A stretch of 64,000 nucleotides of DNA from positions 64,001 through 128,000 of the IMG/VR virus record IMGVR_UViG_3300032304_002285, one strand, 5' to 3'. The stretch is from a virus. How positions within the stretch are numbered: the first letter of the stretch is position 1; each line of letters begins with the position of its first letter. The translations under genes and the position numbers were made by a program. The notes beneath the pieces are model-generated. The model was given only the letters and a program-made list of their open reading frames with translations. It made no database searches and was not told where the DNA came from. This document shows, in pieces, positions 1-64,000 of this stretch.

Positions 1-1
1 T

Positions 2-469
2 TATTTATATTTGCGCCGGATGCGTAATGAGCGAGAGATGATGGTGCATTGGTGGAGTCAGTGGATGGATAAGGTAGTTGAGGAGAGGGGTGAGTATTTA
101 AGTTGTCCTGGTTTTTGGTGGAGTAACAATCCTGCATTAAGGCGAGTGAAGGCATTATATGATTGTGGGACATTGCCATTGAATGAGGGGTTAGATGGGA
201 AGAAGGGTGAGGCTGGTTGGAGTATGCCTGAGTTGAAGGCTGGGAGACCAAGTAAGGCATGGATACATAGATGGGGGATGTTTAGTCATGAGCGGTTATT
301 GGGATTAGAGTTTCCTGAGATGAGGGGTTGCGGGAAATTTGGTCCATATGGGACATCGAGTTGTAAATATGGTTTTTATATGAATACTGGGAATAGTTTT
401 TGTTTATGTTGTGATGAGAGACTTGGCTATGAGGAGATGGGCGAGCACGAGAGGCGTTATAGGTTATAA
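2..469 (+). CDS. Hypothetical protein, 5'-partial
   Basis: The frame is open from position 2 to TAA at 467-469. Codon style matches neighbouring genes. No family recognised. Confidence 0.6.
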   Translation, partial: YLYLRRMRNEREMMVHWWSQWMDKVVEERGEYLSCPGFWWSNNPALRRVKALYDCGTLPLNEGLDGKKGEAGWSMPELKAGRPSKAWIHRWGMFSHERLLGLEFPEMRGCGKFGPYGTSSCKYGFYMNTGNSFCLCCDERLGYEEMGEHERRYRL

Positions 470-498
470 ATGAGATTTCTTTAAGGAGACGAATTGTT

Positions 499-2343
499 AT
501 GGATACTGGTTTACGGATCAAGGTAATAATATTTCATCACAATGAGCCTGAGAATGCTGACAGGTTATATGATCAATTGAGTGAGGTATTTAAAGGTGTA
601 GAGTTATGGGATAGTGGATCTGATTGTGAGAAGATTCCGAAGAATATGACTCATTCGTATGGGAACATATATGGGACTGGGGCATGGAATGAGATTTTGA
701 AGCGGTATGGGGATTGGGATGTTGTGTGGTTGGTATGTGCTGATATCAAGTTATTGAGTGATGTAAAGAGTTATAAAGAGAGTATTGAGTCTGCATATCC
801 ATTTGGTTGTTGGAGTCCATGTGTAGAGGGCAGGGCTCATCCGTTCATGTTAGCTGAGAATTATACGGGTGAGAATGCGAAGATGGTATATGTAAAGAAT
901 GTTGAGAGTCAGGCGATGGCGATGAGTGGTTCATTGCTGAGAGAGGTTAAGGAGTTATTGCCTGGGAGTAAATATGGATTTGGTCATGATTATTGGTTAT
1001 GTCATAGAAGCAGGAAGATGGGATTAAAGAATGTGATAGATGGGCGGGTAAAGATTTTTCATCCATTTGGGACTGGATATAACGAGGAAGAGGCTGAGAA
1101 GCAGATGGAGGAGGCTTTTGGTAAGGTATATGGGAAGGATTTTCGGAGGAGTGTTTTTGAATATTCTTCTACATTTTCTGGGAATTTATTTTATGGGAAT
1201 GTCATAAAAGAGATAAAGAAGGAGGAGGAGGATCATATGTTGACGATTTTCACGGTTGATAATGGTTGGGGATTAGTTGAGTTTTCTAAGATTGTTAAGG
1301 GTTATGACAATGTAAATAAGCTATTGATTAAGAAGGGGTTATCTACTTTTAGTTCTATTCCTGATATAAAGGTAGTGGAATATAGTTCTGATTTCAGTCG
1401 ATATGCTGATGGGAATTTCATTGCATTATTTCCGAAGGTTGGTCCATCTAATTTTGAGGATTTCAAAGAGATAGTTAGATTGGGGATTCCGACGATTGTT
1501 CATGTTGCATATAATAAGGAAGTTGTTGATCACGAGAAGACTGGTTATTTATATCAAGATGAGTCTTGGGTTCATAATTGGTTAAAGGAGTTGATAGGGA
1601 ATAGGGAAATGCGATGTAAGAATTTTAAGAATGATTTGTCTAATTTTCTTGAGGTACAAAAGAAGGCAGGGGATGCACTTAAAGAGGTAGCTAAAGGATT
1701 TAGTTTAGTTGAAGAGAAGAAGACAGAGAAGGTAGAGGAAGGGATATTGGTAAGTGTGATTACTCCTACTTTCAGGCGTGAGCCGAAGGTGGTAAGGCGT
1801 TGTTGTAATTGTGTGCAATTGCAGACTGTATCGAATTGGGAGCAATTGGTATGTTCGGATGGTGTAGAGGAGCCTGTGATTAAGGAGATGATAGAGGGAT
1901 TAGGAGATAAGAGAATTCAGTATTGTCATACGAATACAAAGAAGCCAGGGGATTTTGGGAATACTGTACGTTCTGAGATGTTAAAGAAGGCTCGGGGTAA
2001 GTATGTAATTTTCATGGATGATGACAATGTAATTTTGCCTGAGTATTTAGAGAAGATGATTAATGCGATTGAGAAGGGCAAGGTTGATTTTGGGATTTGT
2101 CAGGTTGTTCATTTTGGTCCATTGAACGAGAGTGAGGTAGGGAAGGCTCCTCAGGTATTGACAGGGAATCCTGTGAAATTATATCACATTGATTCGTTGC
2201 AGGTAATGGTAAGGCGGGAAGCCATGTTAGATGTTGGATGGGATACTGATTCTGGGTATATAGCTGATGGTGTTTCATTGGAAGCTTTGGGCAAGAAGTA
2301 TAAGCCTGTTCATTTGAATGAGATTTTAGGGTTTCATTTGTAA
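499..2343 (+). CDS. Multidomain glycosyltransferase (N-terminal GT-A-like, central GT-B-like fragment, C-terminal GT2)
   Basis: The C-terminal domain has VSVITPTFRR...RGKYVIFMDDDN (GT2 DxD). The centre has LGIPTIV...EVVDHEKTGYL, typical of the GT4/group-1 C-lobe. The N-terminus has ELWDSGSD...VVWLVCADI. AGGAG RBS upstream. Confidence 0.8.
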   Translation: MDTGLRIKVIIFHHNEPENADRLYDQLSEVFKGVELWDSGSDCEKIPKNMTHSYGNIYGTGAWNEILKRYGDWDVVWLVCADIKLLSDVKSYKESIESAYPFGCWSPCVEGRAHPFMLAENYTGENAKMVYVKNVESQAMAMSGSLLREVKELLPGSKYGFGHDYWLCHRSRKMGLKNVIDGRVKIFHPFGTGYNEEEAEKQMEEAFGKVYGKDFRRSVFEYSSTFSGNLFYGNVIKEIKKEEEDHMLTIFTVDNGWGLVEFSKIVKGYDNVNKLLIKKGLSTFSSIPDIKVVEYSSDFSRYADGNFIALFPKVGPSNFEDFKEIVRLGIPTIVHVAYNKEVVDHEKTGYLYQDESWVHNWLKELIGNREMRCKNFKNDLSNFLEVQKKAGDALKEVAKGFSLVEEKKTEKVEEGILVSVITPTFRREPKVVRRCCNCVQLQTVSNWEQLVCSDGVEEPVIKEMIEGLGDKRIQYCHTNTKKPGDFGNTVRSEMLKKARGKYVIFMDDDNVILPEYLEKMINAIEKGKVDFGICQVVHFGPLNESEVGKAPQVLTGNPVKLYHIDSLQVMVRREAMLDVGWDTDSGYIADGVSLEALGKKYKPVHLNEILGFHL

Positions 2344-2365
2344 AGAGAGCTAGGCTTTAACAATT

Positions 2366-2409
2366 AAACCACAGGATTTAAAAGGTTCTGTGGTTTTTGT
2401 TTTTTTTTG
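2366..2409 (+). terminator. Intrinsic terminator
   Basis: AAACCACAGGA/TTCTGTGGTTT hairpin followed by a T tract. Confidence 0.7.
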
Positions 2410-2443
2410 ATATTTGAGCTAAGATATAAATCAAGGAGTTTTT

Positions 2444-2950
2444 ATGAACAAGGTAAAAATAGCTCAAGAGTTGATTAAGTTGGCCAAGGAATTGGTTGGT
2501 AATTCTTCTAGGACCAAGAAAGCTTACGGTAAAAAGCCGAAGAGTTGGCGTGGAGTTCAAGGCGAATTGAGTTTTGAAGTTGGAGATATGGAGCATCATA
2601 GGGATTCGGGGGTTAGGTCTGCTTATAAGGAAATTGTAAAGTTATTGCCTGAGGGTTCTGAGCCAGGAGATTGGGATATTTTTATTGAATTTGAGAGTAG
2701 TGGTTCTTATTGTCCTGGGCGGTTATCTGGTCCTCCTGAGGATTGTTATCCTGAGGAATCAGAGGATGCGAGAGAGGCAACAAGCATGGAGCTTAGATGG
2801 GCTGGTGATGGGGAAAAGATAAAGAATATTGAGATAAGGCATGGTGCTTCATTTGAAAAAATAGAAGAAGGGTTGTCTGTTCTTATAGAAGGCGTCGAGT
2901 TGAATCATGAGCAAGGATATGATGGTCCTGAGCCAGATGATTGGGATTAA
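2444..2950 (+). CDS. Acidic hypothetical protein with shared N-terminal leader (KIAQELIKLAKELVG)
   Basis: 168-aa ORF with AAGGAG RBS. The leader recurs in other ORFs of this window. Confidence 0.75.
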   Translation: MNKVKIAQELIKLAKELVGNSSRTKKAYGKKPKSWRGVQGELSFEVGDMEHHRDSGVRSAYKEIVKLLPEGSEPGDWDIFIEFESSGSYCPGRLSGPPEDCYPEESEDAREATSMELRWAGDGEKIKNIEIRHGASFEKIEEGLSVLIEGVELNHEQGYDGPEPDDWD

Positions 2951-3011
2951 GTTGTTTAATATTTTTTTGATATTATTCTTTTTGGTATAAAACTTAAAAG
3001 GAGTTTTCGTC

Positions 3012-3263
3012 ATGGATGAGAAAACTATGGTAGCTAAAGAGTTGGTCAAGGTTGCGAGTCTTTTGGTTGCTGAGGAGGGTGAAGCCCCGGAAGCTGAAGA
3101 TGAAGCCTTTGTTCAGAAGTTACGTGACATTCGTACTGGTCTTTTGAGCATTAACAAGAAAAAGAATACACGGTTGAGTGACTACGGGATTGGAGTCATT
3201 CGACCAACGACAAAAGTTCATGAGTTGGTTGATGTCCTTCTCAAGGTTGTAGCTACAAAATAA
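3012..3263 (+). CDS. Hypothetical protein with shared N-terminal leader (MVAKELVKVASLLVA)
   Basis: 83-aa ORF with AAGGAG RBS and the leader motif. Confidence 0.75.
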   Translation: MDEKTMVAKELVKVASLLVAEEGEAPEAEDEAFVQKLRDIRTGLLSINKKKNTRLSDYGIGVIRPTTKVHELVDVLLKVVATK

Positions 3264-3290
3264 GGTAGAGTACAACAAAGAGGTTTGAGA

Positions 3291-3330
3291 GGGACTTAGA
3301 AGGAAAAATCCTCTAAGTCCCTTTTCTTTT
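3291..3330 (+). terminator. Intrinsic terminator
   Basis: GGGACTTAGA/TCTAAGTCCC stem followed by TTTTCTTTT. Confidence 0.75.
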
Positions 3331-3391
3331 TGGTTTGATGGTGGAAATTACAGGGAGGCGAGTATAATAGAATCACAAGGAGAGGTAGTAA

Positions 3392-3715
3392 ATGGTAAAG
3401 AGCAAATCTCAGAAGCAAGTAGAGAGACGTAAGAAGATTGAGCATAACCGAAATGTTATGCAGAATCAGGGAAAGCCTCGTTATCTTCTGTATATCAAGG
3501 TTGACGGTGGTTGGAAAGCTGTGATGAGGTTTAAGACTATTACGGATGTAGATAAGCATTGTGAAAGTATGGAAGATATTCGGAAGAGAAATGCTTCTGA
3601 GTTGGTTGAGGCGAATATTGTTGAGGTGAAGACGGGTAAGGTAATTAGGCATGTTGCGCCTCATAAGGTTAGTGATCCGGCTATGTTGAGTGGATCGTTG
3701 GTGGCGAAGGTTTGA
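3392..3715 (+). CDS. Basic hypothetical protein
   Basis: 107-aa ORF with AGGAGAGG RBS. GGCGAGTATAAT (-10-like) lies upstream. Confidence 0.7.
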   Translation: MVKSKSQKQVERRKKIEHNRNVMQNQGKPRYLLYIKVDGGWKAVMRFKTITDVDKHCESMEDIRKRNASELVEANIVEVKTGKVIRHVAPHKVSDPAMLSGSLVAKV

Positions 3716-3734
3716 AAATAAATTTCAGGAAGTT

Positions 3735-3763
3735 TTGGATTTTCGGGTTCTCGCGGGTAAGAT
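3735..3763 (+). promoter_or_regulatory. Bipartite promoter motif, copy 1 (upstream of the tRNA island)
   Basis: TTGGAT-N17-TAAGAT. The motif recurs at 7738, 9345, 9805 and 11117. Confidence 0.6.
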
Positions 3764-3794
3764 AGGGTGTGACAAGAAGGTTGGTTGTAAGTGT

Positions 3795-3869
3795 TGCGGG
3801 ATATATCAGTGGTAGATTGCTAGCCTCATAAGCTAGATGTCGTGGGTTCGAGTCCCACTCCCGCTACCA
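3795..3869 (+). tRNA. tRNA-Met(CAT); fMet/Met/Ile2 identity unresolved
   Basis: Cloverleaf with anticodon arm CTAGC-CTCATAA-GCTAG, GGTTCGAGTCC T arm and encoded CCA. It has a 1:72 mismatch but lacks the three G-C pairs typical of initiators. Confidence 0.9.
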
Positions 3870-3879
3870 GTTTGAGATT

Positions 3880-3954
3880 CGGGTTGTCGTTTTAACATTT
3901 AAGACACAAGCCATGGGGCTTGAGATGCTGGTGTAAATCCAGCCGACTCGACCA
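3880..3954 (+). tRNA. Degenerate tRNA-Pro(TGG)-like gene
   Basis: Acceptor CGGGTTG/CGACTCG + A + CCA. T arm GCTGG-TGTAAAT-CCAGC. Anticodon arm CAAGC-CATGGG-GCTTG has a 6-nt loop. The D loop lacks GG. Confidence 0.55.
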
Positions 3955-3960
3955 AGTGTT

Positions 3961-3982
3961 GTTCTTTCAAAACTGAATAGTT
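3961..3982 (+). promoter_or_regulatory. rrn boxA/processing-like motif, copy 1
   Basis: GTTCTTTCAAAACTGAATAGTT, 6 nt upstream of tRNA-Ile. Recurs at 4864 and 8441. Confidence 0.55.
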
Positions 3983-3988
3983 CTTTTT

Positions 3989-4062
3989 CGGCATGTAGCT
4001 CACTTGGTTAGAGCACCACCCTGATATGGTGGGGGTAGAAGGTTCGAGTCCTTCCATGCCGA
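3989..4062 (+). tRNA. tRNA-Ile(GAT), CCA not encoded
   Basis: Acceptor CGGCATG/CATGCCG. Anticodon arm CCACC-CTGATAT-GGTGG. Followed by A-CTT. Confidence 0.9.
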
Positions 4063-4078
4063 CTTATTTTCCCTGAAT

Positions 4079-4153
4079 GCCAGCATAGCTCAATGGTAGA
4101 GCACCTTACTTGTAATAAGGATGTCGGGGGTTCAAATCCCTCTGCTGGCTCCA
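4079..4153 (+). tRNA. tRNA-Thr(TGT)
   Basis: Anticodon arm CCTTA-CTTGTAA-TAAGG, canonical D and T arms, CCA. Confidence 0.95.
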
Positions 4154-4207
4154 TTTGCTTTTCTTGGTTTTAGTTCTATTTTGGGCTAAAGCAAATAGGG
4201 GGCGATT

Positions 4208-4846
4208 ATGAGAAGTGGGATGAGTTGTTCTGATGCTGGTAGGCTTGGTAAAGAAAAATCGCTTGCCTTGCAGCAAGCAATGAAACAAGAAAGAATAAAT
4301 AAATACTTAGAAAATCCGAAATTGTGTGGTACGTGTGGAGCAATCATACCATATAATAAAAGAGTAAATAATTTTTGTTCTTCTTCTTGTTTCGCATGCC
4401 ATAACAACAAACAAAGAAGTCTATTAAATCCTTGTGTTAATTTTTGTATGAATTGTGGTAAGGATCTGAAATCAAAAACTCTTTTGTTTTGTAGTGGAAG
4501 TTGTCATAAAAAACATTCACATAATAAATATATAGAGCGGTGGCTTGCTGGAGAAGAGTCTGGCGGTATTGGCAAGGATAAAGATATTACTAGCCATACA
4601 GTTCGTGACTGGGTTTTTAAAAAAAGTGGTGGTAAGTGTTCAGTTTGTGGCGGAAGTGATTGGATGGGCAAGAAGATGCCTTTGATTCTGGATCATATTG
4701 ATGGTCATTCAAAAAACAATCGTCCTGAAAATCTAAGGGCTGTTTGTGGTAATTGTGATATGCAGTTGCCGACATACAAAAGCAAAAACAAAGGAAATGG
4801 AAGGCATTATAGAAGGGAAAGGTATAAGAATGGATTGAGTTATTAG
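4208..4846 (+). CDS. Free-standing HNH endonuclease with Cys-rich zinc-binding repeats
   Basis: CSVCGG...LILDHIDGHSKNNRPENLRAVCGNCD is an HNH motif. There are several CxxC...FCSxxC repeats N-terminal to it. Confidence 0.9.
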   Translation: MRSGMSCSDAGRLGKEKSLALQQAMKQERINKYLENPKLCGTCGAIIPYNKRVNNFCSSSCFACHNNKQRSLLNPCVNFCMNCGKDLKSKTLLFCSGSCHKKHSHNKYIERWLAGEESGGIGKDKDITSHTVRDWVFKKSGGKCSVCGGSDWMGKKMPLILDHIDGHSKNNRPENLRAVCGNCDMQLPTYKSKNKGNGRHYRRERYKNGLSY

Positions 4847-4863
4847 ATTTGTGATTCAATTTA

Positions 4864-4885
4864 GTTCTTTAGTAATTGAATAGTT
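4864..4885 (+). promoter_or_regulatory. rrn boxA/processing-like motif, copy 2
   Basis: GTTCTTTAGTAATTGAATAGTT, 5 nt upstream of tRNA-Ala. Confidence 0.5.
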
Positions 4886-4890
4886 TCTAT

Positions 4891-4967
4891 GGGGCATTAG
4901 CTCAGTTGGCTAGAGCGTTTGGTTTGCATCCAAAAGGCCATCGGTTCGAGCCCGATATGCTCCACCA
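4891..4967 (+). tRNA. tRNA-Ala(TGC)
   Basis: GGGGCAT acceptor with G3:U70. Anticodon arm TTTGG-TTTGCAT-CCAAA. CCA. Confidence 0.95.
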
Positions 4968-5046
4968 GTTTTTGTATCTTAGTTTATTGCCAAAGATGTT
5001 TGCAAGTTAAGCTATATAGCTTATATTCCTAAAAAAGGAGTAAGCC

Positions 5047-5538
5047 ATGCCAACTTGCAAAAGCTGTGGAGATAGATTTCCTACTTGGATCAAGATAGAT
5101 GGAAAGCAGAGATGTTTAAACAATAGAAAGTTTTGTTTAAAATGTTCTCCATTTGGAAGGCACAATACTAGTCCAACTCTTCATGTAGGATGCGAAAAAC
5201 TTTGCAATAAATGTGGTGAAAAAGATCCCAGTAAGTTTTATGGCAATAAGAGGCATATTTGTGGGAAATGCCATGCCAAGTATACTACTGAAAGAGGAAA
5301 ACGTAAAAAACAATTTGTTTGTGAAAAGCTGGGTGGTAAGTGTGTCTCATGTGGATATGATAAATATGTAGGTTCTCTTGATATTCATCATAAAGATCCA
5401 GCAAAGAAGGATTCTAATTTTAGGTCTAAAAGAGGATGGTCTGAAGAAAGAATATTAAAGGAAATAGAAAATTGTATCTTGCTTTGTCGGAATTGTCATG
5501 CAGCTTTTCATGCTGGAGAGTTAGCAATCGGTGTGTAG
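5047..5538 (+). CDS. Free-standing HNH endonuclease
   Basis: CVSCGY...LDIHHKDP...ENCILLCRNCHAAFH. AAGGAG RBS. The last codons overlap the 5' end of tRNA-Pro. Confidence 0.9.
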   Translation: MPTCKSCGDRFPTWIKIDGKQRCLNNRKFCLKCSPFGRHNTSPTLHVGCEKLCNKCGEKDPSKFYGNKRHICGKCHAKYTTERGKRKKQFVCEKLGGKCVSCGYDKYVGSLDIHHKDPAKKDSNFRSKRGWSEERILKEIENCILLCRNCHAAFHAGELAIGV

Positions 5539-5607
5539 CGCAGTTTGGTTTAGCGCGTCTGCCTTGGGCGCAGAAGGTCGGGGGTTCAAATCCCTCCACA
5601 CCGACCA
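5529..5607 (+). tRNA. tRNA-Pro(TGG)
   Basis: Acceptor CGGTGTG/CACACCG. Anticodon arm TCTGC-CTTGGGC-GCAGA. CCA. Confidence 0.95.
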
Positions 5608-5614
5608 TTTTCAT

Positions 5615-5916
5615 GAGGTTTCCAACTTGTGGCTGATTTCATCTTTTGTTCGGGATGAAGGCACTTACAAGAGGAGAACTGTAAGGTCCCAAGTAGGGCA
5701 GGAAGGGTAAGGCTGGGTCAATGCGGGTAAGAGTTTTCCTAACCGCAGTAGCCCGATATCTGGTAAATTAAAACACTGAACAACCAGATATAAGAGTAAA
5801 ATCTCTTCAATGCGGTGATGAACTTGTTGATCAGAGTTCTGAGCATTGTGGCTGAACAACTCGACTTGTTTGAGATGGGTAGGAAAGGTGGTTCCTTTCT
5901 TCTAGTTGGAAACCTC
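5615..5916 (+). ncRNA. Candidate ~300-nt structured ncRNA of unknown family
   Basis: A perfect 13-bp closing stem GAGGTTTCCAACT (5615-27)/AGTTGGAAACCTC (5904-16) encloses at least 6 hairpins. It fills the gap between tRNA-Pro and tRNA-Arg and has no credible ORF. Confidence 0.65.
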
Positions 5917-5924
5917 TCTATTCT

Positions 5925-5996
5925 GCTCCCGTAGTCTAATGGATAGGCACTTGCCTCCTAAGCAAGTCTATGAGAGTTCGATTCTCTCCGGGAGTA
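5925..5996 (+). tRNA. tRNA-Arg(CCT), CCA not encoded
   Basis: Acceptor GCTCCCG/CGGGAGT. Anticodon arm CTTGC-CTCCTAA-GCAAG. Followed by A-CTT. Confidence 0.9.
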
Positions 5997-6049
5997 CTTT
6001 TTGTCTTTTATATTTATGGTCTAATAGGGATAATATTTTAGGAGAGACC

Positions 6050-6526
6050 ATGAAAAAGAATTTGAAGATTGCTGGTGAGATATTAAAGCTTGCTAAGGGT
6101 TTGGTGGGAATGACCAAACAAGAGGCAGATAAAGTCGCTTTTGTCATGAGGGAGTTTCCTAATCATAATAAAGTGAATGATAAGGTTAGGAAGGAAGTAA
6201 AGAAGTATAAGTTTTTAACCTTGGATAACATTAAGAAGTTTGGTCAATCTGCTTCTTTTATGAGAGGCATTGATGATTGGATAGATTATGTGATTTCGCA
6301 AGGTATGGAAAACGTTTATTCAACTAGCGGTTTTGATTATGAAGATGACAAGGATGTTCTCAATGCAATGAAGCATTATGAAGACATGGATTCTGAATTG
6401 TACAAAAAATCCAGAGATGTTTTAGAGGAAAGAGCGACAGATTTGGCTATAAATTCTGTAATGGAAGCACTCTATCAAGAGATTTCTTCTATTGAAAAGG
6501 CCATAGATAGGTCCAAAAAGTTATAA
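6050..6526 (+). CDS. Hypothetical protein with shared N-terminal leader (KIAGEILKLAKGLVG)
   Basis: Start re-assigned to ATG 6050 behind AGGAG, because the longer track ORF overlaps tRNA-Arg. Confidence 0.75.
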   Translation: MKKNLKIAGEILKLAKGLVGMTKQEADKVAFVMREFPNHNKVNDKVRKEVKKYKFLTLDNIKKFGQSASFMRGIDDWIDYVISQGMENVYSTSGFDYEDDKDVLNAMKHYEDMDSELYKKSRDVLEERATDLAINSVMEALYQEISSIEKAIDRSKKL

Positions 6527-6532
6527 TTAGTT

Positions 6533-6606
6533 GCGGGTTTAGCATAGTGGTAATGTGCCACCTTGCCAAGATGGTTACGCGGGTTCGACTCCCGCCATCT
6601 GCTCCA
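6533..6606 (+). tRNA. tRNA-Gly(GCC)
   Basis: Anticodon loop TTGCCAA, T arm GCGGG-TTCGACT-CCCGC, TCCA end. Confidence 0.9.
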
Positions 6607-6616
6607 AGGTTTTTAT

Positions 6617-6694
6617 TCTCCGGTAGCTCAATTGGCCAGAAGCACTTCACTCTTAATGAAGGGGTTGGGGGTTCAAGTCCCTCCCGGAGAACCA
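6617..6694 (+). tRNA. tRNA-Lys(CTT)
   Basis: Anticodon arm CTTCA-CTCTTAA-TGAAG. CCA. Confidence 0.95.
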
Positions 6695-6708
6695 ATTTTT
6701 GTTTGTAT

Positions 6709-6785
6709 GCTCTGGTAGCTCAATTGGTTAGAGCACCAGCCTTTTAAGTTGGTTATTGGGAGTTCGAGTCTCCCCCAGAGCACCA
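6709..6785 (+). tRNA. tRNA-Lys(TTT)
   Basis: Anticodon arm CCAGC-CTTTTAA-GTTGG. CCA. Confidence 0.95.
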
Positions 6786-6792
6786 ATTTTAT

Positions 6793-6866
6793 TCCCTCGT
6801 GGTGTAATGGTAGCACGAAACACTGTTAATGTTTCTGTCTTGGTTCAAATCCAGGCGAGGGAGCCA
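6793..6866 (+). tRNA. tRNA-Asn(GTT)
   Basis: Acceptor TCCCTCG/CGAGGGA, G73, loop CTGTTAA, CCA. Confidence 0.95.
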
Positions 6867-6869
6867 AAT

Positions 6870-7010
6870 ACCTACATGCTCAATTGCCAGTCTGACGCAT
6901 GAGGTTTTAATGACTGGCTAAAGTCTGGGTGTATTAGGAAACTTACGGTGATGGAACCCAGAACAGAGGGTAAAGCCTCTGCCAAAACTTCAAATAAAAG
7001 GTTTTGGTAA
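6870..7010 (+). ncRNA. Candidate structured RNA (four consecutive hairpins)
   Basis: GCCAGTC/GACTGGC, TCTGGGT/ACCCAGA, CAGAGG/CCTCTG and CCAAAAC/GTTTTGG lie between tRNA-Asn and tRNA-His. Confidence 0.45.
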
Positions 7011-7034
7011 ACCGTTTTAGAGATTTCTATGGAT

Positions 7035-7110
7035 GGTGGTTTTGTTGTAAAGGAAGCATGGATGGTTGTGAACCATCAGGTGTAGGGTTCAAGTCCCACA
7101 TTCCACCCCA
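7035..7110 (+). tRNA. tRNA-His(GTG), weak acceptor and T stems
   Basis: Anticodon arm GATGG-TTGTGAA-CCATC. G-1/C73-compatible ends and CCA. Some mismatches in the acceptor stem. Confidence 0.8.
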
Positions 7111-7130
7111 AGTTTTTAGCGTAGGTGTTT

Positions 7131-7207
7131 GGGGGTATAGCTCAATTGGCCAGAGCATCGGTTTGTCACGCCGAAGGTTGCGGGTTCGATTCCCGCTACT
7201 CCCGCCA
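7131..7207 (+). tRNA. tRNA-Asp(GTC)
   Basis: Anticodon arm TCGGT-TTGTCAC-GCCGA, G73, CCA. Confidence 0.95.
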
Positions 7208-7216
7208 GTTTTATAA

Positions 7217-7293
7217 GGGATTGTAGCTCAATTGGATAGAGCATCTGATTACGAATCAGAAGGTTGGGAGTTCAACTCTCCCCATTCCCACCA
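7217..7293 (+). tRNA. tRNA-Arg(ACG)
   Basis: Anticodon arm TCTGA-TTACGAA-TCAGA. CCA. Confidence 0.95.
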
Positions 7294-7298
7294 GATTT

Positions 7299-7370
7299 GT
7301 CCCGTTCGATCAATGGTAAGGTCATTAGGTTCTCAGCCTAGGGATAGCGGTTCGACTCCGCTACGGGATA
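7299..7370 (+). tRNA. tRNA-Glu(CTC), CCA not encoded
   Basis: Acceptor GTCCCGT/ACGGGAT, loop TTCTCAG. Followed by A-CTT. Confidence 0.9.
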
Positions 7371-7386
7371 CTTTAAGAAGGGATTT

Positions 7387-7460
7387 GACCCGTTGGAGGA
7401 AATGGATAACTCACTTGGTTTTCATCCAAGAGATTAGCGGTTCAACCCCGCTACGGGTCA
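7387..7460 (+). tRNA. tRNA-Glu(TTC), CCA not encoded
   Basis: Acceptor GACCCGT/ACGGGTC. Anticodon arm CTTGG-TTTTCAT-CCAAG. Followed by A-CTT. Confidence 0.9.
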
Positions 7461-7467
7461 CTTTAAC

Positions 7468-7718
7468 GCCACTAAGGGACTAGGTTGCAAGTAGTCCAGA
7501 GTGGAAATCATCCAGGATCTTGGATAATCTCTTTACATAGGGATTATAGAAGAGAATGGGTGTAGTCGGAACTTGTGGGCAGGAAAGTTGGGCATACTCT
7601 TCGCCATCCGACTCTAAATAATTCACGTAATGTCACGAAAGCAGGGTACGGCTGTATAGCCCGATGGAGATTGTCCTGCTTGCTGGAGGGTGATGGTCCT
7701 AGCCCCTCCAATTTTTTT
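7468..7718 (+). ncRNA. Candidate ~240-nt structured RNA ending in a terminator hairpin
   Basis: Stems GGACTA/TAGTCC, ATAATCTCT/AGGGATTAT, AGTCGGA/TCCGACT and AAGCAGG/CCTGCTT, then TGGAGGG/CCCTCCA + T7. Confidence 0.45.
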
Positions 7719-7737
7719 CAAAACTTTTTTAGGATCT

Positions 7738-7769
7738 TTGGATTTAGAAGTAGTTCTGGGTGATATAAT
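7738..7769 (+). promoter_or_regulatory. Bipartite promoter motif, copy 2
   Basis: TTGGATTT...GGGTGATATAAT upstream of the 7806 ORF. Confidence 0.6.
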
Positions 7770-7805
7770 GATGTAAAGAGAACGTAGTGAGAAGGGGATT
7801 CGAGA

Positions 7806-8084
7806 ATGAGTGAAAGTGTTGAAGATCTGAAGCGTCAGGTTGCCCAGTGGAAATCGGTTGCGGCTTATCTGGCTGAGTGTCATGCTGCTTCTGCTGAGAC
7901 TGTTGCTGAGCAGAAGAAGTCTTCCAAGTATGAGAAGAAGCGCCATGCTGAGATTTGCAAGAAGGCGGCTATGATGTTGAAGCATGGGGATCTTGTTGGG
8001 GTAGTTGATCGGAGGTATGCCAAAGAAGGTTTCATTGAAGTGATTGAGCGTTGTGAGTTGGCGAAGGTTGAGTGTGAGAAGTAA
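7806..8084 (+). CDS. Hypothetical protein
   Basis: 92-aa ORF behind the promoter motif with a GAAGGGG RBS. Helical and coiled-coil-like. Confidence 0.7.
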   Translation: MSESVEDLKRQVAQWKSVAAYLAECHAASAETVAEQKKSSKYEKKRHAEICKKAAMMLKHGDLVGVVDRRYAKEGFIEVIERCELAKVECEK

Positions 8085-8095
8085 GTTTTGATAGT

Positions 8096-8169
8096 GCAGG
8101 TATCGTATAGTGGCAATACCCTAGTTTTCCAAACTAGCGCGGTGGGTTCGATTCCCACTACCTGCTCCA
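8096..8169 (+). tRNA. tRNA-Gly(TCC)
   Basis: Anticodon arm CTAGT-TTTCCAA-ACTAG. TCCA end. Confidence 0.95.
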
Positions 8170-8181
8170 AAGGTTTAAGAT

Positions 8182-8328
8182 TGGTCGGCAAGGTTTGGAT
8201 GTTCTGTGAAAGCTGACACTTGACTGTTATCAGATAGGATCGCAACCTGTTTGAGTCAAGATGCCTGGGGAACAGGCTTCAGGCGGAACGCAAGAATATC
8301 ACGGGTTCAAATCCCGTCCGATCAACCA
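8182..8328 (+). ncRNA. 147-nt tRNA-shaped RNA with a ~70-nt structured insert at the anticodon position
   Basis: Acceptor TGGTCGG/CCGATCA + A + CCA. T arm ACGGG-TTCAAAT-CCCGT is identical to that of tRNA-Leu(TAA). Variable-arm-like GCG-GAA-CGC. Internal stems CTTGACT/AGTCAAG and GCCTG/CAGGC. Confidence 0.65.
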
Positions 8329-8332
8329 ATTT

Positions 8333-8417
8333 TGAGGTCTTAATCGTACGGTGTTGAGCAGAACACAGAGGCGATGAATCCCATAGAACTGCTAATTCTA
8401 TGATGGGAAAGACTTCA
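8333..8417 (+). ncRNA. Candidate three-way-junction RNA with complementary (kissing) loops
   Basis: Closing stem TGAGGTCTT/AAGACTTCA. Hairpin loops GAGCAG and CTGCTAA are complementary (AGCAG/CTGCT). Confidence 0.5.
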
Positions 8418-8440
8418 TCTAAGTTTTGAGTAAGAGGTTA

Positions 8441-8462
8441 GTTCTTTAAAAATTGAATAGTT
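8441..8462 (+). promoter_or_regulatory. rrn boxA/processing-like motif, copy 3
   Basis: GTTCTTTAAAAATTGAATAGTT, 4 nt upstream of tRNA-Val. Confidence 0.55.
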
Positions 8463-8466
8463 CTGT

Positions 8467-8543
8467 GGGCAGTTAGCTCAGTTGGTTAGAGCATTTGGTC
8501 TACACCCAAAATGTCGGGGGTTCGAATCCCTCACTGCCTACCA
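8467..8543 (+). tRNA. tRNA-Val(TAC)
   Basis: Anticodon arm TTTGG-TCTACAC-CCAAA. CCA. Confidence 0.95.
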
Positions 8544-8554
8544 TTTTAAGTATT

Positions 8555-8639
8555 GGCCGGGTGGCGAAAAGGCAGACGCAACAGACTTAAAATCTGTCGG
8601 ATTTTATCCGTACGGGTTCAAATCCCGTCCCGGCTACCA
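8555..8639 (+). tRNA. tRNA-Leu(TAA)
   Basis: Anticodon arm ACAGA-CTTAAAA-TCTGT, long variable arm, CCA. Confidence 0.95.
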
Positions 8640-8642
8640 ATT

Positions 8643-8860
8643 TCAAATAAGTGGTCCCTGCTTGATCGTCCCAGTGATAAAAGCAAAGATCATTAAAAAT
8701 TGCTGCCACTTATTTGAGAACTTTTCGGCTTTCTTGTAAAGCCGATGGTGGAGGCGGTTAGGGAAACCTAATTGCCCTAGCGACACATGCTGGACTAGTG
8801 AGGCTGTAGTCTCATGAAACAAGTTGTGTGGCTTTCCGGTAAGAAGTAACCGGGCTTTCG
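8643..8860 (+). ncRNA. Candidate structured RNA(s) between tRNA-Leu and tmRNA
   Basis: 12-bp perfect stem TCAAATAAGTGG/CCACTTATTTGA, TCGGCTTT/AAAGCCGA, GGCGGTTAGG-GAAA-CCTAATTGCC and further hairpins. Confidence 0.45.
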
Positions 8861-8867
8861 TTCAATT

Positions 8868-9271
8868 GGGCCTGACATGGTTTCGATCAAGTGAATGAGG
8901 GTTAGGATTGCATGCAGAGGATGATCGTTGGCCTCTTAAAACTTCGATCAAGTAAGTAACTGCGGAAACTCTTGAGTTCCCCGCTATGCCCATTGCTGCC
9001 TGATCTAGGGTAGTAAAGGGTATGGTCTAAGCCATCAGCAAAGTCTATAAGGCTGATGGGGTTGTCTTAATGATTCGCTCTTGAGACACACAGAATGATA
9101 GGCTGGCTTCAAGGTGATGCCGGATAGCTAAGAAGCGAGAGTTCTGACGGCTGGATGCGCTTAACCTGCTGTGAGGGGAAAAGGCATTGAGAAAAACAAA
9201 TCACAGACAAGCATGTAGAGTCTTGCCGGAAAGCATTTGAGACCGGGGTTCGACTCCCCGCAGGTCCACCA
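8868..9271 (+). ncRNA. ssrA: tmRNA
   Basis: 5' GGGCCTGACATGGTTTCGA. 3' T arm GGTTCGACTCC followed by CAGGTCC-A-CCA with a G3:U70 pair. The tag ORF at 8962-9003 follows TAACT and encodes AETLEFPAMPIAA*. Confidence 0.92.
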
Positions 9272-9278
9272 CAAACAT

Positions 9279-9319
9279 AGGGATATCAAGGAGTTACGGC
9301 TTCTTGGTATCCCTTTTTT
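9279..9319 (+). terminator. Intrinsic terminator after tmRNA
   Basis: AGGGATATCAAGGAG/CTTCTTGGTATCCCT followed by a T run. Confidence 0.75.
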
Positions 9320-9344
9320 ATTTCCCAGGAATTCTTTAAATGTT

Positions 9345-9372
9345 TTGGATTTTCGAGATTGTTGGGTAATAC
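9345..9372 (+). promoter_or_regulatory. Bipartite promoter motif, copy 3
   Basis: TTGGAT-N16-TAATAC(AT). Confidence 0.65.
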
Positions 9373-9421
9373 ATGGATGAAAAAATAATTTACTGTAAGA
9401 ATTTGTGGAGGGTTATTAGGG

Positions 9422-9778
9422 ATGATTACTGCCAAAATTAAATCTGAAGATCAAGAAGTTTATATTGGTTGTTACTATGAAATGCCTGATGGAAAGATTG
9501 CTTGTCTTACTTGTTGGAACGGGATAAAGAAGACTTTTAGTTTTTATTGTGATGATGGGCTTGGCCTTCAGGAATCGCCATGTGAAGAATTGAAGAAGTG
9601 GGTTTTGTGTCGAGACTTGAATGATTTTCCTAATAGCAGTGATCCAAGGTTGCCTTATGTCTTTGATCTTTTTTGGGATCTAAAGAGGGTTTCTGAGCTT
9701 CGGTATGGGTTGGAACATGGTCATGAGGATTCTGATTTAATAAGGGATGAAATGGTTCGGTGGGGGATTTCTCTTTAG
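9422..9778 (+). CDS. Hypothetical protein
   Basis: 118-aa ORF with GGAGGG RBS, behind the promoter motif. Confidence 0.7.
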   Translation: MITAKIKSEDQEVYIGCYYEMPDGKIACLTCWNGIKKTFSFYCDDGLGLQESPCEELKKWVLCRDLNDFPNSSDPRLPYVFDLFWDLKRVSELRYGLEHGHEDSDLIRDEMVRWGISL

Positions 9779-9804
9779 TTTTTTCAAAGAATTAGAAAAA
9801 CGCT

Positions 9805-9832
9805 TTGGATTTTGATTGCTTGATGGTAATAC
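9805..9832 (+). promoter_or_regulatory. Bipartite promoter motif, copy 4
   Basis: TTGGAT-N16-TAATAC(AT). Confidence 0.65.
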
Positions 9833-9880
9833 ATTGTTGTCGATAAGAGATTGAGTTAATCACGATAGGAGATTGGCAAA

Positions 9881-10498
9881 ATGTTGAACATTTGCTTGTT
9901 GAAAATCTTGGATAAAAACAATCCGACTCCCGCTATTGATGCATTGATGAAGGTTGGATTGAGCAATGTTGAGGCTCAAGATGCTGTTGTTGAGCTTTCG
10001 GGGTCATTTCTTTCTTTGGTTGCTGTTAGGACTGAAGATATCTGGCCTGTTGATTTGAGTGAGTTTTTCGTTTTTGAGTTTATTCAAAGGGTTGAAATTA
10101 CTCTTGAGACAGCTTTGTTTCCCAAGGAAAAGATTCATGGGATTCAGGCTATCCGTGCTGCCACGGGAATGGGCTTGGTGGATTCCAAGGATACGATTGA
10201 GAATCTTTTTATGGGAGTGCATACCAAGATTCAGTCTAAGCCTGAAGAGGTTGAGAATTTGAGGAAATGGTTTACTCTTACTGCTGAGGAGTTGGGTCCG
10301 GTTCCTCAGCCTTATGTTCCTGGTCGGGTTGTTCAAAAAAACACGATTAGCCATTGTGTTGGTAGTAGTCATAAAGAAGAGGCAATGGAGCACATGTCTG
10401 CCTTTGCCAAGGAGCTTTTGGATGAAAAGAAATGGGAAGCTGCTCAGAACATTTGCAACTTGTTGAGCATTTTGAAGACTGTTGAAGAATATCAATAA
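9881..10498 (+). CDS. Ribosomal protein bL12 (L7/L12) CTD-like domain protein, paralog 1
   Basis: EKIHGIQAIRAATGMGLVDSKDTIE resembles the bL12 CTD pattern KI.VIK.VRA.TGLGLKEAK.LVE. The C-terminal helix pair is shared with the paralogs. Confidence 0.7.
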   Translation: MLNICLLKILDKNNPTPAIDALMKVGLSNVEAQDAVVELSGSFLSLVAVRTEDIWPVDLSEFFVFEFIQRVEITLETALFPKEKIHGIQAIRAATGMGLVDSKDTIENLFMGVHTKIQSKPEEVENLRKWFTLTAEELGPVPQPYVPGRVVQKNTISHCVGSSHKEEAMEHMSAFAKELLDEKKWEAAQNICNLLSILKTVEEYQ

Positions 10499-10512
10499 GG
10501 AGCATTGAGGAA

Positions 10513-11100
10513 ATGAAGAGGATTCGGCTAGGTTTTATTAAGCATACTTATAGTTCTCAGGCTGCTATTGGCGCTCTTGAGGTGAACGGTGTGGTTCGAG
10601 AGCAAGCCAAAGAGGCTGTTGCTTGTATGATTAAAGGGATTAGGTCTTTTATTGTTACGACTAATGACAAGTGGGTAGCTGATTTGAATGAGTTTTTTGA
10701 TTTTGAGTTTGTTGATAAATATTATGTTTCTCTTATCAAGGTTTTCTATCCCAGCCAGAAATTTGAAACCATCAGGAGTCTTCGGGCTGCTACTGGTTTG
10801 GAGTTGAAAGAAGCCAAGGAAGTTTATGAGGCGGTTCTGGGTGGGGGAACGAAAAGGATTGAAGTTAACCCTGATGTTGTGGATGATTTGAAGAAGTGGT
10901 TTGATATTATTTATGAGCAATATGTTATTAAATCGGAAGAATTGCCTGCTGTTGTGAGTCCGGTTGGTAGTAATAAGGATTTGGCGATAGAGCATCTTTC
11001 TTCTTATGTCAAAGAGCTTCTTGATGACAGGAAGATGATGGCTGCAAAGAGTGTGTGTAATCTTTTGGGTATTTTGAAGAATGTTGAGGATTACCAATAA
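10513..11100 (+). CDS. bL12 CTD-like domain protein, paralog 2
   Basis: QKFETIRSLRAATGLELKEAKEVYE. C-terminus ...CNLLGILKNVEDYQ. Confidence 0.7.
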   Translation: MKRIRLGFIKHTYSSQAAIGALEVNGVVREQAKEAVACMIKGIRSFIVTTNDKWVADLNEFFDFEFVDKYYVSLIKVFYPSQKFETIRSLRAATGLELKEAKEVYEAVLGGGTKRIEVNPDVVDDLKKWFDIIYEQYVIKSEELPAVVSPVGSNKDLAIEHLSSYVKELLDDRKMMAAKSVCNLLGILKNVEDYQ

Positions 11101-11116
11101 AAAGCTTGTGAATGGT

Positions 11117-11144
11117 TTGGATTTCTGTCTTTTTTGGGTAATAC
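11117..11144 (+). promoter_or_regulatory. Bipartite promoter motif, copy 5
   Basis: TTGGAT-N16-TAATAC(AT). Confidence 0.65.
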
Positions 11145-11185
11145 ATAGATGTCAATAAGGATTGAGAACAAAGGAGATCGGCAAA

Positions 11186-11758
11186 ATGGCTAGTGTGACT
11201 TTGAAGAACATCAAGGGTGGGATTTCCATGAAGGATGCGGAGTTGGCTCTTTGTGGGGCTGGTGTTAGTAATTATCAGGCGGAACAGGCTGTTGCTAATT
11301 TGTCCAGGAATGTTCCCAATCATTTTGTGGTTGAGACCAATGATCCTTGGGGTGTTAATCTTTATAATTACTTTGATCTTGAGCTTAGTCAGGCTGTGAG
11401 TGTTCGTTTGCATCGGATGTTGTTTCCTGGGGAGAAGATTGCCACCATCAAGGAGCTTCGGGCTGCTACGAATATGGGCTTGAAGGATTCCAAGGACATT
11501 GTTGATGCGGTTCATGTTGGGGATTCTCGGATTGTCAATGTGATGAGTGTTGATCGTATTAATAAATTGAAGGACTGGTTTGATCTTAAGGAAGTTTCTC
11601 CGAATGGCTCTTCGGTTCAGGTTGGAAACAACAAAGAGGAAGCCATGAAGTATATGGCTGCTTTTGCCAAGGATCTTTTGGATGAGAAGAAGTGGGAGTC
11701 TGCTCAGAACATTTGCAATTTGCTGAGCATTTTGAAGACGGTTGAAGAATATCAATAA
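11186..11758 (+). CDS. bL12 CTD-like domain protein, paralog 3
   Basis: EKIATIKELRAATNMGLKDSKDIVD. Start set to ATG 11186 behind AAGGAG. The C-terminal ~35 aa are nearly identical to paralog 1. Confidence 0.7.
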   Translation: MASVTLKNIKGGISMKDAELALCGAGVSNYQAEQAVANLSRNVPNHFVVETNDPWGVNLYNYFDLELSQAVSVRLHRMLFPGEKIATIKELRAATNMGLKDSKDIVDAVHVGDSRIVNVMSVDRINKLKDWFDLKEVSPNGSSVQVGNNKEEAMKYMAAFAKDLLDEKKWESAQNICNLLSILKTVEEYQ

Positions 11759-11772
11759 GGAGGATTGGGAGA

Positions 11773-11907
11773 ATGAAGAAGGGTGGGACTCCGAAATACA
11801 CAAAGCCTGATAAGAGTGGGCATAGCCGGATGAAAAAGAGTTCTGGGATTTTAGGAATGATTCGAGGGAAGTTACGGGAAGCCAAGAAGAGGGCAAAGAG
11901 ATTGTAA
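11773..11907 (+). CDS. 44-aa highly basic small protein (absent from the ORF track)
   Basis: GGAGGA RBS. MKKGGTPKYTKPDKSGHSRMKKSSGILGMIRGKLREAKKRAKRL*, followed by a terminator. Confidence 0.5.
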   Translation: MKKGGTPKYTKPDKSGHSRMKKSSGILGMIRGKLREAKKRAKRL

Positions 11908-11933
11908 GAGAGGTTTGTTGATTTAGTTGATTC

Positions 11934-11976
11934 AAGCCGGGAATCCTTAATTGGATATCCCGGCTTTCTTTTTTTT
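11934..11976 (+). terminator. Intrinsic terminator
   Basis: AAGCCGGGA/TCCCGGCTT followed by a T tract. Confidence 0.75.
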
Positions 11977-12016
11977 AATATTTGAGGTTTTTATAAGAAA
12001 TGGTTTTGGAGATTTT

Positions 12017-13567
12017 ATGTTTAATAAGTCTATGGTTGCCAAAGAGCTATTGAAAATATCCAGCTTGATTTTAGGTGGTAGGGGCTGGAGTTGGAGCAAT
12101 TACGGGGCATGGGTTTTACCAGATGGTAAGGTATTGCCTGTTGCTGTTGAGTTTACTCATTATGATGTTGCGGCTGAATATTTTCAGAAAAAAGATCCTA
12201 AGCATTTCAATAACATTTATTCCTTGGATCAGTTTTTCAATGAGGGTTGGGTTAGGGTGGTTTTTAGGCAGTCGTTGAGTGTAGAGATTAAGAGCCGGGT
12301 TTATCCTGCTCAGAGAGAAGTTTTATTGAAAATGGTTGAGGATTATCCAAGGCGGAATTTTTACATAGATGACTATCCCTCTTCGATTGTGACTGAGGAT
12401 GCTGAGGAGGCTAGGGATAGGATAAGGGCTGCAAGTCTTAAGAAGGCTACCGAGATTAAGTGGAGTGATTATGGGGCATGGATTTTACCTGATGGTAAGG
12501 TTTTAAGAGTTGGGTATCAAGAGCACATGGAGACTGCTGAGGAGTATTTTAATAAACACAAGATTGAGATTGAGACCAATCCTTATGTTGAGGCTTTCAA
12601 GAGGGATTGGGTAAGGGTTGTCTTTAAGGAGATGGGGATAGAGATGGGGAGTAATCTTACTTCCAAGCAGAGATATGTATTGGAAGATATGGTTGATGAT
12701 AATCCTTATACGTCAAAAGTGTTTTTTGATAGGAATGGTACTACTAATATTAATTTCAGCACGGATGATAAAGAGTCGGCAATCAATAAGATTAGGGCTG
12801 CTGGTTTGGTTAATGCTGCTTCATTTCATTTTACAGATTATGGGGCATGGATATTGCCGACTGGGGGAGTGTTGAGGGTAGAGGATCATCAACAACATGG
12901 CGCTGTTGCCTCTAAATATTTAGCAGGTAAGGGCATTGAGGTTGATAGTTATAATAGTTACAGTGAGGCTTTCAAAGAGGGGTTGATTCGGATTCAATAT
13001 GGATCTGATTTGAATATTGAGATCAATAGTCGTATTACGCCAAGGCAAAGGAATACTCTTCTTGCCATGGTAGATTCTTTCCCGAAGAAAACGGTTATGA
13101 TAGACAAGGATATTTATACGACTCATTCTCAGACTTTTGCTTTAGAGAATAAGGAAGATGCGAAAGAGAGAATAAGGTCTGCTAGTATGAGGGTTGCTAA
13201 GGATTGGAGTTTTCGGGATTACGGGGCATGGGTATTGCCTAATGGAGATGTTTTACGGGTCAAGGGTTTTTTTGAGCATTCGGAGGTTGCTGGTAGTTAT
13301 ATGAAATTCAATGATATTGTTTTTAAGGGAAGTCCTTATGATAAGGCGTATAAGATGGGATGGGTTCGTGCTGTATTTCTTCCTGATTTAAATTTTGACA
13401 TTCAAAAGGGTTTAACTTCTCAACAGCGTTCGGTTCTCACTGACATGTTAGATGATTATCCTAAAGAGACTGTTATTATTTCTAGACCATCTAGAGAGAT
13501 ACAATTTGATGAGAAAGAAAAGGCTTTGAATTTACTTAGGGTTGCTTCTTTAAAAAAAGTTGGATAA
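12017..13567 (+). CDS. Leader-bearing protein with four tandem ~125-aa repeats
   Basis: Start ATG 12017 (MFNKSMVAKELLKISSLILG). Four units of YGAW.LP.G.VL.V...H...GWVRV...QR..L..M, each ending RIRAAS-like. Confidence 0.8.
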   Translation: MFNKSMVAKELLKISSLILGGRGWSWSNYGAWVLPDGKVLPVAVEFTHYDVAAEYFQKKDPKHFNNIYSLDQFFNEGWVRVVFRQSLSVEIKSRVYPAQREVLLKMVEDYPRRNFYIDDYPSSIVTEDAEEARDRIRAASLKKATEIKWSDYGAWILPDGKVLRVGYQEHMETAEEYFNKHKIEIETNPYVEAFKRDWVRVVFKEMGIEMGSNLTSKQRYVLEDMVDDNPYTSKVFFDRNGTTNINFSTDDKESAINKIRAAGLVNAASFHFTDYGAWILPTGGVLRVEDHQQHGAVASKYLAGKGIEVDSYNSYSEAFKEGLIRIQYGSDLNIEINSRITPRQRNTLLAMVDSFPKKTVMIDKDIYTTHSQTFALENKEDAKERIRSASMRVAKDWSFRDYGAWVLPNGDVLRVKGFFEHSEVAGSYMKFNDIVFKGSPYDKAYKMGWVRAVFLPDLNFDIQKGLTSQQRSVLTDMLDDYPKETVIISRPSREIQFDEKEKALNLLRVASLKKVG

Positions 13568-13611
13568 TTTTTTTAGTTATGTAAGTGAAAACCATTTAAG
13601 GAGTAAAAGAC

Positions 13612-13815
13612 ATGAGCTATCGTCCCAATGTAACGGATAAGAGTCAGAACGAGTTAGAGAGTGCTGCTTTTGAGGGTGGTATTCCTGTTCATGTTGATCA
13701 GAAGGTAGTTGTTGATGTTAAGGGCAAGGGTGGTGCTGAGAGGAAGATTGGTGGGGTTATTGTTTCTTGGAAGGACAATCCTGGTAAATTTATGGACAAC
13801 GTTGGGAAACCATAA
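13612..13815 (+). CDS. Hypothetical protein
   Basis: 67-aa ORF with AAGGAG RBS. Confidence 0.6.
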   Translation: MSYRPNVTDKSQNELESAAFEGGIPVHVDQKVVVDVKGKGGAERKIGGVIVSWKDNPGKFMDNVGKP

Positions 13816-14064
13816 ATGAAAACATTTCTTGTTGAATTGGTTCTTGGCTTATTGGGGAAGTTTATCGGTTGGCTTTCCAATAAGAAGAAGGAGGCGGATA
13901 AGAAGACGGTTGATTCTCAGGATCAATCTATTAAATCCGTTGGGGAATCAATTAAGAAGGAAGATGAAATTAGGAAGGAGCAGGAAAATGTTGACAAGAA
14001 TCCTTCCGATGTTCGGAAAGAGGATGGTTCTATTGATGTTAGCGGTTGGAATGCTGGGAAGTAG
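13816..14064 (+). CDS. Putative inner-membrane spanin (Rz-like)
   Basis: N-terminal hydrophobic segment LVELVLGLLGKFIGWL followed by a charged coiled coil. Its 3' end overlaps a lipoprotein gene. Confidence 0.55.
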   Translation: MKTFLVELVLGLLGKFIGWLSNKKKEADKKTVDSQDQSIKSVGESIKKEDEIRKEQENVDKNPSDVRKEDGSIDVSGWNAGK

Positions 14065-14305
14065 TGGTTGTGGCATATTTAGAGGTGCTGACTACTACAG
14101 TCCTCGTTATCCTGTAATTCCTCTTCCTGATCGTCCTCAGTTACAGAACGTTTCTGGTTCTGAAATGGGCAAGATGTCTGAGGATGCACAGAAGGCTGTG
14201 GCAGGGAACATGAATTCTTTGATGGATTATTCTCGTAAGCTGGAGATAGGGGCTCGTGAGTATAACGAATATGCGGAAGAACACAACAAGGTTTTTGAAA
14301 AGTAA
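13988..14305 (+). CDS. Putative outer-membrane lipoprotein spanin (Rz1-like)
   Basis: Signal peptide KRMVLLMLAVGMLGSSG-C ending in a lipobox-type Cys, then a Pro-rich segment (PRYPVIPLPDRP) and a helix. Start could be 13988, 14009 or 14024. Confidence 0.6.
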   Translation: MLTRILPMFGKRMVLLMLAVGMLGSSGCGIFRGADYYSPRYPVIPLPDRPQLQNVSGSEMGKMSEDAQKAVAGNMNSLMDYSRKLEIGAREYNEYAEEHNKVFEK

Positions 14306-14315
14306 GGATGGTTTT

Positions 14316-14615
14316 ATGAATCAGGAAGCAATTGCTAATCGTATTGCAAGTAAGATGGTGAAGGCGGCTGATCCATCTGTTGCTGTTTATAATTACTTGA
14401 TGAAGAATTCGGATGAAGACGTAAAGGACATGAAGAAGTTAATTGAGGGTATTGAATCCGAGTTGAAAGAGATTAGGAAACAGCTTAAGGGATTGGATGC
14501 TCTTGGTTCGGGGGTGATGGAGTCACAGAGTTTTCTTCCTCGTTTGGTTGCGGTGATTAAGCCATTAAATACTTTGTCGGGAAATATTTTAAAGAATGCT
14601 GAGAAGTTTCAATAA
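14316..14615 (+). CDS. Coiled-coil hypothetical protein (leader-like MNQEAIANRIASKMVKAA)
   Basis: ATG 14316 behind AAGGA. Confidence 0.65.
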   Translation: MNQEAIANRIASKMVKAADPSVAVYNYLMKNSDEDVKDMKKLIEGIESELKEIRKQLKGLDALGSGVMESQSFLPRLVAVIKPLNTLSGNILKNAEKFQ

Positions 14616-14737
14616 GGTTTGTTTTTAGCCTAACTGCCCATACGGCTGGTAAGGACAGGACAAAGGTTGTCTTGGACCTTACTGAAGGTTATCGCTTGTT
14701 GAGACCTTCTAAGGGCGAAAGAAAGCGAAGGTGTGTT

Positions 14738-15175
14738 ATGACAATGCAGGGAAGTACGGGGAAAAGCTGGTGGCAATACAGCGTATGGACAAAGAACATT
14801 GCTCGGAATTCTAGAATCACTGAGCCAAGTGCTTCTGTTAGTCCGGACATGTTGGCGTTCATCAAGTCTTTTGTCAAAGCCATGTACAATCCGGTTACTT
14901 CGACAGGGACTCGTCCATGGTTGAAGGAAAAGTTTCAACGTTTGTCTGTTAATAGTAATTATCAGGGAGACATTGATACAGAACCGACTCATGTGCTTAT
15001 CAAGATGCTTGAGGTTGTTGGTCGGGATTTCAAGAAGATTCCGATTACTGAGTTTGAGGCTGCTGGCGTTGATATCTTGATTGGGTTGGCAAGCCATCGT
15101 GAGGCTGGAACTGGTCCGTATTATGGTGGTGTAATTAGTTCGGCTGTTGTAGTTCCTCCTTCTGAGCCAACCTGA
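14738..15175 (+). CDS. Hypothetical protein
   Basis: ORF followed by a terminator. The start is uncertain (14672-14744). Confidence 0.6.
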   Translation: MTMQGSTGKSWWQYSVWTKNIARNSRITEPSASVSPDMLAFIKSFVKAMYNPVTSTGTRPWLKEKFQRLSVNSNYQGDIDTEPTHVLIKMLEVVGRDFKKIPITEFEAAGVDILIGLASHREAGTGPYYGGVISSAVVVPPSEPT

Positions 15176-15188
15176 GAGGGTTAAAACA

Positions 15189-15230
15189 AAAAGCCAAGTT
15201 AGATGTAAAAATTTAACTTGGCTTTTTTTT
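15189..15230 (+). terminator. Intrinsic terminator
   Basis: AAAAGCCAAGTTAGAT/ATTTAACTTGGCTTTT followed by a T run. Confidence 0.75.
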
Positions 15231-15336
15231 ACGATTTTTGGAAAGATTTTGTAAGTAAGTTAATGAAGATTGTTAAAAAGTTGCTTTTTTATAAAGATTA
15301 GGGATATTAGAACAGATTACGGAAAAGGGGTTGTTT

Positions 15337-16572
15337 ATGAACAGTACTAGGAAAAGAGTTGCGGCTGAACTTCTTAAGATGGCTCGTGAGTTAACTTCTT
15401 TTGAGTTTGATACAGAAGATGCTCTTAAGAAATATTTGCATGATCATCCTGGTGCAGACAGAAGCCACCATTCTGTAAAGACCAAAGAGAATAAGCCGAC
15501 TACTACTGAAAACCCTTCTACTCAAAAACAGGAAAAGCCAGAACAGGTTCCTTCTCCCAAGAAGGAGGCTCCGGTTGAGGAGAAAAAGGATACTGTGGTT
15601 GAGACAGAGGATATTCTTCCGAAGGGTGGTTTTTTGAAGGAAGAGGAATCTTCTTTGCCGAAGAAGACAAAGCAGGAAGTGAGTGATCCTGATCAACTCT
15701 TCAAGCAGGCTGAAGAGACTAGAGAGCTTATGTTTGATTGGCTTGATAGGGGTAAGGGAATTGACAAGGCGATTGGAGCCAGGACTTATGATTCTAGTCC
15801 TGATAATGAAGAATTGGACAAGCCGGGTCCAGTTGTTTTGATTGTTCACAATAAGGAGAGAGAGAAGTCAGAGAAGAAGGTAAAGAAGAATTATAAGGGA
15901 GATTGGTCTGAGTTGTTGGATGTTGTTAGAGCATCTGTTGCTGTTGATGGTATTGATGATGTTCCTGGGGTAATGGATGCCTTGAGGAAGTCGGGGATGA
16001 AATTAGCCAAGAAGCCTAAGGATAGGTTTTCTGAGCCAACTGATGTTGGGTATAGGGATATTCTTTTAAGTGTGAAATATCCCAATGGGCATGTTGGTGA
16101 ATTGCAGGTTCATGTAAAGCCTGTTCTTAAGGCTAAGAGTATTGGTCATAAATATTATGAAAACATTAGACCATTTGAGGAGAAGGCAGAAGCAGAGGGT
16201 AGAACCGTGATGACTCCTGAGGAGCAAAAGGAGATAGATCATTGGAATGGGTTAATGAAAGATGTCTATGGAAAGGCTTGGGATGAGGTTATAAAGAAGA
16301 AGAAGGCGGGTGGGGCTAAGGTTGAAAACAAAGAGCCGGGGAAAGTAGAGGCATCAATGGTTGCTTCTCAGGTCTCATATTATGAATATGAGGATAAACC
16401 GGCAATGTGGGTTCAGGGTCATTTCCCTCAGTATTTGATGAAGGGAGAGATGGCTTATACTTATGATTTGTTTAAATTTTTCACTCTTGTAAAAACGATT
16501 AACAAGTCAAAGTTTGATGAGTTGATGGAAGAGCACAGACAAGAGCACATGTCTGATAAATCTAACAAGTAA
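15337..16572 (+). CDS. RelA/SpoT-type (small alarmone synthetase-like) nucleotidyltransferase with shared N-terminal leader
   Basis: KEREKSEKK..NYKGDWSELLDVVRAS...KDRF..P...GYRDILL...GHVGELQVH...GHKYYE follows the RelA_SpoT SYNTH motif order. Leader RVAAELLKMARELTS. Confidence 0.7.
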   Translation: MNSTRKRVAAELLKMARELTSFEFDTEDALKKYLHDHPGADRSHHSVKTKENKPTTTENPSTQKQEKPEQVPSPKKEAPVEEKKDTVVETEDILPKGGFLKEEESSLPKKTKQEVSDPDQLFKQAEETRELMFDWLDRGKGIDKAIGARTYDSSPDNEELDKPGPVVLIVHNKEREKSEKKVKKNYKGDWSELLDVVRASVAVDGIDDVPGVMDALRKSGMKLAKKPKDRFSEPTDVGYRDILLSVKYPNGHVGELQVHVKPVLKAKSIGHKYYENIRPFEEKAEAEGRTVMTPEEQKEIDHWNGLMKDVYGKAWDEVIKKKKAGGAKVENKEPGKVEASMVASQVSYYEYEDKPAMWVQGHFPQYLMKGEMAYTYDLFKFFTLVKTINKSKFDELMEEHRQEHMSDKSNK

Positions 16573-16639
16573 GGTGTTATTTGTTAGTTGTCTCAAATGT
16601 CATGATGGCATTTGAAAATATGAAACAAAATATGGAGAG

Positions 16640-17635
16640 GTGACTATGGAAAAGTATGTTGTTGCTGCTAAACAGTGGGCTCTTGGCTTTTTGAAGGAGA
16701 CACTGTACCAAGGGAATGTGATTACTGTAGACAGGGAAGCCAATCAGATTGTAGTAGACGGGAGGGCATTAAAGGATATTCGGGATATTGATATTGCCAA
16801 GAGACAGGCTGAAAAATTCCCTCACAATCCTTTAATCGTTCCATTTACTGAAGAGAACCTTAGGAAATACAAAGAGGCTGGGGCTGTTGCTCCTATGTCT
16901 CTGAAGAAGAATAAGGTAGGTAAAGAGTTGGAAGTTGTAAGGGCTGATGAAGATCTTCACGATACCATTGATATTTCCAGCACTCAGATTTCCAAGAGGA
17001 AGCGGGAAGCGGAAGATGCTTCTAAGGTTCGAGGAAAGAATGAGAAGTTGCCTGTAATTACTGGTGATGAAAGTTCTCAGGAACGTCTTGAGAGATTGAG
17101 AGAGATTAAGGCTTCCGAGAAAATTCCTATTATCAGGGATGATAGTCTTGGCGTTGAGGGTGGGAGCAAGTCTGTTGCTTTAAATGCTGGACAGAAGCTT
17201 CCTTCTCGTCAAGAGGTTGAGTCTCGTGAAAGTATTGCTCGTCAGCAGGCAGACATCAGGAAGAAGGCGGCTGAGGCTAAGCGTGGGGATGTTATTGCTG
17301 ATGCAGAAAGCCCTTCTGAGATTCAGACTCTTTTGAATGATGCGGATAAGAAGCCTGTTATTCCTGTTGTTAATCCTCGGGTTAAAGTGGCTGATGTAAA
17401 GCCACCTCTTGAATTAAGGATTGATGGTTTAGAGAAACGGATTGATGGGTTGAATGATACTTTGTCTAAGTTAAATGGTTTTGTTACCAAGCTGATGGAT
17501 GAGTTTAACAAAGCCAAAGACTTAGGAGCAAAGATTGACAGTCTTTTTGAGAAGCCTTCTGTAAAGAAAATGGCTAAGAAAAAGAATAAAGAGGAAGTTG
17601 TAGTCAAGAAGGCGAGGAAGGTTCGCAAGGTTTAA
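16640..17635 (+). CDS. Hypothetical charged protein
   Basis: 331-aa ORF with GGAGAGG RBS, coiled coil and Lys-rich tail. Confidence 0.7.
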   Translation: MTMEKYVVAAKQWALGFLKETLYQGNVITVDREANQIVVDGRALKDIRDIDIAKRQAEKFPHNPLIVPFTEENLRKYKEAGAVAPMSLKKNKVGKELEVVRADEDLHDTIDISSTQISKRKREAEDASKVRGKNEKLPVITGDESSQERLERLREIKASEKIPIIRDDSLGVEGGSKSVALNAGQKLPSRQEVESRESIARQQADIRKKAAEAKRGDVIADAESPSEIQTLLNDADKKPVIPVVNPRVKVADVKPPLELRIDGLEKRIDGLNDTLSKLNGFVTKLMDEFNKAKDLGAKIDSLFEKPSVKKMAKKKNKEEVVVKKARKVRKV

Positions 17636-17673
17636 TGGTTATAGAAGATTAAACAATTGGGGGAAATTTAATT

Positions 17674-17970
17674 ATGCTTTATGGGTATAGGTGTCCAAAA
17701 TGTTCATTTTCTTTTGATTTAGTTTTCTCTATTGGGAAAGCTACTTCTACAGGGAAGTGTCCGGAATGTGGTTCTGATGCGAAGAGGGAGTTTTCTCCGT
17801 TGAGTTTTAAGATTACTGGTGGTTCTATTTCAGCAGCTTCTTCTGGCAAGTCTTTTGGGCAAGAAATGCTCAAGAAGAATCAGGATGCAGCGGAGAGGAT
17901 GAAGGGGAATAAGCCTCCGGTAAGACGGGTTGGAACTCAGTATCAAGATGGTAGAGTTGAAGCAGTCTGA
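17674..17970 (+). CDS. FmdB-like zinc-ribbon protein
   Basis: MLYGYRCPKCSFSFD...KCPECGSDAKREFS. Confidence 0.75.
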   Translation: MLYGYRCPKCSFSFDLVFSIGKATSTGKCPECGSDAKREFSPLSFKITGGSISAASSGKSFGQEMLKKNQDAAERMKGNKPPVRRVGTQYQDGRVEAV

Positions 17971-17990
17971 ATCTGTTTCTGGAGTCTAAG

Positions 17991-18242
17991 ATGGATAAAA
18001 AAGAAATTTTGTATAGGACCAGCGATTTATATTTCGGTGCGTATCTATGCAGCTTAGATATTCCATTGATGACTTCGGAAAAAGAGCATGAGGGAGATTT
18101 CAGCAAGGTTGTCTTTGTTTTTAAAATCCCTCAGGAAGACTTAGCGAGGCTCAAGGCTTCTTATTTTGGCGGGAGTGGGACCATTCGAGCCAGGAAGTTT
18201 GTTGACAGTCTGAGAAGCCTTAAAAGCCTTTGTCATACTTAA
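17991..18242 (+). CDS. DUF5659-like small protein
   Basis: YRTSDLYFGAYLCSLDIPL resembles the DUF5659 pattern, from memory. Confidence 0.5.
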   Translation: MDKKEILYRTSDLYFGAYLCSLDIPLMTSEKEHEGDFSKVVFVFKIPQEDLARLKASYFGGSGTIRARKFVDSLRSLKSLCHT

Positions 18243-18265
18243 CTTTTGTTTAAATAAACTTCTTC

Positions 18266-18292
18266 AAGCCCCGGATAAAACCGGGGCTTTTT
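18266..18292 (+). terminator. Intrinsic terminator
   Basis: AAGCCCCGG/CCGGGGCTT followed by a T run. Confidence 0.8.
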
Positions 18293-18340
18293 ATTTATTG
18301 ATAAAGTTTTGTTTTGTAAAAGAGGGTAAGGTTTAGAATT

Positions 18341-19135
18341 ATGGCATACTATCCTGGGACATATATCACTACGGGTGTAGCAGGTAGTTCAAACTACAAT
18401 GATCTTGTGGATAATTATTTAACCCCAAGATTGTTGACGTTTAGGCAAATTATTATTAATGATGAGCCTGCTGTTTTAAAGCCAGACAAGGTTACTTGGA
18501 AAACTACTTATGGGAATTGGAATCAGGGTTCTGACCTTTTTGTTAGGAAAAATGGAACTGTTATTAGTTCAGCAGGGGTTACAAATATTGATTATAGTCA
18601 TGGGTGTTTTCGGGCTAATCCGGTAGATGTTGGATTAGATGGAAAGTCTAGTGACACGGTTGAGGTTACATACGAGTGGGATTATTTCCCTGTTATTGTT
18701 TTAAAAAATTTTTTAATGCAATCGGTTCAGATTGTGAATACTAGTGCTTGGGGTTCTGCGACTTCTTATGAGATAGATACGATGCCTGGATACTGGAAGG
18801 GTGTTGTTACTGATTTGGCATTTGCATTAGCGATAGAAAGAATTTTACTTGATTATGATTTGTGGAAGTGGAGATTAGTTTACGCCATTGGTCCTGGGGA
18901 CGTAGAATCAAGCGGTGGTGATATTGTGGGTCAATTACAGACTCTTAAGCAGAATGCTGAAGAGAGGGCTTATCGTACTCTTGAGAATGAGAAGTTTAAG
19001 ATGGGGAATAGAGTATCTGTTCCTACTGTTCATTATTACGATTCTGTTCGTGGTATGGGTACAAGTGCTGGAAGGCATGGTATTCCTTTTGTAGGTGGAA
19101 GATTACGGGGATGGACTCCCAATCGCATAATGTAG
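18341..19135 (+). CDS. Putative virion (head-completion/neck) protein
   Basis: First gene of the structural operon. The VEVTYEWDY beta-strand followed by helical ...DLAFALAIER is reminiscent of head-tail adaptors. Confidence 0.45.
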   Translation: MAYYPGTYITTGVAGSSNYNDLVDNYLTPRLLTFRQIIINDEPAVLKPDKVTWKTTYGNWNQGSDLFVRKNGTVISSAGVTNIDYSHGCFRANPVDVGLDGKSSDTVEVTYEWDYFPVIVLKNFLMQSVQIVNTSAWGSATSYEIDTMPGYWKGVVTDLAFALAIERILLDYDLWKWRLVYAIGPGDVESSGGDIVGQLQTLKQNAEERAYRTLENEKFKMGNRVSVPTVHYYDSVRGMGTSAGRHGIPFVGGRLRGWTPNRIM

Positions 19136-19148
19136 GGAATTTTATTTT

Positions 19149-19451
19149 ATGTCAAAAGATTCGGATATTTTTGGTGAGATAAAAGAAATTAGGAAGATGA
19201 TTTCTGGTGCTAGTTCTTTGTTGGCTATTAGGCAGGAAGTCTCAAAGGTTATGAAGTCGGGATTTTTGGTGATGGATGGAAGGCATCATGTTGCGGGGAA
19301 TGGGTATGACGTTGTTGTTAAGTGTGGGAGTGAGGAGGAGTCAGTAGCTAGACGATTGAGGGCATCAATTCCTGATGCTAAAATTGAGAGAATTACATCT
19401 GGGGTTTTGGGGATTAAGACTGCAAGAAGAATGAAAAACTTCAAGATATAG
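19149..19451 (+). CDS. Hypothetical protein (weak leader-like N-terminus)
   Basis: 100-aa ORF in the structural operon. Confidence 0.65.
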   Translation: MSKDSDIFGEIKEIRKMISGASSLLAIRQEVSKVMKSGFLVMDGRHHVAGNGYDVVVKCGSEEESVARRLRASIPDAKIERITSGVLGIKTARRMKNFKI

Positions 19452-19463
19452 GTTGGAGGCTTT

Positions 19464-19952
19464 ATGGCTGTGGATATATCTCCGGTTACGGGACAATTGT
19501 TTTACTCGGGCTCTTGGGCTGAGATAAAAGAGATCCTTCGTACTCTGAATATTGGGGATGGGAAATTGGCTCAAGTTACACAAGAAATGACGAATAATTA
19601 TCAGGAGATGGTAGACAGAGAGATAGATGCTCTTCTTGAACCATTGTACCATGTTCCTTTAAGGGCAATGAATCAGGTACAGCCTGACGGTGTAACTAGG
19701 AAAGTTTTCCCTGGTGATATTCGGCGTTTAGCTAAATATTGGGTTTCGGGTTACATGCTTTTGAGTCAGTTTCAGAATCTTTCTCAGAATGTAACGGATC
19801 AGGCTCAAAATTATATTGAGGATGCAAAGAAGGCGATGTATTCGATTAGTAGATGGAATCATAGGATTCCGGGTCAAGAGAGGAAGAGTAGTTTGTCTAG
19901 GACTATGCCACCTAATATGCAACCTTCATCAATTCCTGAGCCTAATTTTTAA
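19464..19952 (+). CDS. Putative head-tail adaptor/neck protein
   Basis: REIDALLEPLYHVPL...IRRLAKYWVSGY resembles the gp36/gp15-like adaptor pattern. GGAGG RBS. Confidence 0.5.
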   Translation: MAVDISPVTGQLFYSGSWAEIKEILRTLNIGDGKLAQVTQEMTNNYQEMVDREIDALLEPLYHVPLRAMNQVQPDGVTRKVFPGDIRRLAKYWVSGYMLLSQFQNLSQNVTDQAQNYIEDAKKAMYSISRWNHRIPGQERKSSLSRTMPPNMQPSSIPEPNF

Positions 19953-19955
19953 TCT

Positions 19956-20270
19956 ATGAAAAGAATAGCCAAAGAACTGGGTGAGGTAAGCAACTCTCTG
20001 ATGGGATTGCTCGATTTTACTTTTGATGGGATTGAGCAAGGGGATTATGATTTTATAAATAGGATTTGTGGGGAGATAGATGATTTTGCGGATAGGATTA
20101 GAAGGAATGAGGGATTGGATATGTCAGTTGAGAAAGTGTGTGGCGGGGATTCTACTTCTGTAAAGATTCGCATGACAGATCATGAGGCATTGAAAGCGAT
20201 AAAAGAAGAGTTGGCGAGGAAGCTGACAAAGATGAGTAAGAAAAAGAATCTTAATTTACGGGTTGGTTGA
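19956..20270 (+). CDS. Hypothetical protein with leader-like N-terminus (MKRIAKELGEVSNSLMG)
   Basis: 104-aa ORF. Confidence 0.65.
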   Translation: MKRIAKELGEVSNSLMGLLDFTFDGIEQGDYDFINRICGEIDDFADRIRRNEGLDMSVEKVCGGDSTSVKIRMTDHEALKAIKEELARKLTKMSKKKNLNLRVG

Positions 20271-20833
20271 TGTATACAAACCCCCACAATTTAGTTTTAA
20301 CTCTGGTTGCATTGCTTGAAAGGAGTTCAGAGCAAATAAATCAAACTATTGGTATTTATTTGCCAAGCAAAACTCTTTCTGTTTTTGAGGGACAGAGGGC
20401 TCTTTTACCTGCTGATGCTTATCCGTCTTTAGAGATTGAGCCGACGAATGGGGCGAATAATTGGGCAACTACAAGATCACAAAGACCCAGATACAGTTTC
20501 AATTGTACTCTTACTACTTTATGTGACAATGAGAAATATGCTGTTGAATATATAACAACCGTTGCCACAACGATTGTTTCTATTATGACTGATCCTCAGA
20601 ATTTACAGCTTCCTGTTATTGGTGAAACGGTTTGGTCTCCTACTGGTGGTTTATATCCGACAAAGATTTTGGATAGTTTGGTTGAGGATGTCACTTACAA
20701 TGCTGAGAAAGAGGGTTCGATTAGGCGTTGTGAGTTTACTTGGTATGCTTTGATTCACGAGCCATTTCCCGATGTAAAGTTTCGCCAAGGGGAGTCTTCT
20801 TCCCCTACGGTTTTGAGACCTCCTGTGATTTGA
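20270..20833 (+). CDS. Putative tail-completion/terminator protein
   Basis: YPSLEIEP...YSFNCTLT...CEFTW pattern, upstream of the tube-like genes. ATG overlaps the upstream stop. Confidence 0.5.
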   Translation: MYTNPHNLVLTLVALLERSSEQINQTIGIYLPSKTLSVFEGQRALLPADAYPSLEIEPTNGANNWATTRSQRPRYSFNCTLTTLCDNEKYAVEYITTVATTIVSIMTDPQNLQLPVIGETVWSPTGGLYPTKILDSLVEDVTYNAEKEGSIRRCEFTWYALIHEPFPDVKFRQGESSSPTVLRPPVI

Positions 20834-20879
20834 TAACTTTTTTTTTATAAGTTTAACCTTTTAATAAAAGGGTATCTCG

Positions 20880-21167
20880 GTGAATAAGGATAAAATCAAG
20901 GATTTAGATAAGGTTCTGGATGAAGAGATTCTACCAGATGCTTTTAATTTTTTAGTTAAGGTTGGTGAGATTCCTTATAAGGCTAATCGTCGCGCCATGG
21001 TGGAGTTAGACTTAAAGAGGAATGTGAGTAAGGGGCTAAAGAAGGCTGAGGATACGGTTAAGGGAATAGATGGTTGGGTTGGCGAACTGGAGCTTTTTAG
21101 AGATGCCACAGAACGAGTTGCCAAAGAAGCGGTTGCCGTTTTTCGTTCACCTGAAAACGGTGGCTGA
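20880..21167 (+). CDS. Hypothetical protein
   Basis: 95-aa ORF with a GTG start. Confidence 0.6.
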   Translation: MNKDKIKDLDKVLDEEILPDAFNFLVKVGEIPYKANRRAMVELDLKRNVSKGLKKAEDTVKGIDGWVGELELFRDATERVAKEAVAVFRSPENGG

Positions 21168-21168
21168 T

Positions 21169-21408
21169 ATGTCTGCTGTGGCGAAAGCCTTAGCAGAAAT
21201 CAAAGTGGAGATTAAGGCAATCGAACAAGCCAGGGCTTCTTTGCATAGTGAGGACCCTCAGATTCAAAGGGTTGCTGTGAGGGATTTGGCATTAAGTGGT
21301 ATGGCTGCTTCTAAGAAAGCAGAGGAAATTATAGATCAGATTTTGGGGATCAAGAAGAAGGTTCAGAAGTACTTGAAGCAGGTCAGGGAAGTAGATGTCA
21401 TTAGTTGA
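21169..21408 (+). CDS. Hypothetical helical protein
   Basis: Start re-assigned to ATG 21169, just after the upstream stop. Confidence 0.6.
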   Translation: MSAVAKALAEIKVEIKAIEQARASLHSEDPQIQRVAVRDLALSGMAASKKAEEIIDQILGIKKKVQKYLKQVREVDVIS

Positions 21409-22192
21409 TACAACAACTTTATTGAAGGTGGCTGATAGAGCCGCAATGCAGTACAAGCATTTGTACGATGCATTTGCTCAATTAGTTGTTCAAGGGAATG
21501 GCTATTACTCAGAGATAGTAACTGAGACAGATAATCAGGAATTGGAGATCACAACTCAGGGTCCGTATTATTTTGTTGATAATAATTTGAACATTGATTT
21601 TAATATAAAGAATGGAACGTGTTTGGCATCTGTTGTGGGAGCAATGGAAGTGCATTTCAATGTAAGAGATATAGGTGGGAATCCTTTGCAGATTGGTGGT
21701 TGGGATGGATATCTCAACAGTCATAATAGCAGAGTTAGTTGGTATTTTAATAGATTATTTCATGCAGTTAAGGGTTTGTGGATGTTGGCGGTAAATGTTT
21801 TTTCGGAGACGGATGATGTTTTTGGAACTGTTGCTATTGGTGCTGGTCCTGTTGTGAATTTTGTTGATGGAGTCAATTACGGGAATGGTGCTGTGACGAA
21901 TCCGGCTAATGGTAATTATTTTGCAGCTACACAGTTGAAGGTTGTTGTTGGGTCTATGGGAAGTACGGGTGTTGATTTAAGATTAAGCGTTAAAGATTTA
22001 AATGATAATCCTGCTTTAATTGACGTTGTGATTCCCGGAGGTTCGGCTCCTGGGACAGAGATTCTTGTTGGAACAAGTTCTAATCGTTATTTGGATGTTA
22101 TGACAGTTGGGTTTGTTCCATCGGGATCAACAGGGACGGTTGGTGATCAATTTACCATCCACAACAAAAAAGAGCGTCAAATTTCCCTGTAA
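21395..22192 (+). CDS. Putative virion structural protein
   Basis: 265 aa, rich in G/V/N/T and beta-prone, within the tail operon. Confidence 0.55.
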   Translation: MSLVDTTTLLKVADRAAMQYKHLYDAFAQLVVQGNGYYSEIVTETDNQELEITTQGPYYFVDNNLNIDFNIKNGTCLASVVGAMEVHFNVRDIGGNPLQIGGWDGYLNSHNSRVSWYFNRLFHAVKGLWMLAVNVFSETDDVFGTVAIGAGPVVNFVDGVNYGNGAVTNPANGNYFAATQLKVVVGSMGSTGVDLRLSVKDLNDNPALIDVVIPGGSAPGTEILVGTSSNRYLDVMTVGFVPSGSTGTVGDQFTIHNKKERQISL

Positions 22193-22250
22193 CGTCAAGT
22201 GTGTTTGTTAATAGGAGCATATTGCTTCACAAGAGAAGGAGTAAGTTATC

Positions 22251-23345
22251 ATGGGAATGGGTTATCAAGGGTTTGTAAAGTTCTACAAGACAGGTCCAGC
22301 CACCAGCCCGGTTATTTTGCTGGCTACTGGTGCAAGCGTAAATCTTGCATTGGAGCCAATCACAAGCTCGGCTGTTTGGGGTGCTGGTTGGTACAATGCT
22401 GGCGTTGCTCACTATGCGGATTCTGCAATTCGCTATGAGGGTAATGTTGACTTCGAGATGCAAGGGAACAATGACGTTTGGGATTTCTTGGAAGGCTGGA
22501 TTTCTAGCCAACGTGCGTATGCTCGTTCATTAGACATTTCGCCTGATGGTGCTCGTGTTTATCAGTACCGTACTTCTGGTGCTTATAATGCTGCTCTTGA
22601 TACCTATGGTGCTTGGAATACTTCGGCTGGATTCAATACTTCTGAAGGTAGTTTCCTTTCTTGTTCGGCTGGTGTTGTTGCCTTTAGACGTGCAGAGGTA
22701 GATCCTGCTGGCGGGTCTGGTTTCTCGAATTACAGCTACATCAAGCAGAAGCAGGGTGTTATCGGACAGTCTTGCTCTTTGATGGCTACAACTAATCCGT
22801 TGAATCCGGATGTTGACAACGTGAATCCGATTCCGTTTTGGAGGACAAAGGCTGTTCTTAGTAAGGGAACCTATGCTAATCCTTTTGACTTGACTCAACC
22901 TGCTGATACAGGTCTTGAGACAGTTGAATGGAGTGTGGATGTTTCGCAGAACAATGTGATTCTCTATACTTGCAATGGCCAACGTCTTCCTACAGCCTTC
23001 TTGCAAGGTCCTCAGGATGCCAGTGGTTCTGTTATTCTTTATAACCCGAATGGTGTTTTTGACCCCATTATCGGGCCTGCTGGAACTGGTACTCTGACAA
23101 CTCCTTATCTCTATGCAGAAGTTACTTGGTTCACCGTTGAGATTACCAAGAATGCTGCTGGTGATAAACTCTTCCTTGAGCTTCCTGCTGTTTTGGTTGA
23201 GTCTGACGATTACAGCATTCCGGGTCCTGACAGTGTTGTGAATCGTACCTTCTCGTTGAAGGGTTTGGCTGGACGTTGCAATAGCACTGTTACAATGCCT
23301 CCTTTCATTATGTCGAGTTCTGCTGGAGCTTTCGTTGCTCCGTAA
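22251..23345 (+). CDS. Tail tube-like protein, paralog 1 (probable major tail protein)
   Basis: GYQGFVKF...ATGASV...YEGNVDFEM...IPFWRT...EWSVDVSQN. Shares motifs with the 23358 and 25586 ORFs. AGAAGGAG RBS. Confidence 0.6.
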   Translation: MGMGYQGFVKFYKTGPATSPVILLATGASVNLALEPITSSAVWGAGWYNAGVAHYADSAIRYEGNVDFEMQGNNDVWDFLEGWISSQRAYARSLDISPDGARVYQYRTSGAYNAALDTYGAWNTSAGFNTSEGSFLSCSAGVVAFRRAEVDPAGGSGFSNYSYIKQKQGVIGQSCSLMATTNPLNPDVDNVNPIPFWRTKAVLSKGTYANPFDLTQPADTGLETVEWSVDVSQNNVILYTCNGQRLPTAFLQGPQDASGSVILYNPNGVFDPIIGPAGTGTLTTPYLYAEVTWFTVEITKNAAGDKLFLELPAVLVESDDYSIPGPDSVVNRTFSLKGLAGRCNSTVTMPPFIMSSSAGAFVAP

Positions 23346-23357
23346 GGGGTTGATCTA

Positions 23358-24254
23358 GTGGCACTTGGTTACGAGGGATGGGCTAAGTTAGATATAAATG
23401 GGACTGAAGACTTGGTACTTTGTACTGGGGCTTCAGTCCCAATTTCTCGTTTACGCCTTGAATCAAATTCCGGGTATGGCGGAAGGTTAAAGACTCCTGT
23501 TAATGAAATAGCGATTGGGATGCCTCATACTTATGATTGGGATGAGTATGATGGTTCTTTGAGTTTTGAGGTTCATCCAGCCATTATAACTAATCAATTG
23601 AAGCCTTGGGTCTTTGATAGGCAGAAAGCTGGGACTATTAAGATTAGTTCTAGGAAGGGAAATGAAAATTTTCATACATCTTGTTTTTGGAGCAGTATTT
23701 CTTTAAATACTTCTTCGGGATCTAATGTTGAAGGTTCAATTGGTTTTGTTGCAATTGATAGTGGGACTTACGCCGTAGGAGGAGATTATATTGGGAATAA
23801 ACAGGGTAGTAATTTTTTAAGTGATCCTGGTTCTTTGGGGATTCCTAATCCATTGCAAGTTGACAACCAATTTCCTTTTACAAACACCGGATTGATTCCT
23901 TATTGGCAAACAAGAGTCAAGATGGATTCTGTTTATGTTGATTTCATTTCTTGGAATTTGGATTTCACACAAGATGTTGTGAAGTTCTTTGCATGTGAGA
24001 AGAATGCAAGTCCCGTAGAGCCGAAGTTTTTGGCAGTTGGTCCGATGAGTCTCGTTTTTTCTGGGGAATATATGTTTGTTGGTACTTCTCCTTGGGCTGT
24101 TCCAGATTTTTTGAATAATTTATCTGTAGATATAGGTCCTGAGGTAATTAAGATGAAAAGGGGAGAGAAAAACTCCTATAGAGATGACGTGGTTTCGGGT
24201 GAGTCTCTTGTTCCTATTTCGGTTGAGTATTCGGTTTATGAGTTAGAGTCTTAA
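23358..24254 (+). CDS. Tail tube-like protein, paralog 2
   Basis: GYEGWAKL...CTGASV...YDGSLSFEV...IPYWQT...SWNLDFTQD. Confidence 0.55.
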   Translation: MALGYEGWAKLDINGTEDLVLCTGASVPISRLRLESNSGYGGRLKTPVNEIAIGMPHTYDWDEYDGSLSFEVHPAIITNQLKPWVFDRQKAGTIKISSRKGNENFHTSCFWSSISLNTSSGSNVEGSIGFVAIDSGTYAVGGDYIGNKQGSNFLSDPGSLGIPNPLQVDNQFPFTNTGLIPYWQTRVKMDSVYVDFISWNLDFTQDVVKFFACEKNASPVEPKFLAVGPMSLVFSGEYMFVGTSPWAVPDFLNNLSVDIGPEVIKMKRGEKNSYRDDVVSGESLVPISVEYSVYELES

Positions 24255-24368
24255 GGTTGGTCCAGGTTGAAAGACCTGAAATTATGATAAAACATATGAT
24301 ATTTAGTATTACACAGAAATGGCGGTATTTTATCGCTGCATTTCTGTGTTTTTTTTTGGAGTAAACCA

Positions 24369-24854
24369 ATGCCAGTAATCGAACCAAAGCAAGAGAAGAG
24401 CAAAGAGTTGGCTTCACAGGATCGTCTTGATGAGAAGCTGATGAAGGCTGGTAAGTATGAAATTACTCAGGAGGATGTTTTTACCATTGAGATATGGTTA
24501 AAGAGAGTTGAAAAGAGATGGATTCTTTGTAATGCAAACGAAAAGAATTCAACAAAAGAGGAAGTTGCTTTTAGAATGTGGACTTATGATGAGATGATTA
24601 ATCTTCGGAAGATGGCAACTTCTTATGATCCGATCAAGAGGCTTCATATGGTTGATCATGACGCATTGAATCGTTTGAAGATTCAGAAGTTTTTATTGAC
24701 TTGGACTTTTGATAGAGACAATCCGAGACTTAGAATTCATCATTCTGGTGGAGTGATGACGGATGAGAGTTGGGGTGCTTTTACAAAGCTTCATCCAAAT
24801 ATTTGTACTTTTATAATTGAACGGATGAATATGGTTTTTGAATATAACGGGTAA
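24369..24854 (+). CDS. Tail assembly chaperone-like protein, paralog 1
   Basis: FRMWTYDE...FLLTWTF. Located between tube genes and the tape measure. Confidence 0.5.
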   Translation: MPVIEPKQEKSKELASQDRLDEKLMKAGKYEITQEDVFTIEIWLKRVEKRWILCNANEKNSTKEEVAFRMWTYDEMINLRKMATSYDPIKRLHMVDHDALNRLKIQKFLLTWTFDRDNPRLRIHHSGGVMTDESWGAFTKLHPNICTFIIERMNMVFEYNG

Positions 24855-24857
24855 ACA

Positions 24858-25580
24858 ATGTCTCTTAGTCCAGAAGAAATTGCCAAGAGGGAGTTCGAGC
24901 TTTTAACCTCGCCAGATACGGTGAGGGTAAAGGTTTTTGTTCGGCGTTTTGGTTCTTTTGTTTTGCCTGATGAGAATGGCAAGGAAGAGGTTGAGGCAAT
25001 TTTCCGGATGATGACGTTTGGGGATAACTTGATAATAGAAAAGGCTTGTACTTACAGAATAGACAATAAGGAAACGAGAGAGAAGAGAGATGAAGTTGAT
25101 ATTAATGAAATACGTAGGCTTATTGTGAAGAGGAATCTTCTTTCTTGGTCTTTGCCTATTCCTGTTGTTAGGGAAAATGATTGGATCACAAAGGAGAGTT
25201 ATGCAAGAGTGAGTAGTGTTCCTGCTCCTTTACTTGATGCTTTGTTGGATAGGTATGAAGAGAGAATTAAGATTACTCATGATGATGAGGAAATAATCAA
25301 TCGTCAATGTTCTGTTTTGTTTTCTAAGAATAGCAGAGGTGTTGCTGATTCATGTGAGGCTGTGAGTTTGTATTGTACCTTGGGGAATTATTGGGACAAG
25401 TTTGGGCTTGATAGGTTTAGTATTTTGAGCTTGCCTTATAGAGAGTATTTGATGTTAAAGATCATGCTTGGGAAAGAAGGGGAGTCTCATAAGGCTGCTG
25501 CTGCTCAGCGGAATCACTCTCCATCAAAGGTTGCGATGGGTGGTGGGAAAGTAAGAGCAAGTCGGGCAACTGCTGGATAA
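24858..25580 (+). CDS. Tail assembly chaperone-like protein, paralog 2
   Basis: FRMMTFGD...NLLSWSL. Confidence 0.5.
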   Translation: MSLSPEEIAKREFELLTSPDTVRVKVFVRRFGSFVLPDENGKEEVEAIFRMMTFGDNLIIEKACTYRIDNKETREKRDEVDINEIRRLIVKRNLLSWSLPIPVVRENDWITKESYARVSSVPAPLLDALLDRYEERIKITHDDEEIINRQCSVLFSKNSRGVADSCEAVSLYCTLGNYWDKFGLDRFSILSLPYREYLMLKIMLGKEGESHKAAAAQRNHSPSKVAMGGGKVRASRATAG

Positions 25581-25585
25581 ATTTT

Positions 25586-26404
25586 ATGACAAACGTAGCT
25601 AAAAATTTAGGGTATGCTGGATCTGGAGTTGTTGACGGGGTTCAGGTATTGATTACTGGTGGCGGCTTCGATAAGGCTGTTACTCCTTCTTATTTGAATC
25701 CTCTTGATATTTCTCCAACTGCGGTTTCTCGTTCTCGGGTTTTACATGCAGATGGTGTAGAGGCTTATTCTGGTTCTTTGTCTTTTGATGTTACTCAGAA
25801 TTTTCTAAATATTTTGACAACAAGCAAGCTTTTCAAAAGAAGATACAGTTTTGCGGTTGGATTTGATGATGGGGAGGCAAGTAAGGGATTAACAAATTGC
25901 TATGTGACTTCTCTTTCTATTAATGGTGCTGCTGGTGGTTTAATGTCAGCTTCTATTTCAGTCGTTTCTGCTTCAGCTTTGGCGACTATGGTAGTCGCAA
26001 ATAATTATATTGGTTTTCAGGGTTCTCAAGGGGTTAATGATAATATGCCAATGGGCTATTGGTATTCTGGTAATACAAATGTTAAAGAATGGTCTTTGTC
26101 AATGAATCAGGATGCTAGTCCTGTTTATGGGAATAAAAACGTCAAGACTCCTCAATATATAAAAATAGGGTTGGTTTCTTACACATTGACGGTGACAACA
26201 TATGAGCAGCTTTATCCTTATACCCCTGCTCCATCCGGGGGAACGGATGCTATTTATATTTCTACTTCTTCGTTTACATTAAAGGGTGCAATTACGTCTG
26301 AGAATAGTTCTTACAATGGGACGGGTGATTTAGGAGGGTACGTTCACACATTTGAATCAGCAGCAGACGCATCGACGGGTTCGGGCGATAGTATCATCAC
26401 ATGA
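25586..26404 (+). CDS. Tail tube-like protein, paralog 3
   Basis: LGYAGSG...ITGGGF...YSGSLSFDV...GYWYS...KEWSLSMNQD. Confidence 0.55.
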   Translation: MTNVAKNLGYAGSGVVDGVQVLITGGGFDKAVTPSYLNPLDISPTAVSRSRVLHADGVEAYSGSLSFDVTQNFLNILTTSKLFKRRYSFAVGFDDGEASKGLTNCYVTSLSINGAAGGLMSASISVVSASALATMVVANNYIGFQGSQGVNDNMPMGYWYSGNTNVKEWSLSMNQDASPVYGNKNVKTPQYIKIGLVSYTLTVTTYEQLYPYTPAPSGGTDAIYISTSSFTLKGAITSENSSYNGTGDLGGYVHTFESAADASTGSGDSIIT

Positions 26405-26420
26405 AAAGGAGTAGGGGATT

Positions 26421-27035
26421 ATGTCGGAAGTAGATCAGGTTGTGAAGGTAGAGGGTGAGACTTCTGTTTCTCAGGTTCCGGTTGTTGAAACGGGGATTGA
26501 TGAGAAGAGAATTGGGAACAAAGAATCCGGGGTAAACTTGGATGCTCTTGCTTCTGATTCTGTCAAAGAGGTTCCTGAGGTATGTGCATTTCCATCCTTT
26601 TTTATTGACGAAAAAGATAGGCAACGCATTGAGTTGGATATTCTTTGTGACAAAAAAACAGGGAAGATCGAGAGTATTTCCCGTGCTAATATTGGGATTG
26701 ATTTCACACAATTCAAATATTTTAGTCATACAGTAGAGTGGTTTGAATTTTCGGTTCCTACTTATGAGGATATGGCTTCTTATCGGCAAAGGAGTTCGAT
26801 CTATAGGAGAGAAGCCGGGAAGATGTTGGTTGATGCAAATCAGCTTCGGAACTTCTTTATTGTTTGGCATTTGAAGGATTGGAGTCTTAGAGATTCCAGG
26901 GGGAATAAGGTTGAGTTGTCGTTTACGGATGAGGGTGCTTTGGACAACGCAACGATCAAGGTTGTTTATAAGACTCCTCCAACTTTGTTGGATGTTCTCA
27001 TGACAACCTTTGAGAAAGAGGTTGTTCTTACTTGA
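26421..27035 (+). CDS. Tail assembly chaperone-like protein, paralog 3
   Basis: FSVPTYED...HLKDWSL. Immediately upstream of the tape measure. Confidence 0.5.
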   Translation: MSEVDQVVKVEGETSVSQVPVVETGIDEKRIGNKESGVNLDALASDSVKEVPEVCAFPSFFIDEKDRQRIELDILCDKKTGKIESISRANIGIDFTQFKYFSHTVEWFEFSVPTYEDMASYRQRSSIYRREAGKMLVDANQLRNFFIVWHLKDWSLRDSRGNKVELSFTDEGALDNATIKVVYKTPPTLLDVLMTTFEKEVVLT

Positions 27036-27052
27036 TATAATGGAGACGTGTC

Positions 27053-30000
27053 ATGGCTGGAGTTGAAGACTTCAAAGATCTTTCGGATGCTGTTGTAGAT
27101 AGTGGCAACAGAATGCGTTCATCTTTGTCTGAAGCAGTTGGTGCTGCTCGGGAGATGGATCGTGTTCTTGAGGCTGTTTCTAAACAGCAAACAAGATCCT
27201 TGAGGGTTTCTTCCAGCTATGATTCGTCAATTAAAAGTACTGCTGTTCAGCTTAAGCAGATAAAGAAGGGTGCTGCTGGGGTTAGAGATACGATTCGTGC
27301 AGCAACAGCAGCGTTTACTTCTGCAAATAAGGCTTTGAAGGATTTTAATAAGTTAACGGAAGATTCTGTTGATGAATTAAAAGAGATTTCCAAGGTTGAT
27401 CTTTCGCTATCTGGTCTTGATTCTGCCTCAAAAAATATGTCTGCAATGGCAAAGGCGGCTTTGGAATTAAACAAGGCACAGAAGGGATCTGTAGCCATTT
27501 CAAGACAGTATGAATCGACAACCAGAGATCTTTCTGAAAATCTTTTGAAGATTGTTGGTTCTTTAAAGAGTGCTGCTACAAATATTCGTTCCTTCAATCG
27601 GGAATTAAAGTCGGGGAAAAAGCTTGGTGAGTCTTTTAGGGATTCATTGGGTAATATGAATTTTGAAGGAAAGATCAGTTTTTCAGTTGATGATTCTAGT
27701 TTGGCAAGTGTTCAGGACGTGATTAACAATTTACAAAAAGAACTTTCTGCTGATTTGAGTGTTGATCTTGGGGGTGGAAAGAAGAGTAAGGAAGAAGTTC
27801 TTACTGAAAAACATTATAAGCTTGATGAAGCGTATGCTAAGAGAAAACTATCCAAAGGAGAGAGTGAATCTATTGAGGTAAGCCAGAAGATATTGAGAGA
27901 GCAAATTCGTTCAAGGAAATCAGAAGGGATTTCTGCTACTGCTGCTGGCAAGTCTTTAGATGCAGCAAAAGTACCAAAATTAGAAGGTTCTGATTTTTCC
28001 AAGCCTAAAGGTTTGTCTCTTGATTATTCGATGTTTGATAAGGTTATTGCTCAATTAACCAAGAATAATCGTTTTACAAAAACAATGGGTAGGGACTCAT
28101 CTACAACCTCTAAAGACATTGGAGCAATGGCAGATGAGGCTTTAACCAAGGGTTCTCTTTATACACATGATGCTGTTTTGGAAAACCTGCTCAAGAAGCA
28201 AATTGACATTTTAAATAAGCAGGTTGATATAGAGAAATCTGGCCCTCAGAATTCCGCTTCGATTACTCGCCAGATAGACTTGTCGGCAGAGCTTGCCAAA
28301 TTCAAGAAGATGTTGTCTTCCTTGGATGATTTGGGGGCTGGGGTTCAGACAAAGGTTCGTCAAAGGATTCGTCGTAAGAAGAATTCAATGTCAGCCGAAG
28401 ATGCTTTTTCGGATGTGGTTCCTTCTTTAAAGGGTGAGTTGGATGAGGCTGGGAAAAAATCAAAGGGTGCGGCTACTGCTGATTTAGTTCCCAAGGAATG
28501 GGATAAAGAAATAAAGAAGATCAATAAGGGGATGCTTGTCTTAAAAAATACCATGAAGAATTCATCTTCGTGGTTTGAGATGGAGCATGCTAAGGAGAAG
28601 TTAGAAGAGCTTGCTGTAGAAGCTCAGAATCTTAGGTCTTTCAAGGAGATAGTAAAGGACTTTGATGAGGCTGAGCTTGCTGAATTAAGATTGGCGATTG
28701 CTACTGGGAAACTCAATGAGAAGATGGTAGAGATCATTGGCAATAAAGATGAATTTTCGGATGTGTTCAACAGTCAGGCGGAAGCGGCAAAGGCTGCTGC
28801 TGAATCGGATTCATCTTTAGAGAAAGAGATGAATAAGAAGTTTAGTGTTATGGGGAAATTGAATAAGAAGTTTGAGGAGGGAAAAGAGGAGGCAATTAAA
28901 TTTACTGGTGGATCTACGATGGCTGGTGGCGCAATGGCTGCTGGTGGTCTTGCTGCTTTATTTTTGGCAAAGGAATTGGGGGAGCTTGCTGAAAAATACA
29001 AAGAGGCGGCGATTGGTCTTTCTGAGTTTAACGTTGAAATGGATGCTCAATCTACAAAAGCTTTTGGTTCTGGTGCAACGGATACAGCATTTAAGAAAAT
29101 AAGGAGTGAGTTGCATTTAACCAAAAAAGAAGCTGGTGGGTTTTTCGATGTTTTGACTGAAGGATATCTTGGAGGAGTTGTTAGTGTTCAGAAGTTGGTT
29201 GCTGCTGGTAATCAGTTAAAGCATACATTTGGAGGAGATCAGACAAAAAGGCTGAAGGAGTATGTAGAATTACTTAAAGAAATTCCGACGATTGAAACAG
29301 ACTTGTCTATTTCTGCAAATTCGGATGACAAGACTGCTGCTTTGTTTGCTTTAGCACAAAAGGGAAAAATCAGCACTGTTATGGAATTACAAGCTGCTGG
29401 TTTGGCTGGTGGCGTAAAGACAATGGATCGAGCTTCAAAAGAAGATGTTAAGCTTTTAAATGCTGCTCATTCTACAGAGAAGGCGGTACAAGATATAAAA
29501 GACGCCATGTTGAATAAGTTTTTTCCGACATGGGGACCTCAATTTGCTGCCATTACAGAAAACACTGCTGAGATTTCAAAGTTGTTATTGAAGGTTGTCG
29601 TTCTTGCAGGAGCAATGAAGGCTTTTGGGGCTATGTCAAAGCTTGGAGGTATTTCTGGTATTGCAGGGAAGATGGGAATGGGTGCTGCTGCTGGTGGTGC
29701 TCCTGGGGCTGCTGGTCTTGCTGCTGGGGTTTCTGCTAAGGCGTTTGGAGCATTAAATGTAGCACTTGGTTCTTTTGCAACAACAGTGGCTTTGGCTGGT
29801 GTTGCTTTTGGGGTGGCTGGACATCTTGTTCAAAAATCTGCTGACAAATCGGAAGAAGCGGGGGATACAGTTGCAGCAGAACAGAAAAGATTTAGTGCTG
29901 GAATATTAAAAACAACTGCTACTATTGCAACTTTTGCTGTGATTGGGTCTTTAGTTCCTGTTATTGGAACGGTTGCAGGAGCCCTTGCTGGTTTGGCGGT

Positions 30001-33000
30001 TGGTATTTATCAGAATGAGAAAAACCTATCTGGATTAGAAAGCGATAAGGTTATTACCGGGACGCTTGGTAAGGTTAATGAAATTTTGGAAAGAGGCATG
30101 ATGGATCGTCAATCCAAGCAGCAAACGGCTGCTTTGGAATTCCAAAAAACATTTAACAGGCTTAATTCTGAAACCAACAATGCCAAGAAAGAGTTGTTCG
30201 AGTTTAGGAAAGGCTTGGCAGAAGTAAATCTTAAAAGTTTGGCAGAACTTGGTGGAACTGCTGCTGAGTTTGATCAGGCGTTTAAGACGTTGACAGGTTC
30301 TATTACTGGTCGATTTGATTTGATGAAAAAGGCTTTTGATAAGTCTCGTTTTGACATATTAAACAATGGAAAACTTGATGCTCAGACAAGAAGGATGGCA
30401 CTGGATAAACTGCATAAGTCAGAGCTAGATTCGGCTAGAGAATTTGTTGAAGGGATGAAAGCAGCAGCCGAATCTTTATATAAAAGTCCTGAGTTGATCA
30501 AGAAGCAATTACAAGCAAAAATTGCTAAGGCTACTTTTGATTTAAATTTGGAAGGTAGGGTTTTTGAGGCTAGTGAGTCTGGCGAAATGCTCATGAAAGA
30601 GATTCATACTGCTGTTTCAGAGCAGAAGAAGACAGTAGAACAAGCAAATAAAGCGGTAGGTATTGCGGCTAAAACCCAGATTGGCATGTCTCAGGATAAA
30701 ATTAATACCCAAGGGAAAATGGTAAAAAAGTTTTCTTCTGGGAATGATGATGTTTCTAGGGGTATTAGGGAGAGTGTAAACATTAATCCGGAGATGGTTG
30801 CTGCTGTTGAATTTGACCAAAGCAAGATGGGGGATATCTCATCTGAAGCAGCAGAAGTAATCACAAAGAATCTTGTACAATCTGCTGACGGAAAGATTGC
30901 TATTCCGAAAGACATTTACAATTCTCTTACCGATAGTGCTAAAGAGGCTCTTGGTGAAACAGCAGATATTATTACATCACGTTATAATATTGATTTTAAC
31001 CAGCTACAAGCATCCCTCAAAAAGGTTAGTGATGAATTGGATTCTGTTCAGAAGGAGTCGGATGACTTTGCTGCTAAGGTTTCGTCAACAGCATCAACTA
31101 GCCTTCCTGGTTTGATTATGGCCATGAAGAAAAACAATTCTGAGCTTAGGGCTTATGATGAGGCAATTGCAAAAAGCGAAAAGACCTTGAGTACAGAGAC
31201 AGACACAGGGAAAATCAATGCTGCAAGAAGAGATATTAAGGAGGCTCGTGAGAATAAGCAGCAATTACAAGAAGAGCAGGGTAAGAATCAGGATATTTTG
31301 AATAAAAAGGCGGGACAACTAGTTGAGACCATGAAGACAAAAGGTGGTCCTAATAAAGATAAGGTAATCGAAGGGTTTCATGCTTACATCAAGTCTGTTC
31401 AGGATGGGGACTCAGAAAAAGAAGTTCTTAATGAAAAGGAATTGAGTCGGCTTTTCCAAGTAAAAGATGGCTTGACGGGAATGGCTGGTCAGGATTTCCA
31501 AAATCTTCAAAAGATGATGGAGAATGATTCAAAACAAGACGCCCTCTTGAAGCAAAAAGAGGCTCTTTCTTCTTTGAATGTAGACACTTCTGAGAGCATT
31601 AATATGATTCAAGAAGAAGAATTGAGGCGTATTGATGAAACAGCAAAGACAGAGATGGCTGTTCGTGAGTCTATAAGGAAAATGGCTCAAATGTTGTCTG
31701 TTGAATTGGATGATAGGAGTCGAGAGTTAGAGCTTTTAAATATTCGATCTTCCGTGGATGCTGCAATTGGAGATTCGGTTGAGAATCAAGTTGCCAAGAT
31801 GTCTAAGCAGGTAGAGGTTTATGAAGAGCGTTTAAGTCTTAATAAGGAATTAAACGGAAAAATTCAAGAAGAGCTTGTTAATTGGAATCAACAAAAGGGT
31901 GATTTGGAGAAGGCTATAGAGAAAGCGGAAGAAAGTGGAGATACTGATGCTCTGAAAAAATTCAAAGGAGATCTTTCTTATGTAAAAGGAAGAATCAAGG
32001 TTGCCAACGAGGAGTTGAAAAGCGTAGAAGGGTTGGCAAATGAGATGGGGCAAAAGATTTTAGAGGCTGCTTCTTCATTCCAGGATGTTTTTAGCTCATT
32101 ATCTGAGGATGTTAAGTTCAAGGCTGTTTCTAAAAAGATGGACTTAAGCTCAGCCATGAATGAGCTTGCTAATTATTCGGATAGCTGGAAATCCATGACA
32201 AAGGAATCTTTTGAAATTTCATTAAAGGCTTCCCAAGAACGTCTTAAAATGGAGAAAGAGGCAATTAAATCCACACTGCCTGAGAAGATGAAAAGCATTA
32301 ATGATTATTATGATTCTTTGTTAAAGAAGGGTGAGGACCCTAATAAGGTTGAGGCTGGAAGACAAAGTTCCATTAATAGTCTTCAGGTGGGTGTATTGGA
32401 AGAGTTGGCGAAGAAAGAGGTTGAGCAAAAGAGATCGGTTGTTGAGGCTGCTAAAAAAGAGATGGATCTTGCTGATGCTCATATAGAAGCAAGACAGCAG
32501 GTTGTAGAGGCAGAGGCTTCATTCTTGGCTGATATTGGTGGAAGCTGGAAGCAGGTTCTTGATCTTCAATATCAGAGTGTTGCCTATGAGAAAGAGAAAG
32601 CTGATATAGCTGCCGAATATACTAGGAAGCTGGAGGCAAGCGGGGAAAGGGGCTTGGTGTTAGATCAGGCAAGAAGCGCTGCACGTTTGGCTGAATTAAA
32701 GTATCAACAGAAGGCTCTTGGTGCTCAAAGAAATGCCTATGAAAAACTGGCTGGTATGGCTTTCGGTTCCATAAGGGATTCTTATGGTATTCGTAGCAAT
32801 ACCAATTCGCCTACGTTTATGATGGGAAGAGAAAATACCCAAGTAAAGACAAGATCGGGTATGTATAGAAGCGCAGGCAAGGAAGGTGTTTTGTCTATTG
32901 AGCAGCGTTCAGCAAATGCTCAGCTTGCGGGTTTTGGTACACCAGCAGGGGCTAAAAAGCCAACAGATGAGGTATTGGACAAATCCATGTCCGAATTAAC

Positions 33001-33703
33001 TCAGTCTATGGCTCAAAAGAGTGACATTGAAAAGCAAGTGGCTTTTGCCATGAACTCTGCTAAATCCAATGAGGAGACATCGAAAGCAACCCAAGAGTTG
33101 GTAGGGTATGCTTCTGATACTGTTGATGCTATAACAGAGTTGGCTGGTTATTTGACAAAATCCGGGTCTGGTCAGGGCATCAGGAAGCAAGAAAAAGAGC
33201 AAACACTTTCTTTGAAGAAGGTGGCTATCAATGAGAAGAAGGTTCTTTCAAAAGAAGAGCTTCAAAAGAAAGAGGATGATAAAATAGCTAAGGAGTTTTC
33301 AAATCCGTTTGTTGGTAATTATGCTGTTAGTGGACAAAAAACAGATGATTACCAAGCTCAATTGGATGAATCTCCGGGAGAAAAATGGAATAGAGAGCAT
33401 GGAATGAATACAGGAGTTTCTACTGAGACTGCTGGTGTTGGTGCTCAAAAAGAAACCGTATTCCAACGTTCTGCTGGCGGATTGGAGACTGCTCCGGGTC
33501 AGTCTGTTGGGTTTGCTGGTATGGGCGGGGAGTCTAGCTCTGCTGGTGGTGTTGCTAAGGTTACTGGTGAAATCACTGTAAAGTTTGATAATAAGTTGTT
33601 TAAGGCTCAGGTTGCCCAAATTGTTGGAGAGGTTATTAGAACTGCTGATATTCGTAAGGCACTTACTCAGCAAGGTTTTACAAATAGGATGAACGGTGCA
33701 TGA
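27053..33703 (+). CDS. Tape measure protein
   Basis: 2216 aa, A/K/E/S-rich and helical, with a central Gly/Ala-rich hydrophobic region. Canonical position after tube and chaperone genes. Confidence 0.85.
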   Translation: MAGVEDFKDLSDAVVDSGNRMRSSLSEAVGAAREMDRVLEAVSKQQTRSLRVSSSYDSSIKSTAVQLKQIKKGAAGVRDTIRAATAAFTSANKALKDFNKLTEDSVDELKEISKVDLSLSGLDSASKNMSAMAKAALELNKAQKGSVAISRQYESTTRDLSENLLKIVGSLKSAATNIRSFNRELKSGKKLGESFRDSLGNMNFEGKISFSVDDSSLASVQDVINNLQKELSADLSVDLGGGKKSKEEVLTEKHYKLDEAYAKRKLSKGESESIEVSQKILREQIRSRKSEGISATAAGKSLDAAKVPKLEGSDFSKPKGLSLDYSMFDKVIAQLTKNNRFTKTMGRDSSTTSKDIGAMADEALTKGSLYTHDAVLENLLKKQIDILNKQVDIEKSGPQNSASITRQIDLSAELAKFKKMLSSLDDLGAGVQTKVRQRIRRKKNSMSAEDAFSDVVPSLKGELDEAGKKSKGAATADLVPKEWDKEIKKINKGMLVLKNTMKNSSSWFEMEHAKEKLEELAVEAQNLRSFKEIVKDFDEAELAELRLAIATGKLNEKMVEIIGNKDEFSDVFNSQAEAAKAAAESDSSLEKEMNKKFSVMGKLNKKFEEGKEEAIKFTGGSTMAGGAMAAGGLAALFLAKELGELAEKYKEAAIGLSEFNVEMDAQSTKAFGSGATDTAFKKIRSELHLTKKEAGGFFDVLTEGYLGGVVSVQKLVAAGNQLKHTFGGDQTKRLKEYVELLKEIPTIETDLSISANSDDKTAALFALAQKGKISTVMELQAAGLAGGVKTMDRASKEDVKLLNAAHSTEKAVQDIKDAMLNKFFPTWGPQFAAITENTAEISKLLLKVVVLAGAMKAFGAMSKLGGISGIAGKMGMGAAAGGAPGAAGLAAGVSAKAFGALNVALGSFATTVALAGVAFGVAGHLVQKSADKSEEAGDTVAAEQKRFSAGILKTTATIATFAVIGSLVPVIGTVAGALAGLAVGIYQNEKNLSGLESDKVITGTLGKVNEILERGMMDRQSKQQTAALEFQKTFNRLNSETNNAKKELFEFRKGLAEVNLKSLAELGGTAAEFDQAFKTLTGSITGRFDLMKKAFDKSRFDILNNGKLDAQTRRMALDKLHKSELDSAREFVEGMKAAAESLYKSPELIKKQLQAKIAKATFDLNLEGRVFEASESGEMLMKEIHTAVSEQKKTVEQANKAVGIAAKTQIGMSQDKINTQGKMVKKFSSGNDDVSRGIRESVNINPEMVAAVEFDQSKMGDISSEAAEVITKNLVQSADGKIAIPKDIYNSLTDSAKEALGETADIITSRYNIDFNQLQASLKKVSDELDSVQKESDDFAAKVSSTASTSLPGLIMAMKKNNSELRAYDEAIAKSEKTLSTETDTGKINAARRDIKEARENKQQLQEEQGKNQDILNKKAGQLVETMKTKGGPNKDKVIEGFHAYIKSVQDGDSEKEVLNEKELSRLFQVKDGLTGMAGQDFQNLQKMMENDSKQDALLKQKEALSSLNVDTSESINMIQEEELRRIDETAKTEMAVRESIRKMAQMLSVELDDRSRELELLNIRSSVDAAIGDSVENQVAKMSKQVEVYEERLSLNKELNGKIQEELVNWNQQKGDLEKAIEKAEESGDTDALKKFKGDLSYVKGRIKVANEELKSVEGLANEMGQKILEAASSFQDVFSSLSEDVKFKAVSKKMDLSSAMNELANYSDSWKSMTKESFEISLKASQERLKMEKEAIKSTLPEKMKSINDYYDSLLKKGEDPNKVEAGRQSSINSLQVGVLEELAKKEVEQKRSVVEAAKKEMDLADAHIEARQQVVEAEASFLADIGGSWKQVLDLQYQSVAYEKEKADIAAEYTRKLEASGERGLVLDQARSAARLAELKYQQKALGAQRNAYEKLAGMAFGSIRDSYGIRSNTNSPTFMMGRENTQVKTRSGMYRSAGKEGVLSIEQRSANAQLAGFGTPAGAKKPTDEVLDKSMSELTQSMAQKSDIEKQVAFAMNSAKSNEETSKATQELVGYASDTVDAITELAGYLTKSGSGQGIRKQEKEQTLSLKKVAINEKKVLSKEELQKKEDDKIAKEFSNPFVGNYAVSGQKTDDYQAQLDESPGEKWNREHGMNTGVSTETAGVGAQKETVFQRSAGGLETAPGQSVGFAGMGGESSSAGGVAKVTGEITVKFDNKLFKAQVAQIVGEVIRTADIRKALTQQGFTNRMNGA

Positions 33704-36192
33704 GCAATCCAACAGTAACAGTAGGTAGTACTATTCCGGTTCCTGCTGATCCATCTTTGGTTCGGAATGTATTTTCGTTATTGCAATTTACTTCTCAAAC
33801 ATTTAAGAATTATAAATTAGCTGAGAGGGCAACTTTTTCTCCCTCTGGTGCTGGTGATTTATTTTTCATGTCTGTTCCTCTTGGTGATTTATTGGCTGCT
33901 AAGCCTGGGTTTACAACACAAGAGGCATGGGATAAGAATGATAAGAATTTCATGTCTGTTTTTGTGACTCCTGCTGAGACAATGAATGCAGTAATGCCAA
34001 AGATAATAATTCCGTCAGATGCTCTTGTTTCTAATGGGGTGGATTCTTCTGGCGGTTCTAGTGCATGGTGGGCTTTTGACGCTAGCTATAAAGACTTGTT
34101 TAATTGGAAGATTTTAACTGTAAATGGTAGTGCTATATCTGCCAGTGATTATTATCAATATGCTCAGGTTGGTGGCAATTTTGCGTCTCAATATGTTGTT
34201 TCTAAAAAGCCAGATGATACAACCGCGAATAATGTAGTGGTTTGGGAATTGAATAACCCAGCTAATCCCCCTTTAGGAAGCTGGGATGAGACAAAGCTAG
34301 TTGGGGGTGGGGCTTTCATTATGATGTTGAATGTTACCCCGCTAAATCCTTCAAATGTTGATCCTGATCAGGTTCAACAAAAATCATGGAGTGTAAAAAT
34401 AGAGTTTGGTGATGTTACCATGACGTTGAACCAAACTGGAGCATTGGATGTTGTATTGACGGGGACAGGATCTTCTCAAGATAATCAAAAGGCGAATTTG
34501 ATTTCTGGTCAGGCTTCTCAGGCTTCTCCACAGAAGGAGCAAATGAACGAAAAGAATCCTTATTGGATAACTGTTTATCCGGTATGGAATGGCATTGTTG
34601 TAACAAGTGGTATTTCGGATTCACCGGCTGCTTTGGCTTCTACTGCTCAATATATTGTAAAAAACAGAAAAGCATCCATTAGGAATTCTCCATATTCTAC
34701 TTGGTTTAATCCAGTATCCCCAGCAGACGTTGCTGTTACTTCTCCTGCTGATGTAAGTGTAAATTTTGGGACCAAAGTAACTCTTACAGCAACAGCTTGT
34801 GGTTTGGATTTTTCTTATGTTCCTTGTTTTTATACAACGGATGCTTCTTTTGATCAATTCTTTATAGCCAATGATGATATTCCGAATCAAATATCTTATG
34901 ATTTTGATATGTATGCTATTTATACATTAAATGGCACAGCTTATACTTTAACAAAAACAATTTCTAGTACTGGCGTTGCTGGCTCTGCTGCTCAAACTCA
35001 TTTTGAAAAATGTGCATGGGATATGGCATTGGCTGGTGGAAAGTTTTTAAGATATGCTCCTCAAGTTTTTGGTTCTGTTTTGGCAGTAGAAGAGACAAAT
35101 CAATATCCGATAAAAAATGGCAATGGGGCATTTAGTCTAACTTGGTCGGGTGGTACTCCGGGTGATCCTAGTCCATCAGCAAGCTGGCAGGATTATATCC
35201 AATCTATAAGTGTTACCTTGAGTGAAGACGGTTCAATGGGATCTATTGTTGTTGATAAATATGGGATTGCAGGACAAGATGCTGTGGCTGTTCAGAGCAT
35301 TGGTGCTATTACGATTGATGCAACAGGGGGATTTGGGACTGTAGCAGGAACCATTTTTAAAGGCTTGGGAATGGGGATTGCTGAAAACATAAATTCAGAC
35401 GGGTCTTCCTGGACAATTCCTCTTGTTGGGTTGGAAAAGAAGCTTGATGATATTGCCTTGATAAATATTCCATACTTTGATGGGAAGACAATTTCTGACG
35501 CTGTGATCTTCTTATGTAAGTATGCTGGAATTACTTATGATTTTACTTCTGCTGCTGGTACTACAGATAAGCTTGGAATTTCTGAAGATTTAAATGTTCC
35601 TCGTTTTGATTGGAAAACAGGTACAACTGTAAAAACAGCTTTGGATCAAATAATGGTTGAGATGGGTTTTCGTTATTTGGTTATTGATGGGGTTGTTCAT
35701 TTGTATGATATTAATACTTCGGGTATGCCATCAACTCCGGGTCCTGATAGAAATGCAGGAGGAACGGTTTACCCAAATACCAAAGTGATCACAATAGATC
35801 GGACTCCTGATTTTGAAGATTTAAGAAATGAGGTTGTTTCTACTGCGATGAGGGCAGTTACGGATGGGGAGAATGCTCAATTTGATGATATTCCTGTTGA
35901 TCCTCTTTTGGTTGCAAAATCTCAAACAACTACTCCGGATATTCCATGGTCTCGTGCTGCATTTTTTGCTGAATCTGGCTTGATGACGTTGAGCGAATTA
36001 ACTACCATTGTAAATAAAAGATTGAAGTTGTCTAAGAAATATAACATTTCCGGGAAGACAACAATTCCAGGAAATGCTAATATTAAACCCTTTGATGTGT
36101 GGAATGGATCTTATATTGGAAGTGTGACGCATAATTTGGATTTTATAGGGAAGTCTTGGACAACGGATATAGAGTTGTTTACATATGGATAA
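33700..36192 (+). CDS. Putative distal tail/baseplate hub protein
   Basis: 830 aa directly after the TMP. The C-terminal part (GSIVVD...KTTIPGNANIKPFD...SVTHNLD...WTTDIEL) resembles a hub/Tal fold. Confidence 0.55.
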   Translation: MSNPTVTVGSTIPVPADPSLVRNVFSLLQFTSQTFKNYKLAERATFSPSGAGDLFFMSVPLGDLLAAKPGFTTQEAWDKNDKNFMSVFVTPAETMNAVMPKIIIPSDALVSNGVDSSGGSSAWWAFDASYKDLFNWKILTVNGSAISASDYYQYAQVGGNFASQYVVSKKPDDTTANNVVVWELNNPANPPLGSWDETKLVGGGAFIMMLNVTPLNPSNVDPDQVQQKSWSVKIEFGDVTMTLNQTGALDVVLTGTGSSQDNQKANLISGQASQASPQKEQMNEKNPYWITVYPVWNGIVVTSGISDSPAALASTAQYIVKNRKASIRNSPYSTWFNPVSPADVAVTSPADVSVNFGTKVTLTATACGLDFSYVPCFYTTDASFDQFFIANDDIPNQISYDFDMYAIYTLNGTAYTLTKTISSTGVAGSAAQTHFEKCAWDMALAGGKFLRYAPQVFGSVLAVEETNQYPIKNGNGAFSLTWSGGTPGDPSPSASWQDYIQSISVTLSEDGSMGSIVVDKYGIAGQDAVAVQSIGAITIDATGGFGTVAGTIFKGLGMGIAENINSDGSSWTIPLVGLEKKLDDIALINIPYFDGKTISDAVIFLCKYAGITYDFTSAAGTTDKLGISEDLNVPRFDWKTGTTVKTALDQIMVEMGFRYLVIDGVVHLYDINTSGMPSTPGPDRNAGGTVYPNTKVITIDRTPDFEDLRNEVVSTAMRAVTDGENAQFDDIPVDPLLVAKSQTTTPDIPWSRAAFFAESGLMTLSELTTIVNKRLKLSKKYNISGKTTIPGNANIKPFDVWNGSYIGSVTHNLDFIGKSWTTDIELFTYG

Positions 36193-36204
36193 GGAGAATT
36201 TTTA

Positions 36205-36408
36205 ATGTCTAGCGTAGGTAAGTGGTTTAGAGGAGCGATGACAAGTGATTCTGCTGCTAGGCTTTCTCAATATAGGACAATGGCAAAGACGGGTCCTAAT
36301 TATGTTATGACAGGGGAACCAACAAAAGATCCAGATAAAGCTCCTCCTGATGTTAATTATATTATAGCGGGTCAGTCTGAAGTTGGCGGGGATGAGGTGG
36401 CAGGATGA
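36205..36408 (+). CDS. Small hypothetical tail-region protein
   Basis: 67 aa with AAGGAG RBS. Confidence 0.6.
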   Translation: MSSVGKWFRGAMTSDSAARLSQYRTMAKTGPNYVMTGEPTKDPDKAPPDVNYIIAGQSEVGGDEVAG

Positions 36409-37325
36409 TTTACAAAAATAAAACTAAAATTCTTGGCATTCCTGTTCATGGTCTTGGAGATCGTATTATTCCAGAAGTGGAATTGCAACGATTTCAGATT
36501 ATTGAGAACATGCTTATTGCAGGAACACAGGGAGTAAAAAATTGTGTTTTTGATGATGGGTTGTTTTCTATTGATCCAGAAACAGAAAACACTTTCATTG
36601 TTACACTGAAGGCGACTGGTTGTTCTCCATCGGCTTCAGGGTTGGTTGGTGGGGCTTATTTTTTTGGTTCTCCAGTCCTTTCATGGAAAAACTTAAACAG
36701 GGGTTATGTTTATCATCTTTATCTTCGTGGGTTAAACAAAACCTTTGAAGATCCGTCTTCTATTGCAGAGGTTTCTTCTTTATATCCAATAGAGGGGGAT
36801 AATGTCTTAATCGCCATTGCAGATTGTAGGGCAGATGTTCCAAAAATTAACACCAATCCCGATGGCAAGGTTTATTCTTGTGATCTTGCTGCTCATATTA
36901 ATGACGTTGAAAATCCTCATGGTAGGTCTGTGATTCAAGATAAGCTTTATGTTCGGGAAAAAATTTGTTTATATAGTCCTGAAGGTAAAGGAGCAGAAGT
37001 TGAGATTTTGGTTGATGGTGTTGCAAAACAAATTCCTGTAAATTTGCTCCCCGGAGCGGCATTAGAGCTTGCAGGAAGAAAGGTTGTGACTATAGATTTT
37101 CTTTCTTTAGGTTCCGCTGGAAAAATAATTGAAATTCCAGATATTAATAAGGTGTTGTTTGTTCAGGTGTCTCGGAGGTTTTCCGATAATATGGATAAGG
37201 TTTTGGGAGAAACTATGATCGGTTATTATTCAGAAGATCCAAGCCTCCACCTTCCTTCCGAATTCTCTGTTTATAATTCCGGGGATTCTGATATCCCTTT
37301 GAGAGCATTAGCTTATTGCTGGTGA
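36405..37325 (+). CDS. Putative tail/baseplate protein
   Basis: 306 aa, translationally coupled, upstream of the fibre gene. Confidence 0.55.
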   Translation: MIYKNKTKILGIPVHGLGDRIIPEVELQRFQIIENMLIAGTQGVKNCVFDDGLFSIDPETENTFIVTLKATGCSPSASGLVGGAYFFGSPVLSWKNLNRGYVYHLYLRGLNKTFEDPSSIAEVSSLYPIEGDNVLIAIADCRADVPKINTNPDGKVYSCDLAAHINDVENPHGRSVIQDKLYVREKICLYSPEGKGAEVEILVDGVAKQIPVNLLPGAALELAGRKVVTIDFLSLGSAGKIIEIPDINKVLFVQVSRRFSDNMDKVLGETMIGYYSEDPSLHLPSEFSVYNSGDSDIPLRALAYCW

Positions 37326-37331
37326 GATTAA

Positions 37332-41528
<4,197 letters not shown>

Positions 41529-41530
41529 GT

Positions 41531-43747
41531 ATGGCTCAAATAATCACAGGAAGTCGTTGGTCTAGTCCAAGACCTTTGACATATCGGTTATTAAACGGGA
41601 ATGATATTCTTTTAGATCCTTATACAAGCGTTGCTGAGGCTGATCTTGGTGTTATTGAAAGTCCAGTAGAAGGGCAGATGGCTATAGATTCATTAGGGAT
41701 AAGTTGGCAGTATTTGTCTGGGAGGTGGGGTGCATTTATTTTTGACCCATATACAAAATTACTATTGCACGGATTTAGTTATAATGGTTCAACAACTATT
41801 ATAGATAGTTCGCCATATCCTAAATCTTTATCCATTGTTGGAAATACTAATATATCAACAACTACATCAAAATTTGCTGATAAAAGTAGTATATATTTTG
41901 ATGGAAGTGGAGATTATTTAAATGCTGAAAACTTTGCTAGCTGGAATTTTTCAACTAATAATTTTTGTTTAGAATTTTGGCTTAGAAGTTCAGCTTCTAT
42001 TACAAACTCAAAATATATTTGTTATTTAGAAAATACTGCTGGTACAGAATATATTAGCATTTCACTAAATAATCGTTATGATGTTGGTGGGCCAGATTAT
42101 GGAATTATTGTGGGTGTAAATGCGTCATGGATGGGTTATGGAGCAAATGGCAGTTTGACAGATACTAATTGGCATCATTTTGCATTAGTAAGAAATGGAA
42201 ATACTATACTAATGTATATTGATGGAAATTTAGGTAATAGTTTAGCATTTTCAAATCCTATAAATCTCCTTGGCACAAAGAAATATTTTGGTGGTTATGG
42301 ACCAGACTTACCGCAATATAGTATTGATGGATATATGTCTGATATTAAATTATCTGTTGGTACTGCACGATATACTGATGAGTTTACACTTCCTATTATT
42401 CCACATTCAGATTTATCAACGGGTAATGACGGATATACATCATTATTAATTCATGGTACAGGAAGTGATGGAAGTATATTAATCCAAGATTATAGCCCAC
42501 AAACAAAGAGCGTATCCATTGTTGGGAATACGAATATTTCAACGGCTCAAAGTAAATTAGGGAATGGTTCAATTTGTTTTGATGGGAGTGGTGATTCTAT
42601 AACAGTTGCAGATAATGTAGATTTTAGTTTGGGTAGTTTAGATTTTACTATTGATTGTTGGGTTTATTTGACAACATTGGATCAAAATCAAGTTTTTTGG
42701 TCTTCTGTTTATACTGATGGTGCGTTTTCTTTCAGTTTTAATCATGCAACTTCGGGGAAACAGGGTTTGAATATTGGTTGCTGGTCTACCGGATGGGTGT
42801 TGGTATTTTATATTTATCAAGGAAATAAAACTGGTTGGACTGTTAATAGTTGGAATCATGTAGCAGTAGTTAGAAGTGGGAATATAATTACATTATATCT
42901 TAATGGGGTTGCGGTTGCGAATGGGTCATGTTCTTCCGCTATTCCTGCTTATAATCAACATTCAATAGGCAGTGTGATTTCAGAACAATATTTAAACGGT
43001 TATATGCAAGAATTTAGATTTTCTAAAGGAATAGCCAGATGGGTAGATAATTTTACTCCTAACAGCCTGCCATACAAAGGTGGAGAATGGGACGGGGTTG
43101 ATGAATACACAAAGTTATTATTACGTTTTGATGGAGTTAATGGTCAAAATACAACAGTAGATAGTAGTCAGTATAATCACACAATTTCTATGTATAATGG
43201 GGCTAATTTAACAACAACCGTAAAATATTTTGGTACTACTGCATTGTTGTTAGATGGTTCAGATGATTATTTATCCACGCCTCAAAGTAGTGATTTTAAT
43301 TTTGCTGGTGATTTTACGATAGAGTTCTTTGTAAGCTTTAATAATCCTGCAAGTCTTGGATATTTAATAGGTAATGGTAATTTGCAACTTGGAACAGATG
43401 GGTGGTCAATTGGAAGGAATTCTGGTGGTTTTATTTGGATATCTTATACGGGGGTTTCTATAAGTTGTAATGCCGATGGTTGGACAGCAGGAATATGGCA
43501 TCATGTTGCTCTTGTTAGAAGTGGAAGTTCAATAAAAGTATATAGAGATGGAGTTCAAGATACTAGTCAATACGCAACAGCAACAGATTCGTCTAATTGG
43601 GTTTCTTCTAATCCACTACAGATAGGAAAGGCTCCTGCTGGCAATAGTTATATGTTTTCGGGGTATTTGGATGAGGTTAGAATATTGAATGGATATGCTA
43701 AGTATACCCAAAACTTCTCGGTTCCTTACAAGCAAGTTGGAGTATAA
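41531..43747 (+). CDS. Triple LamG/concanavalin-A-like domain tail protein
   Basis: Three repeats of T.LLLH/R.DG...FDGSGDYL...FTIEFW...WHHVALVR.G...Y.DG...GY.DE.R. Start at ATG 41531. Confidence 0.85.
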   Translation: MAQIITGSRWSSPRPLTYRLLNGNDILLDPYTSVAEADLGVIESPVEGQMAIDSLGISWQYLSGRWGAFIFDPYTKLLLHGFSYNGSTTIIDSSPYPKSLSIVGNTNISTTTSKFADKSSIYFDGSGDYLNAENFASWNFSTNNFCLEFWLRSSASITNSKYICYLENTAGTEYISISLNNRYDVGGPDYGIIVGVNASWMGYGANGSLTDTNWHHFALVRNGNTILMYIDGNLGNSLAFSNPINLLGTKKYFGGYGPDLPQYSIDGYMSDIKLSVGTARYTDEFTLPIIPHSDLSTGNDGYTSLLIHGTGSDGSILIQDYSPQTKSVSIVGNTNISTAQSKLGNGSICFDGSGDSITVADNVDFSLGSLDFTIDCWVYLTTLDQNQVFWSSVYTDGAFSFSFNHATSGKQGLNIGCWSTGWVLVFYIYQGNKTGWTVNSWNHVAVVRSGNIITLYLNGVAVANGSCSSAIPAYNQHSIGSVISEQYLNGYMQEFRFSKGIARWVDNFTPNSLPYKGGEWDGVDEYTKLLLRFDGVNGQNTTVDSSQYNHTISMYNGANLTTTVKYFGTTALLLDGSDDYLSTPQSSDFNFAGDFTIEFFVSFNNPASLGYLIGNGNLQLGTDGWSIGRNSGGFIWISYTGVSISCNADGWTAGIWHHVALVRSGSSIKVYRDGVQDTSQYATATDSSNWVSSNPLQIGKAPAGNSYMFSGYLDEVRILNGYAKYTQNFSVPYKQVGV

Positions 43748-43820
43748 GGACGTACTATAAGTGAATCCACAGATACAAGAAGGAACAACTAGCATTCTCA
43801 TCCTTGCTTCTGGGGATATT

Positions 43821-44060
43821 ATGGGTTTTTGTTGTTGTTCTGATGGATTTATTTACAGATATGATCCTTGTACTGTAAAAATTCAACCGTATGCTTTTAA
43901 GTATGATCCTTGTATTGTGTGGTTTTATAATTTTACTTATGAATATGCGGCTTGTACTTATTATGAAACTCAGCTTTCTTATGAATATGCGGCTTGTACT
44001 TATTATGAAACTCAGCTTTCTTATGAATATGCAGAATGTACTTATCCAAGTTATTATTAA
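43821..44060 (+). CDS. Tyr/Cys-rich small protein with tandem repeats
   Basis: MGFCCCS...(YEYAACTYYETQLS)x2 YEYAECTY. ATG 43821 behind GGGGA; GTG 43761 is an alternative start. Confidence 0.5.
   Translation: MGFCCCSDGFIYRYDPCTVKIQPYAFKYDPCIVWFYNFTYEYAACTYYETQLSYEYAACTYYETQLSYEYAECTYPSYY
43937..44045 (+). repeat. 42-bp tandem repeat, about 2.6 copies
   Basis: TTATGAATATGCGGCTTGTACTTATTATGAAACTCAGCTTTC twice, plus a partial third copy. Confidence 0.9.
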
Positions 44061-44084
44061 GATAAAGTTAAAGGATTTAGTTTT

Positions 44085-44870
44085 ATGGCTAATATTAGAG
44101 TTCCAATGAATTTTGGGGAAGCTTGTCGAGTTAATGGCATTGCTTATGGCAAGGTTTATGATGCGGGAGTTAGCGTAACGGGGGTTGTTTATGTTGCTAA
44201 TAATTTGTGGAGAGTCCCTTACGTTGCTCATGGTTTGGTTGCAGGATGCGGTGTTTATTTAAGTATATCTGGTACTGGTGGTTCGTATTCAGGGACCTTG
44301 CCTGTTTATTCAGTAATAGATGCTGATAATTTTTATGTTATGAATATTACTGGAATATATATAGGTCATTCTTCCAGTGGTATATGTAAGAAGACACAAC
44401 CTTCAGTTGGCCAAGCAACAGATTCGATAGAGGATGGGGACGCAACCGGATATGCTGATTATACTTGGTATTATGATGATAATGGAAGAGGGGGTGGGGG
44501 TGCTCATAGAATTTGGACGGCTTGCCAAATGGCTGTTTGTAATTTGCCAGTAAATTGTCACGATGTTTATGCTGGAGAACCTGTAAATGAAGTTTACAGG
44601 ACTCTTAGCTTAATTACAGTAACCAGAAGTGGAGTTCTGAGGGTGTGGCATGATTATCGGGAAAGAGGCGCGATAGCTGGTTATATTTATATAAATGATG
44701 TTTATGTAGGAACGACCGAAGGTGGTCAAAGTAATGCTGTTCCATATAGATTAATAGCAGGTGACGTAGTAACAGCAGCTACTAAATGGGCGAAGTCCCA
44801 TTATAGTGTGCCAGGGTATGACTTACAGGGTCATGTTGGATCTGTCTTTCTTCCTTATACTTGGCCATGA
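44085..44870 (+). CDS. Putative receptor-binding/fibre-associated protein, paralog A
   Basis: HGL..G..V.ISG...D.D.F beta-barrel pattern, then YTWYYDD.G.G...HR.W..C shared with the next gene. Confidence 0.5.
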   Translation: MANIRVPMNFGEACRVNGIAYGKVYDAGVSVTGVVYVANNLWRVPYVAHGLVAGCGVYLSISGTGGSYSGTLPVYSVIDADNFYVMNITGIYIGHSSSGICKKTQPSVGQATDSIEDGDATGYADYTWYYDDNGRGGGGAHRIWTACQMAVCNLPVNCHDVYAGEPVNEVYRTLSLITVTRSGVLRVWHDYRERGAIAGYIYINDVYVGTTEGGQSNAVPYRLIAGDVVTAATKWAKSHYSVPGYDLQGHVGSVFLPYTWP

Positions 44871-44878
44871 GGTGATTC

Positions 44879-45661
44879 ATGTCAGATGCTACTACTGTTT
44901 ATGCTCCTAATAATTATGGTTATGCTTGGAAGCATTTTTCTACCCATACAACAGTAACAGGGGGTGAAACTTCCCTTGCGACTTGTTATGGGTTGGTGAG
45001 GTTTCCTGAGACAAATGTAACGGGTGAGATCAATAGTAATTATGTAATGGAAATTGTATGGCCTAGTCATGGCATGGTATTAACAAATTTTGTAAAAGTA
45101 AATATGGTTAACAGTTCAGCGAATGTGGTTGATGGAACCTATCCTGTGGTGATGATTCCGGACGCTGATCATTTTGTTATTTCATTTCCAGGATGGATGT
45201 ATAATGGGAATTACACAGGGACGGCTCAGCTTCAACAGCCACTTCCTGGAGTTCCAACTATTTCTGTTGGCGCAACCGATGTTTTGAATTATCAGTCATA
45301 TACTTGGTATTATGATGATAGTTCTTTGGGTTTAGGACCTGTACACAGAACTTGGGACCCATGCGATGTATGTGTAAGTCAATTGCCTCAGCACTCTAGA
45401 TTAAACATCCTTCACACAGAGATGCCAGTTGAATTTACCGTTCCACTTGATGGAGTAATGAGATTTTGGAGTAGCACTGCTTTTTTTTTCCGTGTATCTA
45501 TCAATGGATATGTTTGGTATACTCCGACAAATCCCGCGTTTTATTATGCTTATCCATTGAGGGTAAAGGCTGGTGACGTAATAAAAATGGAGCTTGGAAG
45601 TGGAAGTGGTGACTTTTCTTATGTTTTTCTTCCCTATGAATGGCCCCCAACAACCCCTTAA
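44879..45661 (+). CDS. Putative receptor-binding/fibre-associated protein, paralog B
   Basis: YTWYYDDSSLGLGPVHRTWDPC and a C-terminal VFLPY.WP shared with paralog A. Confidence 0.5.
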   Translation: MSDATTVYAPNNYGYAWKHFSTHTTVTGGETSLATCYGLVRFPETNVTGEINSNYVMEIVWPSHGMVLTNFVKVNMVNSSANVVDGTYPVVMIPDADHFVISFPGWMYNGNYTGTAQLQQPLPGVPTISVGATDVLNYQSYTWYYDDSSLGLGPVHRTWDPCDVCVSQLPQHSRLNILHTEMPVEFTVPLDGVMRFWSSTAFFFRVSINGYVWYTPTNPAFYYAYPLRVKAGDVIKMELGSGSGDFSYVFLPYEWPPTTP

Positions 45662-45672
45662 TCTGTGTTTTT

Positions 45673-45903
45673 ATGATTGATGTAGAAAAACTTAAAGAAG
45701 CCTTGGTTCATTCTATTTTTGGGCGGTATAATGAGGCTGCACAGCTAATTGTAGCCAGTAGGGCTCCTGCTGTTGGGTTGAGAGTAGAAGACATTAGAGA
45801 GGCTATTTTAAGGGTAGAGAGTCAAGAATTACAAGAGGGTCATGATTTCCTTCCTCATCCTGATTGGAGACCCAACACGGGTTCTGGTTGTTGTTGTAAA
45901 TAG
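45673..45903 (+). CDS. Small hypothetical protein ending GSGCCCK
   Basis: 76 aa from ATG 45673. Confidence 0.55.
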   Translation: MIDVEKLKEALVHSIFGRYNEAAQLIVASRAPAVGLRVEDIREAILRVESQELQEGHDFLPHPDWRPNTGSGCCCK

Positions 45904-45919
45904 AGAAAGGTGGCTATAG

Positions 45920-47599
45920 ATGAGTTCTTTGTCTGTATCTATTATCATGAAAAACGAAGAGGGTTGTATTGCAAGGTGTTTATCTACAGTTTCTAAATTT
46001 GCCGATGAGATTATTGTTGTTGATACTGGATCAACTGACAAATCTAAAGAAATTGCAGCAACCTTCTCAAGAGTTAAGCTTTTTGATTCAGAATATTTTA
46101 ACAAAGATACTCATTTTTCTGATTTTGAGTTTGGTAAAGCAAAAAATGAGGCAATCAAGAAGTGTACGAAAGATTGGCTGCTTTGGTGGGATGCAGATGA
46201 TTACATAGATGAAGAGAATATAAATAAGATTTTGGGGATTATTAATACAGAAAAGAACCCTTGTCTTTTTTCTTTTGATATTTCTTATGGATTTTTGCGC
46301 TTTGAGCATTGCCGTCTTTTCAAAAATAATGCAGACATCTTTTTCGATGAGACGCATGCTTGTCATGAATATTTAAACACAAATGGCTTCCCTCTTTATA
46401 TTCGGAAGGACGTTGTTATTCAGCATCTTCCGGAGCACAAGACTGTTTCTTCCTCAAAGCGTAATATTGCTATTATGGAAAAGGATTATTACCGCAGGAA
46501 GCGTCAAGATCCTAGGACCATGTTTTACTTGGCTAATGGGTATAGGGAAGATGGTCAGTATGATAAAGCCATAGATTTTTATGATAAATATCTTCAAGTT
46601 TCCAATTGGAATGAGGAGAGATATTTTGCAAGGTATTATAAAGCTCAGTGTTTATTTCGTTCTGGAAAATTAGAAGAGAGCCGGAATGAGGTTCTTAGGT
46701 CTTTGACAGAAGATTTTCGTTTTGCAGAATCTTTTTGTTTTTTAGGTGATGTTGCTTTTTATTTTAAGGACTATGAAAAGGCGATTCTTTGGTATAAGAT
46801 GGCTTTGTCTACTCCATATCCGAAAGATGCCAGACTTTTTGTTTCTCGCTATTCTTATTCTGATTATCCAACCGCAAAAATTGGTGAGTGTTTATCTTTG
46901 GTTGGAGAAACCGGGCAATTAGCACAAGTAGTACAGCCAGTACAACCAGAAGCTAATCCTGAAGCAAAAGAAGTTACAAAGCGTATTTGTAATTTCACAT
47001 TGCCAGAAGATAAAGGTTTGGCAATGATTGCAGCAATGGTGTTTTCTAATTGTGTTAATAAAGGCTTGGCTGATATAAGCGTATTTGTTAAGGACGATTG
47101 GCAGAGGGCTTTGATGTCCAAATTTGCCAAAATAAGTCTTTCTAATGAATTAGGAGCAAAGATATCACTTCCTTCCAAGCTAAAAGAAAAGCATTTGTTG
47201 GAATGGGTTTCTAGATCTTCTGGTTTTTATGATTTAAATATTGATCCTGTTATTATCAACGGGGATTTTGAAAACCCTAGAGATACGATTTTACTTCAAA
47301 ACGTTATGGATTCTCCTGTTCTTGAGCGGGTAAAAATGTTGAATGGGGGTAAGAGGGCAATTGCAATGGTTAGTGAGGATGGTGGTTTTGACGAGACGGT
47401 TTCTTTTTTTATGAAGGGTTCAATATTTATTGGGAATGCGGGGTGGCTTCAGCATTTAGCACAATGGTTTAATATTCCTGCTTTTATTGTTATGGGAGAT
47501 AAAAATTTCAAAGAATATTCTTGGGGTAATCAAGAGAATGTTCCGACTATGGTTATACCAAAGCTGGAAAGTTTTTATTCTAGGAGTCAACAATGGTAG
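45920..47599 (+). CDS. GT2 glycosyltransferase with TPR repeats and a C-terminal GT9-like segment
   Basis: LSVSIIMKNEE..IARCL...EIIVVDTGSTD...KNEAI..C..DW....DADD. TPR pattern YLANGY...KAI..Y..YL. C-terminal FIGNAGWLQHLA. Confidence 0.85.
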   Translation: MSSLSVSIIMKNEEGCIARCLSTVSKFADEIIVVDTGSTDKSKEIAATFSRVKLFDSEYFNKDTHFSDFEFGKAKNEAIKKCTKDWLLWWDADDYIDEENINKILGIINTEKNPCLFSFDISYGFLRFEHCRLFKNNADIFFDETHACHEYLNTNGFPLYIRKDVVIQHLPEHKTVSSSKRNIAIMEKDYYRRKRQDPRTMFYLANGYREDGQYDKAIDFYDKYLQVSNWNEERYFARYYKAQCLFRSGKLEESRNEVLRSLTEDFRFAESFCFLGDVAFYFKDYEKAILWYKMALSTPYPKDARLFVSRYSYSDYPTAKIGECLSLVGETGQLAQVVQPVQPEANPEAKEVTKRICNFTLPEDKGLAMIAAMVFSNCVNKGLADISVFVKDDWQRALMSKFAKISLSNELGAKISLPSKLKEKHLLEWVSRSSGFYDLNIDPVIINGDFENPRDTILLQNVMDSPVLERVKMLNGGKRAIAMVSEDGGFDETVSFFMKGSIFIGNAGWLQHLAQWFNIPAFIVMGDKNFKEYSWGNQENVPTMVIPKLESFYSRSQQW

Positions 47600-48066
47600 A
47601 CGGGTTTGAGGCATATTATAATCCCCAGTCACTTCATCCTTGTGACTTGCTTGGTATTTTAATTAAAGAATCGAAGCTGATTGGTCTTGTTAATAATTAT
47701 CCGTTGAGGAGAACTGCTGTGCCATATGATGCTATAGAACTTTATGCTGGGAATAAACGTAGACTTAGGCTTTATGTTAAGGATGCAAGTCTTAATCCAA
47801 TTAATTTAACTGGTGCTGTTTGTACTTTTACTTTAAAGAAAATTAAAAGTGGTCCTGTTGTTTTTTCCAAGAGGACTAATTATCCAGCAGAAGGTATGAT
47901 TGGTTCAGCGGATCAGGGCGAGGCTTTCTTTTATGTTAATCCGGCTGATACTCAGAGTTTAGATATTGCTCAATATGTGTATGACGTAAAGGTTGTGCTT
48001 GTGGGGGATGATGGACCCTATACTACTAACGAGGGTGTAATAAATCTTAAGAAGCCTGTAGGGTAA
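47593..48066 (+). CDS. BppU N-terminal-like (Ig-fold) virion protein
   Basis: IELYAG...LYVKD...INLTGA...GEAFF...DT..L....Y.YDVKV. Confidence 0.55.
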   Translation: MVDGFEAYYNPQSLHPCDLLGILIKESKLIGLVNNYPLRRTAVPYDAIELYAGNKRRLRLYVKDASLNPINLTGAVCTFTLKKIKSGPVVFSKRTNYPAEGMIGSADQGEAFFYVNPADTQSLDIAQYVYDVKVVLVGDDGPYTTNEGVINLKKPVG

Positions 48067-48117
48067 ACTCCTATTCCTGTTGGTATAATATCTTAACTGG
48101 GGATCAGGAGTATTATT

Positions 48118-51100
48118 ATGTCTAGAATGTGGGTTCGCAATGATGGCTTTTTAATTATTGAATGTGATTATGAGCAACGGAATTTGGTAAAAGAGATAGG
48201 TGGGAGATGGGATGTAGTAGAAAGGGCTTGGGTTGTTGCATTTAGTATTTCCAATGTGGAATATTTAGTTGACGAGATTGATTCTTTAACGGTTGATCAG
48301 TCTGTTGAAGATAAGCTGCATCAACAGATAGAAAAAGAAGACAAGCTAAATAAAATCCGGGAAATGTCCAAACAGGATGTTCCGGTTCGTCTTCTTGTCC
48401 CTGGTCTTAAGGAGAATTGTAGACTCTATAATTACCAAAAACTGGGTGTTGTCTATTCTTTAACAAATGCAGAAGGGGTATTAATTGCCGACGAAATGGG
48501 TTTGGGAAAATTTTGTGCTATAAACACCCCCGTATTAACAGCTTATGGCTGGCAACCAATTGGTTCTTTGAAGGTCGGGGACATGGTTTATTCGAGGGCT
48601 GGAACCCTTAGCCGGGTAAATGGAGTTTATCCTCAGGGTGTGAAAGAATTACTGAAAGTAACTTTTAGTGATGGGTTTTCATGTGAGTGTGGGTGGGAGC
48701 ATCTTTGGATAGCCCAGACGGACAACAATGCGAAGAGGAAGCAGGGGTGGAGAGTTCTCGACACTCGACAATTATTTGGTGACTTACACTACAAGGATAA
48801 AAGGGCCAAGTGGCGGATACCCTTGGTCGAACCAATCGCCTATAACACTAAGACGTATATCATACCACCATATCTAATGGGAGTGTTGCTTGGGGATGGT
48901 TCCTTGACAGATGGAGTAACCTTTGTTCCTGGGGATGATGAAACTCCATTTCTTGTACAGAAGGCTGTACCTCCGGGTTATAGCTTGCATAAGAATGCTG
49001 ATTATGGAACGTCAACTCGGTATTCTATTGTTTATAAAGGCAGTGGATACGAGAACCCACTAAAAACTCAAATTGTTAAATATGGACTAAATGTTACTGG
49101 GGAAAGGAAGTTTATTCCTCATGAATATCTTGAAGGAAGCATAGAACAACGGAAGCAGTTGTTGGCTGGCTTATTGGATACAGATGGTTCTGCAATGAAA
49201 GCTAGGACTAGGTTTTCAACAGTATCGGAACGTCTTGCTGATGACGTTATCGAGCTTGTTCATAGTCTGGGTGGAATGGCTACTAAGTCTCTTGTTCCTG
49301 GCAGATTAAGGGTAAGGGATGGGAAGCAGGTTCAGGAGCAGGATTGTTGGCAATTGGTTGTTAGAACTAGTTTTAATCCATTTTCCCGTCCATCTTCTAT
49401 TGCGAAGTGGAAGAGATCATCAAAACTTGTCAGGAATATTGTAAGTATTGAGCCTGTACGGTATGATGATGCGGTATGTATTGCTGTTGATTCCAAAGAT
49501 CATTCGTATGTTATTCAGCATCATATTGTAACACACAATACCCTGCAAGGTCTTGCTATTTCGTTGGTTAGGAAGAATAAGAACGGGGCAAAAAAGTGTC
49601 TTATTGTCACTCCTGCTTCTTTAAAGTACAATTGGCCAATTGAAATCGAAAAATTTACAGATGAGAAGTTTGTGGTAATTGATGGGAGTCCAGAAGAGAG
49701 GATTGCTCAATGGATGCGGGATGACGTTTATTATTACGTTGTTAATTTTGAGCTTATTCTTGAGGATTTGTTTGGAGGTAGGGAATATAAAGAAGATCCA
49801 GATGATGATGAAGAGAAGACTGCCAGAAAAAAAGAATTAAAAGCTAAGGCTCAATTTAGGAAGAAAATTTTAAGTTCTGTAAAAGAACGAGATTGGGATA
49901 TGATCCTTGTGGATGAATCCCATGCCCTTAAATCTCATGCTAGCAAGAGAAGTAAGTGTATAAAGCAATTGAAGAGTAAATTCCGAGTGGCTTTAACAGG
50001 TACTCCGATGGATGGGAGATTAGAAGAGTTACATTCAGTTATGGAATTTGTTTATCCTGGGTTGTTGGAATCAAGAACCAGATTTCTTCAGAAGCATGCC
50101 ATTACTGATTTCTGGGGAAAGGTGACTGGGTATAAAGATATTGATGATGTAAAGAAGCGGATAGCTCATTGTTTTATTCGCAGATTAAAGGCTGATGTTT
50201 TAAAGGACTTGCCTAATAAAATCTATCAGAATAGGATTGTGGTTCTATCAAAGGAAGAAGAAAAAATCTACAAGGCGTTAGCTTCTTCGGGTCATGTAGC
50301 AACCCAAGATACTGAAGCCATGGTTACTGTGATCAGATGTAAGCAGTTTTGTGATTATCCTGGATTAATTGGTGAGAATTGCAAGGTGAATTCTAAGCTT
50401 GAGGCTTTTAAGGAGATTTTGGATGAGGTAATTATTCAAAATGGGCATAAGGTTCTGGTTTTTAGTCAGTATAAGCAGATGATAGATGTTTTGGTGAAAG
50501 TAATGGAAGAGATGAATCTGAAATATCTTCGGATTGACGGAGATACACCAAAGCAGCTTCGAGCGGGGATGCAAAAGCAATTCAACGAGGATAAATCAAT
50601 AGATTCGATGATTGGCACAGAGGCTATGTCTACTGGTTTGAATTTCACCTCTGCTGATTATGTAATTAATTATGATGACAATTGGGCTCCTGCTATTATG
50701 GCTCAGAGGGAGGATCGGTGTGTTATAGAGGGTCAGTATGTCAATACGGATCGCGGGATGGTTAAGATTGAGGATGTTAAGACTGGGGATATGGTTTTAA
50801 CTCATCGGGGTAGATATCGGAAGGTATTAGACGTATGGAATAAACTTCATAGATCTAATACAACTGGTGGATTAACAACGGAAATCAAATACAGAAGATA
50901 TGGCTATCCATTAAAAGTAACCCATGATCATTTAGTTTTGATCCTTAGGGGTGAAAAAATAGATTGGATGGAGGCAGTTGATGTCCGTCCTCGTGATTTT
51001 TTATTATCTCCTATTTTGTCTGAAGAAAGAAATGACCCTGGTGAATTGGAATTTCCAGAGGAGTTTTCTTTTAATAAGATGCAGAGATTAAATGGTTCTG

Positions 51101-52005
51101 CTGAATTTGTTAATGGTAGATATCATCCATTGCCAAGAGCCATCAAGATAGATGACGACTTCCTTTTTGTTGTTGGTTGGTATTTGGCGGAAGGGTTTTG
51201 TTCTATTTCAAATGACAAAGGCAAGTTTGTTTCTTTTTCTGGGCATGTTAAGGAGATGAGTATTCTGGAAAGGATAAAAAAGTATTCTAAGGAAATACTT
51301 GGAATAAATGGAACAATAAATAAGCCAGCAACTAACGGGATAGAATTAAGAGTATATAGCTCTGAGTTGGCTTTTTGGTTTGAAAGTTTATTTGGGGGCG
51401 AATGTTTTAAAAAACAAATACCCCACGATTGGCTTGTAAAGTGGGATATAAAATATTTAGAAAAAATATATGGAGCATATGTCCAGGGGGATGGGTATTT
51501 TAGAAGGAACACTAAAGAATGGGTTACTGTTTCTCCAATTCTTTCTTTACAAATGACGAAAATAACCGAAATGATGGGTTATCCTTCAACGTTGAGGCAG
51601 GTTGATAATTGCCATAATAAGGGCCATTGGATTGGCGCTTTAACGGCAAATGGAGATTACAGAAGTTCGCCTCTTTTAAATAAGAAAGTGGATGGTTATG
51701 TATGTCTTCCTGTTTCTGAGGTTATGACAAGAATAGAGACCAGTAAGAAAGTTCGGGTTTATGATTTAACTGTTGAGGAAGATTCTTCCTTTGTTGTTGG
51801 AAGGGCGGCTGTTCACAATTGTCATCGCCTTGGCCAGAAAAATGTAGTTAATGTAATTAATTTTGTTTGTAAAAATACGATCGAGGAAAGGATTCGTGGT
51901 GTTTTATATGGAAAGTCTGTTGTTTCAGCGGAGACACTTGGGGATGATGTAGACGATATGGTTTTACATCGGTTGGGACCTAAAGATATTGCTAAATTGC
52001 TTTAA
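48118..52005 (+). CDS. SNF2-family helicase precursor with two inteins (~585 aa after splicing)
   Basis: ADEMGLGK|TLQ (motif I), LVDESHALK (II), ALTGTP (III), KVLVFSQY (IV), AQREDR|CHRLGQ (VI). Confidence 0.92.
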   Translation: MSRMWVRNDGFLIIECDYEQRNLVKEIGGRWDVVERAWVVAFSISNVEYLVDEIDSLTVDQSVEDKLHQQIEKEDKLNKIREMSKQDVPVRLLVPGLKENCRLYNYQKLGVVYSLTNAEGVLIADEMGLGKFCAINTPVLTAYGWQPIGSLKVGDMVYSRAGTLSRVNGVYPQGVKELLKVTFSDGFSCECGWEHLWIAQTDNNAKRKQGWRVLDTRQLFGDLHYKDKRAKWRIPLVEPIAYNTKTYIIPPYLMGVLLGDGSLTDGVTFVPGDDETPFLVQKAVPPGYSLHKNADYGTSTRYSIVYKGSGYENPLKTQIVKYGLNVTGERKFIPHEYLEGSIEQRKQLLAGLLDTDGSAMKARTRFSTVSERLADDVIELVHSLGGMATKSLVPGRLRVRDGKQVQEQDCWQLVVRTSFNPFSRPSSIAKWKRSSKLVRNIVSIEPVRYDDAVCIAVDSKDHSYVIQHHIVTHNTLQGLAISLVRKNKNGAKKCLIVTPASLKYNWPIEIEKFTDEKFVVIDGSPEERIAQWMRDDVYYYVVNFELILEDLFGGREYKEDPDDDEEKTARKKELKAKAQFRKKILSSVKERDWDMILVDESHALKSHASKRSKCIKQLKSKFRVALTGTPMDGRLEELHSVMEFVYPGLLESRTRFLQKHAITDFWGKVTGYKDIDDVKKRIAHCFIRRLKADVLKDLPNKIYQNRIVVLSKEEEKIYKALASSGHVATQDTEAMVTVIRCKQFCDYPGLIGENCKVNSKLEAFKEILDEVIIQNGHKVLVFSQYKQMIDVLVKVMEEMNLKYLRIDGDTPKQLRAGMQKQFNEDKSIDSMIGTEAMSTGLNFTSADYVINYDDNWAPAIMAQREDRCVIEGQYVNTDRGMVKIEDVKTGDMVLTHRGRYRKVLDVWNKLHRSNTTGGLTTEIKYRRYGYPLKVTHDHLVLILRGEKIDWMEAVDVRPRDFLLSPILSEERNDPGELEFPEEFSFNKMQRLNGSAEFVNGRYHPLPRAIKIDDDFLFVVGWYLAEGFCSISNDKGKFVSFSGHVKEMSILERIKKYSKEILGINGTINKPATNGIELRVYSSELAFWFESLFGGECFKKQIPHDWLVKWDIKYLEKIYGAYVQGDGYFRRNTKEWVTVSPILSLQMTKITEMMGYPSTLRQVDNCHNKGHWIGALTANGDYRSSPLLNKKVDGYVCLPVSEVMTRIETSKKVRVYDLTVEEDSSFVVGRAAVHNCHRLGQKNVVNVINFVCKNTIEERIRGVLYGKSVVSAETLGDDVDDMVLHRLGPKDIAKLL
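48511..49539 (+). mobile_element. Class 3 intein (343 aa, N-terminal Phe) with LAGLIDADG homing endonuclease
   Basis: Inserted in Walker A (GLGK|T). WCT signature: EHLW, AVCIAVDSKDHSY, IVTHN. LAGLIDADG motifs LMGVLLGDGS and LAGLLDTDGS. Confidence 0.85.
50719..51819 (+). mobile_element. Class 1 intein (367 aa) with LAGLIDADG-like endonuclease
   Basis: Begins CVIEGQYV, block B VTHDHLV, ends VYDLTVEEDSSF...VHN|C in helicase motif VI. Endonuclease motifs VGWYLAEG and GAYVQGDG. Confidence 0.9.
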
Positions 52006-52017
52006 TGGGAGAGGTTT

Positions 52018-53841
52018 ATGTCTGGTTTTAATGACACTATGGAGCTAGAGCGTTCGCTTTTGCATCTTCTTGTTACTCAGAAGATGACTCTTCAGAAAAT
52101 CCACAATAAAATCAAAGAAGATTATTTTACATCTAAAGAAAGAAAGTTTATCCGGGATAATATTGTCCGTACCTTTAAGACTTCTAAGGGGTTGTTGACT
52201 CAAAACATTTTTGATTATGAGGTAAGAAGCCGGATTGATGTTAAGGATGCTCATTTTTATGAAATGGAATGGAGCCTTATTAATGGCTTGCAAGGTAAGG
52301 ATGAGCCTGAGGTTTTGTTAGAAAGATTAGGGAAGGCTCATGTTGGAAGGCAATTATTAGACGTTGCTGAATCTGTGGCTGAGTTTATTGAAAAAGGAAA
52401 GATTGATGAAGCTCAGCGTTTCATCAAAACTTCTCTTTCTAAGATATCGGATCAAAAGCAAACTCCTGATATTGTAGAGCTTACGGATTATAAGCATCGG
52501 CTTGAGGTTATTCAGGATAAGAAGGATCATCCAGAAAAATATCTTGGGATAAAGACAGGCTTTGCTACTTTTGATAATGCTACTGGTGGTTTATTCCCTG
52601 GTGAATTGACTTTGTTTTCTGCTATTACTGGTGTGGGTAAGTCTACTATTCTTAAGCAGATAGAGACGGGAATTATTAAGTGCAATAAGAATAAGAATGT
52701 ACTTCATATTTGTAATGAGGAGCATCTATTACAGGTTGAGACAAAATTTGATGCTCAAATGAGTGGAATCCCATATAGGGATTTTAAGTTGGCTACGATT
52801 ACTGATGAAAATTTGGAAAAATGGAAAACAATAATGGAGGTAGATTTAAGGCAACCCGGAATTGGGAGAATTTTTGTAAAAGAAGTTCCAGCTTTTACTG
52901 ATATCACTTTGATTGAGGAGGCGATTAGGGAATTAGAGGCAAAGGGAATTAAGATTGATGTTGTGATCATTGACCATTTGCCCCACGTAAAACCGGTTGA
53001 GCAGGCTTGGGGGGAATTTGATGAACAAGGGAAAGCTGCTACTGATTGTAAGGAGTTGGGTAGGGCTTTCCATTTGGCTGTGGTTACTGCAACTCAGGCT
53101 TCAACAGAAGTAGAAAAGAAACAGACTAAGGGAAAGGCTGCTGGGAAGATGGATGTATATGGATCTAAGGAGCAGGTTCATGTAGCAAATACCTCTATTG
53201 CTGTGACTGTAACCGGGAAAGACGATTCAGATCTCAGCATTCCAGAATGGGAAAGAGATGTTTATTGGAGTGTTGATATCAAAAAGAATCGTGATGGTGC
53301 TTGTTTCGCATTTAAGGCTGTTCATCATGTAAAATATGGATTTGTTGAGGAAAGGAAGGAGGAGCCTAAGCAGAATAAGGCGGTAGATAATTCATTAAAT
53401 AATGCTGTTGGCGAAGTAGGGAAAGGAACAGAGAAAGGGAAACAGAGCAAGAAGCAAGAAGAGAAGACAACGGAAGAAAAGCCAAAGGAAGAGAGTACAA
53501 AGGAAGTGGATCAAGAGGAAAAACCGAAAGAGGATTCACAGCAGGAAGAAAAACAAGTAGAGGATGATCCAAAGCCTCAAGAGGAAGTTAAAAAAGAGGA
53601 AGAGGTGGAGGTTGGTGTTGATGCGGGAGTTCCAATTTCTTTTCTTGATAAACAAAAGGCTTTGGAAAAAACAGGAATGAAACCAATAGCTAATAGTGAA
53701 ATAGAGACTTCGGATGAGGCTATGGAAGAAGTGAAAAAATTAGTTATTACTAATCAGCCGGTTGCCATTTCTCAGCCGAAGGTGGAAAAAACTTTGGTAA
53801 GTACAATTAAGAAGCCAAAAATTTTAGGTTTTAATTCTTAG
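52018..53841 (+). CDS. dnaB: Replicative DnaB-like helicase with a long charged C-terminal tail
   Basis: TGFATFDNATGGLFPGEL...AITGVGKS (Walker A), VVIIDHL, KELG...VVTATQ, KKNRDG. Confidence 0.9.
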   Translation: MSGFNDTMELERSLLHLLVTQKMTLQKIHNKIKEDYFTSKERKFIRDNIVRTFKTSKGLLTQNIFDYEVRSRIDVKDAHFYEMEWSLINGLQGKDEPEVLLERLGKAHVGRQLLDVAESVAEFIEKGKIDEAQRFIKTSLSKISDQKQTPDIVELTDYKHRLEVIQDKKDHPEKYLGIKTGFATFDNATGGLFPGELTLFSAITGVGKSTILKQIETGIIKCNKNKNVLHICNEEHLLQVETKFDAQMSGIPYRDFKLATITDENLEKWKTIMEVDLRQPGIGRIFVKEVPAFTDITLIEEAIRELEAKGIKIDVVIIDHLPHVKPVEQAWGEFDEQGKAATDCKELGRAFHLAVVTATQASTEVEKKQTKGKAAGKMDVYGSKEQVHVANTSIAVTVTGKDDSDLSIPEWERDVYWSVDIKKNRDGACFAFKAVHHVKYGFVEERKEEPKQNKAVDNSLNNAVGEVGKGTEKGKQSKKQEEKTTEEKPKEESTKEVDQEEKPKEDSQQEEKQVEDDPKPQEEVKKEEEVEVGVDAGVPISFLDKQKALEKTGMKPIANSEIETSDEAMEEVKKLVITNQPVAISQPKVEKTLVSTIKKPKILGFNS

Positions 53842-53920
53842 GATCAGGGTGAGGATTGGGTTCTCAACGGTATAATGGTTTGTCGTTCAATTTGGGAACA
53901 AAAGACAGAAGGGCAATCAG

Positions 53921-54928
53921 ATGAAGAAGGATCAGGAAGAAATGGTTAATCAAGCTGAAGAGCATGCCTTGCTGATGTCTCAGGGAATTGGGAGTTCTTT
54001 TGCTGGGATTTATTATGTTGAATCGGCTTATGTTAAGCTGACAGCCCAGAATAAGAAATATACCGATTTGATTCTGCGGGATAAGTCTGGTGGGAGAAAC
54101 GTAAAGTACTGGGGAACGGTTCAGGATGTGAATGCTGGGACCTTTGTTTTAGTTTCTGCAATGGTTGAGGATTATCAAGGTAGCCCTTCTATCATTGCCA
54201 AGAATCTGGAAAAGGTTGATGATCCAGATGATTTGTCAGATTTCATTGCTGTTTTTGAGAATATTAAAGAGGTTGAAGATCGGTTTGTTCAACTTGTGGA
54301 TCAGGTTGTAAAGATGGAGTCTCAAGAAGGGCAAGAAACCTGTACTCTTCTTCTTGGTGAGGTTTTTGATGCTAATGAGGCTTTGTATCAAAAGTTTGTG
54401 GAATCTCCGGGGAGTGAGAATCCCTATTATGGAAGGATGGGAGGATTGCTTGTCTCTACTGTAAACGTTGCTGAGAATGTTATGGCATTGGCTGGACGTT
54501 ATGAGATGTCTAATATGGAAAAGGCTATTGCTCTAACTTCTGCTCTGTTGCATAAGATTGGTGCAGTTGATGGTTTTGAGTTCAAGAATTGTTTGCCTAA
54601 AACAACCAAGAAGGGTTTGTTGTTGGGCTTGAACAATTTGACATTCAATCGGATGTCCATTGCTATTAGGAAGGCTGTTGCAGAGGCGAAGGCTCAGGGG
54701 AAGGCTGTATCTCAGGAATTGATTCTGCTTATTCTGCATGCGGTTTCTTCTTATGATGAGACTTCTGTAAAGCCGATGTCTAAGGAGGCATTGCTTCTTT
54801 CTGCTGCTGTTAAGTGTGATAAGGAAATGGTTGAATCTTTCGATTTCATTTCCAATGATCTTAATACTTCGGAAGAGTTTACGGCTTATGACGTTCGTAA
54901 GGGACGTAAATATCTTCGGGGTGCATAA
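53921..54928 (+). CDS. YhaM/Cbf1-like OB-fold + HD-fold protein with degenerate metal ligands
   Basis: N-terminal YTDLILRDKSG...KYW OB fold. PYYGRMGGLLVST replaces HHAY.GGL..H, and LLHKIG replaces LLHDIG. Confidence 0.65.
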   Translation: MKKDQEEMVNQAEEHALLMSQGIGSSFAGIYYVESAYVKLTAQNKKYTDLILRDKSGGRNVKYWGTVQDVNAGTFVLVSAMVEDYQGSPSIIAKNLEKVDDPDDLSDFIAVFENIKEVEDRFVQLVDQVVKMESQEGQETCTLLLGEVFDANEALYQKFVESPGSENPYYGRMGGLLVSTVNVAENVMALAGRYEMSNMEKAIALTSALLHKIGAVDGFEFKNCLPKTTKKGLLLGLNNLTFNRMSIAIRKAVAEAKAQGKAVSQELILLILHAVSSYDETSVKPMSKEALLLSAAVKCDKEMVESFDFISNDLNTSEEFTAYDVRKGRKYLRGA

Positions 54929-54931
54929 CCA

Positions 54932-56026
54932 GTGGAACTTGGAATTAAAGAACAGCTTCGGTATCGAGATATTTCCTGGTTAATGTCAGGGGTAGATATC
55001 GAAGCTGTTATGGGAAAGCTAGGGACTAAGATTCATGGATGGTCAGGGGATCGTGTCATAGGATTTTGCCCTGACCATCATCTTTTCATTAATAGGAGAC
55101 CGTCCCACCCTAGATGGATGTTAAGCATTAAGACTGGAGAGACTTTTTGTTTAACGGAAGGCAGGGGAAGCAATCTTCTTTGGACAATTTGCCGTCTCTT
55201 TGATTGTTCTCCTAAAGATGCGATTAGCATTATAACGGGGGAAGAGTCTGGGTCTTTGACTGAACAGAGGATTCAGTTGAATTCCATTCGGGGTAGATTG
55301 CGGAGGATGCGTGAGGTTGAAGAAGTGGTTGCTCCTAAGATCGTTCAGGGGTTGGACGATATTGGTAAGGATTTGGTAGAAAAGCCAATTTCCCAGAGGT
55401 GCTACGATTTTTTCATTAAGCCTCCCAATAAGCCTCATCCAACTAACATAAAAAAAGAGACGGTTGATCGGTATAGTATCTTTGAAAGAACGTGGGGGTA
55501 CTATTCGGATAGGGCTATTATTCCTTTTTACATGAGGAAGGAGCTTAAGGGTTTTGCTGCTATAGATCTTCTTGGGGAAGACGAGTGGAAGAAGAAGCAT
55601 CCTTTGTCCGATAATTACAGGAAGACTCTTACAGCTATAAACTTTCAGGTGGCAGAATATCTATTTGGCTTTGATGATTGTCAGAAGGGTGCAGACTGGC
55701 TAATCGTCACAGAAGGTCCCAGAGAAGTCATGAAGCTTTGGCAGGAGGGGTTTCCTAATGCTGTTGCTACTTTGGGGATAAACATTGCCCCAGGCCAGCA
55801 TAGGCTTTTTGCCGAGTTGATGCCCAAAAACATTGTTCTGATGTATGATGGGGATGCACGAGGTCTGGCTGCAATGGATAAGATCGGAGAGAGTTTTGTA
55901 AGAATTTTTGGAAAAAAACACGTTCATAAGTGCCTCTGCCCCAATGGTTATGATCCTAAGAACTTATCAGCCAATGAGTTAATTTCCCTATTTAATGGGT
56001 TGAAAGATAAGGGTTTTGGAGTATAA
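54932..56026 (+). CDS. DNA primase (zinc-binding + TOPRIM)
   Basis: CPDH...C zinc-binding region, VTEGPRE, MYDGDARG. Confidence 0.85.
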   Translation: MELGIKEQLRYRDISWLMSGVDIEAVMGKLGTKIHGWSGDRVIGFCPDHHLFINRRPSHPRWMLSIKTGETFCLTEGRGSNLLWTICRLFDCSPKDAISIITGEESGSLTEQRIQLNSIRGRLRRMREVEEVVAPKIVQGLDDIGKDLVEKPISQRCYDFFIKPPNKPHPTNIKKETVDRYSIFERTWGYYSDRAIIPFYMRKELKGFAAIDLLGEDEWKKKHPLSDNYRKTLTAINFQVAEYLFGFDDCQKGADWLIVTEGPREVMKLWQEGFPNAVATLGINIAPGQHRLFAELMPKNIVLMYDGDARGLAAMDKIGESFVRIFGKKHVHKCLCPNGYDPKNLSANELISLFNGLKDKGFGV

Positions 56027-56090
56027 TTGAGTGGTTGGCTTTATTAGGCTTTGAATAGGCTGCCGAATTATCGGCTTGTAGAAAAAAGGC

Positions 56091-56858
56091 GTGGGTATGT
56101 CAGACAATATTGCTCGTTTCCCTGTTTCTCTCCTTGATTTGGTTAGTTATTTTAATGGGACCAATCGGTGTAAAGACCCGAATTGTCGTTGCCATTTAGC
56201 TATGGCTAATCACTCTCACCTTGTCGAATCTTCCCCCATTGTCCGGGTCCCTGTCACTCAGAAGCATGCTGTTGCCATTCTTTCTGGCAAGTTTGTTTGT
56301 GAGGACAAAAACTGCAAGTGTCACAAAAGTAGTGCTTATATTGGCGATGCTTTCTATGAATCAATAAATAAATTGGTTTGGAAGTTGGCTAATAAATATG
56401 CAATCACTTGCAAATTAGATGACGTGAAGGACTTGGGAGGTATTTGTTTTAATCGAATCGTCAAGATGCTTCACAAGTATGATCCAAAGTACGAGTTCTC
56501 TACTTGGGTTTGGACGGTTTGTGAAAACATCCTTCGCCATCAGTGCGAGAAGACTAAGAGGTATATTGACGTTTTTCAGCCGGTTGACGATGATACTAAT
56601 TTAATTGGCAAGAAAGAAGGTGATTCTTTTCTTTTTGCTGAAATGGTATCAGCCATTGATGACTTGAAAGAAGAGTTCCCGGCTTGGGAGGGCTTCTTGA
56701 CTGCTTTATTTGGTAATACAAAGGAGGCTGGGTATTGCATGCCCGATGCTGTTTGTATTGCCAAGTCTGCTCGTGTTGCTGGAAGATCTTACAATGAGGT
56801 TCACCTCTTTATGAAAGAGGTTGTGAGACCTTTTTTTTCTGAGAGATTCGGGTTGTGA
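56091..56858 (+). CDS. Sigma-70-family (region 2) phage sigma factor with N-terminal Cys/His repeats
   Basis: LVWKLANKY...DL...IVKMLHKYDPKYEFSTWVWTVCENILRH. Confidence 0.7.
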   Translation: MGMSDNIARFPVSLLDLVSYFNGTNRCKDPNCRCHLAMANHSHLVESSPIVRVPVTQKHAVAILSGKFVCEDKNCKCHKSSAYIGDAFYESINKLVWKLANKYAITCKLDDVKDLGGICFNRIVKMLHKYDPKYEFSTWVWTVCENILRHQCEKTKRYIDVFQPVDDDTNLIGKKEGDSFLFAEMVSAIDDLKEEFPAWEGFLTALFGNTKEAGYCMPDAVCIAKSARVAGRSYNEVHLFMKEVVRPFFSERFGL

Positions 56859-56889
56859 TTTAACTGAAGAGAAGAGGAGATGTAAAAAA

Positions 56890-57648
56890 ATGGGAACGGA
56901 AGAGGCTGAGAAGAGTGTTGTTGCTGGAGCAAAGGTTCATCATTCGGCTACTTGCTGGGGACATTTTGATAAGAAAGCCAAGGAATGCTCACAGTGCTTG
57001 GTTTTCCAAGCGTGTCTGGAGGCTACTGTCAATATTAACACGCTACAGGCTTCTCCTGCTAAGGCAAAGCCGGTAGCTACAGTTACTCCTGCTCCTGTGG
57101 TTATTGCTACTCCTGTGGCTCCTGTTGTTGCTTCTGGGTGTGTTGCGTCCTCTTCTCCTGTCCATAAGAAAGTGGTTAAGCCAGAAATTTTGGCGACTCC
57201 TGTTAGGACGGCTGATGTTGAGGTTGTGAAAAAACAGGAAGAGGATGTTCCTGTTGAAGAAATTAAGATTGAGGTAAAAAAGGAAGAGCCAAAGGTTCTT
57301 GCGATTGTCCCGGAAGTTGCTCCTGTGTTGGTTGTGGAGCCTCAGAAGGATGATTTGGATCAGCTTCCTATCATTAACATGTTGAAGGAAAAGCTTGGAG
57401 TAGAGCCGAATGTTAAGGGTGGGTTTGGTTCTGATGTCTATCTCTTCATTTATGGAGAGGATAAGGGTTTGCAGGTTGTCCTTCAAAAGGCATCTGGTGA
57501 TGCTGTTTTCATGAATAAGGACGGGGTTAAGAAGGAGTTTTCTTATTTTAAGACAGTGAAGGTAAAGGGAGGGAAGCCAACGAAAGAAAGGCTTTCGTAT
57601 CAAGAGAAGACCAAGAAGATTCAAGAAATCTTTGACGCTGTTCTCTAA
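56890..57648 (+). CDS. Protein with an N-terminal four-Cys motif and a Pro/Ala/Val-rich linker
   Basis: CWGHFDKKAKECSQCLVFQAC, followed by a low-complexity linker. Confidence 0.7.
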   Translation: MGTEEAEKSVVAGAKVHHSATCWGHFDKKAKECSQCLVFQACLEATVNINTLQASPAKAKPVATVTPAPVVIATPVAPVVASGCVASSSPVHKKVVKPEILATPVRTADVEVVKKQEEDVPVEEIKIEVKKEEPKVLAIVPEVAPVLVVEPQKDDLDQLPIINMLKEKLGVEPNVKGGFGSDVYLFIYGEDKGLQVVLQKASGDAVFMNKDGVKKEFSYFKTVKVKGGKPTKERLSYQEKTKKIQEIFDAVL

Positions 57649-57649
57649 T

Positions 57650-58549
57650 ATGTATACGATTGACTTTCCTTATTATCAGCCTCCTTTTCCGGAATATAAT
57701 CCGGTCCAAAGTGCTGTAATTCCGTTCATTGATAAAGATATGAACGTGGTTGCAGCATTTGGAACAGCAACAGGGAAGACAGTCTTAGCCGAATGTGCTT
57801 TTGCTTATCACTTAAGTCAAAATGATTCGGCTAGGGTTGTCTTTGTCTGTCCTTTCCGTAGCCTTAGTGAGGAAAAGTTTAAGGCTTGGAAAGCGAACGA
57901 TCAATTGTCTAAGTACTCTGTGGTTATTAGCACTAGTGACCATGGAACTACTCCTGAGGAATTCATACAGGGGAGATTGTCGATTGTAACCTCAGAGTCT
58001 TTTGATTCAAAGGTTCGGGGAAGTCGGTACCGGGATTGGGTCAATTCAATTACTTGTGTTGTAGTTGATGAGGCTCATATCATGGGGGAAAGAAATGGTT
58101 CGATAGAGACATCATTGATGAGAATAACCAAGATAAATCCTCAAGCGAGGATTATTCTTCTTTCTGCTACGCTGGGTAATGCTATAGATTTGGCGAAGTG
58201 GTTGAAGAAGCTGAATGGTAAAACAACGAAATGTTTTACTAGTAGTTGGAGACCAACAGCTATTACTACTGAAATTCATGTGGTAGAGGATGGATATCAG
58301 GATAAGATAGATAAGGCTGTTGAGCTTGCTTCTAATAATGAAGGGAAGATCATTATTTTTGTTCATTCAAAGGTTCTTGGTGCTGATATATGCAAGAGGT
58401 TGAAATCTTCCGGTTTTAGATCTGCTTTCCATAATGCTTCTTTGTCATTTGCTTTAAGAAACAAAATAGAAAAAGCTTTTTCTGATCCAAGATCTGGATT
58501 GGATATTTTGGTCTCAACAAGCACTTTGGGTGCGGGTGTAAATTTATAA
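57650..58549 (+). CDS. Ski2/Hel308-like SF2 helicase, N-terminal half
   Basis: AFGTATGKT, VVVDEAH, LSAT, IIFVHSK, AFHNASL. Ends at LVSTSTLGAGVNL* within motif V. Confidence 0.85.
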   Translation: MYTIDFPYYQPPFPEYNPVQSAVIPFIDKDMNVVAAFGTATGKTVLAECAFAYHLSQNDSARVVFVCPFRSLSEEKFKAWKANDQLSKYSVVISTSDHGTTPEEFIQGRLSIVTSESFDSKVRGSRYRDWVNSITCVVVDEAHIMGERNGSIETSLMRITKINPQARIILLSATLGNAIDLAKWLKKLNGKTTKCFTSSWRPTAITTEIHVVEDGYQDKIDKAVELASNNEGKIIIFVHSKVLGADICKRLKSSGFRSAFHNASLSFALRNKIEKAFSDPRSGLDILVSTSTLGAGVNL

Positions 58550-58560
58550 TATGGTGTTTT

Positions 58561-59115
58561 ATGTCTTTGCAGGAAATTAAAGAAAATTGTTTGTCTTGTA
58601 AAGCTTGCCCTTTAGGTGGCAGGGGAGTTGTTTTTTCTAATATGAATGAACAAGCTTCTATCATGGTTATTGGTCAGAGTCCGGGAAAGGACGAGGTAAG
58701 GGAGGGAGAGCCTTTCGTTGGGGTTTCTGGTAAGAATTTTGATGAAGCAATAAAAGAACATGTTGGGCTAAACCGTTCATTCTTTTATTTTTCAAATGTA
58801 ATTCGGTGTTTGGTTCCGGAAAAGTATTTACTTACAGAGCAGAATTTTTCAGCTTGTCGAGTTCATCTTGATAGAGAGATAAAGGAAGTCAATCCAGTTT
58901 TGATTGTTACTTTGGGATCATCAGCTTTCGAGTCATTAACAGGGATGCATGGCTTGATGAAGCATCATGGGAAGTTTATTATTTCTTCCCGATATATGAT
59001 TCCGGTTCTTCCTTTGTTGCATCCTTCTCCTTTGGTGATGAACAATGTGGAGACTAGAGATCTTTTTATTAAAGACTTAAAGAAGATTCGGGAGTTTATT
59101 TCACAAAATGGCTGA
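58561..59115 (+). CDS. udg: Uracil-DNA glycosylase, family 4 (Fe-S type)
   Basis: CLSCKACPL...IMVIGQSPGKDE..EGEPFVG.SG...NVIRC...C...LLHPS. Confidence 0.9.
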   Translation: MSLQEIKENCLSCKACPLGGRGVVFSNMNEQASIMVIGQSPGKDEVREGEPFVGVSGKNFDEAIKEHVGLNRSFFYFSNVIRCLVPEKYLLTEQNFSACRVHLDREIKEVNPVLIVTLGSSAFESLTGMHGLMKHHGKFIISSRYMIPVLPLLHPSPLVMNNVETRDLFIKDLKKIREFISQNG

Positions 59116-60094
59116 TAGAGTAATTATTGTTGGCGCAAGTCGGCGTGGTGAGAGAATTCCCATTGGAAGTTTACGCCAAATGTGCGGACGAGCGGGAAGA
59201 GGGCATGAGTTAGGGGAGTGCCATGCTGATTTAATTGTGGCTGAAAGCGATGCTGATTATGTAGAGAATGGATTAAATCTTGCAAGTGAGTTGAGCATAT
59301 CTTCTGTCTTGAGTAAAAAGAATCTTTTGGCTTTTCATATTCTTCCTGAGATTGCATCAGAAGAAGTTTTGGATGTAGTTAGTGCTGAGTTATGGCATGA
59401 AAGAAGTTTTCATTCTTATCTTGGATTTGAGGTTAAGTGGGAAAAGATTTTTGAGTTTTTGTCTGAGCATGGTTGTGTAATTTGGGATGGTAATTTCGTA
59501 AAGATTACTCCTCTGGGGAGTATTACTGCTTCTTATTATTTCCATTCTTCAGATGTTTGTGATTGGAAGAATAATTTCTCTTTCATTTTTGAGCTTGGCT
59601 TAGAGAATGATGATCTTGCCTTGGCTTGGGCTTTGGGTAATGTAAGGAACAATCGTCGTTCTGGTGATTGTAGCAAGTTGGGTGAGATAATAGAGGATTG
59701 TCGCAACCGTCTTCCTGTTCCCTTGGAGATAGATGATGGTTGTGTATTGACTGTTCTTTTATGGTGGCATGTTTTTGGTGGTCCTCCGGTTGGCAAGTTA
59801 AAGAATCAATCAATCGAGTTAAAGAGTGACTTTGGAAGAATTTACAAGGTTCTTTCTGCTATTGATTCTGATGTATCTAATTGGGGAATGCAGAGTTTTT
59901 TTGATGATCTTTTGCTTAGGTCTAAAAAAGCAATTTCTTCGGAGCTTGTCAAACTTATCAAAATCGGCGGTATAACAAAGGGACAGGCAATAGCCCTAAA
60001 GGATAGGGGTATTAGCAATCGTAAGGAATTATTGGAGTCTAAAGAGCATATGGACCTTACAGATGTTCTAGGAGAGGGATATGACTTTTCCTGA
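59108..60094 (+). CDS. Ski2/Hel308-like SF2 helicase, C-terminal half
   Basis: MADRVIIVG...LRQMCGRAGR (motif VI). Winged-helix ITPLGSITASYY. C-terminal HhH LIKIGGITKGQA..L. Confidence 0.85.
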   Translation: MADRVIIVGASRRGERIPIGSLRQMCGRAGRGHELGECHADLIVAESDADYVENGLNLASELSISSVLSKKNLLAFHILPEIASEEVLDVVSAELWHERSFHSYLGFEVKWEKIFEFLSEHGCVIWDGNFVKITPLGSITASYYFHSSDVCDWKNNFSFIFELGLENDDLALAWALGNVRNNRRSGDCSKLGEIIEDCRNRLPVPLEIDDGCVLTVLLWWHVFGGPPVGKLKNQSIELKSDFGRIYKVLSAIDSDVSNWGMQSFFDDLLLRSKKAISSELVKLIKIGGITKGQAIALKDRGISNRKELLESKEHMDLTDVLGEGYDFS

Positions 60095-60539
60095 AAGGGC
60101 TGTTTTGACTTGTGCATCCCGGCTTAAATCCGGAAAGGTTTACGAAAGTGATATTCGTAATATCTTGAAGTGCATAAAAGTTGATGTTTCCCCGATAGAG
60201 CCTTTTTTAAATCATGTAGATTCCCTTGTACGGATGGCTGCAATTAGGATTATAGGGGCAAAGGGGAATGTTAGTTTGTTGTTTAATGTGTTGAGAGACG
60301 AGCAAGATAAATCAATTGTATTTGAGGCTATGAGGCATCTAGGGAAGCGAGGGGGAAATCTTGAAGATCTAGTTGGGATTTTAGAATCAAATGATTCTAT
60401 GATGAAGCAAGAAGCTATCGCCATGTTTAGACGTTCGGGAAATGTTGATTGTTTGTTCCCGTTATTATTTGATCAGGATCAAAATATAGTTAGTCAAGTC
60501 AAGGAGTATTTTGATGAGCGAGAAAGAAAATGTGTTTAG
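60081..60539 (+). CDS. HEAT-repeat protein
   Basis: FLNHVDSLVRMAAIRIIG...ILESNDSMMKQEAI...LLFDQDQNIVSQV. Confidence 0.7.
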   Translation: MTFPERAVLTCASRLKSGKVYESDIRNILKCIKVDVSPIEPFLNHVDSLVRMAAIRIIGAKGNVSLLFNVLRDEQDKSIVFEAMRHLGKRGGNLEDLVGILESNDSMMKQEAIAMFRRSGNVDCLFPLLFDQDQNIVSQVKEYFDERERKCV

Positions 60540-61197
60540 GGTTCCGGTTCCTAAGAACAACGTAGAATATTTCATTGGGATGGTTTATTCGTTTTCTGAG
60601 CTTTGTGGGATAAATAAGATTCCTGAGCTTCATCATCAAATTGAATTGTTAGCAAGAGCGGCTGACGTTCATTTGTATGAGAAGGATAAGGGACCCGTTA
60701 AGAATCCGGTTAACGATGAGAAAAAGAGGTTTATTTCAAGCTTCAAGAATCGGTTTTTGGTTAATTTGGGATATGAATATCCTAACACCATAAAACCTCT
60801 TGATTCTAAAATGATTGACCAGTTTATTTCCGGGAAAATTAGTCAAAATCACATTGATGCAGATTTTTACTTGGCTTGGTTTTTCGATGACTATCTTGAA
60901 GAGCGTCAATACTTGAATCCTCCGGAATTTACGACTGCTGTTTCTTCAAAAGCTTGGAACACCTTTATCTATGACAATAAGGATGCAATTAAGACGAAAA
61001 AAGAAGAGTTTATGCAGCAATCTGAAAGCATTAATTTGATTAATCGGGCTAGGGTTGTTGCTCGTTCTACAGAAGATATGGAAATTAGAACAAAAGTTTT
61101 GGAAATCCTAAAAAAGTTTCGGGACAAGGGTATAATGATTGCAGAGTTCAGGAAGGAAGTTCAGATTTTGGAAAATCAGATTAAGTCGAATCAGTAA
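60514..61197 (+). CDS. Hypothetical protein
   Basis: ATG 60514 behind AAGGAG, inside the replication block. Confidence 0.7.
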   Translation: MSEKENVFRVPVPKNNVEYFIGMVYSFSELCGINKIPELHHQIELLARAADVHLYEKDKGPVKNPVNDEKKRFISSFKNRFLVNLGYEYPNTIKPLDSKMIDQFISGKISQNHIDADFYLAWFFDDYLEERQYLNPPEFTTAVSSKAWNTFIYDNKDAIKTKKEEFMQQSESINLINRARVVARSTEDMEIRTKVLEILKKFRDKGIMIAEFRKEVQILENQIKSNQ

Positions 61198-61207
61198 AGG
61201 AGTTTTT

Positions 61208-61789
61208 ATGACAATGGCTGTGATTCAAAATATTGCTGAAATGTCTATGAAATTAGGCCAGCAAGACATTTGTGGGATTCGTCTTGAGGATGCAGGTCCA
61301 GATCTTCTTGACGTTAGTAAGCTTGATTTGGATATGCATGTTATTATGCAACCAAACGCAATTGCTTATTATGGTGCAGTGAAGAAGGAAGCTAGTAGGC
61401 AGTTGAGTAATTTAAAGAAGGCTTATGATCGTTGGTCTAAGAAGAAATATGCAGAAGCTAAGGCTAGTCTTGGTGCTGGAACCGGGAAAACCACCGTAGC
61501 AGATATTGAGGCAAGATTCATCGTTGATAATGAGATTCAGATTGAGGATTGGGAAAGGCGGATTGAGGAAGCTCAATTTGATTATGATACGATGGATTCA
61601 TATCTTGAGGCTTGGAGGCAAAAATCCTTTACGATCCGTGAATATGCCAATTTAAACAACATGGAAAACTATAACTCTAATTCCTCTTTGTCTGAGGAAA
61701 AGGCAAGGAATACGGGTTCGATGACAAGCAGTGTTAGTAGGGTTAAATCTGTGATTAGGCAAAGGCATGAGGAAAAACTTCAAGGCTAA
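61208..61789 (+). CDS. UvsY-like recombination mediator (tentative)
   Basis: Long helices (IEARFIVD...DTMDSYLEAWRQKSFTI). Sits just upstream of SSB-like and RecA genes, as in T4-like recombination blocks. Confidence 0.5.
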   Translation: MTMAVIQNIAEMSMKLGQQDICGIRLEDAGPDLLDVSKLDLDMHVIMQPNAIAYYGAVKKEASRQLSNLKKAYDRWSKKKYAEAKASLGAGTGKTTVADIEARFIVDNEIQIEDWERRIEEAQFDYDTMDSYLEAWRQKSFTIREYANLNNMENYNSNSSLSEEKARNTGSMTSSVSRVKSVIRQRHEEKLQG

Positions 61790-61826
61790 TGCCAAGGTAA
61801 AAAAAGGCAAACAAGGGAGTAGCGTC

Positions 61827-62768
61827 ATGAGTAGCGTACTGGACAAGATTCGTCGGATGAAGGAACGGGAACCGGTTCGGACTAACTTCAGTTCTTTCCG
61901 GGGTATCTTCCATTCTTGGAAAGATGCTGATAACATTGTCCGTCTGGTTGGGGAAATGACTGAGGTTCATACTCACTATGTTTGTCCCAATCCGAAACGT
62001 GGGGAACGTGGGCTGTGCCAAGGCAAGTCTTTTCAGGGTGAAGGGAAGATTCCCGCTACGGTGAATTGCCTTGATTGGGACATTGCCAAGGAAGAAATGA
62101 AGAAGGATCGTACTTGCCCCTTCTGCAAGCTTTCTGCTTTGGCAAAACAGGCTCTTAAGGAGAACCCCAACGCTGAAGAGAAGAAGTTCTTTGAGGCTCT
62201 TAAGCAGGCTTCTTATGCTCGTGTTGCTTTGAAGTGGAACATTATTGATCGTGATGACCCGTATATCATCAAGGTTGATAATGGGAACGAAATCAAGGTC
62301 CCTGGTTTGAAGATTGCTACGGTTGGAAAGGAATTGTGGCGTGATATCGAAGGTGTCTTCAATCAGTGTGGTTTTGATATCACTGATACTGATGAAGGCA
62401 TTGATATCTGTGTTACCAAGGGGAGTGGGGCTAAGACTACTTATGCAGCTAAGGCTGTATTGTTTGGGAAGCCTCTTTCCGTCAAGGTTACTCCTTTGAC
62501 TGCTGAAGAGCGTTCTTGGGATCTCCATGATTTGAAGACCATTTGTGGTAAGCAAACAGCTTTTGATTTGCTTATGGATGCACTCCATCCTGATCTTCGG
62601 GAGTTGCTGGATCTGAATTCTGGAGAGGAGGAAGCTGCTCCTGCTACTCCTCCTAAGTCTGCTGGGAAGATTCCCCGGAAGATGGCTGAAGAGGAAGAGC
62701 AAGATGATGCTCTTGGTGATGAGGATGAGGATGCAATTGGTGGTTCTTCGGGTGTAAAAAAAAAGTAA
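61827..62768 (+). CDS. Single-stranded DNA-binding protein (gp32-like, tentative)
   Basis: NIVRLVG...HTHY...CLDWD...CPFCK...WNIIDR...DITD...GIDICVTK...TTY and an acidic C-terminal tail. Start at ATG 61827 behind AAGGGAG. Confidence 0.65.
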   Translation: MSSVLDKIRRMKEREPVRTNFSSFRGIFHSWKDADNIVRLVGEMTEVHTHYVCPNPKRGERGLCQGKSFQGEGKIPATVNCLDWDIAKEEMKKDRTCPFCKLSALAKQALKENPNAEEKKFFEALKQASYARVALKWNIIDRDDPYIIKVDNGNEIKVPGLKIATVGKELWRDIEGVFNQCGFDITDTDEGIDICVTKGSGAKTTYAAKAVLFGKPLSVKVTPLTAEERSWDLHDLKTICGKQTAFDLLMDALHPDLRELLDLNSGEEEAAPATPPKSAGKIPRKMAEEEEQDDALGDEDEDAIGGSSGVKKK

Positions 62769-63052
62769 CTGAGGTTCAGGAGAAAAAGCCGGAACCGTCA
62801 AGGCAGTCTCAGGTTGCTCCTGTAGAATCTAAGCCTGTTAAGCCAGTTTCGGCTCCTGTTTCCCAGCCAGAACCGGAGAAAGAGATTCCGGTTCTAAAGT
62901 CAGAGTCTTCTGCTAGCTCGAAATCGGCTCTTGATTTCTCAAACATTGATCCTGAAAAAGACTGGGAATGTTTTGGGACTTATGACAAGAAGAGTCATGA
63001 ATGCAAAGAATGCCCATTTGCAGTTAAGTGCGAGCAGAAAAAAGGCGGTTGA
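62765..63052 (+). CDS. Start-less -1-frame extension of the SSB-like gene ending in a four-Cys motif (probable frameshift product)
   Basis: 95 open codons VTEVQEKKPEP...WECFGTYDKKSHECKECPFAVKCEQKKGG*. There is no ATG/GTG/TTG after the upstream in-frame TGA at 62726. Joined to the SSB frame by A9G. Confidence 0.7.
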   Translation, partial: VTEVQEKKPEPSRQSQVAPVESKPVKPVSAPVSQPEPEKEIPVLKSESSASSKSALDFSNIDPEKDWECFGTYDKKSHECKECPFAVKCEQKKGG

Positions 63053-63068
63053 GATAGAGGTTAAACCG

Positions 63069-63095
63069 GGGGATGGATTGTCCATCCCCTTTTTT
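63069..63095 (+). terminator. Intrinsic terminator
   Basis: GGGGATGGA/TCCATCCCC followed by T6, right after the -1-frame stop. Confidence 0.75.
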
Positions 63096-63108
63096 AGGAG
63101 AGTGGTTT

Positions 63109-64000
63109 ATGGCTTCAAATATTCAGATGACTCCTGATCGGCAAAAGCGGTTTGAACGGTTGCGGAAGATTTGTGATACGATTAAGAAGGCTGAAAAAGC
63201 CCAGGATATTATTACCTTTTTGGGTTCTGGTGATACTATTCCTATTGCTCGTTTTTCTTCTGGTTGTCCCGAATTGGATTCTGCATTGGGAGGAGGTTGG
63301 CCAAAGGGGAGGTTTATTGAACTTTTTGGGCCTGAATCTGGCGGTAAATCCACTACCTGCTTGCATGCTATCGCTGAGTTCCAAAAAGATGCTCCGGATG
63401 AAGATGTTGCTTTGGTTGACACTGAGTTTTCATTTGATGAAGAGTATGCTAGGAATTTGGGTGTAGATACTGATTTGCTTCTTGTGAATCAGCCTGAAAG
63501 TGGTGAACAGGCTCTTAAGGTTGTTCGTCATTTGATTCAGCTTGGGGTTGGTCTTATCATTGTCGATTCGGTTGCTGCTTTGACTCCTCAGGCTGAGCTT
63601 GATGGTGACATTGGCGATCAACATGTTGGGCAACAAGCTCGCTTGATGTCTCAAACAATGCGAATTCTTTGCGCTGAGGCTGGTAAGCGGGGTACTACTA
63701 TCTTTTGGACCAATCAGATGCGTGAAAAGATTGGTGTCATGTATGGGGATAAAACAACAACTCCCGGTGGTAGAGCCTTGCGCCATTACGCTTCTATTCG
63801 GGTGAATATCTCTTCTATTTCAAAAGAGAAGGATGGAGAGATTATTGTTGGGAGCAAGGTTCAGGCAGATGTAAAGAAGAACAAGACTGCTGCTCCTTTC
63901 AAGAAGGCTATCTTCTACATTTCCTTTGGAACAGGAATTGATCGGGTTGCTGCTATTTGCGATAAGGCAATTGCGATTAAGGTTGTTACAAAGAGAGGGG
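63109..64000 (+). CDS. recA: RecA recombinase, 3'-partial (absent from the ORF track)
   Basis: Translated by hand: SSGCPELDSALGGGWPKGRFIELFGPESGGKST...LIIVDSVAAL...QARLMSQ...NQMREKIGVMYG...TTPGGRAL...VKKNKTAAPFK. Confidence 0.97.
   Translation, partial: MASNIQMTPDRQKRFERLRKICDTIKKAEKAQDIITFLGSGDTIPIARFSSGCPELDSALGGGWPKGRFIELFGPESGGKSTTCLHAIAEFQKDAPDEDVALVDTEFSFDEEYARNLGVDTDLLLVNQPESGEQALKVVRHLIQLGVGLIIVDSVAALTPQAELDGDIGDQHVGQQARLMSQTMRILCAEAGKRGTTIFWTNQMREKIGVMYGDKTTTPGGRALRHYASIRVNISSISKEKDGEIIVGSKVQADVKKNKTAAPFKKAIFYISFGTGIDRVAAICDKAIAIKVVTKRG

Follow-up and report, generated by a model that had tools for sequence, protein, structure and literature searches.

The window analysed here is a 64,000-nt stretch (positions 64,001 to 128,000) of IMG/VR virus record IMGVR_UViG_3300032304_002285. 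It contains several ORFs with unrelated bodies that open with the same short peptide, hereafter the tag, together with the start of a neck-tail operon:

2407..2416, + strand: promoter-like box TTGATATTTG, 37 nt ahead of the 2444 start
2444..2950, + strand: tagged ORF, 168 aa, tag IAQELIKLAKELVG at nt 2459-2500
3012..3263, + strand: tagged ORF, 83 aa, tag VAKELVKVASLLVA at nt 3030-3071
6050..6526, + strand: tagged ORF in the tRNA island, 158 aa, tag IAGEILKLAKGLVG at nt 6068-6109
12017..13567, + strand: tagged ORF, 516 aa, tag VAKELLKISSLILG at nt 12035-12076
15337..16572, + strand: tagged ORF, 411 aa, tag VAAELLKMARELTS at nt 15358-15399
18341..19135, + strand: first gene of the neck-tail operon, 264 aa, conserved in relatives
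19149..19451, + strand: conserved neck-operon protein, 100 aa, 39% identical to L117:7383-7658
19956..20270, + strand: ORF of 104 aa with a decayed tag, IAKELGEVSNSLMG at nt 19965-20006
22251..23345, + strand: tail-tube-like protein, 364 aa, the anchor for finding relatives and measuring tag positions

The five strong leaders reported in a first-pass annotation of this DNA were all confirmed to be in frame, one to seven residues past an ATG with a GGAG-type ribosome site, and the 6050 gene does lie within a tRNA island as had been described, with tRNA-Arg (5925-5997) on one side and tRNA-Gly (6533-6606) on the other. No Pfam family matched the 2444..2950 ORF. The body of 12017..13567 contains a ~125-aa 'YGAWVLPDGKV' domain repeated four times, and 15337..16572, which has a weak RelA/SpoT-like match and is inserted between two genes that adjoin each other in relatives, carries a second short module directly behind its tag (FEF..Y..DHP.AD...H.V, nt 15400-15477). 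The promoter-like box at 2407..2416 stands behind a terminator hairpin and T-run. Similar boxes were identified at 2967-2974, 6007-6016 and 11975-11984, and a relaxed form at 18298-18305 precedes the first neck gene, the product of which may be head-tail adaptor-like, an assignment that we offer as a lead only. Three weaker versions of the leader had also been listed, and only the one at 19956 is a true, if decayed, tag: this ORF is translationally coupled within the neck operon, and its syntenic orthologue in the related contig L013 begins MSVR-IARELLKIARKLV, a canonical tag. The other two were rejected, as the product of 19149..19451 is a conserved neck-operon protein whose N-terminal helix merely resembles the tag, and 14316 fell below the tag score in the PSSM scan.

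The consensus of the tag is [IV]-A-[KR]-E-L-[LV]-K-[IL]-A-K-[ES]-L-[VT]-[AGS], in which A2, E4, L5, A9 and L12 are near-invariant, and in most cases exactly five residues, M-[ND]-[NK]-x-K, stand ahead of it. It is amphipathic (hydrophobic moment 0.44-0.72), has a net charge of 0 to +2 and no aromatics, and places hydrophobic residues at positions 1, 5, 8 and 12 in a heptad pattern, with Ala recurring at a 7-residue spacing (positions 2 and 9). An AlphaFold model of the two-tag protein P0005 drew the tag as a helix at low confidence (pLDDT 44). The sequence past the tag did not differ in composition from the bodies (disorder-promoting residues 0.64 versus 0.61).

The entire record of 180,758 bp, approximately half a genome with 284 called proteins, was scanned for the tag. 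The pattern M-x4-[IVL]A-x-EL[LV]K[IL]AK-x-L[VT][AGS] begins 15 unrelated + strand ORFs. The regular expression given in the first-pass annotation matched six times and a looser form 12 times, in both cases exclusively on the + strand and at N-termini, against 0.000 (strict) and 0.004 (loose) matches per shuffle of the called proteins. The chance of all 12 loose matches falling within the first ten residues, positions that make up 5.7% of the total, is ~1e-15. A six-frame PSSM scan yielded 15 N-terminal tags and one exact C-terminal tag, that of a 460-aa GNAT protein (genome position 39540), and there were no tags in the other five frames. The PSSM scan also picked up two weaker matches that lie internally or near a C-terminus (genome positions 33033 and 129921). 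Alignment of the tagged ORFs upheld the view that the leader is shared by unrelated bodies, with homology ending after the tag. At tag positions with the same residue, identical codons were used at a rate of 0.413, compared with 0.381 expected; synonymous sites are therefore randomised, which shows that selection acts on the peptide and not on the DNA.

The tag is not peculiar to this record. A profile search of 1.84 billion representatives identified 461 protein clusters at E<=1e-3, with most matches beginning at residue 1, and a PSSM count on ~150 of the top matches placed 125 copies at the N-terminus, 6 at the C-terminus and 69 internally, 32 of the internal ones retaining their own Met as expected of fused neighbours. 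Some proteins have a tag at each end, and there are mini-proteins of 76 aa that consist of two tags and a charged linker; the latter suit cross-linking or self-association at least as well as a cargo role. Of 17 IMG/VR relatives found via the tail-tube protein, 15 have tags, with up to 27 per fragment. Relative G018 has none, and G013 shares the capsid protein yet has only three tags in 202 kb, both of which weigh against head loading. A clade of uncultured giant phages is characterized by one 14-residue helix common to dozens of unrelated proteins.

In addition, tagged genes were found within the head-neck-tail gene block. Across the 15 relatives, 72 of 115 tags lie no more than 25 kb upstream of the tube gene versus 33 expected (a count that treats arrayed genes as independent, although they are not), and 11 of the 15 genomes were above expectation. 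Four N-terminal tags (one of them weak) and one C-terminal tag lie between conserved neck genes in relative L105. In G015, three tagged genes occur in the head block with a scaffold-like gene and the MCP. One encodes a protein of 178 aa tagged at its N-terminus, another a protein of 102 aa that has a scaffold-like N-terminus and ends in a canonical tag, and the third the tagged CCA enzyme. The MCP of the relatives is a 286-aa HK97-type protein (1929 homologues, JGI names, PF25209/PF05065) without a long propeptide. It is the one head protein seen with tag-like conservation, because it is 91% identical between two relatives whose tubes are 44% and 56% identical to that of this phage.

Among the tagged proteins of relatives are an ART-PolyVal (4e-18) and a SAM lyase, which, like the tagged GNAT of this record, represent enzyme types known among packaged or injected phage effectors (PMC5512222). 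Cellular and other phage homologues of the tagged CCA-adding enzyme align to it only from residue 28-41, the closest one from a phage (LR756501) differs at the N-terminus, and the tag is kept in the orthologues P0025 and G015. At 58 kDa, a CCA-adding enzyme would be an unusual virion cargo, which counts against head loading.

The first-pass reading of a portable address tag thus stands with respect to portability, action at the protein level, terminal position, spread throughout the lineage and enrichment in the head-neck morphogenesis block. Its other component, a cut near the final small residue, is not supported. Positions +1 to +6 past the tag have no conserved residue in 147 tagged proteins, and no Glu of a prohead-protease site (L/I-x-E) was found at the junction; the only invariant protease-like site is the A-x-E inside the tag. 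Tags also occur as the very last residues, at both ends and in tag-linker-tag mini-proteins, and the property common to such copies is therefore docking, not a junction cut. Prohead proteases S77 and S78 and a gp23-type capsid protein were not found in the 180.8-kb half-genome record; the head genes of this genome lie in its other half. Nor was a prohead protease found in five relatives, a result that is weak because the S77 control matched nowhere in that search.

Several known systems bear on the function of such a peptide. The internal proteins of T4 are diverse and share only a capsid-targeting sequence (CTS) (PMC3012670), through which they enter the prohead core and are then injected along with the DNA (PMC3012670, PMC5694885). 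Like the CTS of IPI-III and Alt, the tag is a short terminal peptide that is the sole common part of diverse, fast-changing proteins, stands as an N-terminal leader on unrelated proteins (15 such copies in the record) and accompanies host-modifying cargo (Alt in T4, ART in a tagged relative). Unlike the CTS, it is also C-terminal, paired and present in linker-only proteins, lacks a conserved junction site, and occurs on far more genes, with 16 or more in this half-genome and 27 in a single fragment; moreover, the relatives of this phage have the 286-aa HK97 capsid, with no gp21/gp23 homologues found. Microcompartment encapsulation peptides are described as binding the shell and promoting cargo coalescence (PMC4594438; PMC7221423, PMC12339742). 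Those of PduP, PduD, EutC and CcmN resemble the tag in being amphipathic helices of 15-20 residues that stand at either terminus of unrelated enzymes. The linker that joins them to the enzyme is little conserved and hydrophilic; past the tag the sequence is likewise unconserved, but its composition is that of the bodies. Encapsulation peptides share a mere hydrophobic pattern, however, whereas the tag has near-invariant residues, and the compartment here would be the phage head; no BMC shell proteins were among the matches of the Pfam scans. Encapsulin cargo peptides are likewise terminal and dock to the inner face of a ~270-290-aa HK97-fold shell protein, a size and type comparable to the 286-aa capsid protein of the relatives, but they are extended Gly/hydrophobic motifs, in contrast to the helical K/E/L/A pattern of the tag. 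Finally, SPN3US head proteins are cut at A-x-E (PMC5694885), and the head propeptides of SPN3US and phiKZ are N-terminal targeting sequences cut after Glu at A/S-x-E, to be compared with the invariant A-x-E of the tag (PMC5694885). They differ from one portable 14-mer in being mostly >100 residues and specific to paralogue families, and a related protease was not found here.

The reading that we favor, with about an even chance, is that the tag is a docking helix which loads variable cargo into the prohead, akin in role to the T4 CTS and in form to microcompartment encapsulation peptides. A more specific version is possible, if doubtful: as a phage counterpart of encapsulin or microcompartment peptides, the tag would attach directly to the ultra-conserved 286-aa HK97 capsid protein, on its inner face, or to the acidic scaffold. 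A whole clade of ~350-kb phages could thereby package dozens of interchangeable effectors tagged at one end or the other; the mini-proteins with two tags would tie this cargo together in an internal core, and cleavage at the invariant A-x-E would disrupt the helix and set the cargo free.

Counting against head loading, many tagged genes of this genome are far from virion genes: those at 7.8, 8.6, 19.7 and 33-39.6 kb adjoin arrays of tiny early-type genes, and another is at 159.6 kb. Gene position, moreover, reflects timing only indirectly. This location of several tagged genes among non-structural genes, together with the cytoplasmic action to be expected of a CCA-adding enzyme and GNAT, favors docking of the helix on a phage-encoded non-virion hub that would concentrate or mature proteins in the infected cell. 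The hub might be a replication or assembly compartment, or a MoxR-type AAA+/vWA pair, given that genes for a CobT-type vWA protein (genome position 40703) and a CbbQ/NorQ-type AAA+ protein (45586) come just after the 33-39.6 kb tagged cluster. We regard such a hub as unlikely, since the head-neck block of 15 relatives is enriched in tags, which are inserted among its genes, the vWA/AAA link amounts to adjacency in only one genome, and a compartment gene was not identified. The heptad pattern with Ala at 2 and 9, the both-end tags and the charged linker of the two-tag mini-proteins would also be consistent with tags that bind one another as a short, tight coiled coil, forming mixed oligomers or a condensate in which two-tag proteins act as cross-linkers and the core of which could still enter the head; encapsulation peptides are reported to trigger cargo aggregation or condensation (PMC7221423, PMC12339742). 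We consider this quite unlikely, given that a specific receptor would account for the invariant Glu and Lys, and for the constant distance of five residues from Met1, better than generic bundling does; the P0005 model is too poor to reveal pairing of its two tags.

That the helix targets a conserved host component, either a hub protein or the membrane, and so gathers diverse early effectors in one place appears very unlikely. Many bodies do resemble host-takeover or anti-defence enzymes, and the SAM-lyase-domain gene of this genome has the same promoter-like box as the tagged genes. Against this, the near-zero charge and absence of aromatics are unlike membrane-binding helices, the tag is almost identical in relatives from widely differing samples and occurs in structural operons, and none of 31 pattern matches in prokaryote genomes was a real tag. 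To our knowledge, the T4 leader and the tag have no sequence likeness beyond A-x-E. A strict T4-type leader, which would bind the scaffold core and be cut off in one piece by the prohead protease after L-[VT]-[AGS], has the majority of copies being N-terminal at a fixed distance from Met1 and the T4 precedent (PMC3012670, PMC5694885) in its favor, but is highly improbable given the unconserved residues past the tag, the functional-looking copies at the extreme C-terminus and in pairs, the T4-type protease and gp23-type capsid not having been found in the half-genome record (nor the protease in five relatives), and the 286-aa HK97-type capsid of the relatives, which has no long propeptide.

In the docking-helix mechanism that we propose for prohead cargo, this clade of huge phages would equip many unrelated, rapidly changing proteins with the helix at one end or the other. 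These would be co-expressed late with the virion genes and all dock on a single conserved component of the assembling head, for which the 286-aa HK97 capsid protein is one candidate and the acidic scaffold-like protein another. The tagged proteins would then be carried in the virion and injected along with the DNA, with release possibly through a cut at the invariant A-x-E within the helix. At 14 residues the tag is easy to test, and both the capsid gene and the scaffold-like gene have now been located in relatives. If the tag does load the head, it could serve as a short address label with which foreign proteins, tagged at either end, are put into capsids, and would allow the 'first-strike' proteome of a phage to be read from sequence alone. 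A widespread clade of huge phages would then carry into the cell upon injection a large, swappable arsenal of enzymes for tRNA, nucleotides and proteins along with likely anti-defence factors, far beyond the handful of internal proteins of T4.

All five strong leaders reported in the first-pass annotation (ORFs 2444, 3012, 6050, 12017 and 15337, named by their window start) were found exactly as described, and a genome-wide scan gave 6 matches with its expression and 12 with a looser one, all on the coding strand. Across the whole record, each of the regular-expression tags begins 1–7 residues past an ATG that has a GGAG-type ribosome site. A PSSM scan of the record in six frames identified 15 N-terminal tags, one C-terminal tag and two weaker matches that were internal or near a C-terminus, with zero tags in the other five frames; shuffled proteomes yielded 0.000 matches per shuffle with the first expression and 0.004 with the looser one. 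ORF 14316, a weaker candidate, was rejected as a tag, and its by-eye resemblance to a head-module gene also failed BLASTP.

Tags in the record (genome positions, PSSM scan)
7848, 8590, 19724, 33608, 34033, 34782, 36063, 37384, 66459, 67030, 70068, 76035, 79358, 83965, 159653: N-terminal tags
39540: C-terminal tag, the final 14 residues of a 460-aa GNAT protein

At the shared-residue positions of tag pairs the same codon was used in 41.3% of cases versus 38.1% expected from codon usage; the tag is therefore conserved as a peptide, not as DNA or RNA, and its copies are old. A nucleotide-level element was ruled out by the random synonymous sites, and a degron was dropped by reasoning, as an ssrA-like LVA end leaves the N-terminal copies unaccounted for. 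The residue frequencies and flanks of the tag were determined from 147 N-tagged proteins, as follows.

Residues of the 14-residue tag in 147 N-tagged proteins
Position 1: I/V/L, 96%
Position 2: A, 98%
Position 3: K/R/S/Q
Position 4: E, 93%
Position 5: L, 97%
Position 6: L/V
Position 7: K, 81%
Position 8: I/L/V
Position 9: A, 97%
Position 10: K/R, 91%
Position 11: E/S/D
Position 12: L, 95%
Position 13: V/T
Position 14: A/G/S, 96%

In 117 of the 147 proteins the tag is preceded by exactly five residues, M-[ND]-[NK]-x-K. Positions 1, 5, 8 and 12 are hydrophobic and make up a heptad, with flanking Ala residues at 2 and 9; the hydrophobic moment is 0.44–0.72 and the net charge is 0 to +2. Such features are the signature of a helix packed tightly on one specific partner rather than of one that anchors a protein in a membrane. 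An AlphaFold model of a two-tag protein (P0005) was too poor to use (pLDDT 44).

The tagged bodies fail to align with each other, which bears out the earlier observation that homology ends after the leader. The tagged CCA-adding enzyme (PolyA_pol plus HD) has 412 phage homologues that align only from residue 28–41 onward; its nearest homologue, from phage LR756501 (735 kb), has another N-terminal extension, and the tag is retained in the orthologues P0025 and the enzyme of the relative G015. The other tagged bodies in this genome include the GNAT protein with its C-terminal tag, weak RelA/SpoT-like, M91-like and ParB-like matches, and a four-fold repeat protein, and Pfam named few bodies among 141 tagged proteins: ART-PolyVal (4e-18), S-AdoMet lyase, DpnI-like, LRV and zinc ribbons. 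Five database proteins (P0005, P0070, P0092, P0102 and P0170) have tags at both ends, and P0170 and P0056, at 76 aa each, are barely more than two tags with a charged linker. The internal tag copies of P0001 and P0010 retain their own M-x4 start and are fused neighbours. P0052, which has nine "stretches", was rejected as a tagged protein and is an S-layer-type repeat protein.

A second short module, [FM]-x-F-P..Y..[DE]HP.A....H.V, always lies directly after a tag and is followed by unrelated bodies (window 15400–15477; P0049, where it is present three times; P0001, P0036, L026, L032 and L050). A third, Y.YDP.H...P.GG[WY]..T..GWS, adjoins tags in database proteins P0024 and P0092 and occurs twice in a 440-aa SAM-lyase-domain protein (L007:464–1783, genome 162464–163786), in which a helix resembling the tag (LLASELRRVKRLLA) lies close to the C-terminus. 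Separately, a ~125-aa repeat domain, W..YGAW[VI]LP.G..L.V ... H...A..Y, was observed in four copies in a 516-aa tagged protein (window 12017–13567) and in single copies in two proteins (L002:16027–16431 and L002:14742–15458); each repeat unit closes with a tag-resembling helix (..RIRAASLKK..), and the family match of the domain was limited to weak EpmC.

The window is bases 64001–128000 of an IMG/VR virus record that is linear, 180,758 bp in length and 51% complete by the CheckV estimate, and no terminase, portal, capsid or prohead-protease genes were found in it. Its genes are on the + strand throughout, with a strong GC skew, and in the window 17 tRNA genes and a tmRNA are followed by a neck–tail block and then by replication genes.

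Neck–tail block and replication genes (window positions, + strand)
22251: tail-tube-like protein (ESM feature score 0.97)
25586: minor tail protein match
27053: 2216-aa ORF
37332 and 41465: tail fibre and baseplate matches
After the block: DnaB-like, primase, SNF2 helicase with inteins, RecA, 5'-3' exonuclease, DnaE

Neither window 1–25000 by megablast nor the tube protein by tblastn gave a match among GenBank phages, and PHROGs and PDB sequence searches gave no name for the neck genes. Several other features of the record were observed. The tRNA island (window 3795–9271), whose phage tmRNA has the tag peptide AETLEFPAMPIAA, holds one tagged gene and two Cys-rich HNH-like ORFs (4208–4846, 5047–5538) between its tRNAs. 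Inteins that contain LAGLIDADG homing-endonuclease domains interrupt the SNF2-type helicase (window 48118–52005), which apparently has two, and also the ribonucleotide reductase large subunit (L007:13612–17415). Three tandem paralogues of 205, 195 and 198 aa (window 9881–11758) have the common C-terminal tail NLL(S/G)ILK(T/N)VE(E/D)YQ. A cluster of seven tagged genes is followed directly by a CobT-type vWA gene (L003:4703–6862) and a CbbQ/NorQ-type MoxR AAA+ ATPase gene (L003:9586–10863; genome 40703–46866).

Eighteen relatives were found in IMG/VR via the tube protein, and the neck protein found one of the same 18. Tags were present in 15 of 17 IMG/VR records searched, including 27 in G015, 19 in G017, 14 in G003 and 13 in G004, and there were zero in G018, the most distant relative. 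The 25-kb stretch immediately upstream of the tube gene contained 72 of 115 tags, versus 33 expected under an even spread, and 11 of 15 genomes exceeded their expected count in this stretch, these counts treating tags in arrays as independent, which arrays are not. For this genome the stretch is 14% of the record and has 6 of the 16 tags. The gene backbone here (14672 / 16640 / 17674 / 17991 / 18341 / 19464 / 20267 / 21395 / 22251) is kept in three related loci (L105, L013 and L117), at 33–58% identity where measured, and tagged genes are inserted between backbone genes at sites that vary by phage, being 15337 and 19956 in this one. L013 has a canonical tag at the site of the decayed 19956 tag, and L105 has five tagged genes among its backbone genes, one with a C-terminal tag. 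The first gene of the neck–tail operon, 18341, is adaptor-like, as a lead only.

Head genes missing from this record are present in two of the relatives, among them that of a 286-aa protein (L117:1016–1873; L125:6801–7658). It has 1929 homologues, with 70–100% identity among the 120 listed and on contigs of up to 477 kb; JGI gives several of them the name HK97 major capsid protein, and these carry PF25209 or PF05065. Between G013 and G015, whose tube proteins are 44% and 56% identical to that of this phage, it is 91% identical, a degree of conservation that is unusually strong for a phage capsid protein. The genes upstream of it in G013 and G015 encode proteins of 153/164, 354/375 and 242/233 aa, the last of which is acidic, low-complexity, helical at its ends and poorly conserved, and looks like a scaffold. 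The next genes upstream of the scaffold-like gene in G015 encode a 102-aa protein, which ends in a canonical tag of 14 residues and has an N-terminus that by eye resembles the scaffold-like one, a conserved 354-aa protein and an N-tagged protein of 178 aa; the gene of the tagged CCA enzyme is ~9 kb upstream of that of the capsid protein.

The head module of G013 also encodes a 71-aa protein (L124:13730–13942) in which a tag-like helix (MNIAEEIAKIAELIAEA...) is followed by a strongly basic, Lys-rich tail; it may be an internal protein that binds DNA. Some 15 kb upstream of its capsid gene, G013 encodes a type IB topoisomerase with a fused SprT-like domain (L124:1057–2622), possibly a virion-carried enzyme, and a similar ORF that lies between neck genes in G001 (L105:8415–9734) looks related to it by eye.

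A 50-tag profile identified 461 proteins at E<=1e-3 among 1.84 billion representative proteins, and for most of the best 150 of these the match starts at residue 1. Many tags were on metagenome contigs of 271 kb and 338 kb; the 338-kb contig L062 has 15 tags in 10 kb, 13 of them N-terminal, and L021 has 11 in 7 kb. A search of 185,579 prokaryote species genomes yielded no true tag, all 31 pattern matches there being false, a recurrent match in Chthoniobacter being the C-terminal helix of an Mrp/NUBPL ATPase. There was likewise no match at E<=10 for a 20-residue consensus tag by tblastn against GenBank phages, none in IMG/VR single-protein searches with two tagged proteins, and none in IMG/VR for the exact back-translated AKELLKIAKEL pattern; a looser back-translated pattern gave two matches there, both false. 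In metagenomes the same looser pattern matched 63 loci, ~17 with true tags, the remainder being internal helices of housekeeping enzymes. A full-text literature search for tag strings found no paper.

The dispersed tagged genes of this genome are separate units, in which a terminator hairpin and T-run are followed by a box, TT[GAT]ATATTT[GA], 37–61 nt before the start codon. Of six intergenic copies of the box five precede tagged genes, and the remaining one is in front of the gene of the 440-aa SAM-lyase-domain protein; one tagged database protein also has a SAM-lyase domain. A relaxed box (TTGATAAA) precedes 18341. The box was rejected as a general feature of tagged genes, as those of the relatives are in tight arrays without intergenic DNA, and we give modest weight to the evidence on regulation from promoter-like boxes in this genome. 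Two other strand-specific promoter-like classes almost never precede tagged genes (example sites: window 9345–9372, 9805–9832, 11117–11144 and 48082–48089). The first, TTGGATTT-N12-GGTAATAC(A)TAGATG, with ~17 sites in the record, precedes the paralogues at 9881–11758 and many small genes; there is a site at 9881, 11162 and the 118-aa gene 9422, and none at 10513, 14 nt past 9881. The second, GGTATAAT, is found before replication genes and tiny-gene arrays; it has 24 + strand copies and none on the − strand.

The closest precedent to the tag in function is the capsid targeting sequence (CTS) of phage T4, whose highly diverse internal proteins have the CTS alone in common and are encapsidated by it into the scaffolding core (PMC3012670); the CTS is a 10–20-residue propeptide removed by gp21 (PMC5694885). 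Nearer in form than the CTS are the encapsulation peptides of microcompartments, amphipathic helices of ~18 residues that are located at either terminus, bind the shell and make the cargo coalesce (PMC4594438, PMC7221423, PMC12339742). Cleavage near the final small residue of the leader, as had been proposed, is not supported, there being no conserved residue at +1 to +6 past the tag among the 147 N-tagged proteins. If there is a cut at all, its sole candidate site is the invariant A-x-E within the helix, because it matches the head processing motif of SPN3US, A-x-E (PMC5694885). A cut there would break the helix and free the cargo, and would serve C-terminal tags also; release by this route is an inference. 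That packaged effectors are injected is an established theme, and they include ARTs and GNATs whose genes lie among the late ones (PMC5512222). One conserved docking helix is present on many unrelated proteins and therefore one conserved partner is implied, and the placement of the tagged genes points to the head-assembly pathway, in which the tag would load cargo into the prohead.

Follow-up and report, generated by a model that had tools for sequence, protein, structure and literature searches.

The window, by which we mean the whole 64,000-nucleotide stretch of DNA that was analysed, comprises bases 64001-128000 of a 180,758-bp IMG/VR record with 40% G+C, which CheckV estimates to be about 51% complete. 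The record contains 31 tRNA genes and one tmRNA, together with genes for a PolIII-alpha-like DNA polymerase, an NAD-dependent ligase, a CCA-adding enzyme, tail fibre proteins and a DnaB-like helicase; three bL12-like genes are also present. On the basis of the gene content and of the tRNA and tmRNA set, the source is taken to be a fragment of a very large phage, and because the phage carries a tmRNA, its host is taken to be bacterial. One of the phage tRNAs is an amber suppressor with the anticodon CTA; ARAGORN calls a tRNA with this anticodon, labelled 'Pyl', at G000:C1:5701-5775 (L010:5701-5775). The long ORFs of the window are uninterrupted under table 11, so that any recoding of TAG would be partial or limited to certain genes.

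ARAGORN places 17 plus-strand tRNAs at 3795-8639 of the window, followed by the tmRNA. We note that the segment at 7036-7107 (+), which has no ARAGORN call, scores 37.4 bits against the Rfam tRNA model, and may be a tRNA that has diverged or something that only resembles one. Within the array there are also two HNH homing endonuclease genes, which recall SegB of T4. Over the interval 3300-9900 the numbers of promoter-like and terminator-like elements are not above those in shuffles, and the only strong terminator-like hairpin (9279-9314) lies past the tmRNA, which fits transcription of the array as a single long RNA. The features that concern us are as follows, the two spacers being read from the sequence.

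4208-4846, HNH endonuclease gene within the tRNA array
5047-5538 (+), HNH endonuclease gene within the array, ending 10 nt inside tRNA-Pro
5529-5607 (+), tRNA-Pro(tgg) with encoded CCA (ARAGORN; Rfam tRNA 67.6 bits), the upstream boundary of the RNA
5608-5614 (+), U-rich 7-nt spacer UUUUCAU
5615-5627 (+), closing stem, 5' arm GAGGTTTCCAACT, mean pairing probability 0.98
5904-5916 (+), closing stem, 3' arm AGTTGGAAACCTC, 100% complementary to 5615-5627
5917-5924 (+), 8-nt spacer UCUAUUCU
5925-5997 (+), tRNA-Arg(cct) (ARAGORN; Rfam tRNA 58 bits), the downstream boundary of the RNA
8868-9271, tmRNA, after the tRNAs (Rfam 15)

An earlier note on this DNA had described the gap between tRNA-Pro and tRNA-Arg as a structured RNA closed by a perfect 13-bp stem, and its account of the boundaries is accurate. 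The two arms (5615-5627 and 5904-5916, with 276 nt between them) pair perfectly; the stem begins 7 nt past tRNA-Pro, which ends at 5607, and stops 8 nt before tRNA-Arg, which starts at 5925. There is also no credible ORF on the plus strand of 5615-5916, whether table 11 is applied or TAG is taken to encode Gln. By our own arithmetic, 64 kb should contain about 0.5 perfect 13-bp inverted repeats within a span of 500 nt, and the stem by itself is therefore unremarkable. What is remarkable is where it lies, with one arm at either end of a single inter-tRNA gap, a position that is not explained by chance.

Predicted fold and kink-turn hairpin

The minimum free energy (MFE) of the RNA is -102.6 kcal/mol, compared with -81.0 +/- 5.0 kcal/mol for dinucleotide shuffles (n=100), giving a z score of -4.35; none of the 100 shuffles was as stable. 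For 45 random 302-nt windows from the same genome the z score was -1.0 +/- 1.5, and one of the 45 fell below the RNA's -5.0. The fold energy is thus strong but not unique in the genome. The plus strand is more stable than the minus strand by 17 kcal/mol (-102.6 against -85.5 kcal/mol), and 14 of the 99 pairs in the predicted fold are G-U pairs; taken together, the strand asymmetry and the G-U pairs point to selection on a plus-strand RNA and not on a DNA palindrome. When the whole precursor (5529-5997) was folded, it gave two cloverleaves, with the RNA domain between them unchanged and the closing stem kept.

Internal helices were taken from the MFE fold and its pairing probabilities. All those that the earlier note had named are present, with pairing probabilities of 0.67-0.99. 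The closing stem encloses hairpins A and B, a central G-U-rich stack and hairpin F, while hairpins g, C, D and E sit inside the central stack. In the following list, p is the pairing probability.

5638-5659 (+), hairpin A: UUCAUCUU/GGGAUGAA, loop UUGUUC; p 0.94
5664-5685 (+), hairpin B: CUUACA/UGUAAG, 10-nt purine-rich, Shine-Dalgarno-like loop AGAGGAGAAC; p 0.67
5688-5714 (+), central stack, purine-rich 5' strand: CCCA, GGGCAGG, GGGU and GGCU, with its partner at 5850-5879; p 0.87-0.96
5715-5754 (+), hairpin g: outer GGGU/GCCC, inner UGCGG/CCGCA, 16-nt loop beginning GUAAGAG; p 0.98-0.99
5756-5791 (+), hairpin C: 9-bp AUAUCUGGU/ACCAGAUAU, A-rich 18-nt loop; p 0.98
5792-5807 (+), hairpin D: AAGAG/CUCUU, loop UAAAAU; p 0.93
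5808-5848 (+), hairpin E: box-C/D-type kink-turn as judged from sequence, predicted helices and geometry scan
5850-5879 (+), central stack, 3' strand, with second copies of UUGUGGCUGA and CUGAACAAC; from the fold
5881-5901 (+), hairpin F: AGGAAAGG/CCUUUCUU, 5-nt loop UGGUU; p 0.87

Because of its many G-U pairs, the central stack should be regarded as a thermodynamic prediction only. Three words of 9-10 nt are present twice in the RNA, namely UUGUGGCUGA, UCAAUGCGG and CUGAACAAC. The first of these precedes hairpin A and recurs at 5846-5855, and the segments begun by its two copies align weakly (score 27 against 19.1 +/- 3.9 for shuffles, a level reached in 9 of 200). The repeated words hint at an internal duplication or a tRNA ancestry, with marginal statistics. 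A loop-loop pairing between hairpins B and g was considered and rejected, the best complementarity (8 bp) being at chance level and matched by 80 of 300 shuffles. The phage genome contains only chance 11-13-mers complementary to the RNA.

By its sequence-level geometry, hairpin E is a canonical kink-turn: the C stem, the 3-nt bulge, the tandem G.A/A.G pairs and the NC stem are all found within 5808-5848. The C stem has 6 bp, CAAUGC/GCAUUG (5808-5813/5843-5848), and is followed by the bulge GGU (5814-5816), the tandem G.A/A.G pairs (5817-5818 with 5841-5842), a U.U pair (5819/5840) and a 6-bp NC stem (5820-5825/5834-5839). The hairpin thus shares its stem, 3-nt bulge, tandem sheared G.A, U.U and second stem with box C/D RNAs, U4 snRNA and Kt-7, which are binding sites of L7Ae/15.5K, and like box C/D RNAs it carries RUGAUGA and CUGA boxes (GUGAUGA as box C and CUGA as box D). 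Weak matches of C/D snoRNA models (E 0.29, in an Rfam search at E<=10) align with the same boxes. Unlike the box C/D guides, however, the RNA is without C'/D' boxes or guide regions and belongs to a phage with a bacterial host, and a kink-turn is a motif rather than a family. In a geometry scan of the 64-kb window hairpin E was the sole strong case, the only other being a poor one inside a gene, and in about 1.9 Mb of other DNA the scan found no comparable kink-turn hairpin. We note also that a 10-mer, AGAGUUCUGA, which includes the CUGA of the D box, is present both at 5832-5841 and in the tmRNA at 9137-9146; its presence in both is probably due to chance.

A kink-turn has one of two roles: it attracts an L7Ae-type protein, or it puts a bend into a helix that brings the loop into a docking position. 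The L7Ae family (PF01248) has no match in the 180.7 kb of phage sequence, which represents about 51% of the genome according to CheckV, and the neighbouring ORFs contain no recognisable RNA-binding domain. A host protein could instead bind the kink-turn. As far as it can be read from sequence, the motif speaks for a protein partner or for an RNA with a defined structure in three dimensions.

Search for family membership and relatives

Rfam 15 was searched with the window at gathering score, and with a 401-nt slice (5560-5960) at E<=10 using lax filters. This check, which the earlier note had proposed, gave no family match to the RNA in either search. The only gathering-level matches in the window are the tRNAs and the tmRNA at 8868-9271, and the slice returned only the flanking tRNA and noise from C/D snoRNA and CRISPR-repeat models. 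Inside the RNA there is no Rfam 15 match to GOLLD, ROOL, raiA, OLE, HEARO, 6S, SRP, group I or II introns, T-box, tmRNA or tRNA, and Rfam likewise finds none of the RNase P, 6S, SRP and group I cores that had been sought by eye.

Relatives were sought with several methods, including a single-sequence covariance model of the RNA (R1), which scores 394 bits on the RNA itself. No relative was found by blastn among 50,697 GenBank phages, and four IMG/VR pattern scans drawn from the RNA gave only chance or coding matches. An exact 20-mer from the RNA is absent from GTDB genomes. R1 found nothing in 102 whole IMG/VR records (43 DNA-polymerase relatives, 12 selected by tmRNA motif and 47 arbitrary), and no relative in four tRNA-array loci searched with filters off. 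There is no paralog or second copy of the RNA in the 180.7 kb of phage sequence.

The tmRNA provided a further route to related phages. A 19-nt core, GAGGATGAYCGTTGGCCTC, is common to the tmRNAs of this phage (8860-9280) and of its nearest relative (L101:17310-17840), and occurs also in 14 IMG/VR contigs, of which many belong to very large phages, and in over 120 contigs from metagenomes. Using this core as an anchor, we collected 14 viral and 120 metagenome loci; R1 found nothing in 13 viral and 120 metagenome tmRNA loci.

The phage itself appears to be a near-orphan, since among 75 viral loci encoding relatives of its DNA polymerase the closest (G001) is only 52% identical. This closest relative, a 133-kb fragment, has only a tmRNA and a tRNA-Arg(cct), and no such RNA. 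The neighbouring proteins encoded at 6050-6526 and 12017-13567 have essentially no homologs among 5.8 billion protein clusters, and the sole other contig with matches to the neighbour proteins, a JGI contig, is from the same phage. The glycosyltransferase at 499-2343 has no relative in IMG/VR. No relative of the RNA is thus visible, though relatives may still exist, given that a single-sequence model is short-ranged and that the clade is barely sampled.

The earlier note had called the RNA a discrete, possibly new class of non-coding RNA. The first part of this description holds, in that the RNA is a discrete, structured, non-coding unit on the strand of the tRNAs with no Rfam match; the word class is unsupported, because none of the collections searched contains a second member, and hence there is no covariation or conservation to draw on. 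This is the main weakness of the candidate: it stands alone, so that its conservation cannot be proved computationally until relatives have been sequenced.

Proposed release from the tRNA precursor and competing explanations

We regard the RNA as a real, well-bounded and strongly structured candidate, whose fold is new and whose niche is already known from the stable non-tRNA RNAs of phage tRNA arrays. In our judgement it is probably a stable, compact non-coding RNA of about 300 nt, freed from the tRNA-tmRNA precursor by tRNA processing, and may act as a scaffold or ribonucleoprotein in tRNA or translation biology. The RNA would be made within the long tRNA-tmRNA precursor of the phage. Cleavage by RNase P at the 5' end of tRNA-Arg would generate its 3' side, and its 5' side would come from endonuclease and exonuclease action within the U-rich 7-nt spacer, past the CCA that tRNA-Pro encodes. 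The 13-bp terminal helix would then shield both ends from exonucleases, and several hairpins, one of them bearing the kink-turn, would radiate from the central helix stack.

These release steps follow from established tRNA processing, and the position of the RNA fits the suggestion, made in the earlier note, that maturation of the flanking tRNAs could liberate it. The domain bounded by the closing stem fits exactly into the gap between the two tRNAs, and the fold is far more stable than those of shuffles and of typical genome windows; both speak for this explanation. Only the neighbours, namely the tRNAs, the tmRNA and the three bL12-like genes, suggest a role in tRNA biology or translation.

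A bolder proposal is that the RNA is the first representative of a kind of phage RNA not described before, a compactly folded kink-turn particle embedded in the tRNA arrays of huge phages, released by tRNA processing, and working on tRNAs or ribosomes while the host is being taken over, either as a ribonucleoprotein or as a scaffold that docks with itself. In a still bolder variant, it would descend from RNase P RNA by radical rearrangement and would have kept the ability to recognise tRNAs. We offer this proposal as speculation, and consider it doubtful.

Among the rivals, the one that survives best is that the sequence is functionless: a spacer produced by processing, a remnant in decay, or a small mobile element with inverted repeats that came to lie between tRNA genes. 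The sequence occurs once, its terminal inverted repeats are perfect and no relative of it can be detected; the two HNH homing endonuclease genes just upstream mark the array as a site of mobile DNA, and strong predicted structure does occur occasionally elsewhere in the genome (in 1 of 45 windows). Inverted repeats are what would be expected of a miniature inverted-repeat mobile element, but no target-site duplication can be seen in the flanks UUUUCAU and UCUAUUCU and there is no second copy in 180.7 kb, which tells against this identity. The strand asymmetry and the G-U pairs suggest selection on an RNA, and a complete canonical kink-turn is unlikely in junk. We consider a functionless origin unlikely.

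A derivation from tRNA has also to be weighed, in which the RNA would be a mimic or decoy, a much expanded relative of class II tRNAs that would sequester an enzyme that binds tRNA or an anticodon nuclease of the host. Both sides of the D arm in the phage tRNA-Ser(gct) find a match in the segment UGUGGCUGA...AAGGC (5628-5662), which forms the same GCU/GGC stem and is followed by hairpin B, which resembles an anticodon arm; the repeat of the 10-mer UUGUGGCUGA and the weak alignment that it begins (9 of 200 shuffles) could be read in the same way. The D-stem-like helix, however, has a pairing probability of only 0.38, neither a T-loop sequence nor a single-stranded NCCA end can be read in the RNA, tRNA and tmRNA models have no match inside it at E<=10, and ARAGORN finds nothing there even with introns allowed. 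We consider such a mimic very unlikely. Two more specific identities of this sort were rejected: a tRNA with a giant intron by the same empty ARAGORN search, and a tmRNA because the call at 5621-5911, obtained at an 80% ARAGORN threshold, is noise (at this setting the real genome and the shuffled one each receive 30 such calls). A double tRNA-mimic of the DUF7873-associated kind or a YrlA-type Y RNA finds no support: there is no T-loop and no match to tRNA or YrlA models, and the neighbouring ORFs are HNH genes or belong to no family.

Equally improbable, in our view, is a self-assembling 'ornate' RNA that forms dimers or larger assemblies as do ROOL, GOLLD and OLE, which are described as homo-oligomers in PMC12286853. 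The 8-nt loop of hairpin E, GUUGAUCA, contains the palindrome UGAUCA (5828-5833), exposed beyond the kink-turn, and this could form a kissing dimer; but a 6-nt palindrome in one of seven loops could easily arise by chance, and the RNA is much smaller than ROOL and GOLLD and is not matched by the Rfam models.

The remaining rival is that the RNA is an RNase P RNA in drastically reduced or rearranged form, either the ribozyme with which the phage itself processes tRNA 5' ends or a derivative of that ribozyme. The RNA is of similar size to a type-A RNase P RNA (RF00010), is structured, and lies in a tRNA array, and huge phages do encode RNase P RNA. In G004, a complete 420-kb phage with terminal repeats, we found a 362-nt type-A RNase P RNA scoring 148.4 bits (cut-off 100), at G004:C1:307574-307935 = L096:1501-1862 (-), inside a tRNA array and 16 nt upstream of a tRNA-Thr. 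G051 (476 kb, classed by IMG/VR as 'provirus') has a 214-nt miniature RNase P-like RNA scoring 48.9 bits against RF00010 (E 8e-15), at G051:C1:312469-312682 = L120:1501-1714 (-), with a tRNA-Ser about 1.3 kb away. Judged from its sequence, the miniature keeps CR-I and CR-V words able to pair as P4 and seems to be without the specificity domain. Among the papers listed in our literature searches there was none on a phage-encoded RNase P RNA. These two RNAs from related huge phages, one full-length and one miniature, may prove a more general lead than the candidate itself. The G004 array also has two further inter-tRNA gaps, L096:2555-2809 (-) (255 nt, longest ORF 38 aa, -0.40 kcal/mol per nt) and L096:484-660 (-) (177 nt, longest ORF 57 aa, -0.44 kcal/mol per nt). 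Both fold very stably, Rfam gives no gathering-level hit for either gap, and they may hold further uncatalogued array RNAs.

Compared by eye with the RF00010 consensus, the candidate contains words that resemble CR-I, J5/7, J12/13, P13, CR-V and J16/15. They are AAGGUCC, with a possible bulged U beside a CCCA/UGGG helix; GUAGGGCAGG; AAGGGUAAGG; a stem followed by GUAAGAG (compare P13 of type A); ACAACUCGACUUG; and UGGGUAGG, after which come a hairpin and CUAG. Their arrangement is not that of RNase P RNA, however. The CR-V-like word precedes the J16/15- and J18/2-like words, which is the wrong order. The P2 pairing is absent, and P4 (CR-I GAGGAAAGUCC... with CR-V ACAGAA...GGCUUA) is unconvincing, with only 4-5 bp possible, either CCCA/UGGG with the possible bulged U or AAG-UC/GACUU. 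Both of these candidate pairings are about 36 nt and a hairpin away from the closing stem, when CR-V would be expected just before the 3' strand of P1. There is no statistical match either: no RNase P family at E<=10 in the 401-nt slice with lax filters, and nothing for RF00010 (gathering score 100 bits) at E<=10 in the entire 180.7 kb. Small size alone cannot explain this failure, since the 214-nt miniature reaches 48.9 bits. R1 with filters off does not match the RNase P RNA of G004 or G051, and local alignment to the two is no better than the shuffled mean, although this is a low-power test. We therefore think it most improbable that the RNA is an RNase P RNA.

Comparison with known systems

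Huge phages carry dozens of tRNAs, a tmRNA and look-alikes of ribosomal proteins, and to our knowledge the non-tRNA RNAs of their tRNA arrays are almost unstudied. With its exact boundaries, its confident fold and a canonical motif for protein binding or bending, the RNA at 5615-5916 is a good candidate for experiment.

Functional RNAs from tRNA precursors are reportedly known in E. coli, where Lalaouna et al. are said to have described, in 2015, sRNA sponges excised from such precursors (3'ETS-leuZ and the metZ-metW-metV internal spacer). Those spacers are short, mostly unstructured and act by base pairing, whereas the RNA described here is large and highly structured and has no target in the phage genome above chance.

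GOLLD and ROOL are large multi-helix RNAs of phages and prophages that often lie by tRNA genes; they are conserved families and are much larger than this RNA. The earlier note had compared the RNA with them, and the comparison is apt for the genomic niche but does not extend to the RNA itself: the models of GOLLD (RF01998) and ROOL (RF03087) do not match it, and it has no visible relative.

The closest parallel in genomic setting that we can draw is with T4. The species 1 and 2 RNAs of T4 are presumed to be freed by tRNA processing, and we know of no function for them to date. T4 rnaC (139 nt) and rnaD (119 nt; both within AF158101 70908-71171) are stable non-tRNA RNAs that adjoin tRNA-Arg in an array with a homing endonuclease, as is the case here. 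The RNA is not a homologue of them that we could recognise, in that R1 with filters off gave only noise at the T4 locus (L360), and it differs from both in being more than twice as long and in having a long closing stem and a kink-turn.

Follow-up and report, generated by a model that had tools for sequence, protein, structure and literature searches.

The tRNA cluster of a large phage contains, on the plus strand at positions 8182-8328, a 147-nt element that begins and ends like a tRNA, and the question it raises is what kind of RNA such a gene specifies. The original prediction saw in it a cloverleaf with a structured domain in place of the anticodon loop, and offered two readings: an aminoacylatable tRNA mimic, perhaps Y-RNA-like or mini-tmRNA-like, or an intron-containing tRNA spliced by proteins. 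Unless marked as genome or element positions, coordinates are those of the window, i.e. the 64,000-nt stretch analysed here (bases 64001-128000 of the 180,758-nt IMG/VR record IMGVR_UViG_3300032304_002285).

The record has a G+C content of 40%, is ∼51% complete and, according to ARAGORN, carries 31 tRNAs in two clusters, together with an amber-suppressor-type tRNA(CTA) and a complete tmRNA. The tRNA array spans positions 3795-8639 and is interspersed with HNH endonuclease genes. It is followed on the plus strand by the complete tmRNA (8868-9271; tag AETLEFPAMPIAA; called by ARAGORN and scoring 112.1 bits in Rfam), which lies in the transcription unit of the element, and by a strong intrinsic terminator of a 16-bp stem and a T run (9279-9314) that closes the RNA operon. 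The preceding tRNA-Gly(TCC) (8096-8169, plus strand; found by ARAGORN and Rfam) ends 12 nt upstream of the element, ATTTT follows the element directly on its 3' side as at other tRNAs of the array, and in the interval between element and tmRNA the terminator scan listed a single weak terminator-like site (8835-8854). A RelA/SpoT-like domain was seen 7 kb downstream of the element, as a weak match of 19.2 bits that lies under the cut-off. Genes for SmpB and AlaRS were absent from the record, which represents ∼51% of the genome. Judged by its DnaE-type polymerase, the phage is an orphan: one relative in IMG/VR (G001) has 52% identity and all others 41% or less, and the identity to cultured phages is ∼34% at most.

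Ends and predicted fold of the element

Direct reading of the sequence bore out what had been claimed for the ends. The acceptor stem is formed by UGGUCGG (8182-8188) and CCGAUCA (8318-8324), which pair at all seven positions with a G·U as pair 3:70, and is followed by A73 (8325) and an encoded CCA (8326-8328). The T arm, ACGGG-UUCAAAU-CCCGU (8301-8317), has a canonical 5-bp stem and a 7-nt loop; together with the next two nucleotides it makes up 19 nt (element 120-138) that are, exactly as predicted, 100% identical to tRNA-Leu(TAA) at 8612-8630 (genome 72612-72630). The 3' strand of the acceptor differs from that of the same tRNA-Leu at four of seven positions, yet all seven pairs are kept. 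The ends thus have the features of tRNA ends, namely a 7-bp acceptor, a 5-bp T stem, a UUCNANN loop, a discriminator base and CCA, and direct reading also established that U8 and A14 are missing.

The interior was folded with the acceptor and T arm enforced, and the topology obtained differs from the cloverleaf. The 9-nt linker CAAGGUUUG (8189-8197), a D-loop analogue containing GG, remained unpaired in both the centroid and the constrained fold. It leads into a long helix whose 5' strand (8198-8208, element 17-27) is predicted to pair with 8289-8300 (element 108-119) with probabilities of 0.94-1.0, and whose 3' strand adjoins the T stem without a spacer. Because these two segments pair in a helix next to the T stem, the additional domain would not sit in the anticodon loop, as had been proposed, and would instead replace D stem and anticodon arm together. 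The helix is extended by GCUGA (8212-8216, element 31-35), which pairs with 8279-8284 with one bulge in the constrained minimum-energy fold, a single-sequence prediction, and opens into two predicted hairpins. The first, P3 (8219-8260), has an outer stem of 6 bp and an inner stem of 9 bp, separated by an asymmetric internal loop of 5 nt and capped by the 7-nt loop AUCGCAA, with pair probabilities of 0.95-1.0 save for 0.62 at the initial pair of the inner stem; the second, P4 (8263-8277), has the 5-bp stem of GCCUG-GGGAA-CAGGC and a pair probability of 0.63. The element would accordingly be laid out as acceptor, linker, long interrupted helix, three-way junction (the 15 bp of P3, and P4) and T arm. 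The two insert stems recognized originally, CUUGAC/GUCAAG and GCCUG/CAGGC, are both part of this fold, whereas the remaining arms of the cloverleaf did not withstand the calculation: with acceptor and T arm enforced, pair probabilities were 0.0 for the D-like stem, 0.0 for the UGAA/UUCA 'anticodon stem' and 0.01 for the GCG-GAA-CGC 'variable arm' hairpin.

The constrained fold has a free energy of −51.7 kcal/mol, compared with −40.7 kcal/mol for the earlier cloverleaf. The element as a whole is more stable than its shuffles (z = −2.9), none of 200 of which folded as well; when the inner 112 nt alone were shuffled and the ends kept fixed, z was −2.6 and four of 500 shuffles were equally stable. 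A helix of at least 7 bp adjoining the T stem arose in 19 of 500 sequences with the inner 112 nt shuffled. The structure is that of a single sequence, without covariation. The insert sequence occurs once in the genome and is therefore neither a repeat nor a small mobile element. By its ends and its predicted topology, the element is a real, tRNA-derived gene with a body of the type of the tmRNA tRNA-like domain (TLD).

Comparison with tmRNA and other known RNAs

When positions 8175-8335 (161 nt) were searched against 4227 Rfam families, tmRNA was the best plus-strand family, and its match covers exactly 8182-8328 with 13.8 bits and an E-value of 0.00048 for that stretch. The alignment matches the acceptor, the D loop, helix P2a and the T arm, with 294 inner model positions reduced to 76 nt; it places the linker 8189-8197 at the D-loop region of tmRNA and the long helix on P2a. 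The score nevertheless falls short of the RF00023 gathering threshold of 47 bits. Across the whole record, no sequence other than the tmRNA itself matched the tmRNA model better than the part from 8270 to 8328, with 22.5 bits; ordinary phage tRNAs attain 15-17 bits on it. The Rfam comparison points weakly to a tmRNA resemblance, at 13.8 bits against the 47 of the threshold, and gave no YrlA match.

The element shares with the TLD of RF00023 the acceptor, the D-loop analogue, a P2a-like helix, the T arm, G3·U70, A73 and CCA, and differs from RF00023 tmRNA, far below whose gathering score it lies, in the pseudoknots, resume codon and tag ORF of the latter. In agreement with the original reading, no tag reading frame was found, the ARAGORN tmRNA search of the element returning no call, and there were no pseudoknots. 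Its single closed frame, at element positions 29-73 (KLTLDCYQIGSQPV), was seen on hand reading to lie within tight helices and to lack a hydrophobic end in ...AA. A full tmRNA was therefore rejected on the missing tag frame and the missing pseudoknots.

Conserved motifs of tmRNA, UCGAC and GAC, lie beside P2a, and at these sites the element appears to have plain Watson-Crick pairs instead. The motifs tested were GGNUUCGAC on the 5' side and GAC before the T stem; the element has GGUUUGGAU and AUC there. Its linker motif GGUUUGGAU is similar to GGUUUCGAU, which the phage's own tmRNA carries at the equivalent site. The T arm is that of tRNA-Leu and not that of the phage tmRNA. G3·U70 together with A73 is common to the element, the phage tRNA-Ala and the phage tmRNA; G3·U70 was also found, by a crude registration, in the phage tRNA-Gly(GCC) and tRNA-Gln, and is therefore not exclusive. 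The suggestion of a tRNA mimic resembling a reduced tmRNA accordingly stands as far as the TLD topology, G3·U70, A73 and the best plus-strand Rfam family are concerned, and is tempered by the weakness of the match and by a G3·U70 pair that other tRNAs share.

The closest precedent comes from mycobacteriophage DS6A, which, in the passages of PMC4131195 and PMC11915505 that cite Mao et al. (2009), is said to carry a 'TLD only' tmRNA; the same passages state that a TLD-only-like molecule strongly inhibits tmRNA, perhaps by titration of SmpB. We located the DS6A gene at JN698994 28478-28560 (83 nt), where it scores 43.2 bits on RF00023. Like the element, it is phage-encoded and lacks a D stem and a tag ORF; G3·U70 and A73 mark its acceptor, its linker starts with CAA(U)GG, and between linker and T arm a helix takes the place of the anticodon arm. 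In contrast to the element, whose scores are 13.8-22.5 bits and which lacks the motif, the DS6A RNA has kept GUCGAC (GGUCGAC at the tested 5' site). The element further differs from the DS6A RNA in having no spacer between helix and T stem, a 60-nt branched tip and a complete tmRNA nearby.

A second RNA suited to comparison is T4 species 1 RNA (rnaC), a 139-nt stable RNA of the T4 tRNA cluster without an assigned role (PMC3014915). Both are of stable-RNA size, lie in a phage tRNA cluster and combine a canonical T arm and an acceptor-like stem with long hairpins (two in rnaC) in place of normal arms; rnaC differs in its mismatched acceptor, the absence of an encoded CCA and another branch layout. 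A single-sequence model of the element (R1) had no match in T4, and there is therefore no detectable homology to rnaC. Jakobid mitochondria possess a reduced form of tmRNA without a CDS (PMC11915505). This RNA (RF02544) resembles the element in its tRNA-like ends and in lacking a tag reading frame; it is much shorter (a 77-position model) and its model had no match at the element.

YrlA (RF02553), which like the element is a non-decoding RNA with a tRNA-like module, ends in a Ro-binding stem and not in an acceptor with CCA. As RF02553 gave no match at the element and a TROVE/Ro gene was absent from the record, the Y-RNA-like identity considered originally was abandoned. Ribozymes and riboswitches were likewise rejected for want of an Rfam match at the element, and a tandem tRNA pair was rejected on its single T arm.

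Searches for relatives and for similar genes in the phage

Relatives of the element were sought by sequence, by pattern and by structure model. A blastn search with positions 8000-9400 against 50,697 phage records returned ordinary tRNAs only. The exact 31-mer of the insert and two conserved spacer blocks were both absent from IMG/VR, and a 25-mer of T arm and acceptor was absent from 185,579 genomes. The 15 IMG/VR matches to a two-anchor pattern of D-loop analogue and T loop were due to chance; of the 25 metagenome matches to a similar pattern, the four best were tRNA-fMet genes with an upstream hairpin. A pattern for the 3' end of the tmRNA led to four contigs, none of them with the element. 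Model R1, applied to 52 phage records (including G001 and T4) and to the other loci fetched, scored 27.8 bits at best, compared with 184.8 bits for the element itself, and the matches inspected were ordinary tRNAs, a tmRNA or tRNA 3' fragment and an odd RNA of locus L124.

The neighbouring proteins had no relatives in IMG/VR, and a bL12-like neighbour compared with 5.8 billion proteins found only the two paralogs of the phage (itself and a second, 47% identical one). Relatives of a 118-aa protein lay in gene-dense contexts free of RNA genes. For the upstream 92-aa protein an exhaustive HMMER search gave 161 relatives, and only the one on contig L139 lies in a tRNA array. This 1.2-kb contig, the only related tRNA-island fragment found, is 60% identical to the phage in the 92-aa protein, 95% in tRNA-Ala and 78% in a structured spacer. 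Downstream of the 92-aa gene it carries a tRNA-Gly-like stretch, a tRNA-Val, a class II tRNA and tRNA-Ala; the tRNA-Gly-like sequence and a tRNA-Asn-like one were read by hand as decayed, and neither is called by ARAGORN. The 1169 nt of L139 that were covered contain no copy of the element and have other genes at the corresponding place; the position of the element is therefore not conserved in the nearest kin available. As no relative was found, the proposed role of a molecular mimic is an inference.

A scan for T arms outside the annotated tRNAs brought to light three further aberrant tRNA-like genes, all in cluster 1. The first (genome 11066-11160) has an acceptor, a D arm, a T arm and an irregular 36-nt arm; the second, of 131 nt (genome 11843-11973), combines long hairpins with a 7-bp acceptor; the third (genome 12771-12863) has 93 nt, a GUA loop and no D arm, and scores a weak 13.9 bits on the tmRNA model. 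Cluster 1 also contains a PD-(D/E)XK homing endonuclease gene next to a duplicated tRNA 3' end. These genes cut both ways: the phage may be diversifying tRNA mimics, or endonuclease-rich arrays may yield relics.

Explanations for the element

The explanation that we prefer, tentatively and at somewhat less than an even chance, is that the element gives rise to a processed, non-decoding and possibly alanine-accepting mimic acting on the axis of SmpB, AlaRS and EF-Tu. The RNA would be co-transcribed from tRNA-Gly through the tmRNA, excised by RNase P with 3' trimming and probably charged by the alanyl-tRNA synthetase of the host. In this model G3·U70, A73 and CCA mark its acceptor/T-arm minihelix, GG lies in a single-stranded D-loop analogue, and the branched 60-nt tip is borne by the long helix that adjoins the T stem in place of a D stem and an anticodon arm. 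Being devoid of a tag ORF and of a normal-length anticodon arm, the RNA can neither decode nor tag. Most likely it would occupy the factors that bind acceptor or TLD ends, i.e. SmpB, AlaRS and EF-Tu, and thereby modulate trans-translation in the way that has been reported for constructs of a TLD-only tmRNA.

The ends and the context of the element are those of the neighbouring tRNAs, and no strong terminator precedes position 9279. In the fold, the predicted TLD topology is favoured, with probabilities of 0.94-1.0 against 0.01 or less for the cloverleaf alternatives. The stability above that of shuffles, tmRNA as the best plus-strand Rfam family, G3·U70 with A73 and the DS6A precedent also support a mimic. 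Against it stand a tmRNA score far under both 47 bits and the 43.2 bits of DS6A, in a genome whose ordinary tRNAs reach 15-17 bits, the apparent replacement of the tmRNA motifs at P2a, a T arm of the tRNA-Leu type and the non-exclusive G3·U70, as well as the lack of a homolog in the searches, the other genes at the site in L139 and a structure predicted from one sequence. Furthermore, a complete tmRNA lies only 540 nt downstream in the same operon, and a simple inhibitor of tmRNA is therefore hard to square with this arrangement. In its most far-reaching form, which we regard as rather improbable, the mimic would represent a new class of phage RNA, distinct from tmRNA, the DS6A TLD-only form and T4 species 1 RNA, in which an alanine-accepting acceptor/T-arm module is joined to a dedicated branched effector domain and enters or blocks either the quality control of host translation (SmpB/tmRNA, EF-Tu, AlaRS) or immunity directed at tRNAs.

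A serious rival, although on our estimate not a likely one, is that the element is a relic without a function of its own, a tRNA gene remodelled by insertion or recombination in an array of fast turnover that is ridden with endonucleases. Its RNA would still be excised by RNase P because the acceptor and T arm are intact. The phage has at least three other aberrant tRNA-like genes, HNH and PD-(D/E)XK endonuclease genes lie among its tRNAs with duplicated tRNA 3' ends nearby, and in L139 a reshuffled gene order, the tRNA-like sequences read by hand as decayed and 1169 nt without a copy of the element fit the same picture. Recent duplication or conversion could account for the 19-nt identity to the neighbouring tRNA-Leu, and none of the collections searched yielded a homolog. 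What speaks against decay is the integrity of all seven acceptor pairs, the T arm and CCA, and a whole RNA that is stabler than its shuffles. Moreover, the flanks of the insert pair in the long helix adjoining the T stem, a feature matched by only 19 of 500 shuffles, and the insert, unique in the genome, is neither a repeat nor a small mobile element.

Possible too, and in our judgement again unlikely, is a stable tRNA-like RNA whose role is independent of SmpB and trans-translation, either as a decoy or sponge that draws off host factors directed against tRNA ends or tRNA bodies (CCA-modifying toxins, tRNA nucleases) or as a processing or scaffold RNA like T4 species 1. The latter, at 139 nt and in a tRNA cluster, provides the precedent (PMC3014915), weakened by the failure of model R1 to match anything in T4 and the resulting lack of homology to rnaC. 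Several tRNA-like genes of the phage have replaced anticodon arms, and the sub-cut-off RelA/SpoT-like match 7 kb downstream would also suit this role, whereas a tRNA-repair ligase is absent from the record. A decoy is further disfavoured in that, to our knowledge, the 7-nt loops CUGACAC (formed by the deletion described below) and AUCGCAA match no target tRNA of an anticodon nuclease.

The remaining readings regard the element as a decoding tRNA. A standard tRNA was rejected, as ARAGORN at default settings did not call the element, RF00005 did not report it even at E ≤10, the D-stem probability is 0.0 and U8 and A14 are lacking. The intron-bearing tRNA of the original prediction, in which proteins would remove some 56-70 nt, is very unlikely. 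We removed every contiguous segment of 30-99 nt within element positions 8-119, and of the 3395 variants 180 passed ARAGORN at default, six at ps105 and none at ps110, a setting that 29 of 31 real tRNAs of the genome pass. The best candidate is a tRNA-Val(GAC) obtained by removal of element positions 40-95: it has a 7-nt loop CUGACAC with U33, A37 and the anticodon GAC, is called at default and at ps105, and would supply a tRNA otherwise absent from the phage. However, the D stem of this product is poor, its anticodon stem contains an A·C mismatch and, for a tRNA of class I identity, it retains a variable region of ∼20 unstructured nucleotides, and the element itself is without U8 and A14. The intron mode of ARAGORN was silent at the default threshold; its call of a 'tRNA-SeC(tca)' with a 70-nt intron appeared only at ps90, in a run that also turned the tmRNA into an intron-bearing tRNA-Lys, and was discarded. 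No RtcB or Rnl-type ligase was found in the available ∼51% of the genome. Group I introns gave no Rfam match at the element, and the insert is, as originally stated, far below their length; the tRNA introns of bacteria and phages known to us are group I introns and much longer, which counts against an intron here.

Large phages carry tRNA arrays and sometimes a tmRNA, and the non-decoding tRNA-like RNAs that accompany them are almost unstudied: T4 species 1 RNA has been without an assigned role since the 1970s, and the TLD-only tmRNA of DS6A is known mainly through one study. With an alanine-type acceptor, a predicted tmRNA-like topology and an extra domain beside a complete tmRNA, the element would offer a tractable case. 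If it is a relic, endonuclease-rich tRNA arrays would generate processed junk RNAs that gene finders overlook. If it is the mimic that we prefer, it could reveal whether phages use mimics of tRNA ends for tuning ribosome rescue or for absorbing attack on tRNAs.

Aberrant tRNA-like genes and their neighbours in the first tRNA cluster

Outside the window, the first tRNA cluster of the phage carries three further aberrant tRNA-like genes at L019:11066-11160, L019:11843-11973 and L019:12771-12863 (L019 being the whole phage record in genome coordinates), in all of which the T arm and an acceptor of 7 bp are present, whereas the body is non-canonical. The gene at L019:12771-12863 displays a GUA (Tyr) loop and an ACCA end, lacks a D arm and is followed by a terminator; the tmRNA model gave 13.9 bits on this gene.

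A gene for a PD-(D/E)XK homing endonuclease (PF11645, 68 bits) was located among the tRNAs of the same cluster, immediately 3' of tRNA-Tyr (L019:12142-12540), and the sequence after it (L019:12534-12584) resembles a tRNA from the variable arm to the 3' end, terminating in CCACCA. This arrangement of an endonuclease gene with a tRNA-3'-end-like sequence (L019:12142-12584) has the appearance of a scar left by homing or duplication. Directly 3' of tRNA-Ser, at L019:12689-12757, the model of the F. prausnitzii HDV-like ribozyme gave a match that at 33.4 bits is below the gathering score of 44.

tRNA- and tmRNA-ended elements on other contigs

In L108, an unrelated IMG/VR phage, the tmRNA gene (1644-1992) is followed by a stretch of approximately 650 nt in which an open reading frame was recognized by eye; beyond this stretch, the T arm, acceptor and CCA of the tmRNA occur a second time (L108:2656-2682). 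The contig L111 has a similar ORF, which precedes a tRNA-Ala/tmRNA-like 3' end. An RNA-like element of 204-214 nt was observed on the metagenome contig L124 (13646-13859), where the ends consist of a perfect 7-bp acceptor (GGGACCG/CGGTCCC), A73, CCA and a T arm, and the body of a multi-hairpin interior of about 160 nt and a short helix that lies directly against the T stem. ARAGORN made no call on this element and the Rfam tmRNA model gave only 11.4 bits; it may represent another tRNA-ended structured RNA.

The spacer upstream of the tmRNA and protein genes of the window

The spacer that extends from tRNA-Leu to the tmRNA (window 8640-8867, 228 nt) is predicted to be highly structured (-80.2 kcal/mol, z = -4.7), and its 3' 140 nt (window 8715-8866) are 78% conserved in L139 (780-920), a 1.2-kb contig with a related tRNA island. 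When the phage was compared with L139, 2 of the 37 predicted pairs of the spacer showed compensatory changes and 5 of the 37 one-sided compatible changes, and the apical hairpin was variable. No Rfam family matched the spacer, except for a weak permuted-tmRNA match overlapping it. L139 also encodes an 88-nt tRNA (612-699) that has the long variable arm of a class II body and yet, by the reading of its anticodon loop, the anticodon UGU (Thr).

Downstream of the tmRNA, a tandem stretch of three ORFs occupies window 9881-11758. Precomputed matches to the bL12 C-terminal domain (PF00542) exist for two of them, the ORF used as query (9881-10498) and a paralog of 190 aa, and among 5.8 billion proteins these PF00542-bearing ORFs had no relatives of similar length outside the phage itself. 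Elsewhere in the window, two intein-like inserts, for which LAGLIDADG/Hom_end and Hint/Intein_splicing matches were obtained, seem to split a SNF2-family helicase gene (48118-52005).

Unusual tRNAs of the phage

Upon manual registration, the tRNA-Gly(GCC) at window 6533-6606 has a G3·U70 pair and two imperfect acceptor pairs; its Rfam score (50.2 bits) is the second-lowest among the ARAGORN-called tRNAs of the window. A weak tRNA at window 7036-7107 (Rfam 37.4 bits), not called by ARAGORN at default settings, has a CCCA end and a poor acceptor, with five of seven pairs formed by manual registration, and is possibly the tRNA-His(GUG) that ARAGORN counted among the anticodons when relaxed to ps90. 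At L019:5701-5775, a tRNA with the anticodon CUA (Rfam tRNA 59.6 bits), labelled 'Pyl' by ARAGORN, would read the amber codon, a hint that TAG may be recoded or suppressed in the phage.

Follow-up and report, generated by a model that had tools for sequence, protein, structure and literature searches.

The stalk domain of ribosomal protein bL12 is the landing pad of all translational GTPases. Within its C-terminal domain (CTD), the positively charged surface of helices 4 and 5 is the binding site for IF2, EF-Tu, EF-G and RF3 (PMC6753160). Proteins of phages that contain a bL12 domain have been known as such since 2019, when Mizuno et al. described them, often with the domain embedded in a larger unrelated protein (PMC6375957). 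The contact residues for EF-G and EF-Tu are retained in these domains, which have been acquired repeatedly, and Mizuno et al. suggested that they might supply interfaces for translation factors (PMC6375957). A peptide of one such protein was detected in washed E. coli ribosomes, and a tagged phage bL12 protein was unusable for ribosome purification (PMC6375957). A related motif, KI.AIK..R..TGLGLKEAKD.V, occurs outside the ribosome in bacterial proteins annotated as 'L7/L12 C-terminal domain-containing'. Such helix 4/5 repeat proteins have 3 to 6 tandem repeats of a motif unit of ~35-70 aa and no hairpin; in some of them the N-terminus reads from the sequence as hydrophobic or as resembling a zinc ribbon. 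ClpS, which serves ClpAP as its N-degron adaptor, belongs to the same fold class as the bL12 CTD.

The locus described here lies in a window of 64,000 nt, comprising bases 64001-128000 of a 180,758-bp IMG/VR virus record. With a CheckV completeness of ~51% for this record, the full phage genome probably exceeds 300 kb by a wide margin. Nearly every long ORF in the window is on the + strand, and the GC skew is strongly positive throughout. An array of ~18 tRNA genes and then a tmRNA gene are present directly upstream of a triplet of bL12-like genes, with ~600 nt between the tmRNA and the triplet. An earlier note on this DNA had described three tandem paralogs built around a domain resembling the bL12 CTD; the three ORFs were confirmed on the + strand and are listed here with the surrounding features.

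8868..9271, + strand: phage tmRNA gene (ARAGORN; Rfam RF00023, 112 bits)
9339..9379, + strand: promoter-like repeat copy 1, before the 118-aa ORF (direct-repeat family D9; genome-wide motif scan)
9422..9778, + strand: 118-aa ORF behind promoter-like repeat copy 1 (ORF list)
9799..9839, + strand: promoter-like repeat copy 2, before paralog 1 (direct repeats; motif scan)
9881..10498, + strand: paralog 1, 205 aa (PF00542 match; alignments)
9881-10081, + strand: paralog 1, domain 1
10082-10294, + strand: paralog 1, domain 2, bL12-CTD-like, followed by a linker
10364-10495, + strand: paralog 1, hairpin
10513..11100, + strand: paralog 2, 195 aa, architecture as in paralog 1 (PF00542 match; alignment)
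11111..11151, + strand: promoter-like repeat copy 3, before paralog 3 (direct repeats; motif scan)
11186..11758, + strand: paralog 3, 190 aa from ATG 11186 (PF00542; AlphaFold2 model; fold matches)
11186-11389, + strand: paralog 3, domain 1
11390-11596, + strand: paralog 3, domain 2, followed by a low-confidence linker
11627-11755, + strand: paralog 3, hairpin
11773..11907, + strand: very basic 44-aa ORF, pI 11.6, coupled to paralog 3 (ORF list)
11934..11977, + strand: terminator-like hairpin with U-run, closing the unit (RNA fold)
13612-13815 and 13816-14064, + strand: two small ORFs, homologous to an ORF pair on metagenome contig L039 (blastp)

These proteins share with the bL12 CTD (PF00542; 1ctf) the fold of domain 2, significant sequence similarity to it, an overall acidic charge and the helix 4-turn-helix 5 signature, including the equivalents of I69, R73, L80 and K84. 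They differ from bL12 in being phage encoded and present in three tandem copies, in the absence of the N-terminal domain for dimerisation and bL10 binding, in a shorter helix 6 of domain 2, and in the addition of a degenerate CTD copy in front and a TPR-like hairpin behind. The proteins of the type described by Mizuno et al. (in BFVD, proteins of N4-like, Ralstonia and crAss-like phages) similarly have a CTD without the ribosomal N-domain, set on a non-ribosomal scaffold and with the factor-contact residues kept. However, they are products of single genes with one domain on unrelated scaffolds of 98-724 aa, whereas the present proteins have two copies of the domain, are encoded by three genes and carry a hairpin that defines a separate, very rare family. 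What is new in this locus is the doubling of the domain within the protein, with degeneration of one copy, the family-defining hairpin, the gene triplication behind repeated promoter-like motifs and the conserved tmRNA neighbourhood.

The promoter-like motif is a 41-nt direct repeat with the sequence TTTGGATTT, then 13-15 nt, then GGTAATA[CG]AT. About 13 copies were detected in the 180-kb record, on the + strand only and always ahead of genes, and the motif probably represents a class of phage promoter, the activity being read from sequence and position. Paralogs 1 and 3 had been placed directly behind a repeated promoter in the earlier note, and this was borne out by the copies at 9799-9839 and 11111-11151. 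Paralog 2, the most divergent of the three, begins 15 nt past the stop codon of paralog 1. An AGGAG-type ribosome-binding site is located 8-10 nt upstream of the ATG in all three genes. The frame of paralog 3 is open from TTG 11162, but the position of the ribosome-binding site points to ATG 11186, which is, hence, the most likely start; the 190-aa version is also the one in the protein collection. The terminator-like hairpin has a folding energy of -21.8 kcal/mol (z -5.4), equalled by 0 of 200 shuffles. The motif positions, the coupled 44-aa ORF and this hairpin make it likely that there are three units, consisting of the 118-aa ORF alone, paralogs 1 and 2, and paralog 3 with the 44-aa ORF. 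The 118-aa product matched no Pfam or PHROG family, while the basic 44-aa product had no Pfam match, no PDB match and no recognisable family.

Overall pairwise identity among the paralogs was 38-47%. The motif K[IF]..I..[IL]RAAT.[ML][GE]L..[SA]K was found in all three, as had been claimed. The claimed N-terminal motif was exact in paralogs 1 and 3 and one position off in paralog 2, while the C-terminal hairpin motif held for paralogs 1 and 2 and was one position off in paralog 3 (K for E). With Pfam Ribosomal_L12 (PF00542; curated cut-off, 25.9 bits), paralog 1 (E 3.5e-6, 27.7 bits; profile positions 8-55 of 67) and paralog 3 (E 1.4e-7, 32.1 bits) exceeded the cut-off, and paralog 2 was slightly under it (E 8.6e-5, 23.2 bits). 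A profile of the three paralogs was compared with the PDB, and the sole matches were bL12 chains (E about 1e-4 to 1.5e-4), with the helix 4-turn-helix 5 region as the aligned part. Genuine bL12 proteins were also recovered with a family profile (E 1e-5 to 1e-6). On these comparisons the resemblance to bL12 exceeds chance.

An AlphaFold2 model of paralog 3, produced with a 9-sequence alignment as input, had a mean pLDDT of 81.4. Residues 2-68 were modelled as beta-alpha-alpha-beta-(short helix)-beta, residues 71-136 as beta-alpha-alpha-beta-alpha-beta, residues 138-147 as a low-confidence linker and residues 149-166 and 170-189 as two long helices. The predicted architecture of each protein is, thus, domain 1 followed by domain 2, which a flexible linker joins to a hairpin of two helices. 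Domain 2 superimposed on the E. coli bL12 CTD (1ctf) with Z 7.5 and an rmsd of 2.1 A over 60 residues, at 27% identity. The structural neighbours in BFVD were phage bL12-domain proteins and phage ClpS, and a shape search of a protein atlas returned small bL12-like or unnamed clusters only. Pfam, the PDB sequence search, the family profile and structure together identify domain 2 as a true homolog of the bL12 CTD, and the central domain with its helix 4/5 signature is what the earlier note had proposed.

ClpS superimposed on domain 2 equally well (Z 7-8, with Z 5-6 for domain 1), at identities of 7-17% across the two domains. This tie favours a second explanation, namely that the proteins are generic adaptors of the ClpS/bL12 fold working in another process, such as substrate delivery to a protease or, with partners like Ro60 or tmRNA, the quality control of RNA. 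The occurrence of helix 4/5 repeats in many non-ribosomal bacterial proteins is also in its favour. However, no match to the ClpS family (PF02617) was found at E <= 0.1 by hmmscan of the proteins or a six-frame search of the genome, identity for domain 2 was 7-15% with ClpS versus 25-27% with bL12 in the fold comparisons, and the residues retained belong to the factor site of bL12 on helices 4 and 5. We consider a generic adaptor unlikely, though worth keeping in view. ClpS and bL12 share one fold class, and it is similarity of sequence, found with bL12 alone, that settles the assignment for bL12; the contrary outcome named by the earlier note, a ClpS-like fold only, did not arise.

For the residues of the factor site we used the E. 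coli numbering, which we take to be that of Kothe 2004 and Helgstrand 2007. In an alignment of 11 family members with genuine bL12, the equivalents of R73, L80 and K84 were invariant and that of I69 nearly so, while those of K65, K70 and E82 were mostly retained or conservatively replaced. The stretch of domain 2 that best matched bL12 was exactly helices 4-5.

Domain 1 had no Pfam match. Profile-profile alignment with hhalign, however, matched domain 1 to domain 2 end to end (64 columns, probability 89%, E 2e-6). Folded alone, domain 1 had a pLDDT of 82.5 and a pTM of 0.71, and in a search of 48,161 PDB representatives without a pre-filter its best six matches were ClpS and bL12 CTD structures (Z 5.0-6.2), with the remaining matches clearly below these (Z <= 4.5). 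The proposal of a second, degenerate copy at the N-terminus was, thus, upheld, and these results support domain 1 being a degenerate internal duplicate of domain 2. In the hhalign alignment, domain 1 had no equivalents of K65, K70, R73, L80 and K84. As its predicted fold is intact without the factor-site residues, the fold does not need them, which argues that function retains them in domain 2. With domain 1 serving as an internal control, this pattern argues for preservation of a binding function in domain 2.

The conserved C-terminal helical hairpin described previously was evident in both the AlphaFold2 model and a conservation analysis. It occupies the last ~44 residues and is the most conserved part of the protein. 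Between paralogs 1 and 3 the hairpin was 84% identical at the protein level even though synonymous sites had diverged (pS 0.60); dN/dS was 0.06-0.16 for the hairpin versus 0.6-1.0 for domains 1 and 2, the latter being rough values near saturation. With synonymous sites diverged, this sameness reflects strong purifying selection and not recent gene conversion. With its pattern A..LL..G.[FYW]..A...V.NLLSILK, the hairpin reads like a single TPR-like helix pair, a resemblance seen in A..LL..G.Y..A. No match to TPR profiles was detected in Pfam, where the only match was a weak one to 4HB (E 0.006-0.07). A hairpin HMM run against all six frames of the genome found the three paralogs only. The AKELL sequence of hairpin helix 1 also occurs in the amphipathic 'address tag' of other proteins of this genome, but this five-residue match was dismissed as coincidental, since the two patterns differ beyond it and relatives from other phages conserve the same residues.

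A further explanation is that the proteins take the position of bL12 in host ribosomes, giving these a phage-specific stalk. The hairpin would then play the part of the bL12 N-domain and attach to the bL10 helix. The order of hairpin, flexible linker and CTD would be a permuted echo of the bL12 layout, and the phage peptide in washed E. coli ribosomes is in agreement with such a location. However, hhalign against the profile of the bL12 N-domain gave a probability of 0.3%, ruling out the hairpin as a relative of that domain, and no match to PF16320 (bL12 N-domain) was detected in the paralogs at E <= 1. The bL10-binding N-domain is, thus, missing, as the earlier note had claimed, and the N-terminus is instead occupied by the second CTD-like fold. 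The tagged phage bL12 protein that failed to purify ribosomes (PMC6375957) also speaks against a replacement of the stalk, and we regard it as very improbable.

The family combining the bL12 CTD and the hairpin is very rare. No two-domain homologs outside this record were found among 5.8 billion clustered proteins or among 1.84 billion representatives. The unit of domain 2 plus hairpin was found in eight metagenome proteins of 114-138 aa, all on contigs of <4 kb, and a more distant relative of 125 aa was present on two IMG/VR contigs. Searches of GenBank phages by DNA or protein, including tblastn, gave no match, and two scans of metagenome contigs gave no additional loci. Two of the contigs with short members carry two or three such genes in tandem. 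P0007/P0152 and P0153/P0034 were orthologous pairs across contigs (support of 100/100 for the second), and the tandem pairs are, therefore, old and retained. The duplication giving domain 1 is common to all three copies in this genome. The most economical history has a single duplication within the protein, after which the gene was duplicated twice in this lineage.

The contigs with short members are from relatives of the present phage. On one of these (L043), the neighbours of the family member have homologs elsewhere in the present genome. On another (L039), the gene order is the 3' part of a tmRNA (E 2e-8), tRNA-Met, the family member, a TROVE/Ro60-like gene and two small ORFs; the latter matched the ORFs at 13612-14064 by blastp with identities of 39% (E 7e-9) and 58% (E 1e-22). 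Judged by this homology, the pair at 13612..14064 marks a conserved module with tmRNA, tRNA and a bL12-like gene. Two contigs, the present record and L039, extend for 600 bp or more upstream of the family genes, and in both a tmRNA was present within ~0.6 kb. A link between the tmRNA and the triplet, thus, has some support from gene order in a distant relative and is a lead, resting on two contigs of shared ancestry. Conservation of the tmRNA gene order may merely reflect the common descent of related phages.

A TROVE/Ro60-like gene adjoins single-domain relatives in L039-L041, and a fragment resembling the Ro60 vWA domain adjoins the one in L005. These neighbours would fit a generic adaptor with a role in RNA quality control. 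However, no Ro60 homolog is present in the 180-kb record. Genes for Ro60/TROVE, translational GTPases, bL10, ClpS and SmpB were all absent from this record, a weak absence as the record is ~51% complete. A RelA-like neighbour, which the earlier note had named as part of a putative translation takeover, matched Pfam RelA_SpoT with an E of 0.0015, which is below the cut-off.

Another possibility is that free copies of the bL12 CTD sequester those host effectors or toxins that gain access to the ribosome by docking on bL12. Effectors captured by the stalk do exist, as exemplified by Cami1 on the 70S ribosome; this cA4-bound structure (PDB 8phj) appeared among the bL12 matches. A set of several diversified paralogs with a repeated phage promoter motif ahead of it is also reminiscent of counter-defence arrays. 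However, neither the neighbours nor homology pointed to defence, and a decoy of this kind, which we infer throughout, has a very low likelihood.

The reading that we tentatively prefer, while giving it somewhat less than an even chance, is that the three genes encode soluble, non-ribosomal mimics of the stalk domain, which bind translational GTPases or other stalk clients, dock through the hairpin and are tuned to different clients. Through the helix 4/5 surface that it has kept, domain 2 would engage the translational GTPases of the host, or other stalk clients, while not attached to the ribosome. The invariant hairpin would let the three paralogs attach to a shared partner or to one another, and the fast-diverged surfaces of domains 1 and 2 may give each paralog a different client preference. 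Expression from a phage-specific promoter class, beside the tRNA array and tmRNA, would then retune host translation during infection. We favour stalk-domain mimicry because of the homology of domain 2, the helix 4/5 residues, the domain 1 control and the constrained hairpin, and because of the lack of a bL12 N-domain, the recurring translation context, the tandem relatives and the documented phage bL12-domain proteins. Several observations run against this reading. The helix 4/5 motif is found in many bacterial repeat proteins, and the motif alone is, therefore, no proof of a link to translation. ClpS equals bL12 by fold alone. Isolated bL12 CTD reportedly binds factors weakly, according to work by Helgstrand in 2007, and a monomeric decoy might, therefore, be ineffective unless oligomerised. 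Prediction of a homodimer of domain 2 plus hairpin gave a score of 0.13 (mark, 0.42), which weighs neither way on self-association. Candidates for a dedicated partner, namely a translational GTPase, bL10 or SmpB, are, moreover, absent from the 180-kb record.

A wider and more speculative proposal, to which we assign a low likelihood, is that, in a clade of very large phages, a conserved tmRNA/tRNA module is accompanied by free mimics of the bL12 CTD that capture EF-Tu, EF-G, IF2 or stalk-dependent effectors. Capture would either redirect factors to the phage tRNAs and tmRNA or disarm defences that target the stalk, with the domain doubled and the gene tripled in the present lineage to serve several clients. 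The locus provides a clean system for the role of a free stalk domain in infection, with three diverged paralogs, an internal negative control in domain 1 and a constrained, shared hairpin as the putative docking element. Furthermore, the recurrence of a phage tmRNA beside these genes may point to a connection with factor delivery or ribosome rescue.

Among the metagenome contigs of distant relatives with single-domain bL12-like-hairpin genes, contig L039 (positions 1-3770; likewise L040 and L041) exhibited the following gene order: tmRNA (3′ part), tRNA-Met, the single-domain bL12-like-hairpin gene, a TROVE/Ro60-like gene whose 586-aa product includes a vWA domain, and then a pair of small ORFs. 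Homologs of these small ORFs are located at positions 13612-14064 of the window, and the slot of the 538-aa repeat protein of the window is filled in L039 by the Ro60-like gene. This and four other features of the window are as follows.

7036-7107, additional low-scoring tRNA-like element
8182-8328, tRNA-like RNA of 147 nt
11951-13567, 538-aa protein with four internal repeats of ~125 aa each
15331-16572, "RelA/SpoT-like" protein
48118-52005, SNF2-family helicase, split by intein and homing-endonuclease domains

The repeats of the 538-aa protein contain the motif DYGAW.LP.G.VL.V, and the sole Pfam match was a weak one to EpmC (EF-P hydroxylase), below the cut-off (E = 7e-4). An amphipathic tag (K.AKELLK.AK.L) is present at the N terminus of this protein, as it is on many unrelated proteins of the phage genome. 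The AKELL string is common to this tag and to helix 1 of the C-terminal hairpin of the bL12-like paralogs (..FAKELLDEKKW..). Its presence both in the hairpin segments at 10370-10420 and 11640-11690 and in the tags at 2444, 12017, and 15337 is probably a coincidence.

The RelA_SpoT match of the "RelA/SpoT-like" protein was below threshold only (E = 0.0015; 19.2 bits versus a cut-off of 27). The inserted domains of the helicase matched LAGLIDADG, Hint, and Intein_splicing in Pfam. The Rfam tmRNA model matches the ends of the 147-nt RNA through its tRNA-like domain, with a score far under gathering (E = 0.0011), and this RNA was not recognized as a tRNA or any Y-RNA-like family. The element at 7036-7107 scored 37.4 bits in Rfam and was not called by ARAGORN.

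Full-length bL12 is encoded on "viral" contigs L038 (a 529-kb IMG/VR contig) and L009, the products having both N- and C-domains, whereas the phage bL12 proteins consist of the CTD only.

A promoter-like motif with the consensus TTTGGATTT, a spacing of 13-15 nt, and GGTAATA[CG]ATAGATG is present in ~13 copies in the whole virus record (G000), and only on the + strand.

9345, 9805, and 11117, + strand, promoter-like motif (about 10 other copies in G000)

The copies in the genome cluster ahead of the bL12-like genes and ahead of small-gene arrays located at 40-51 kb. Essentially all long genes in window 1-64000 are also on the + strand, and GC skew is very strongly positive throughout (0.16-0.55 in 2-kb windows). 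The long antisense ORFs over the bL12-like paralogs are likely by-products of this skewed composition.
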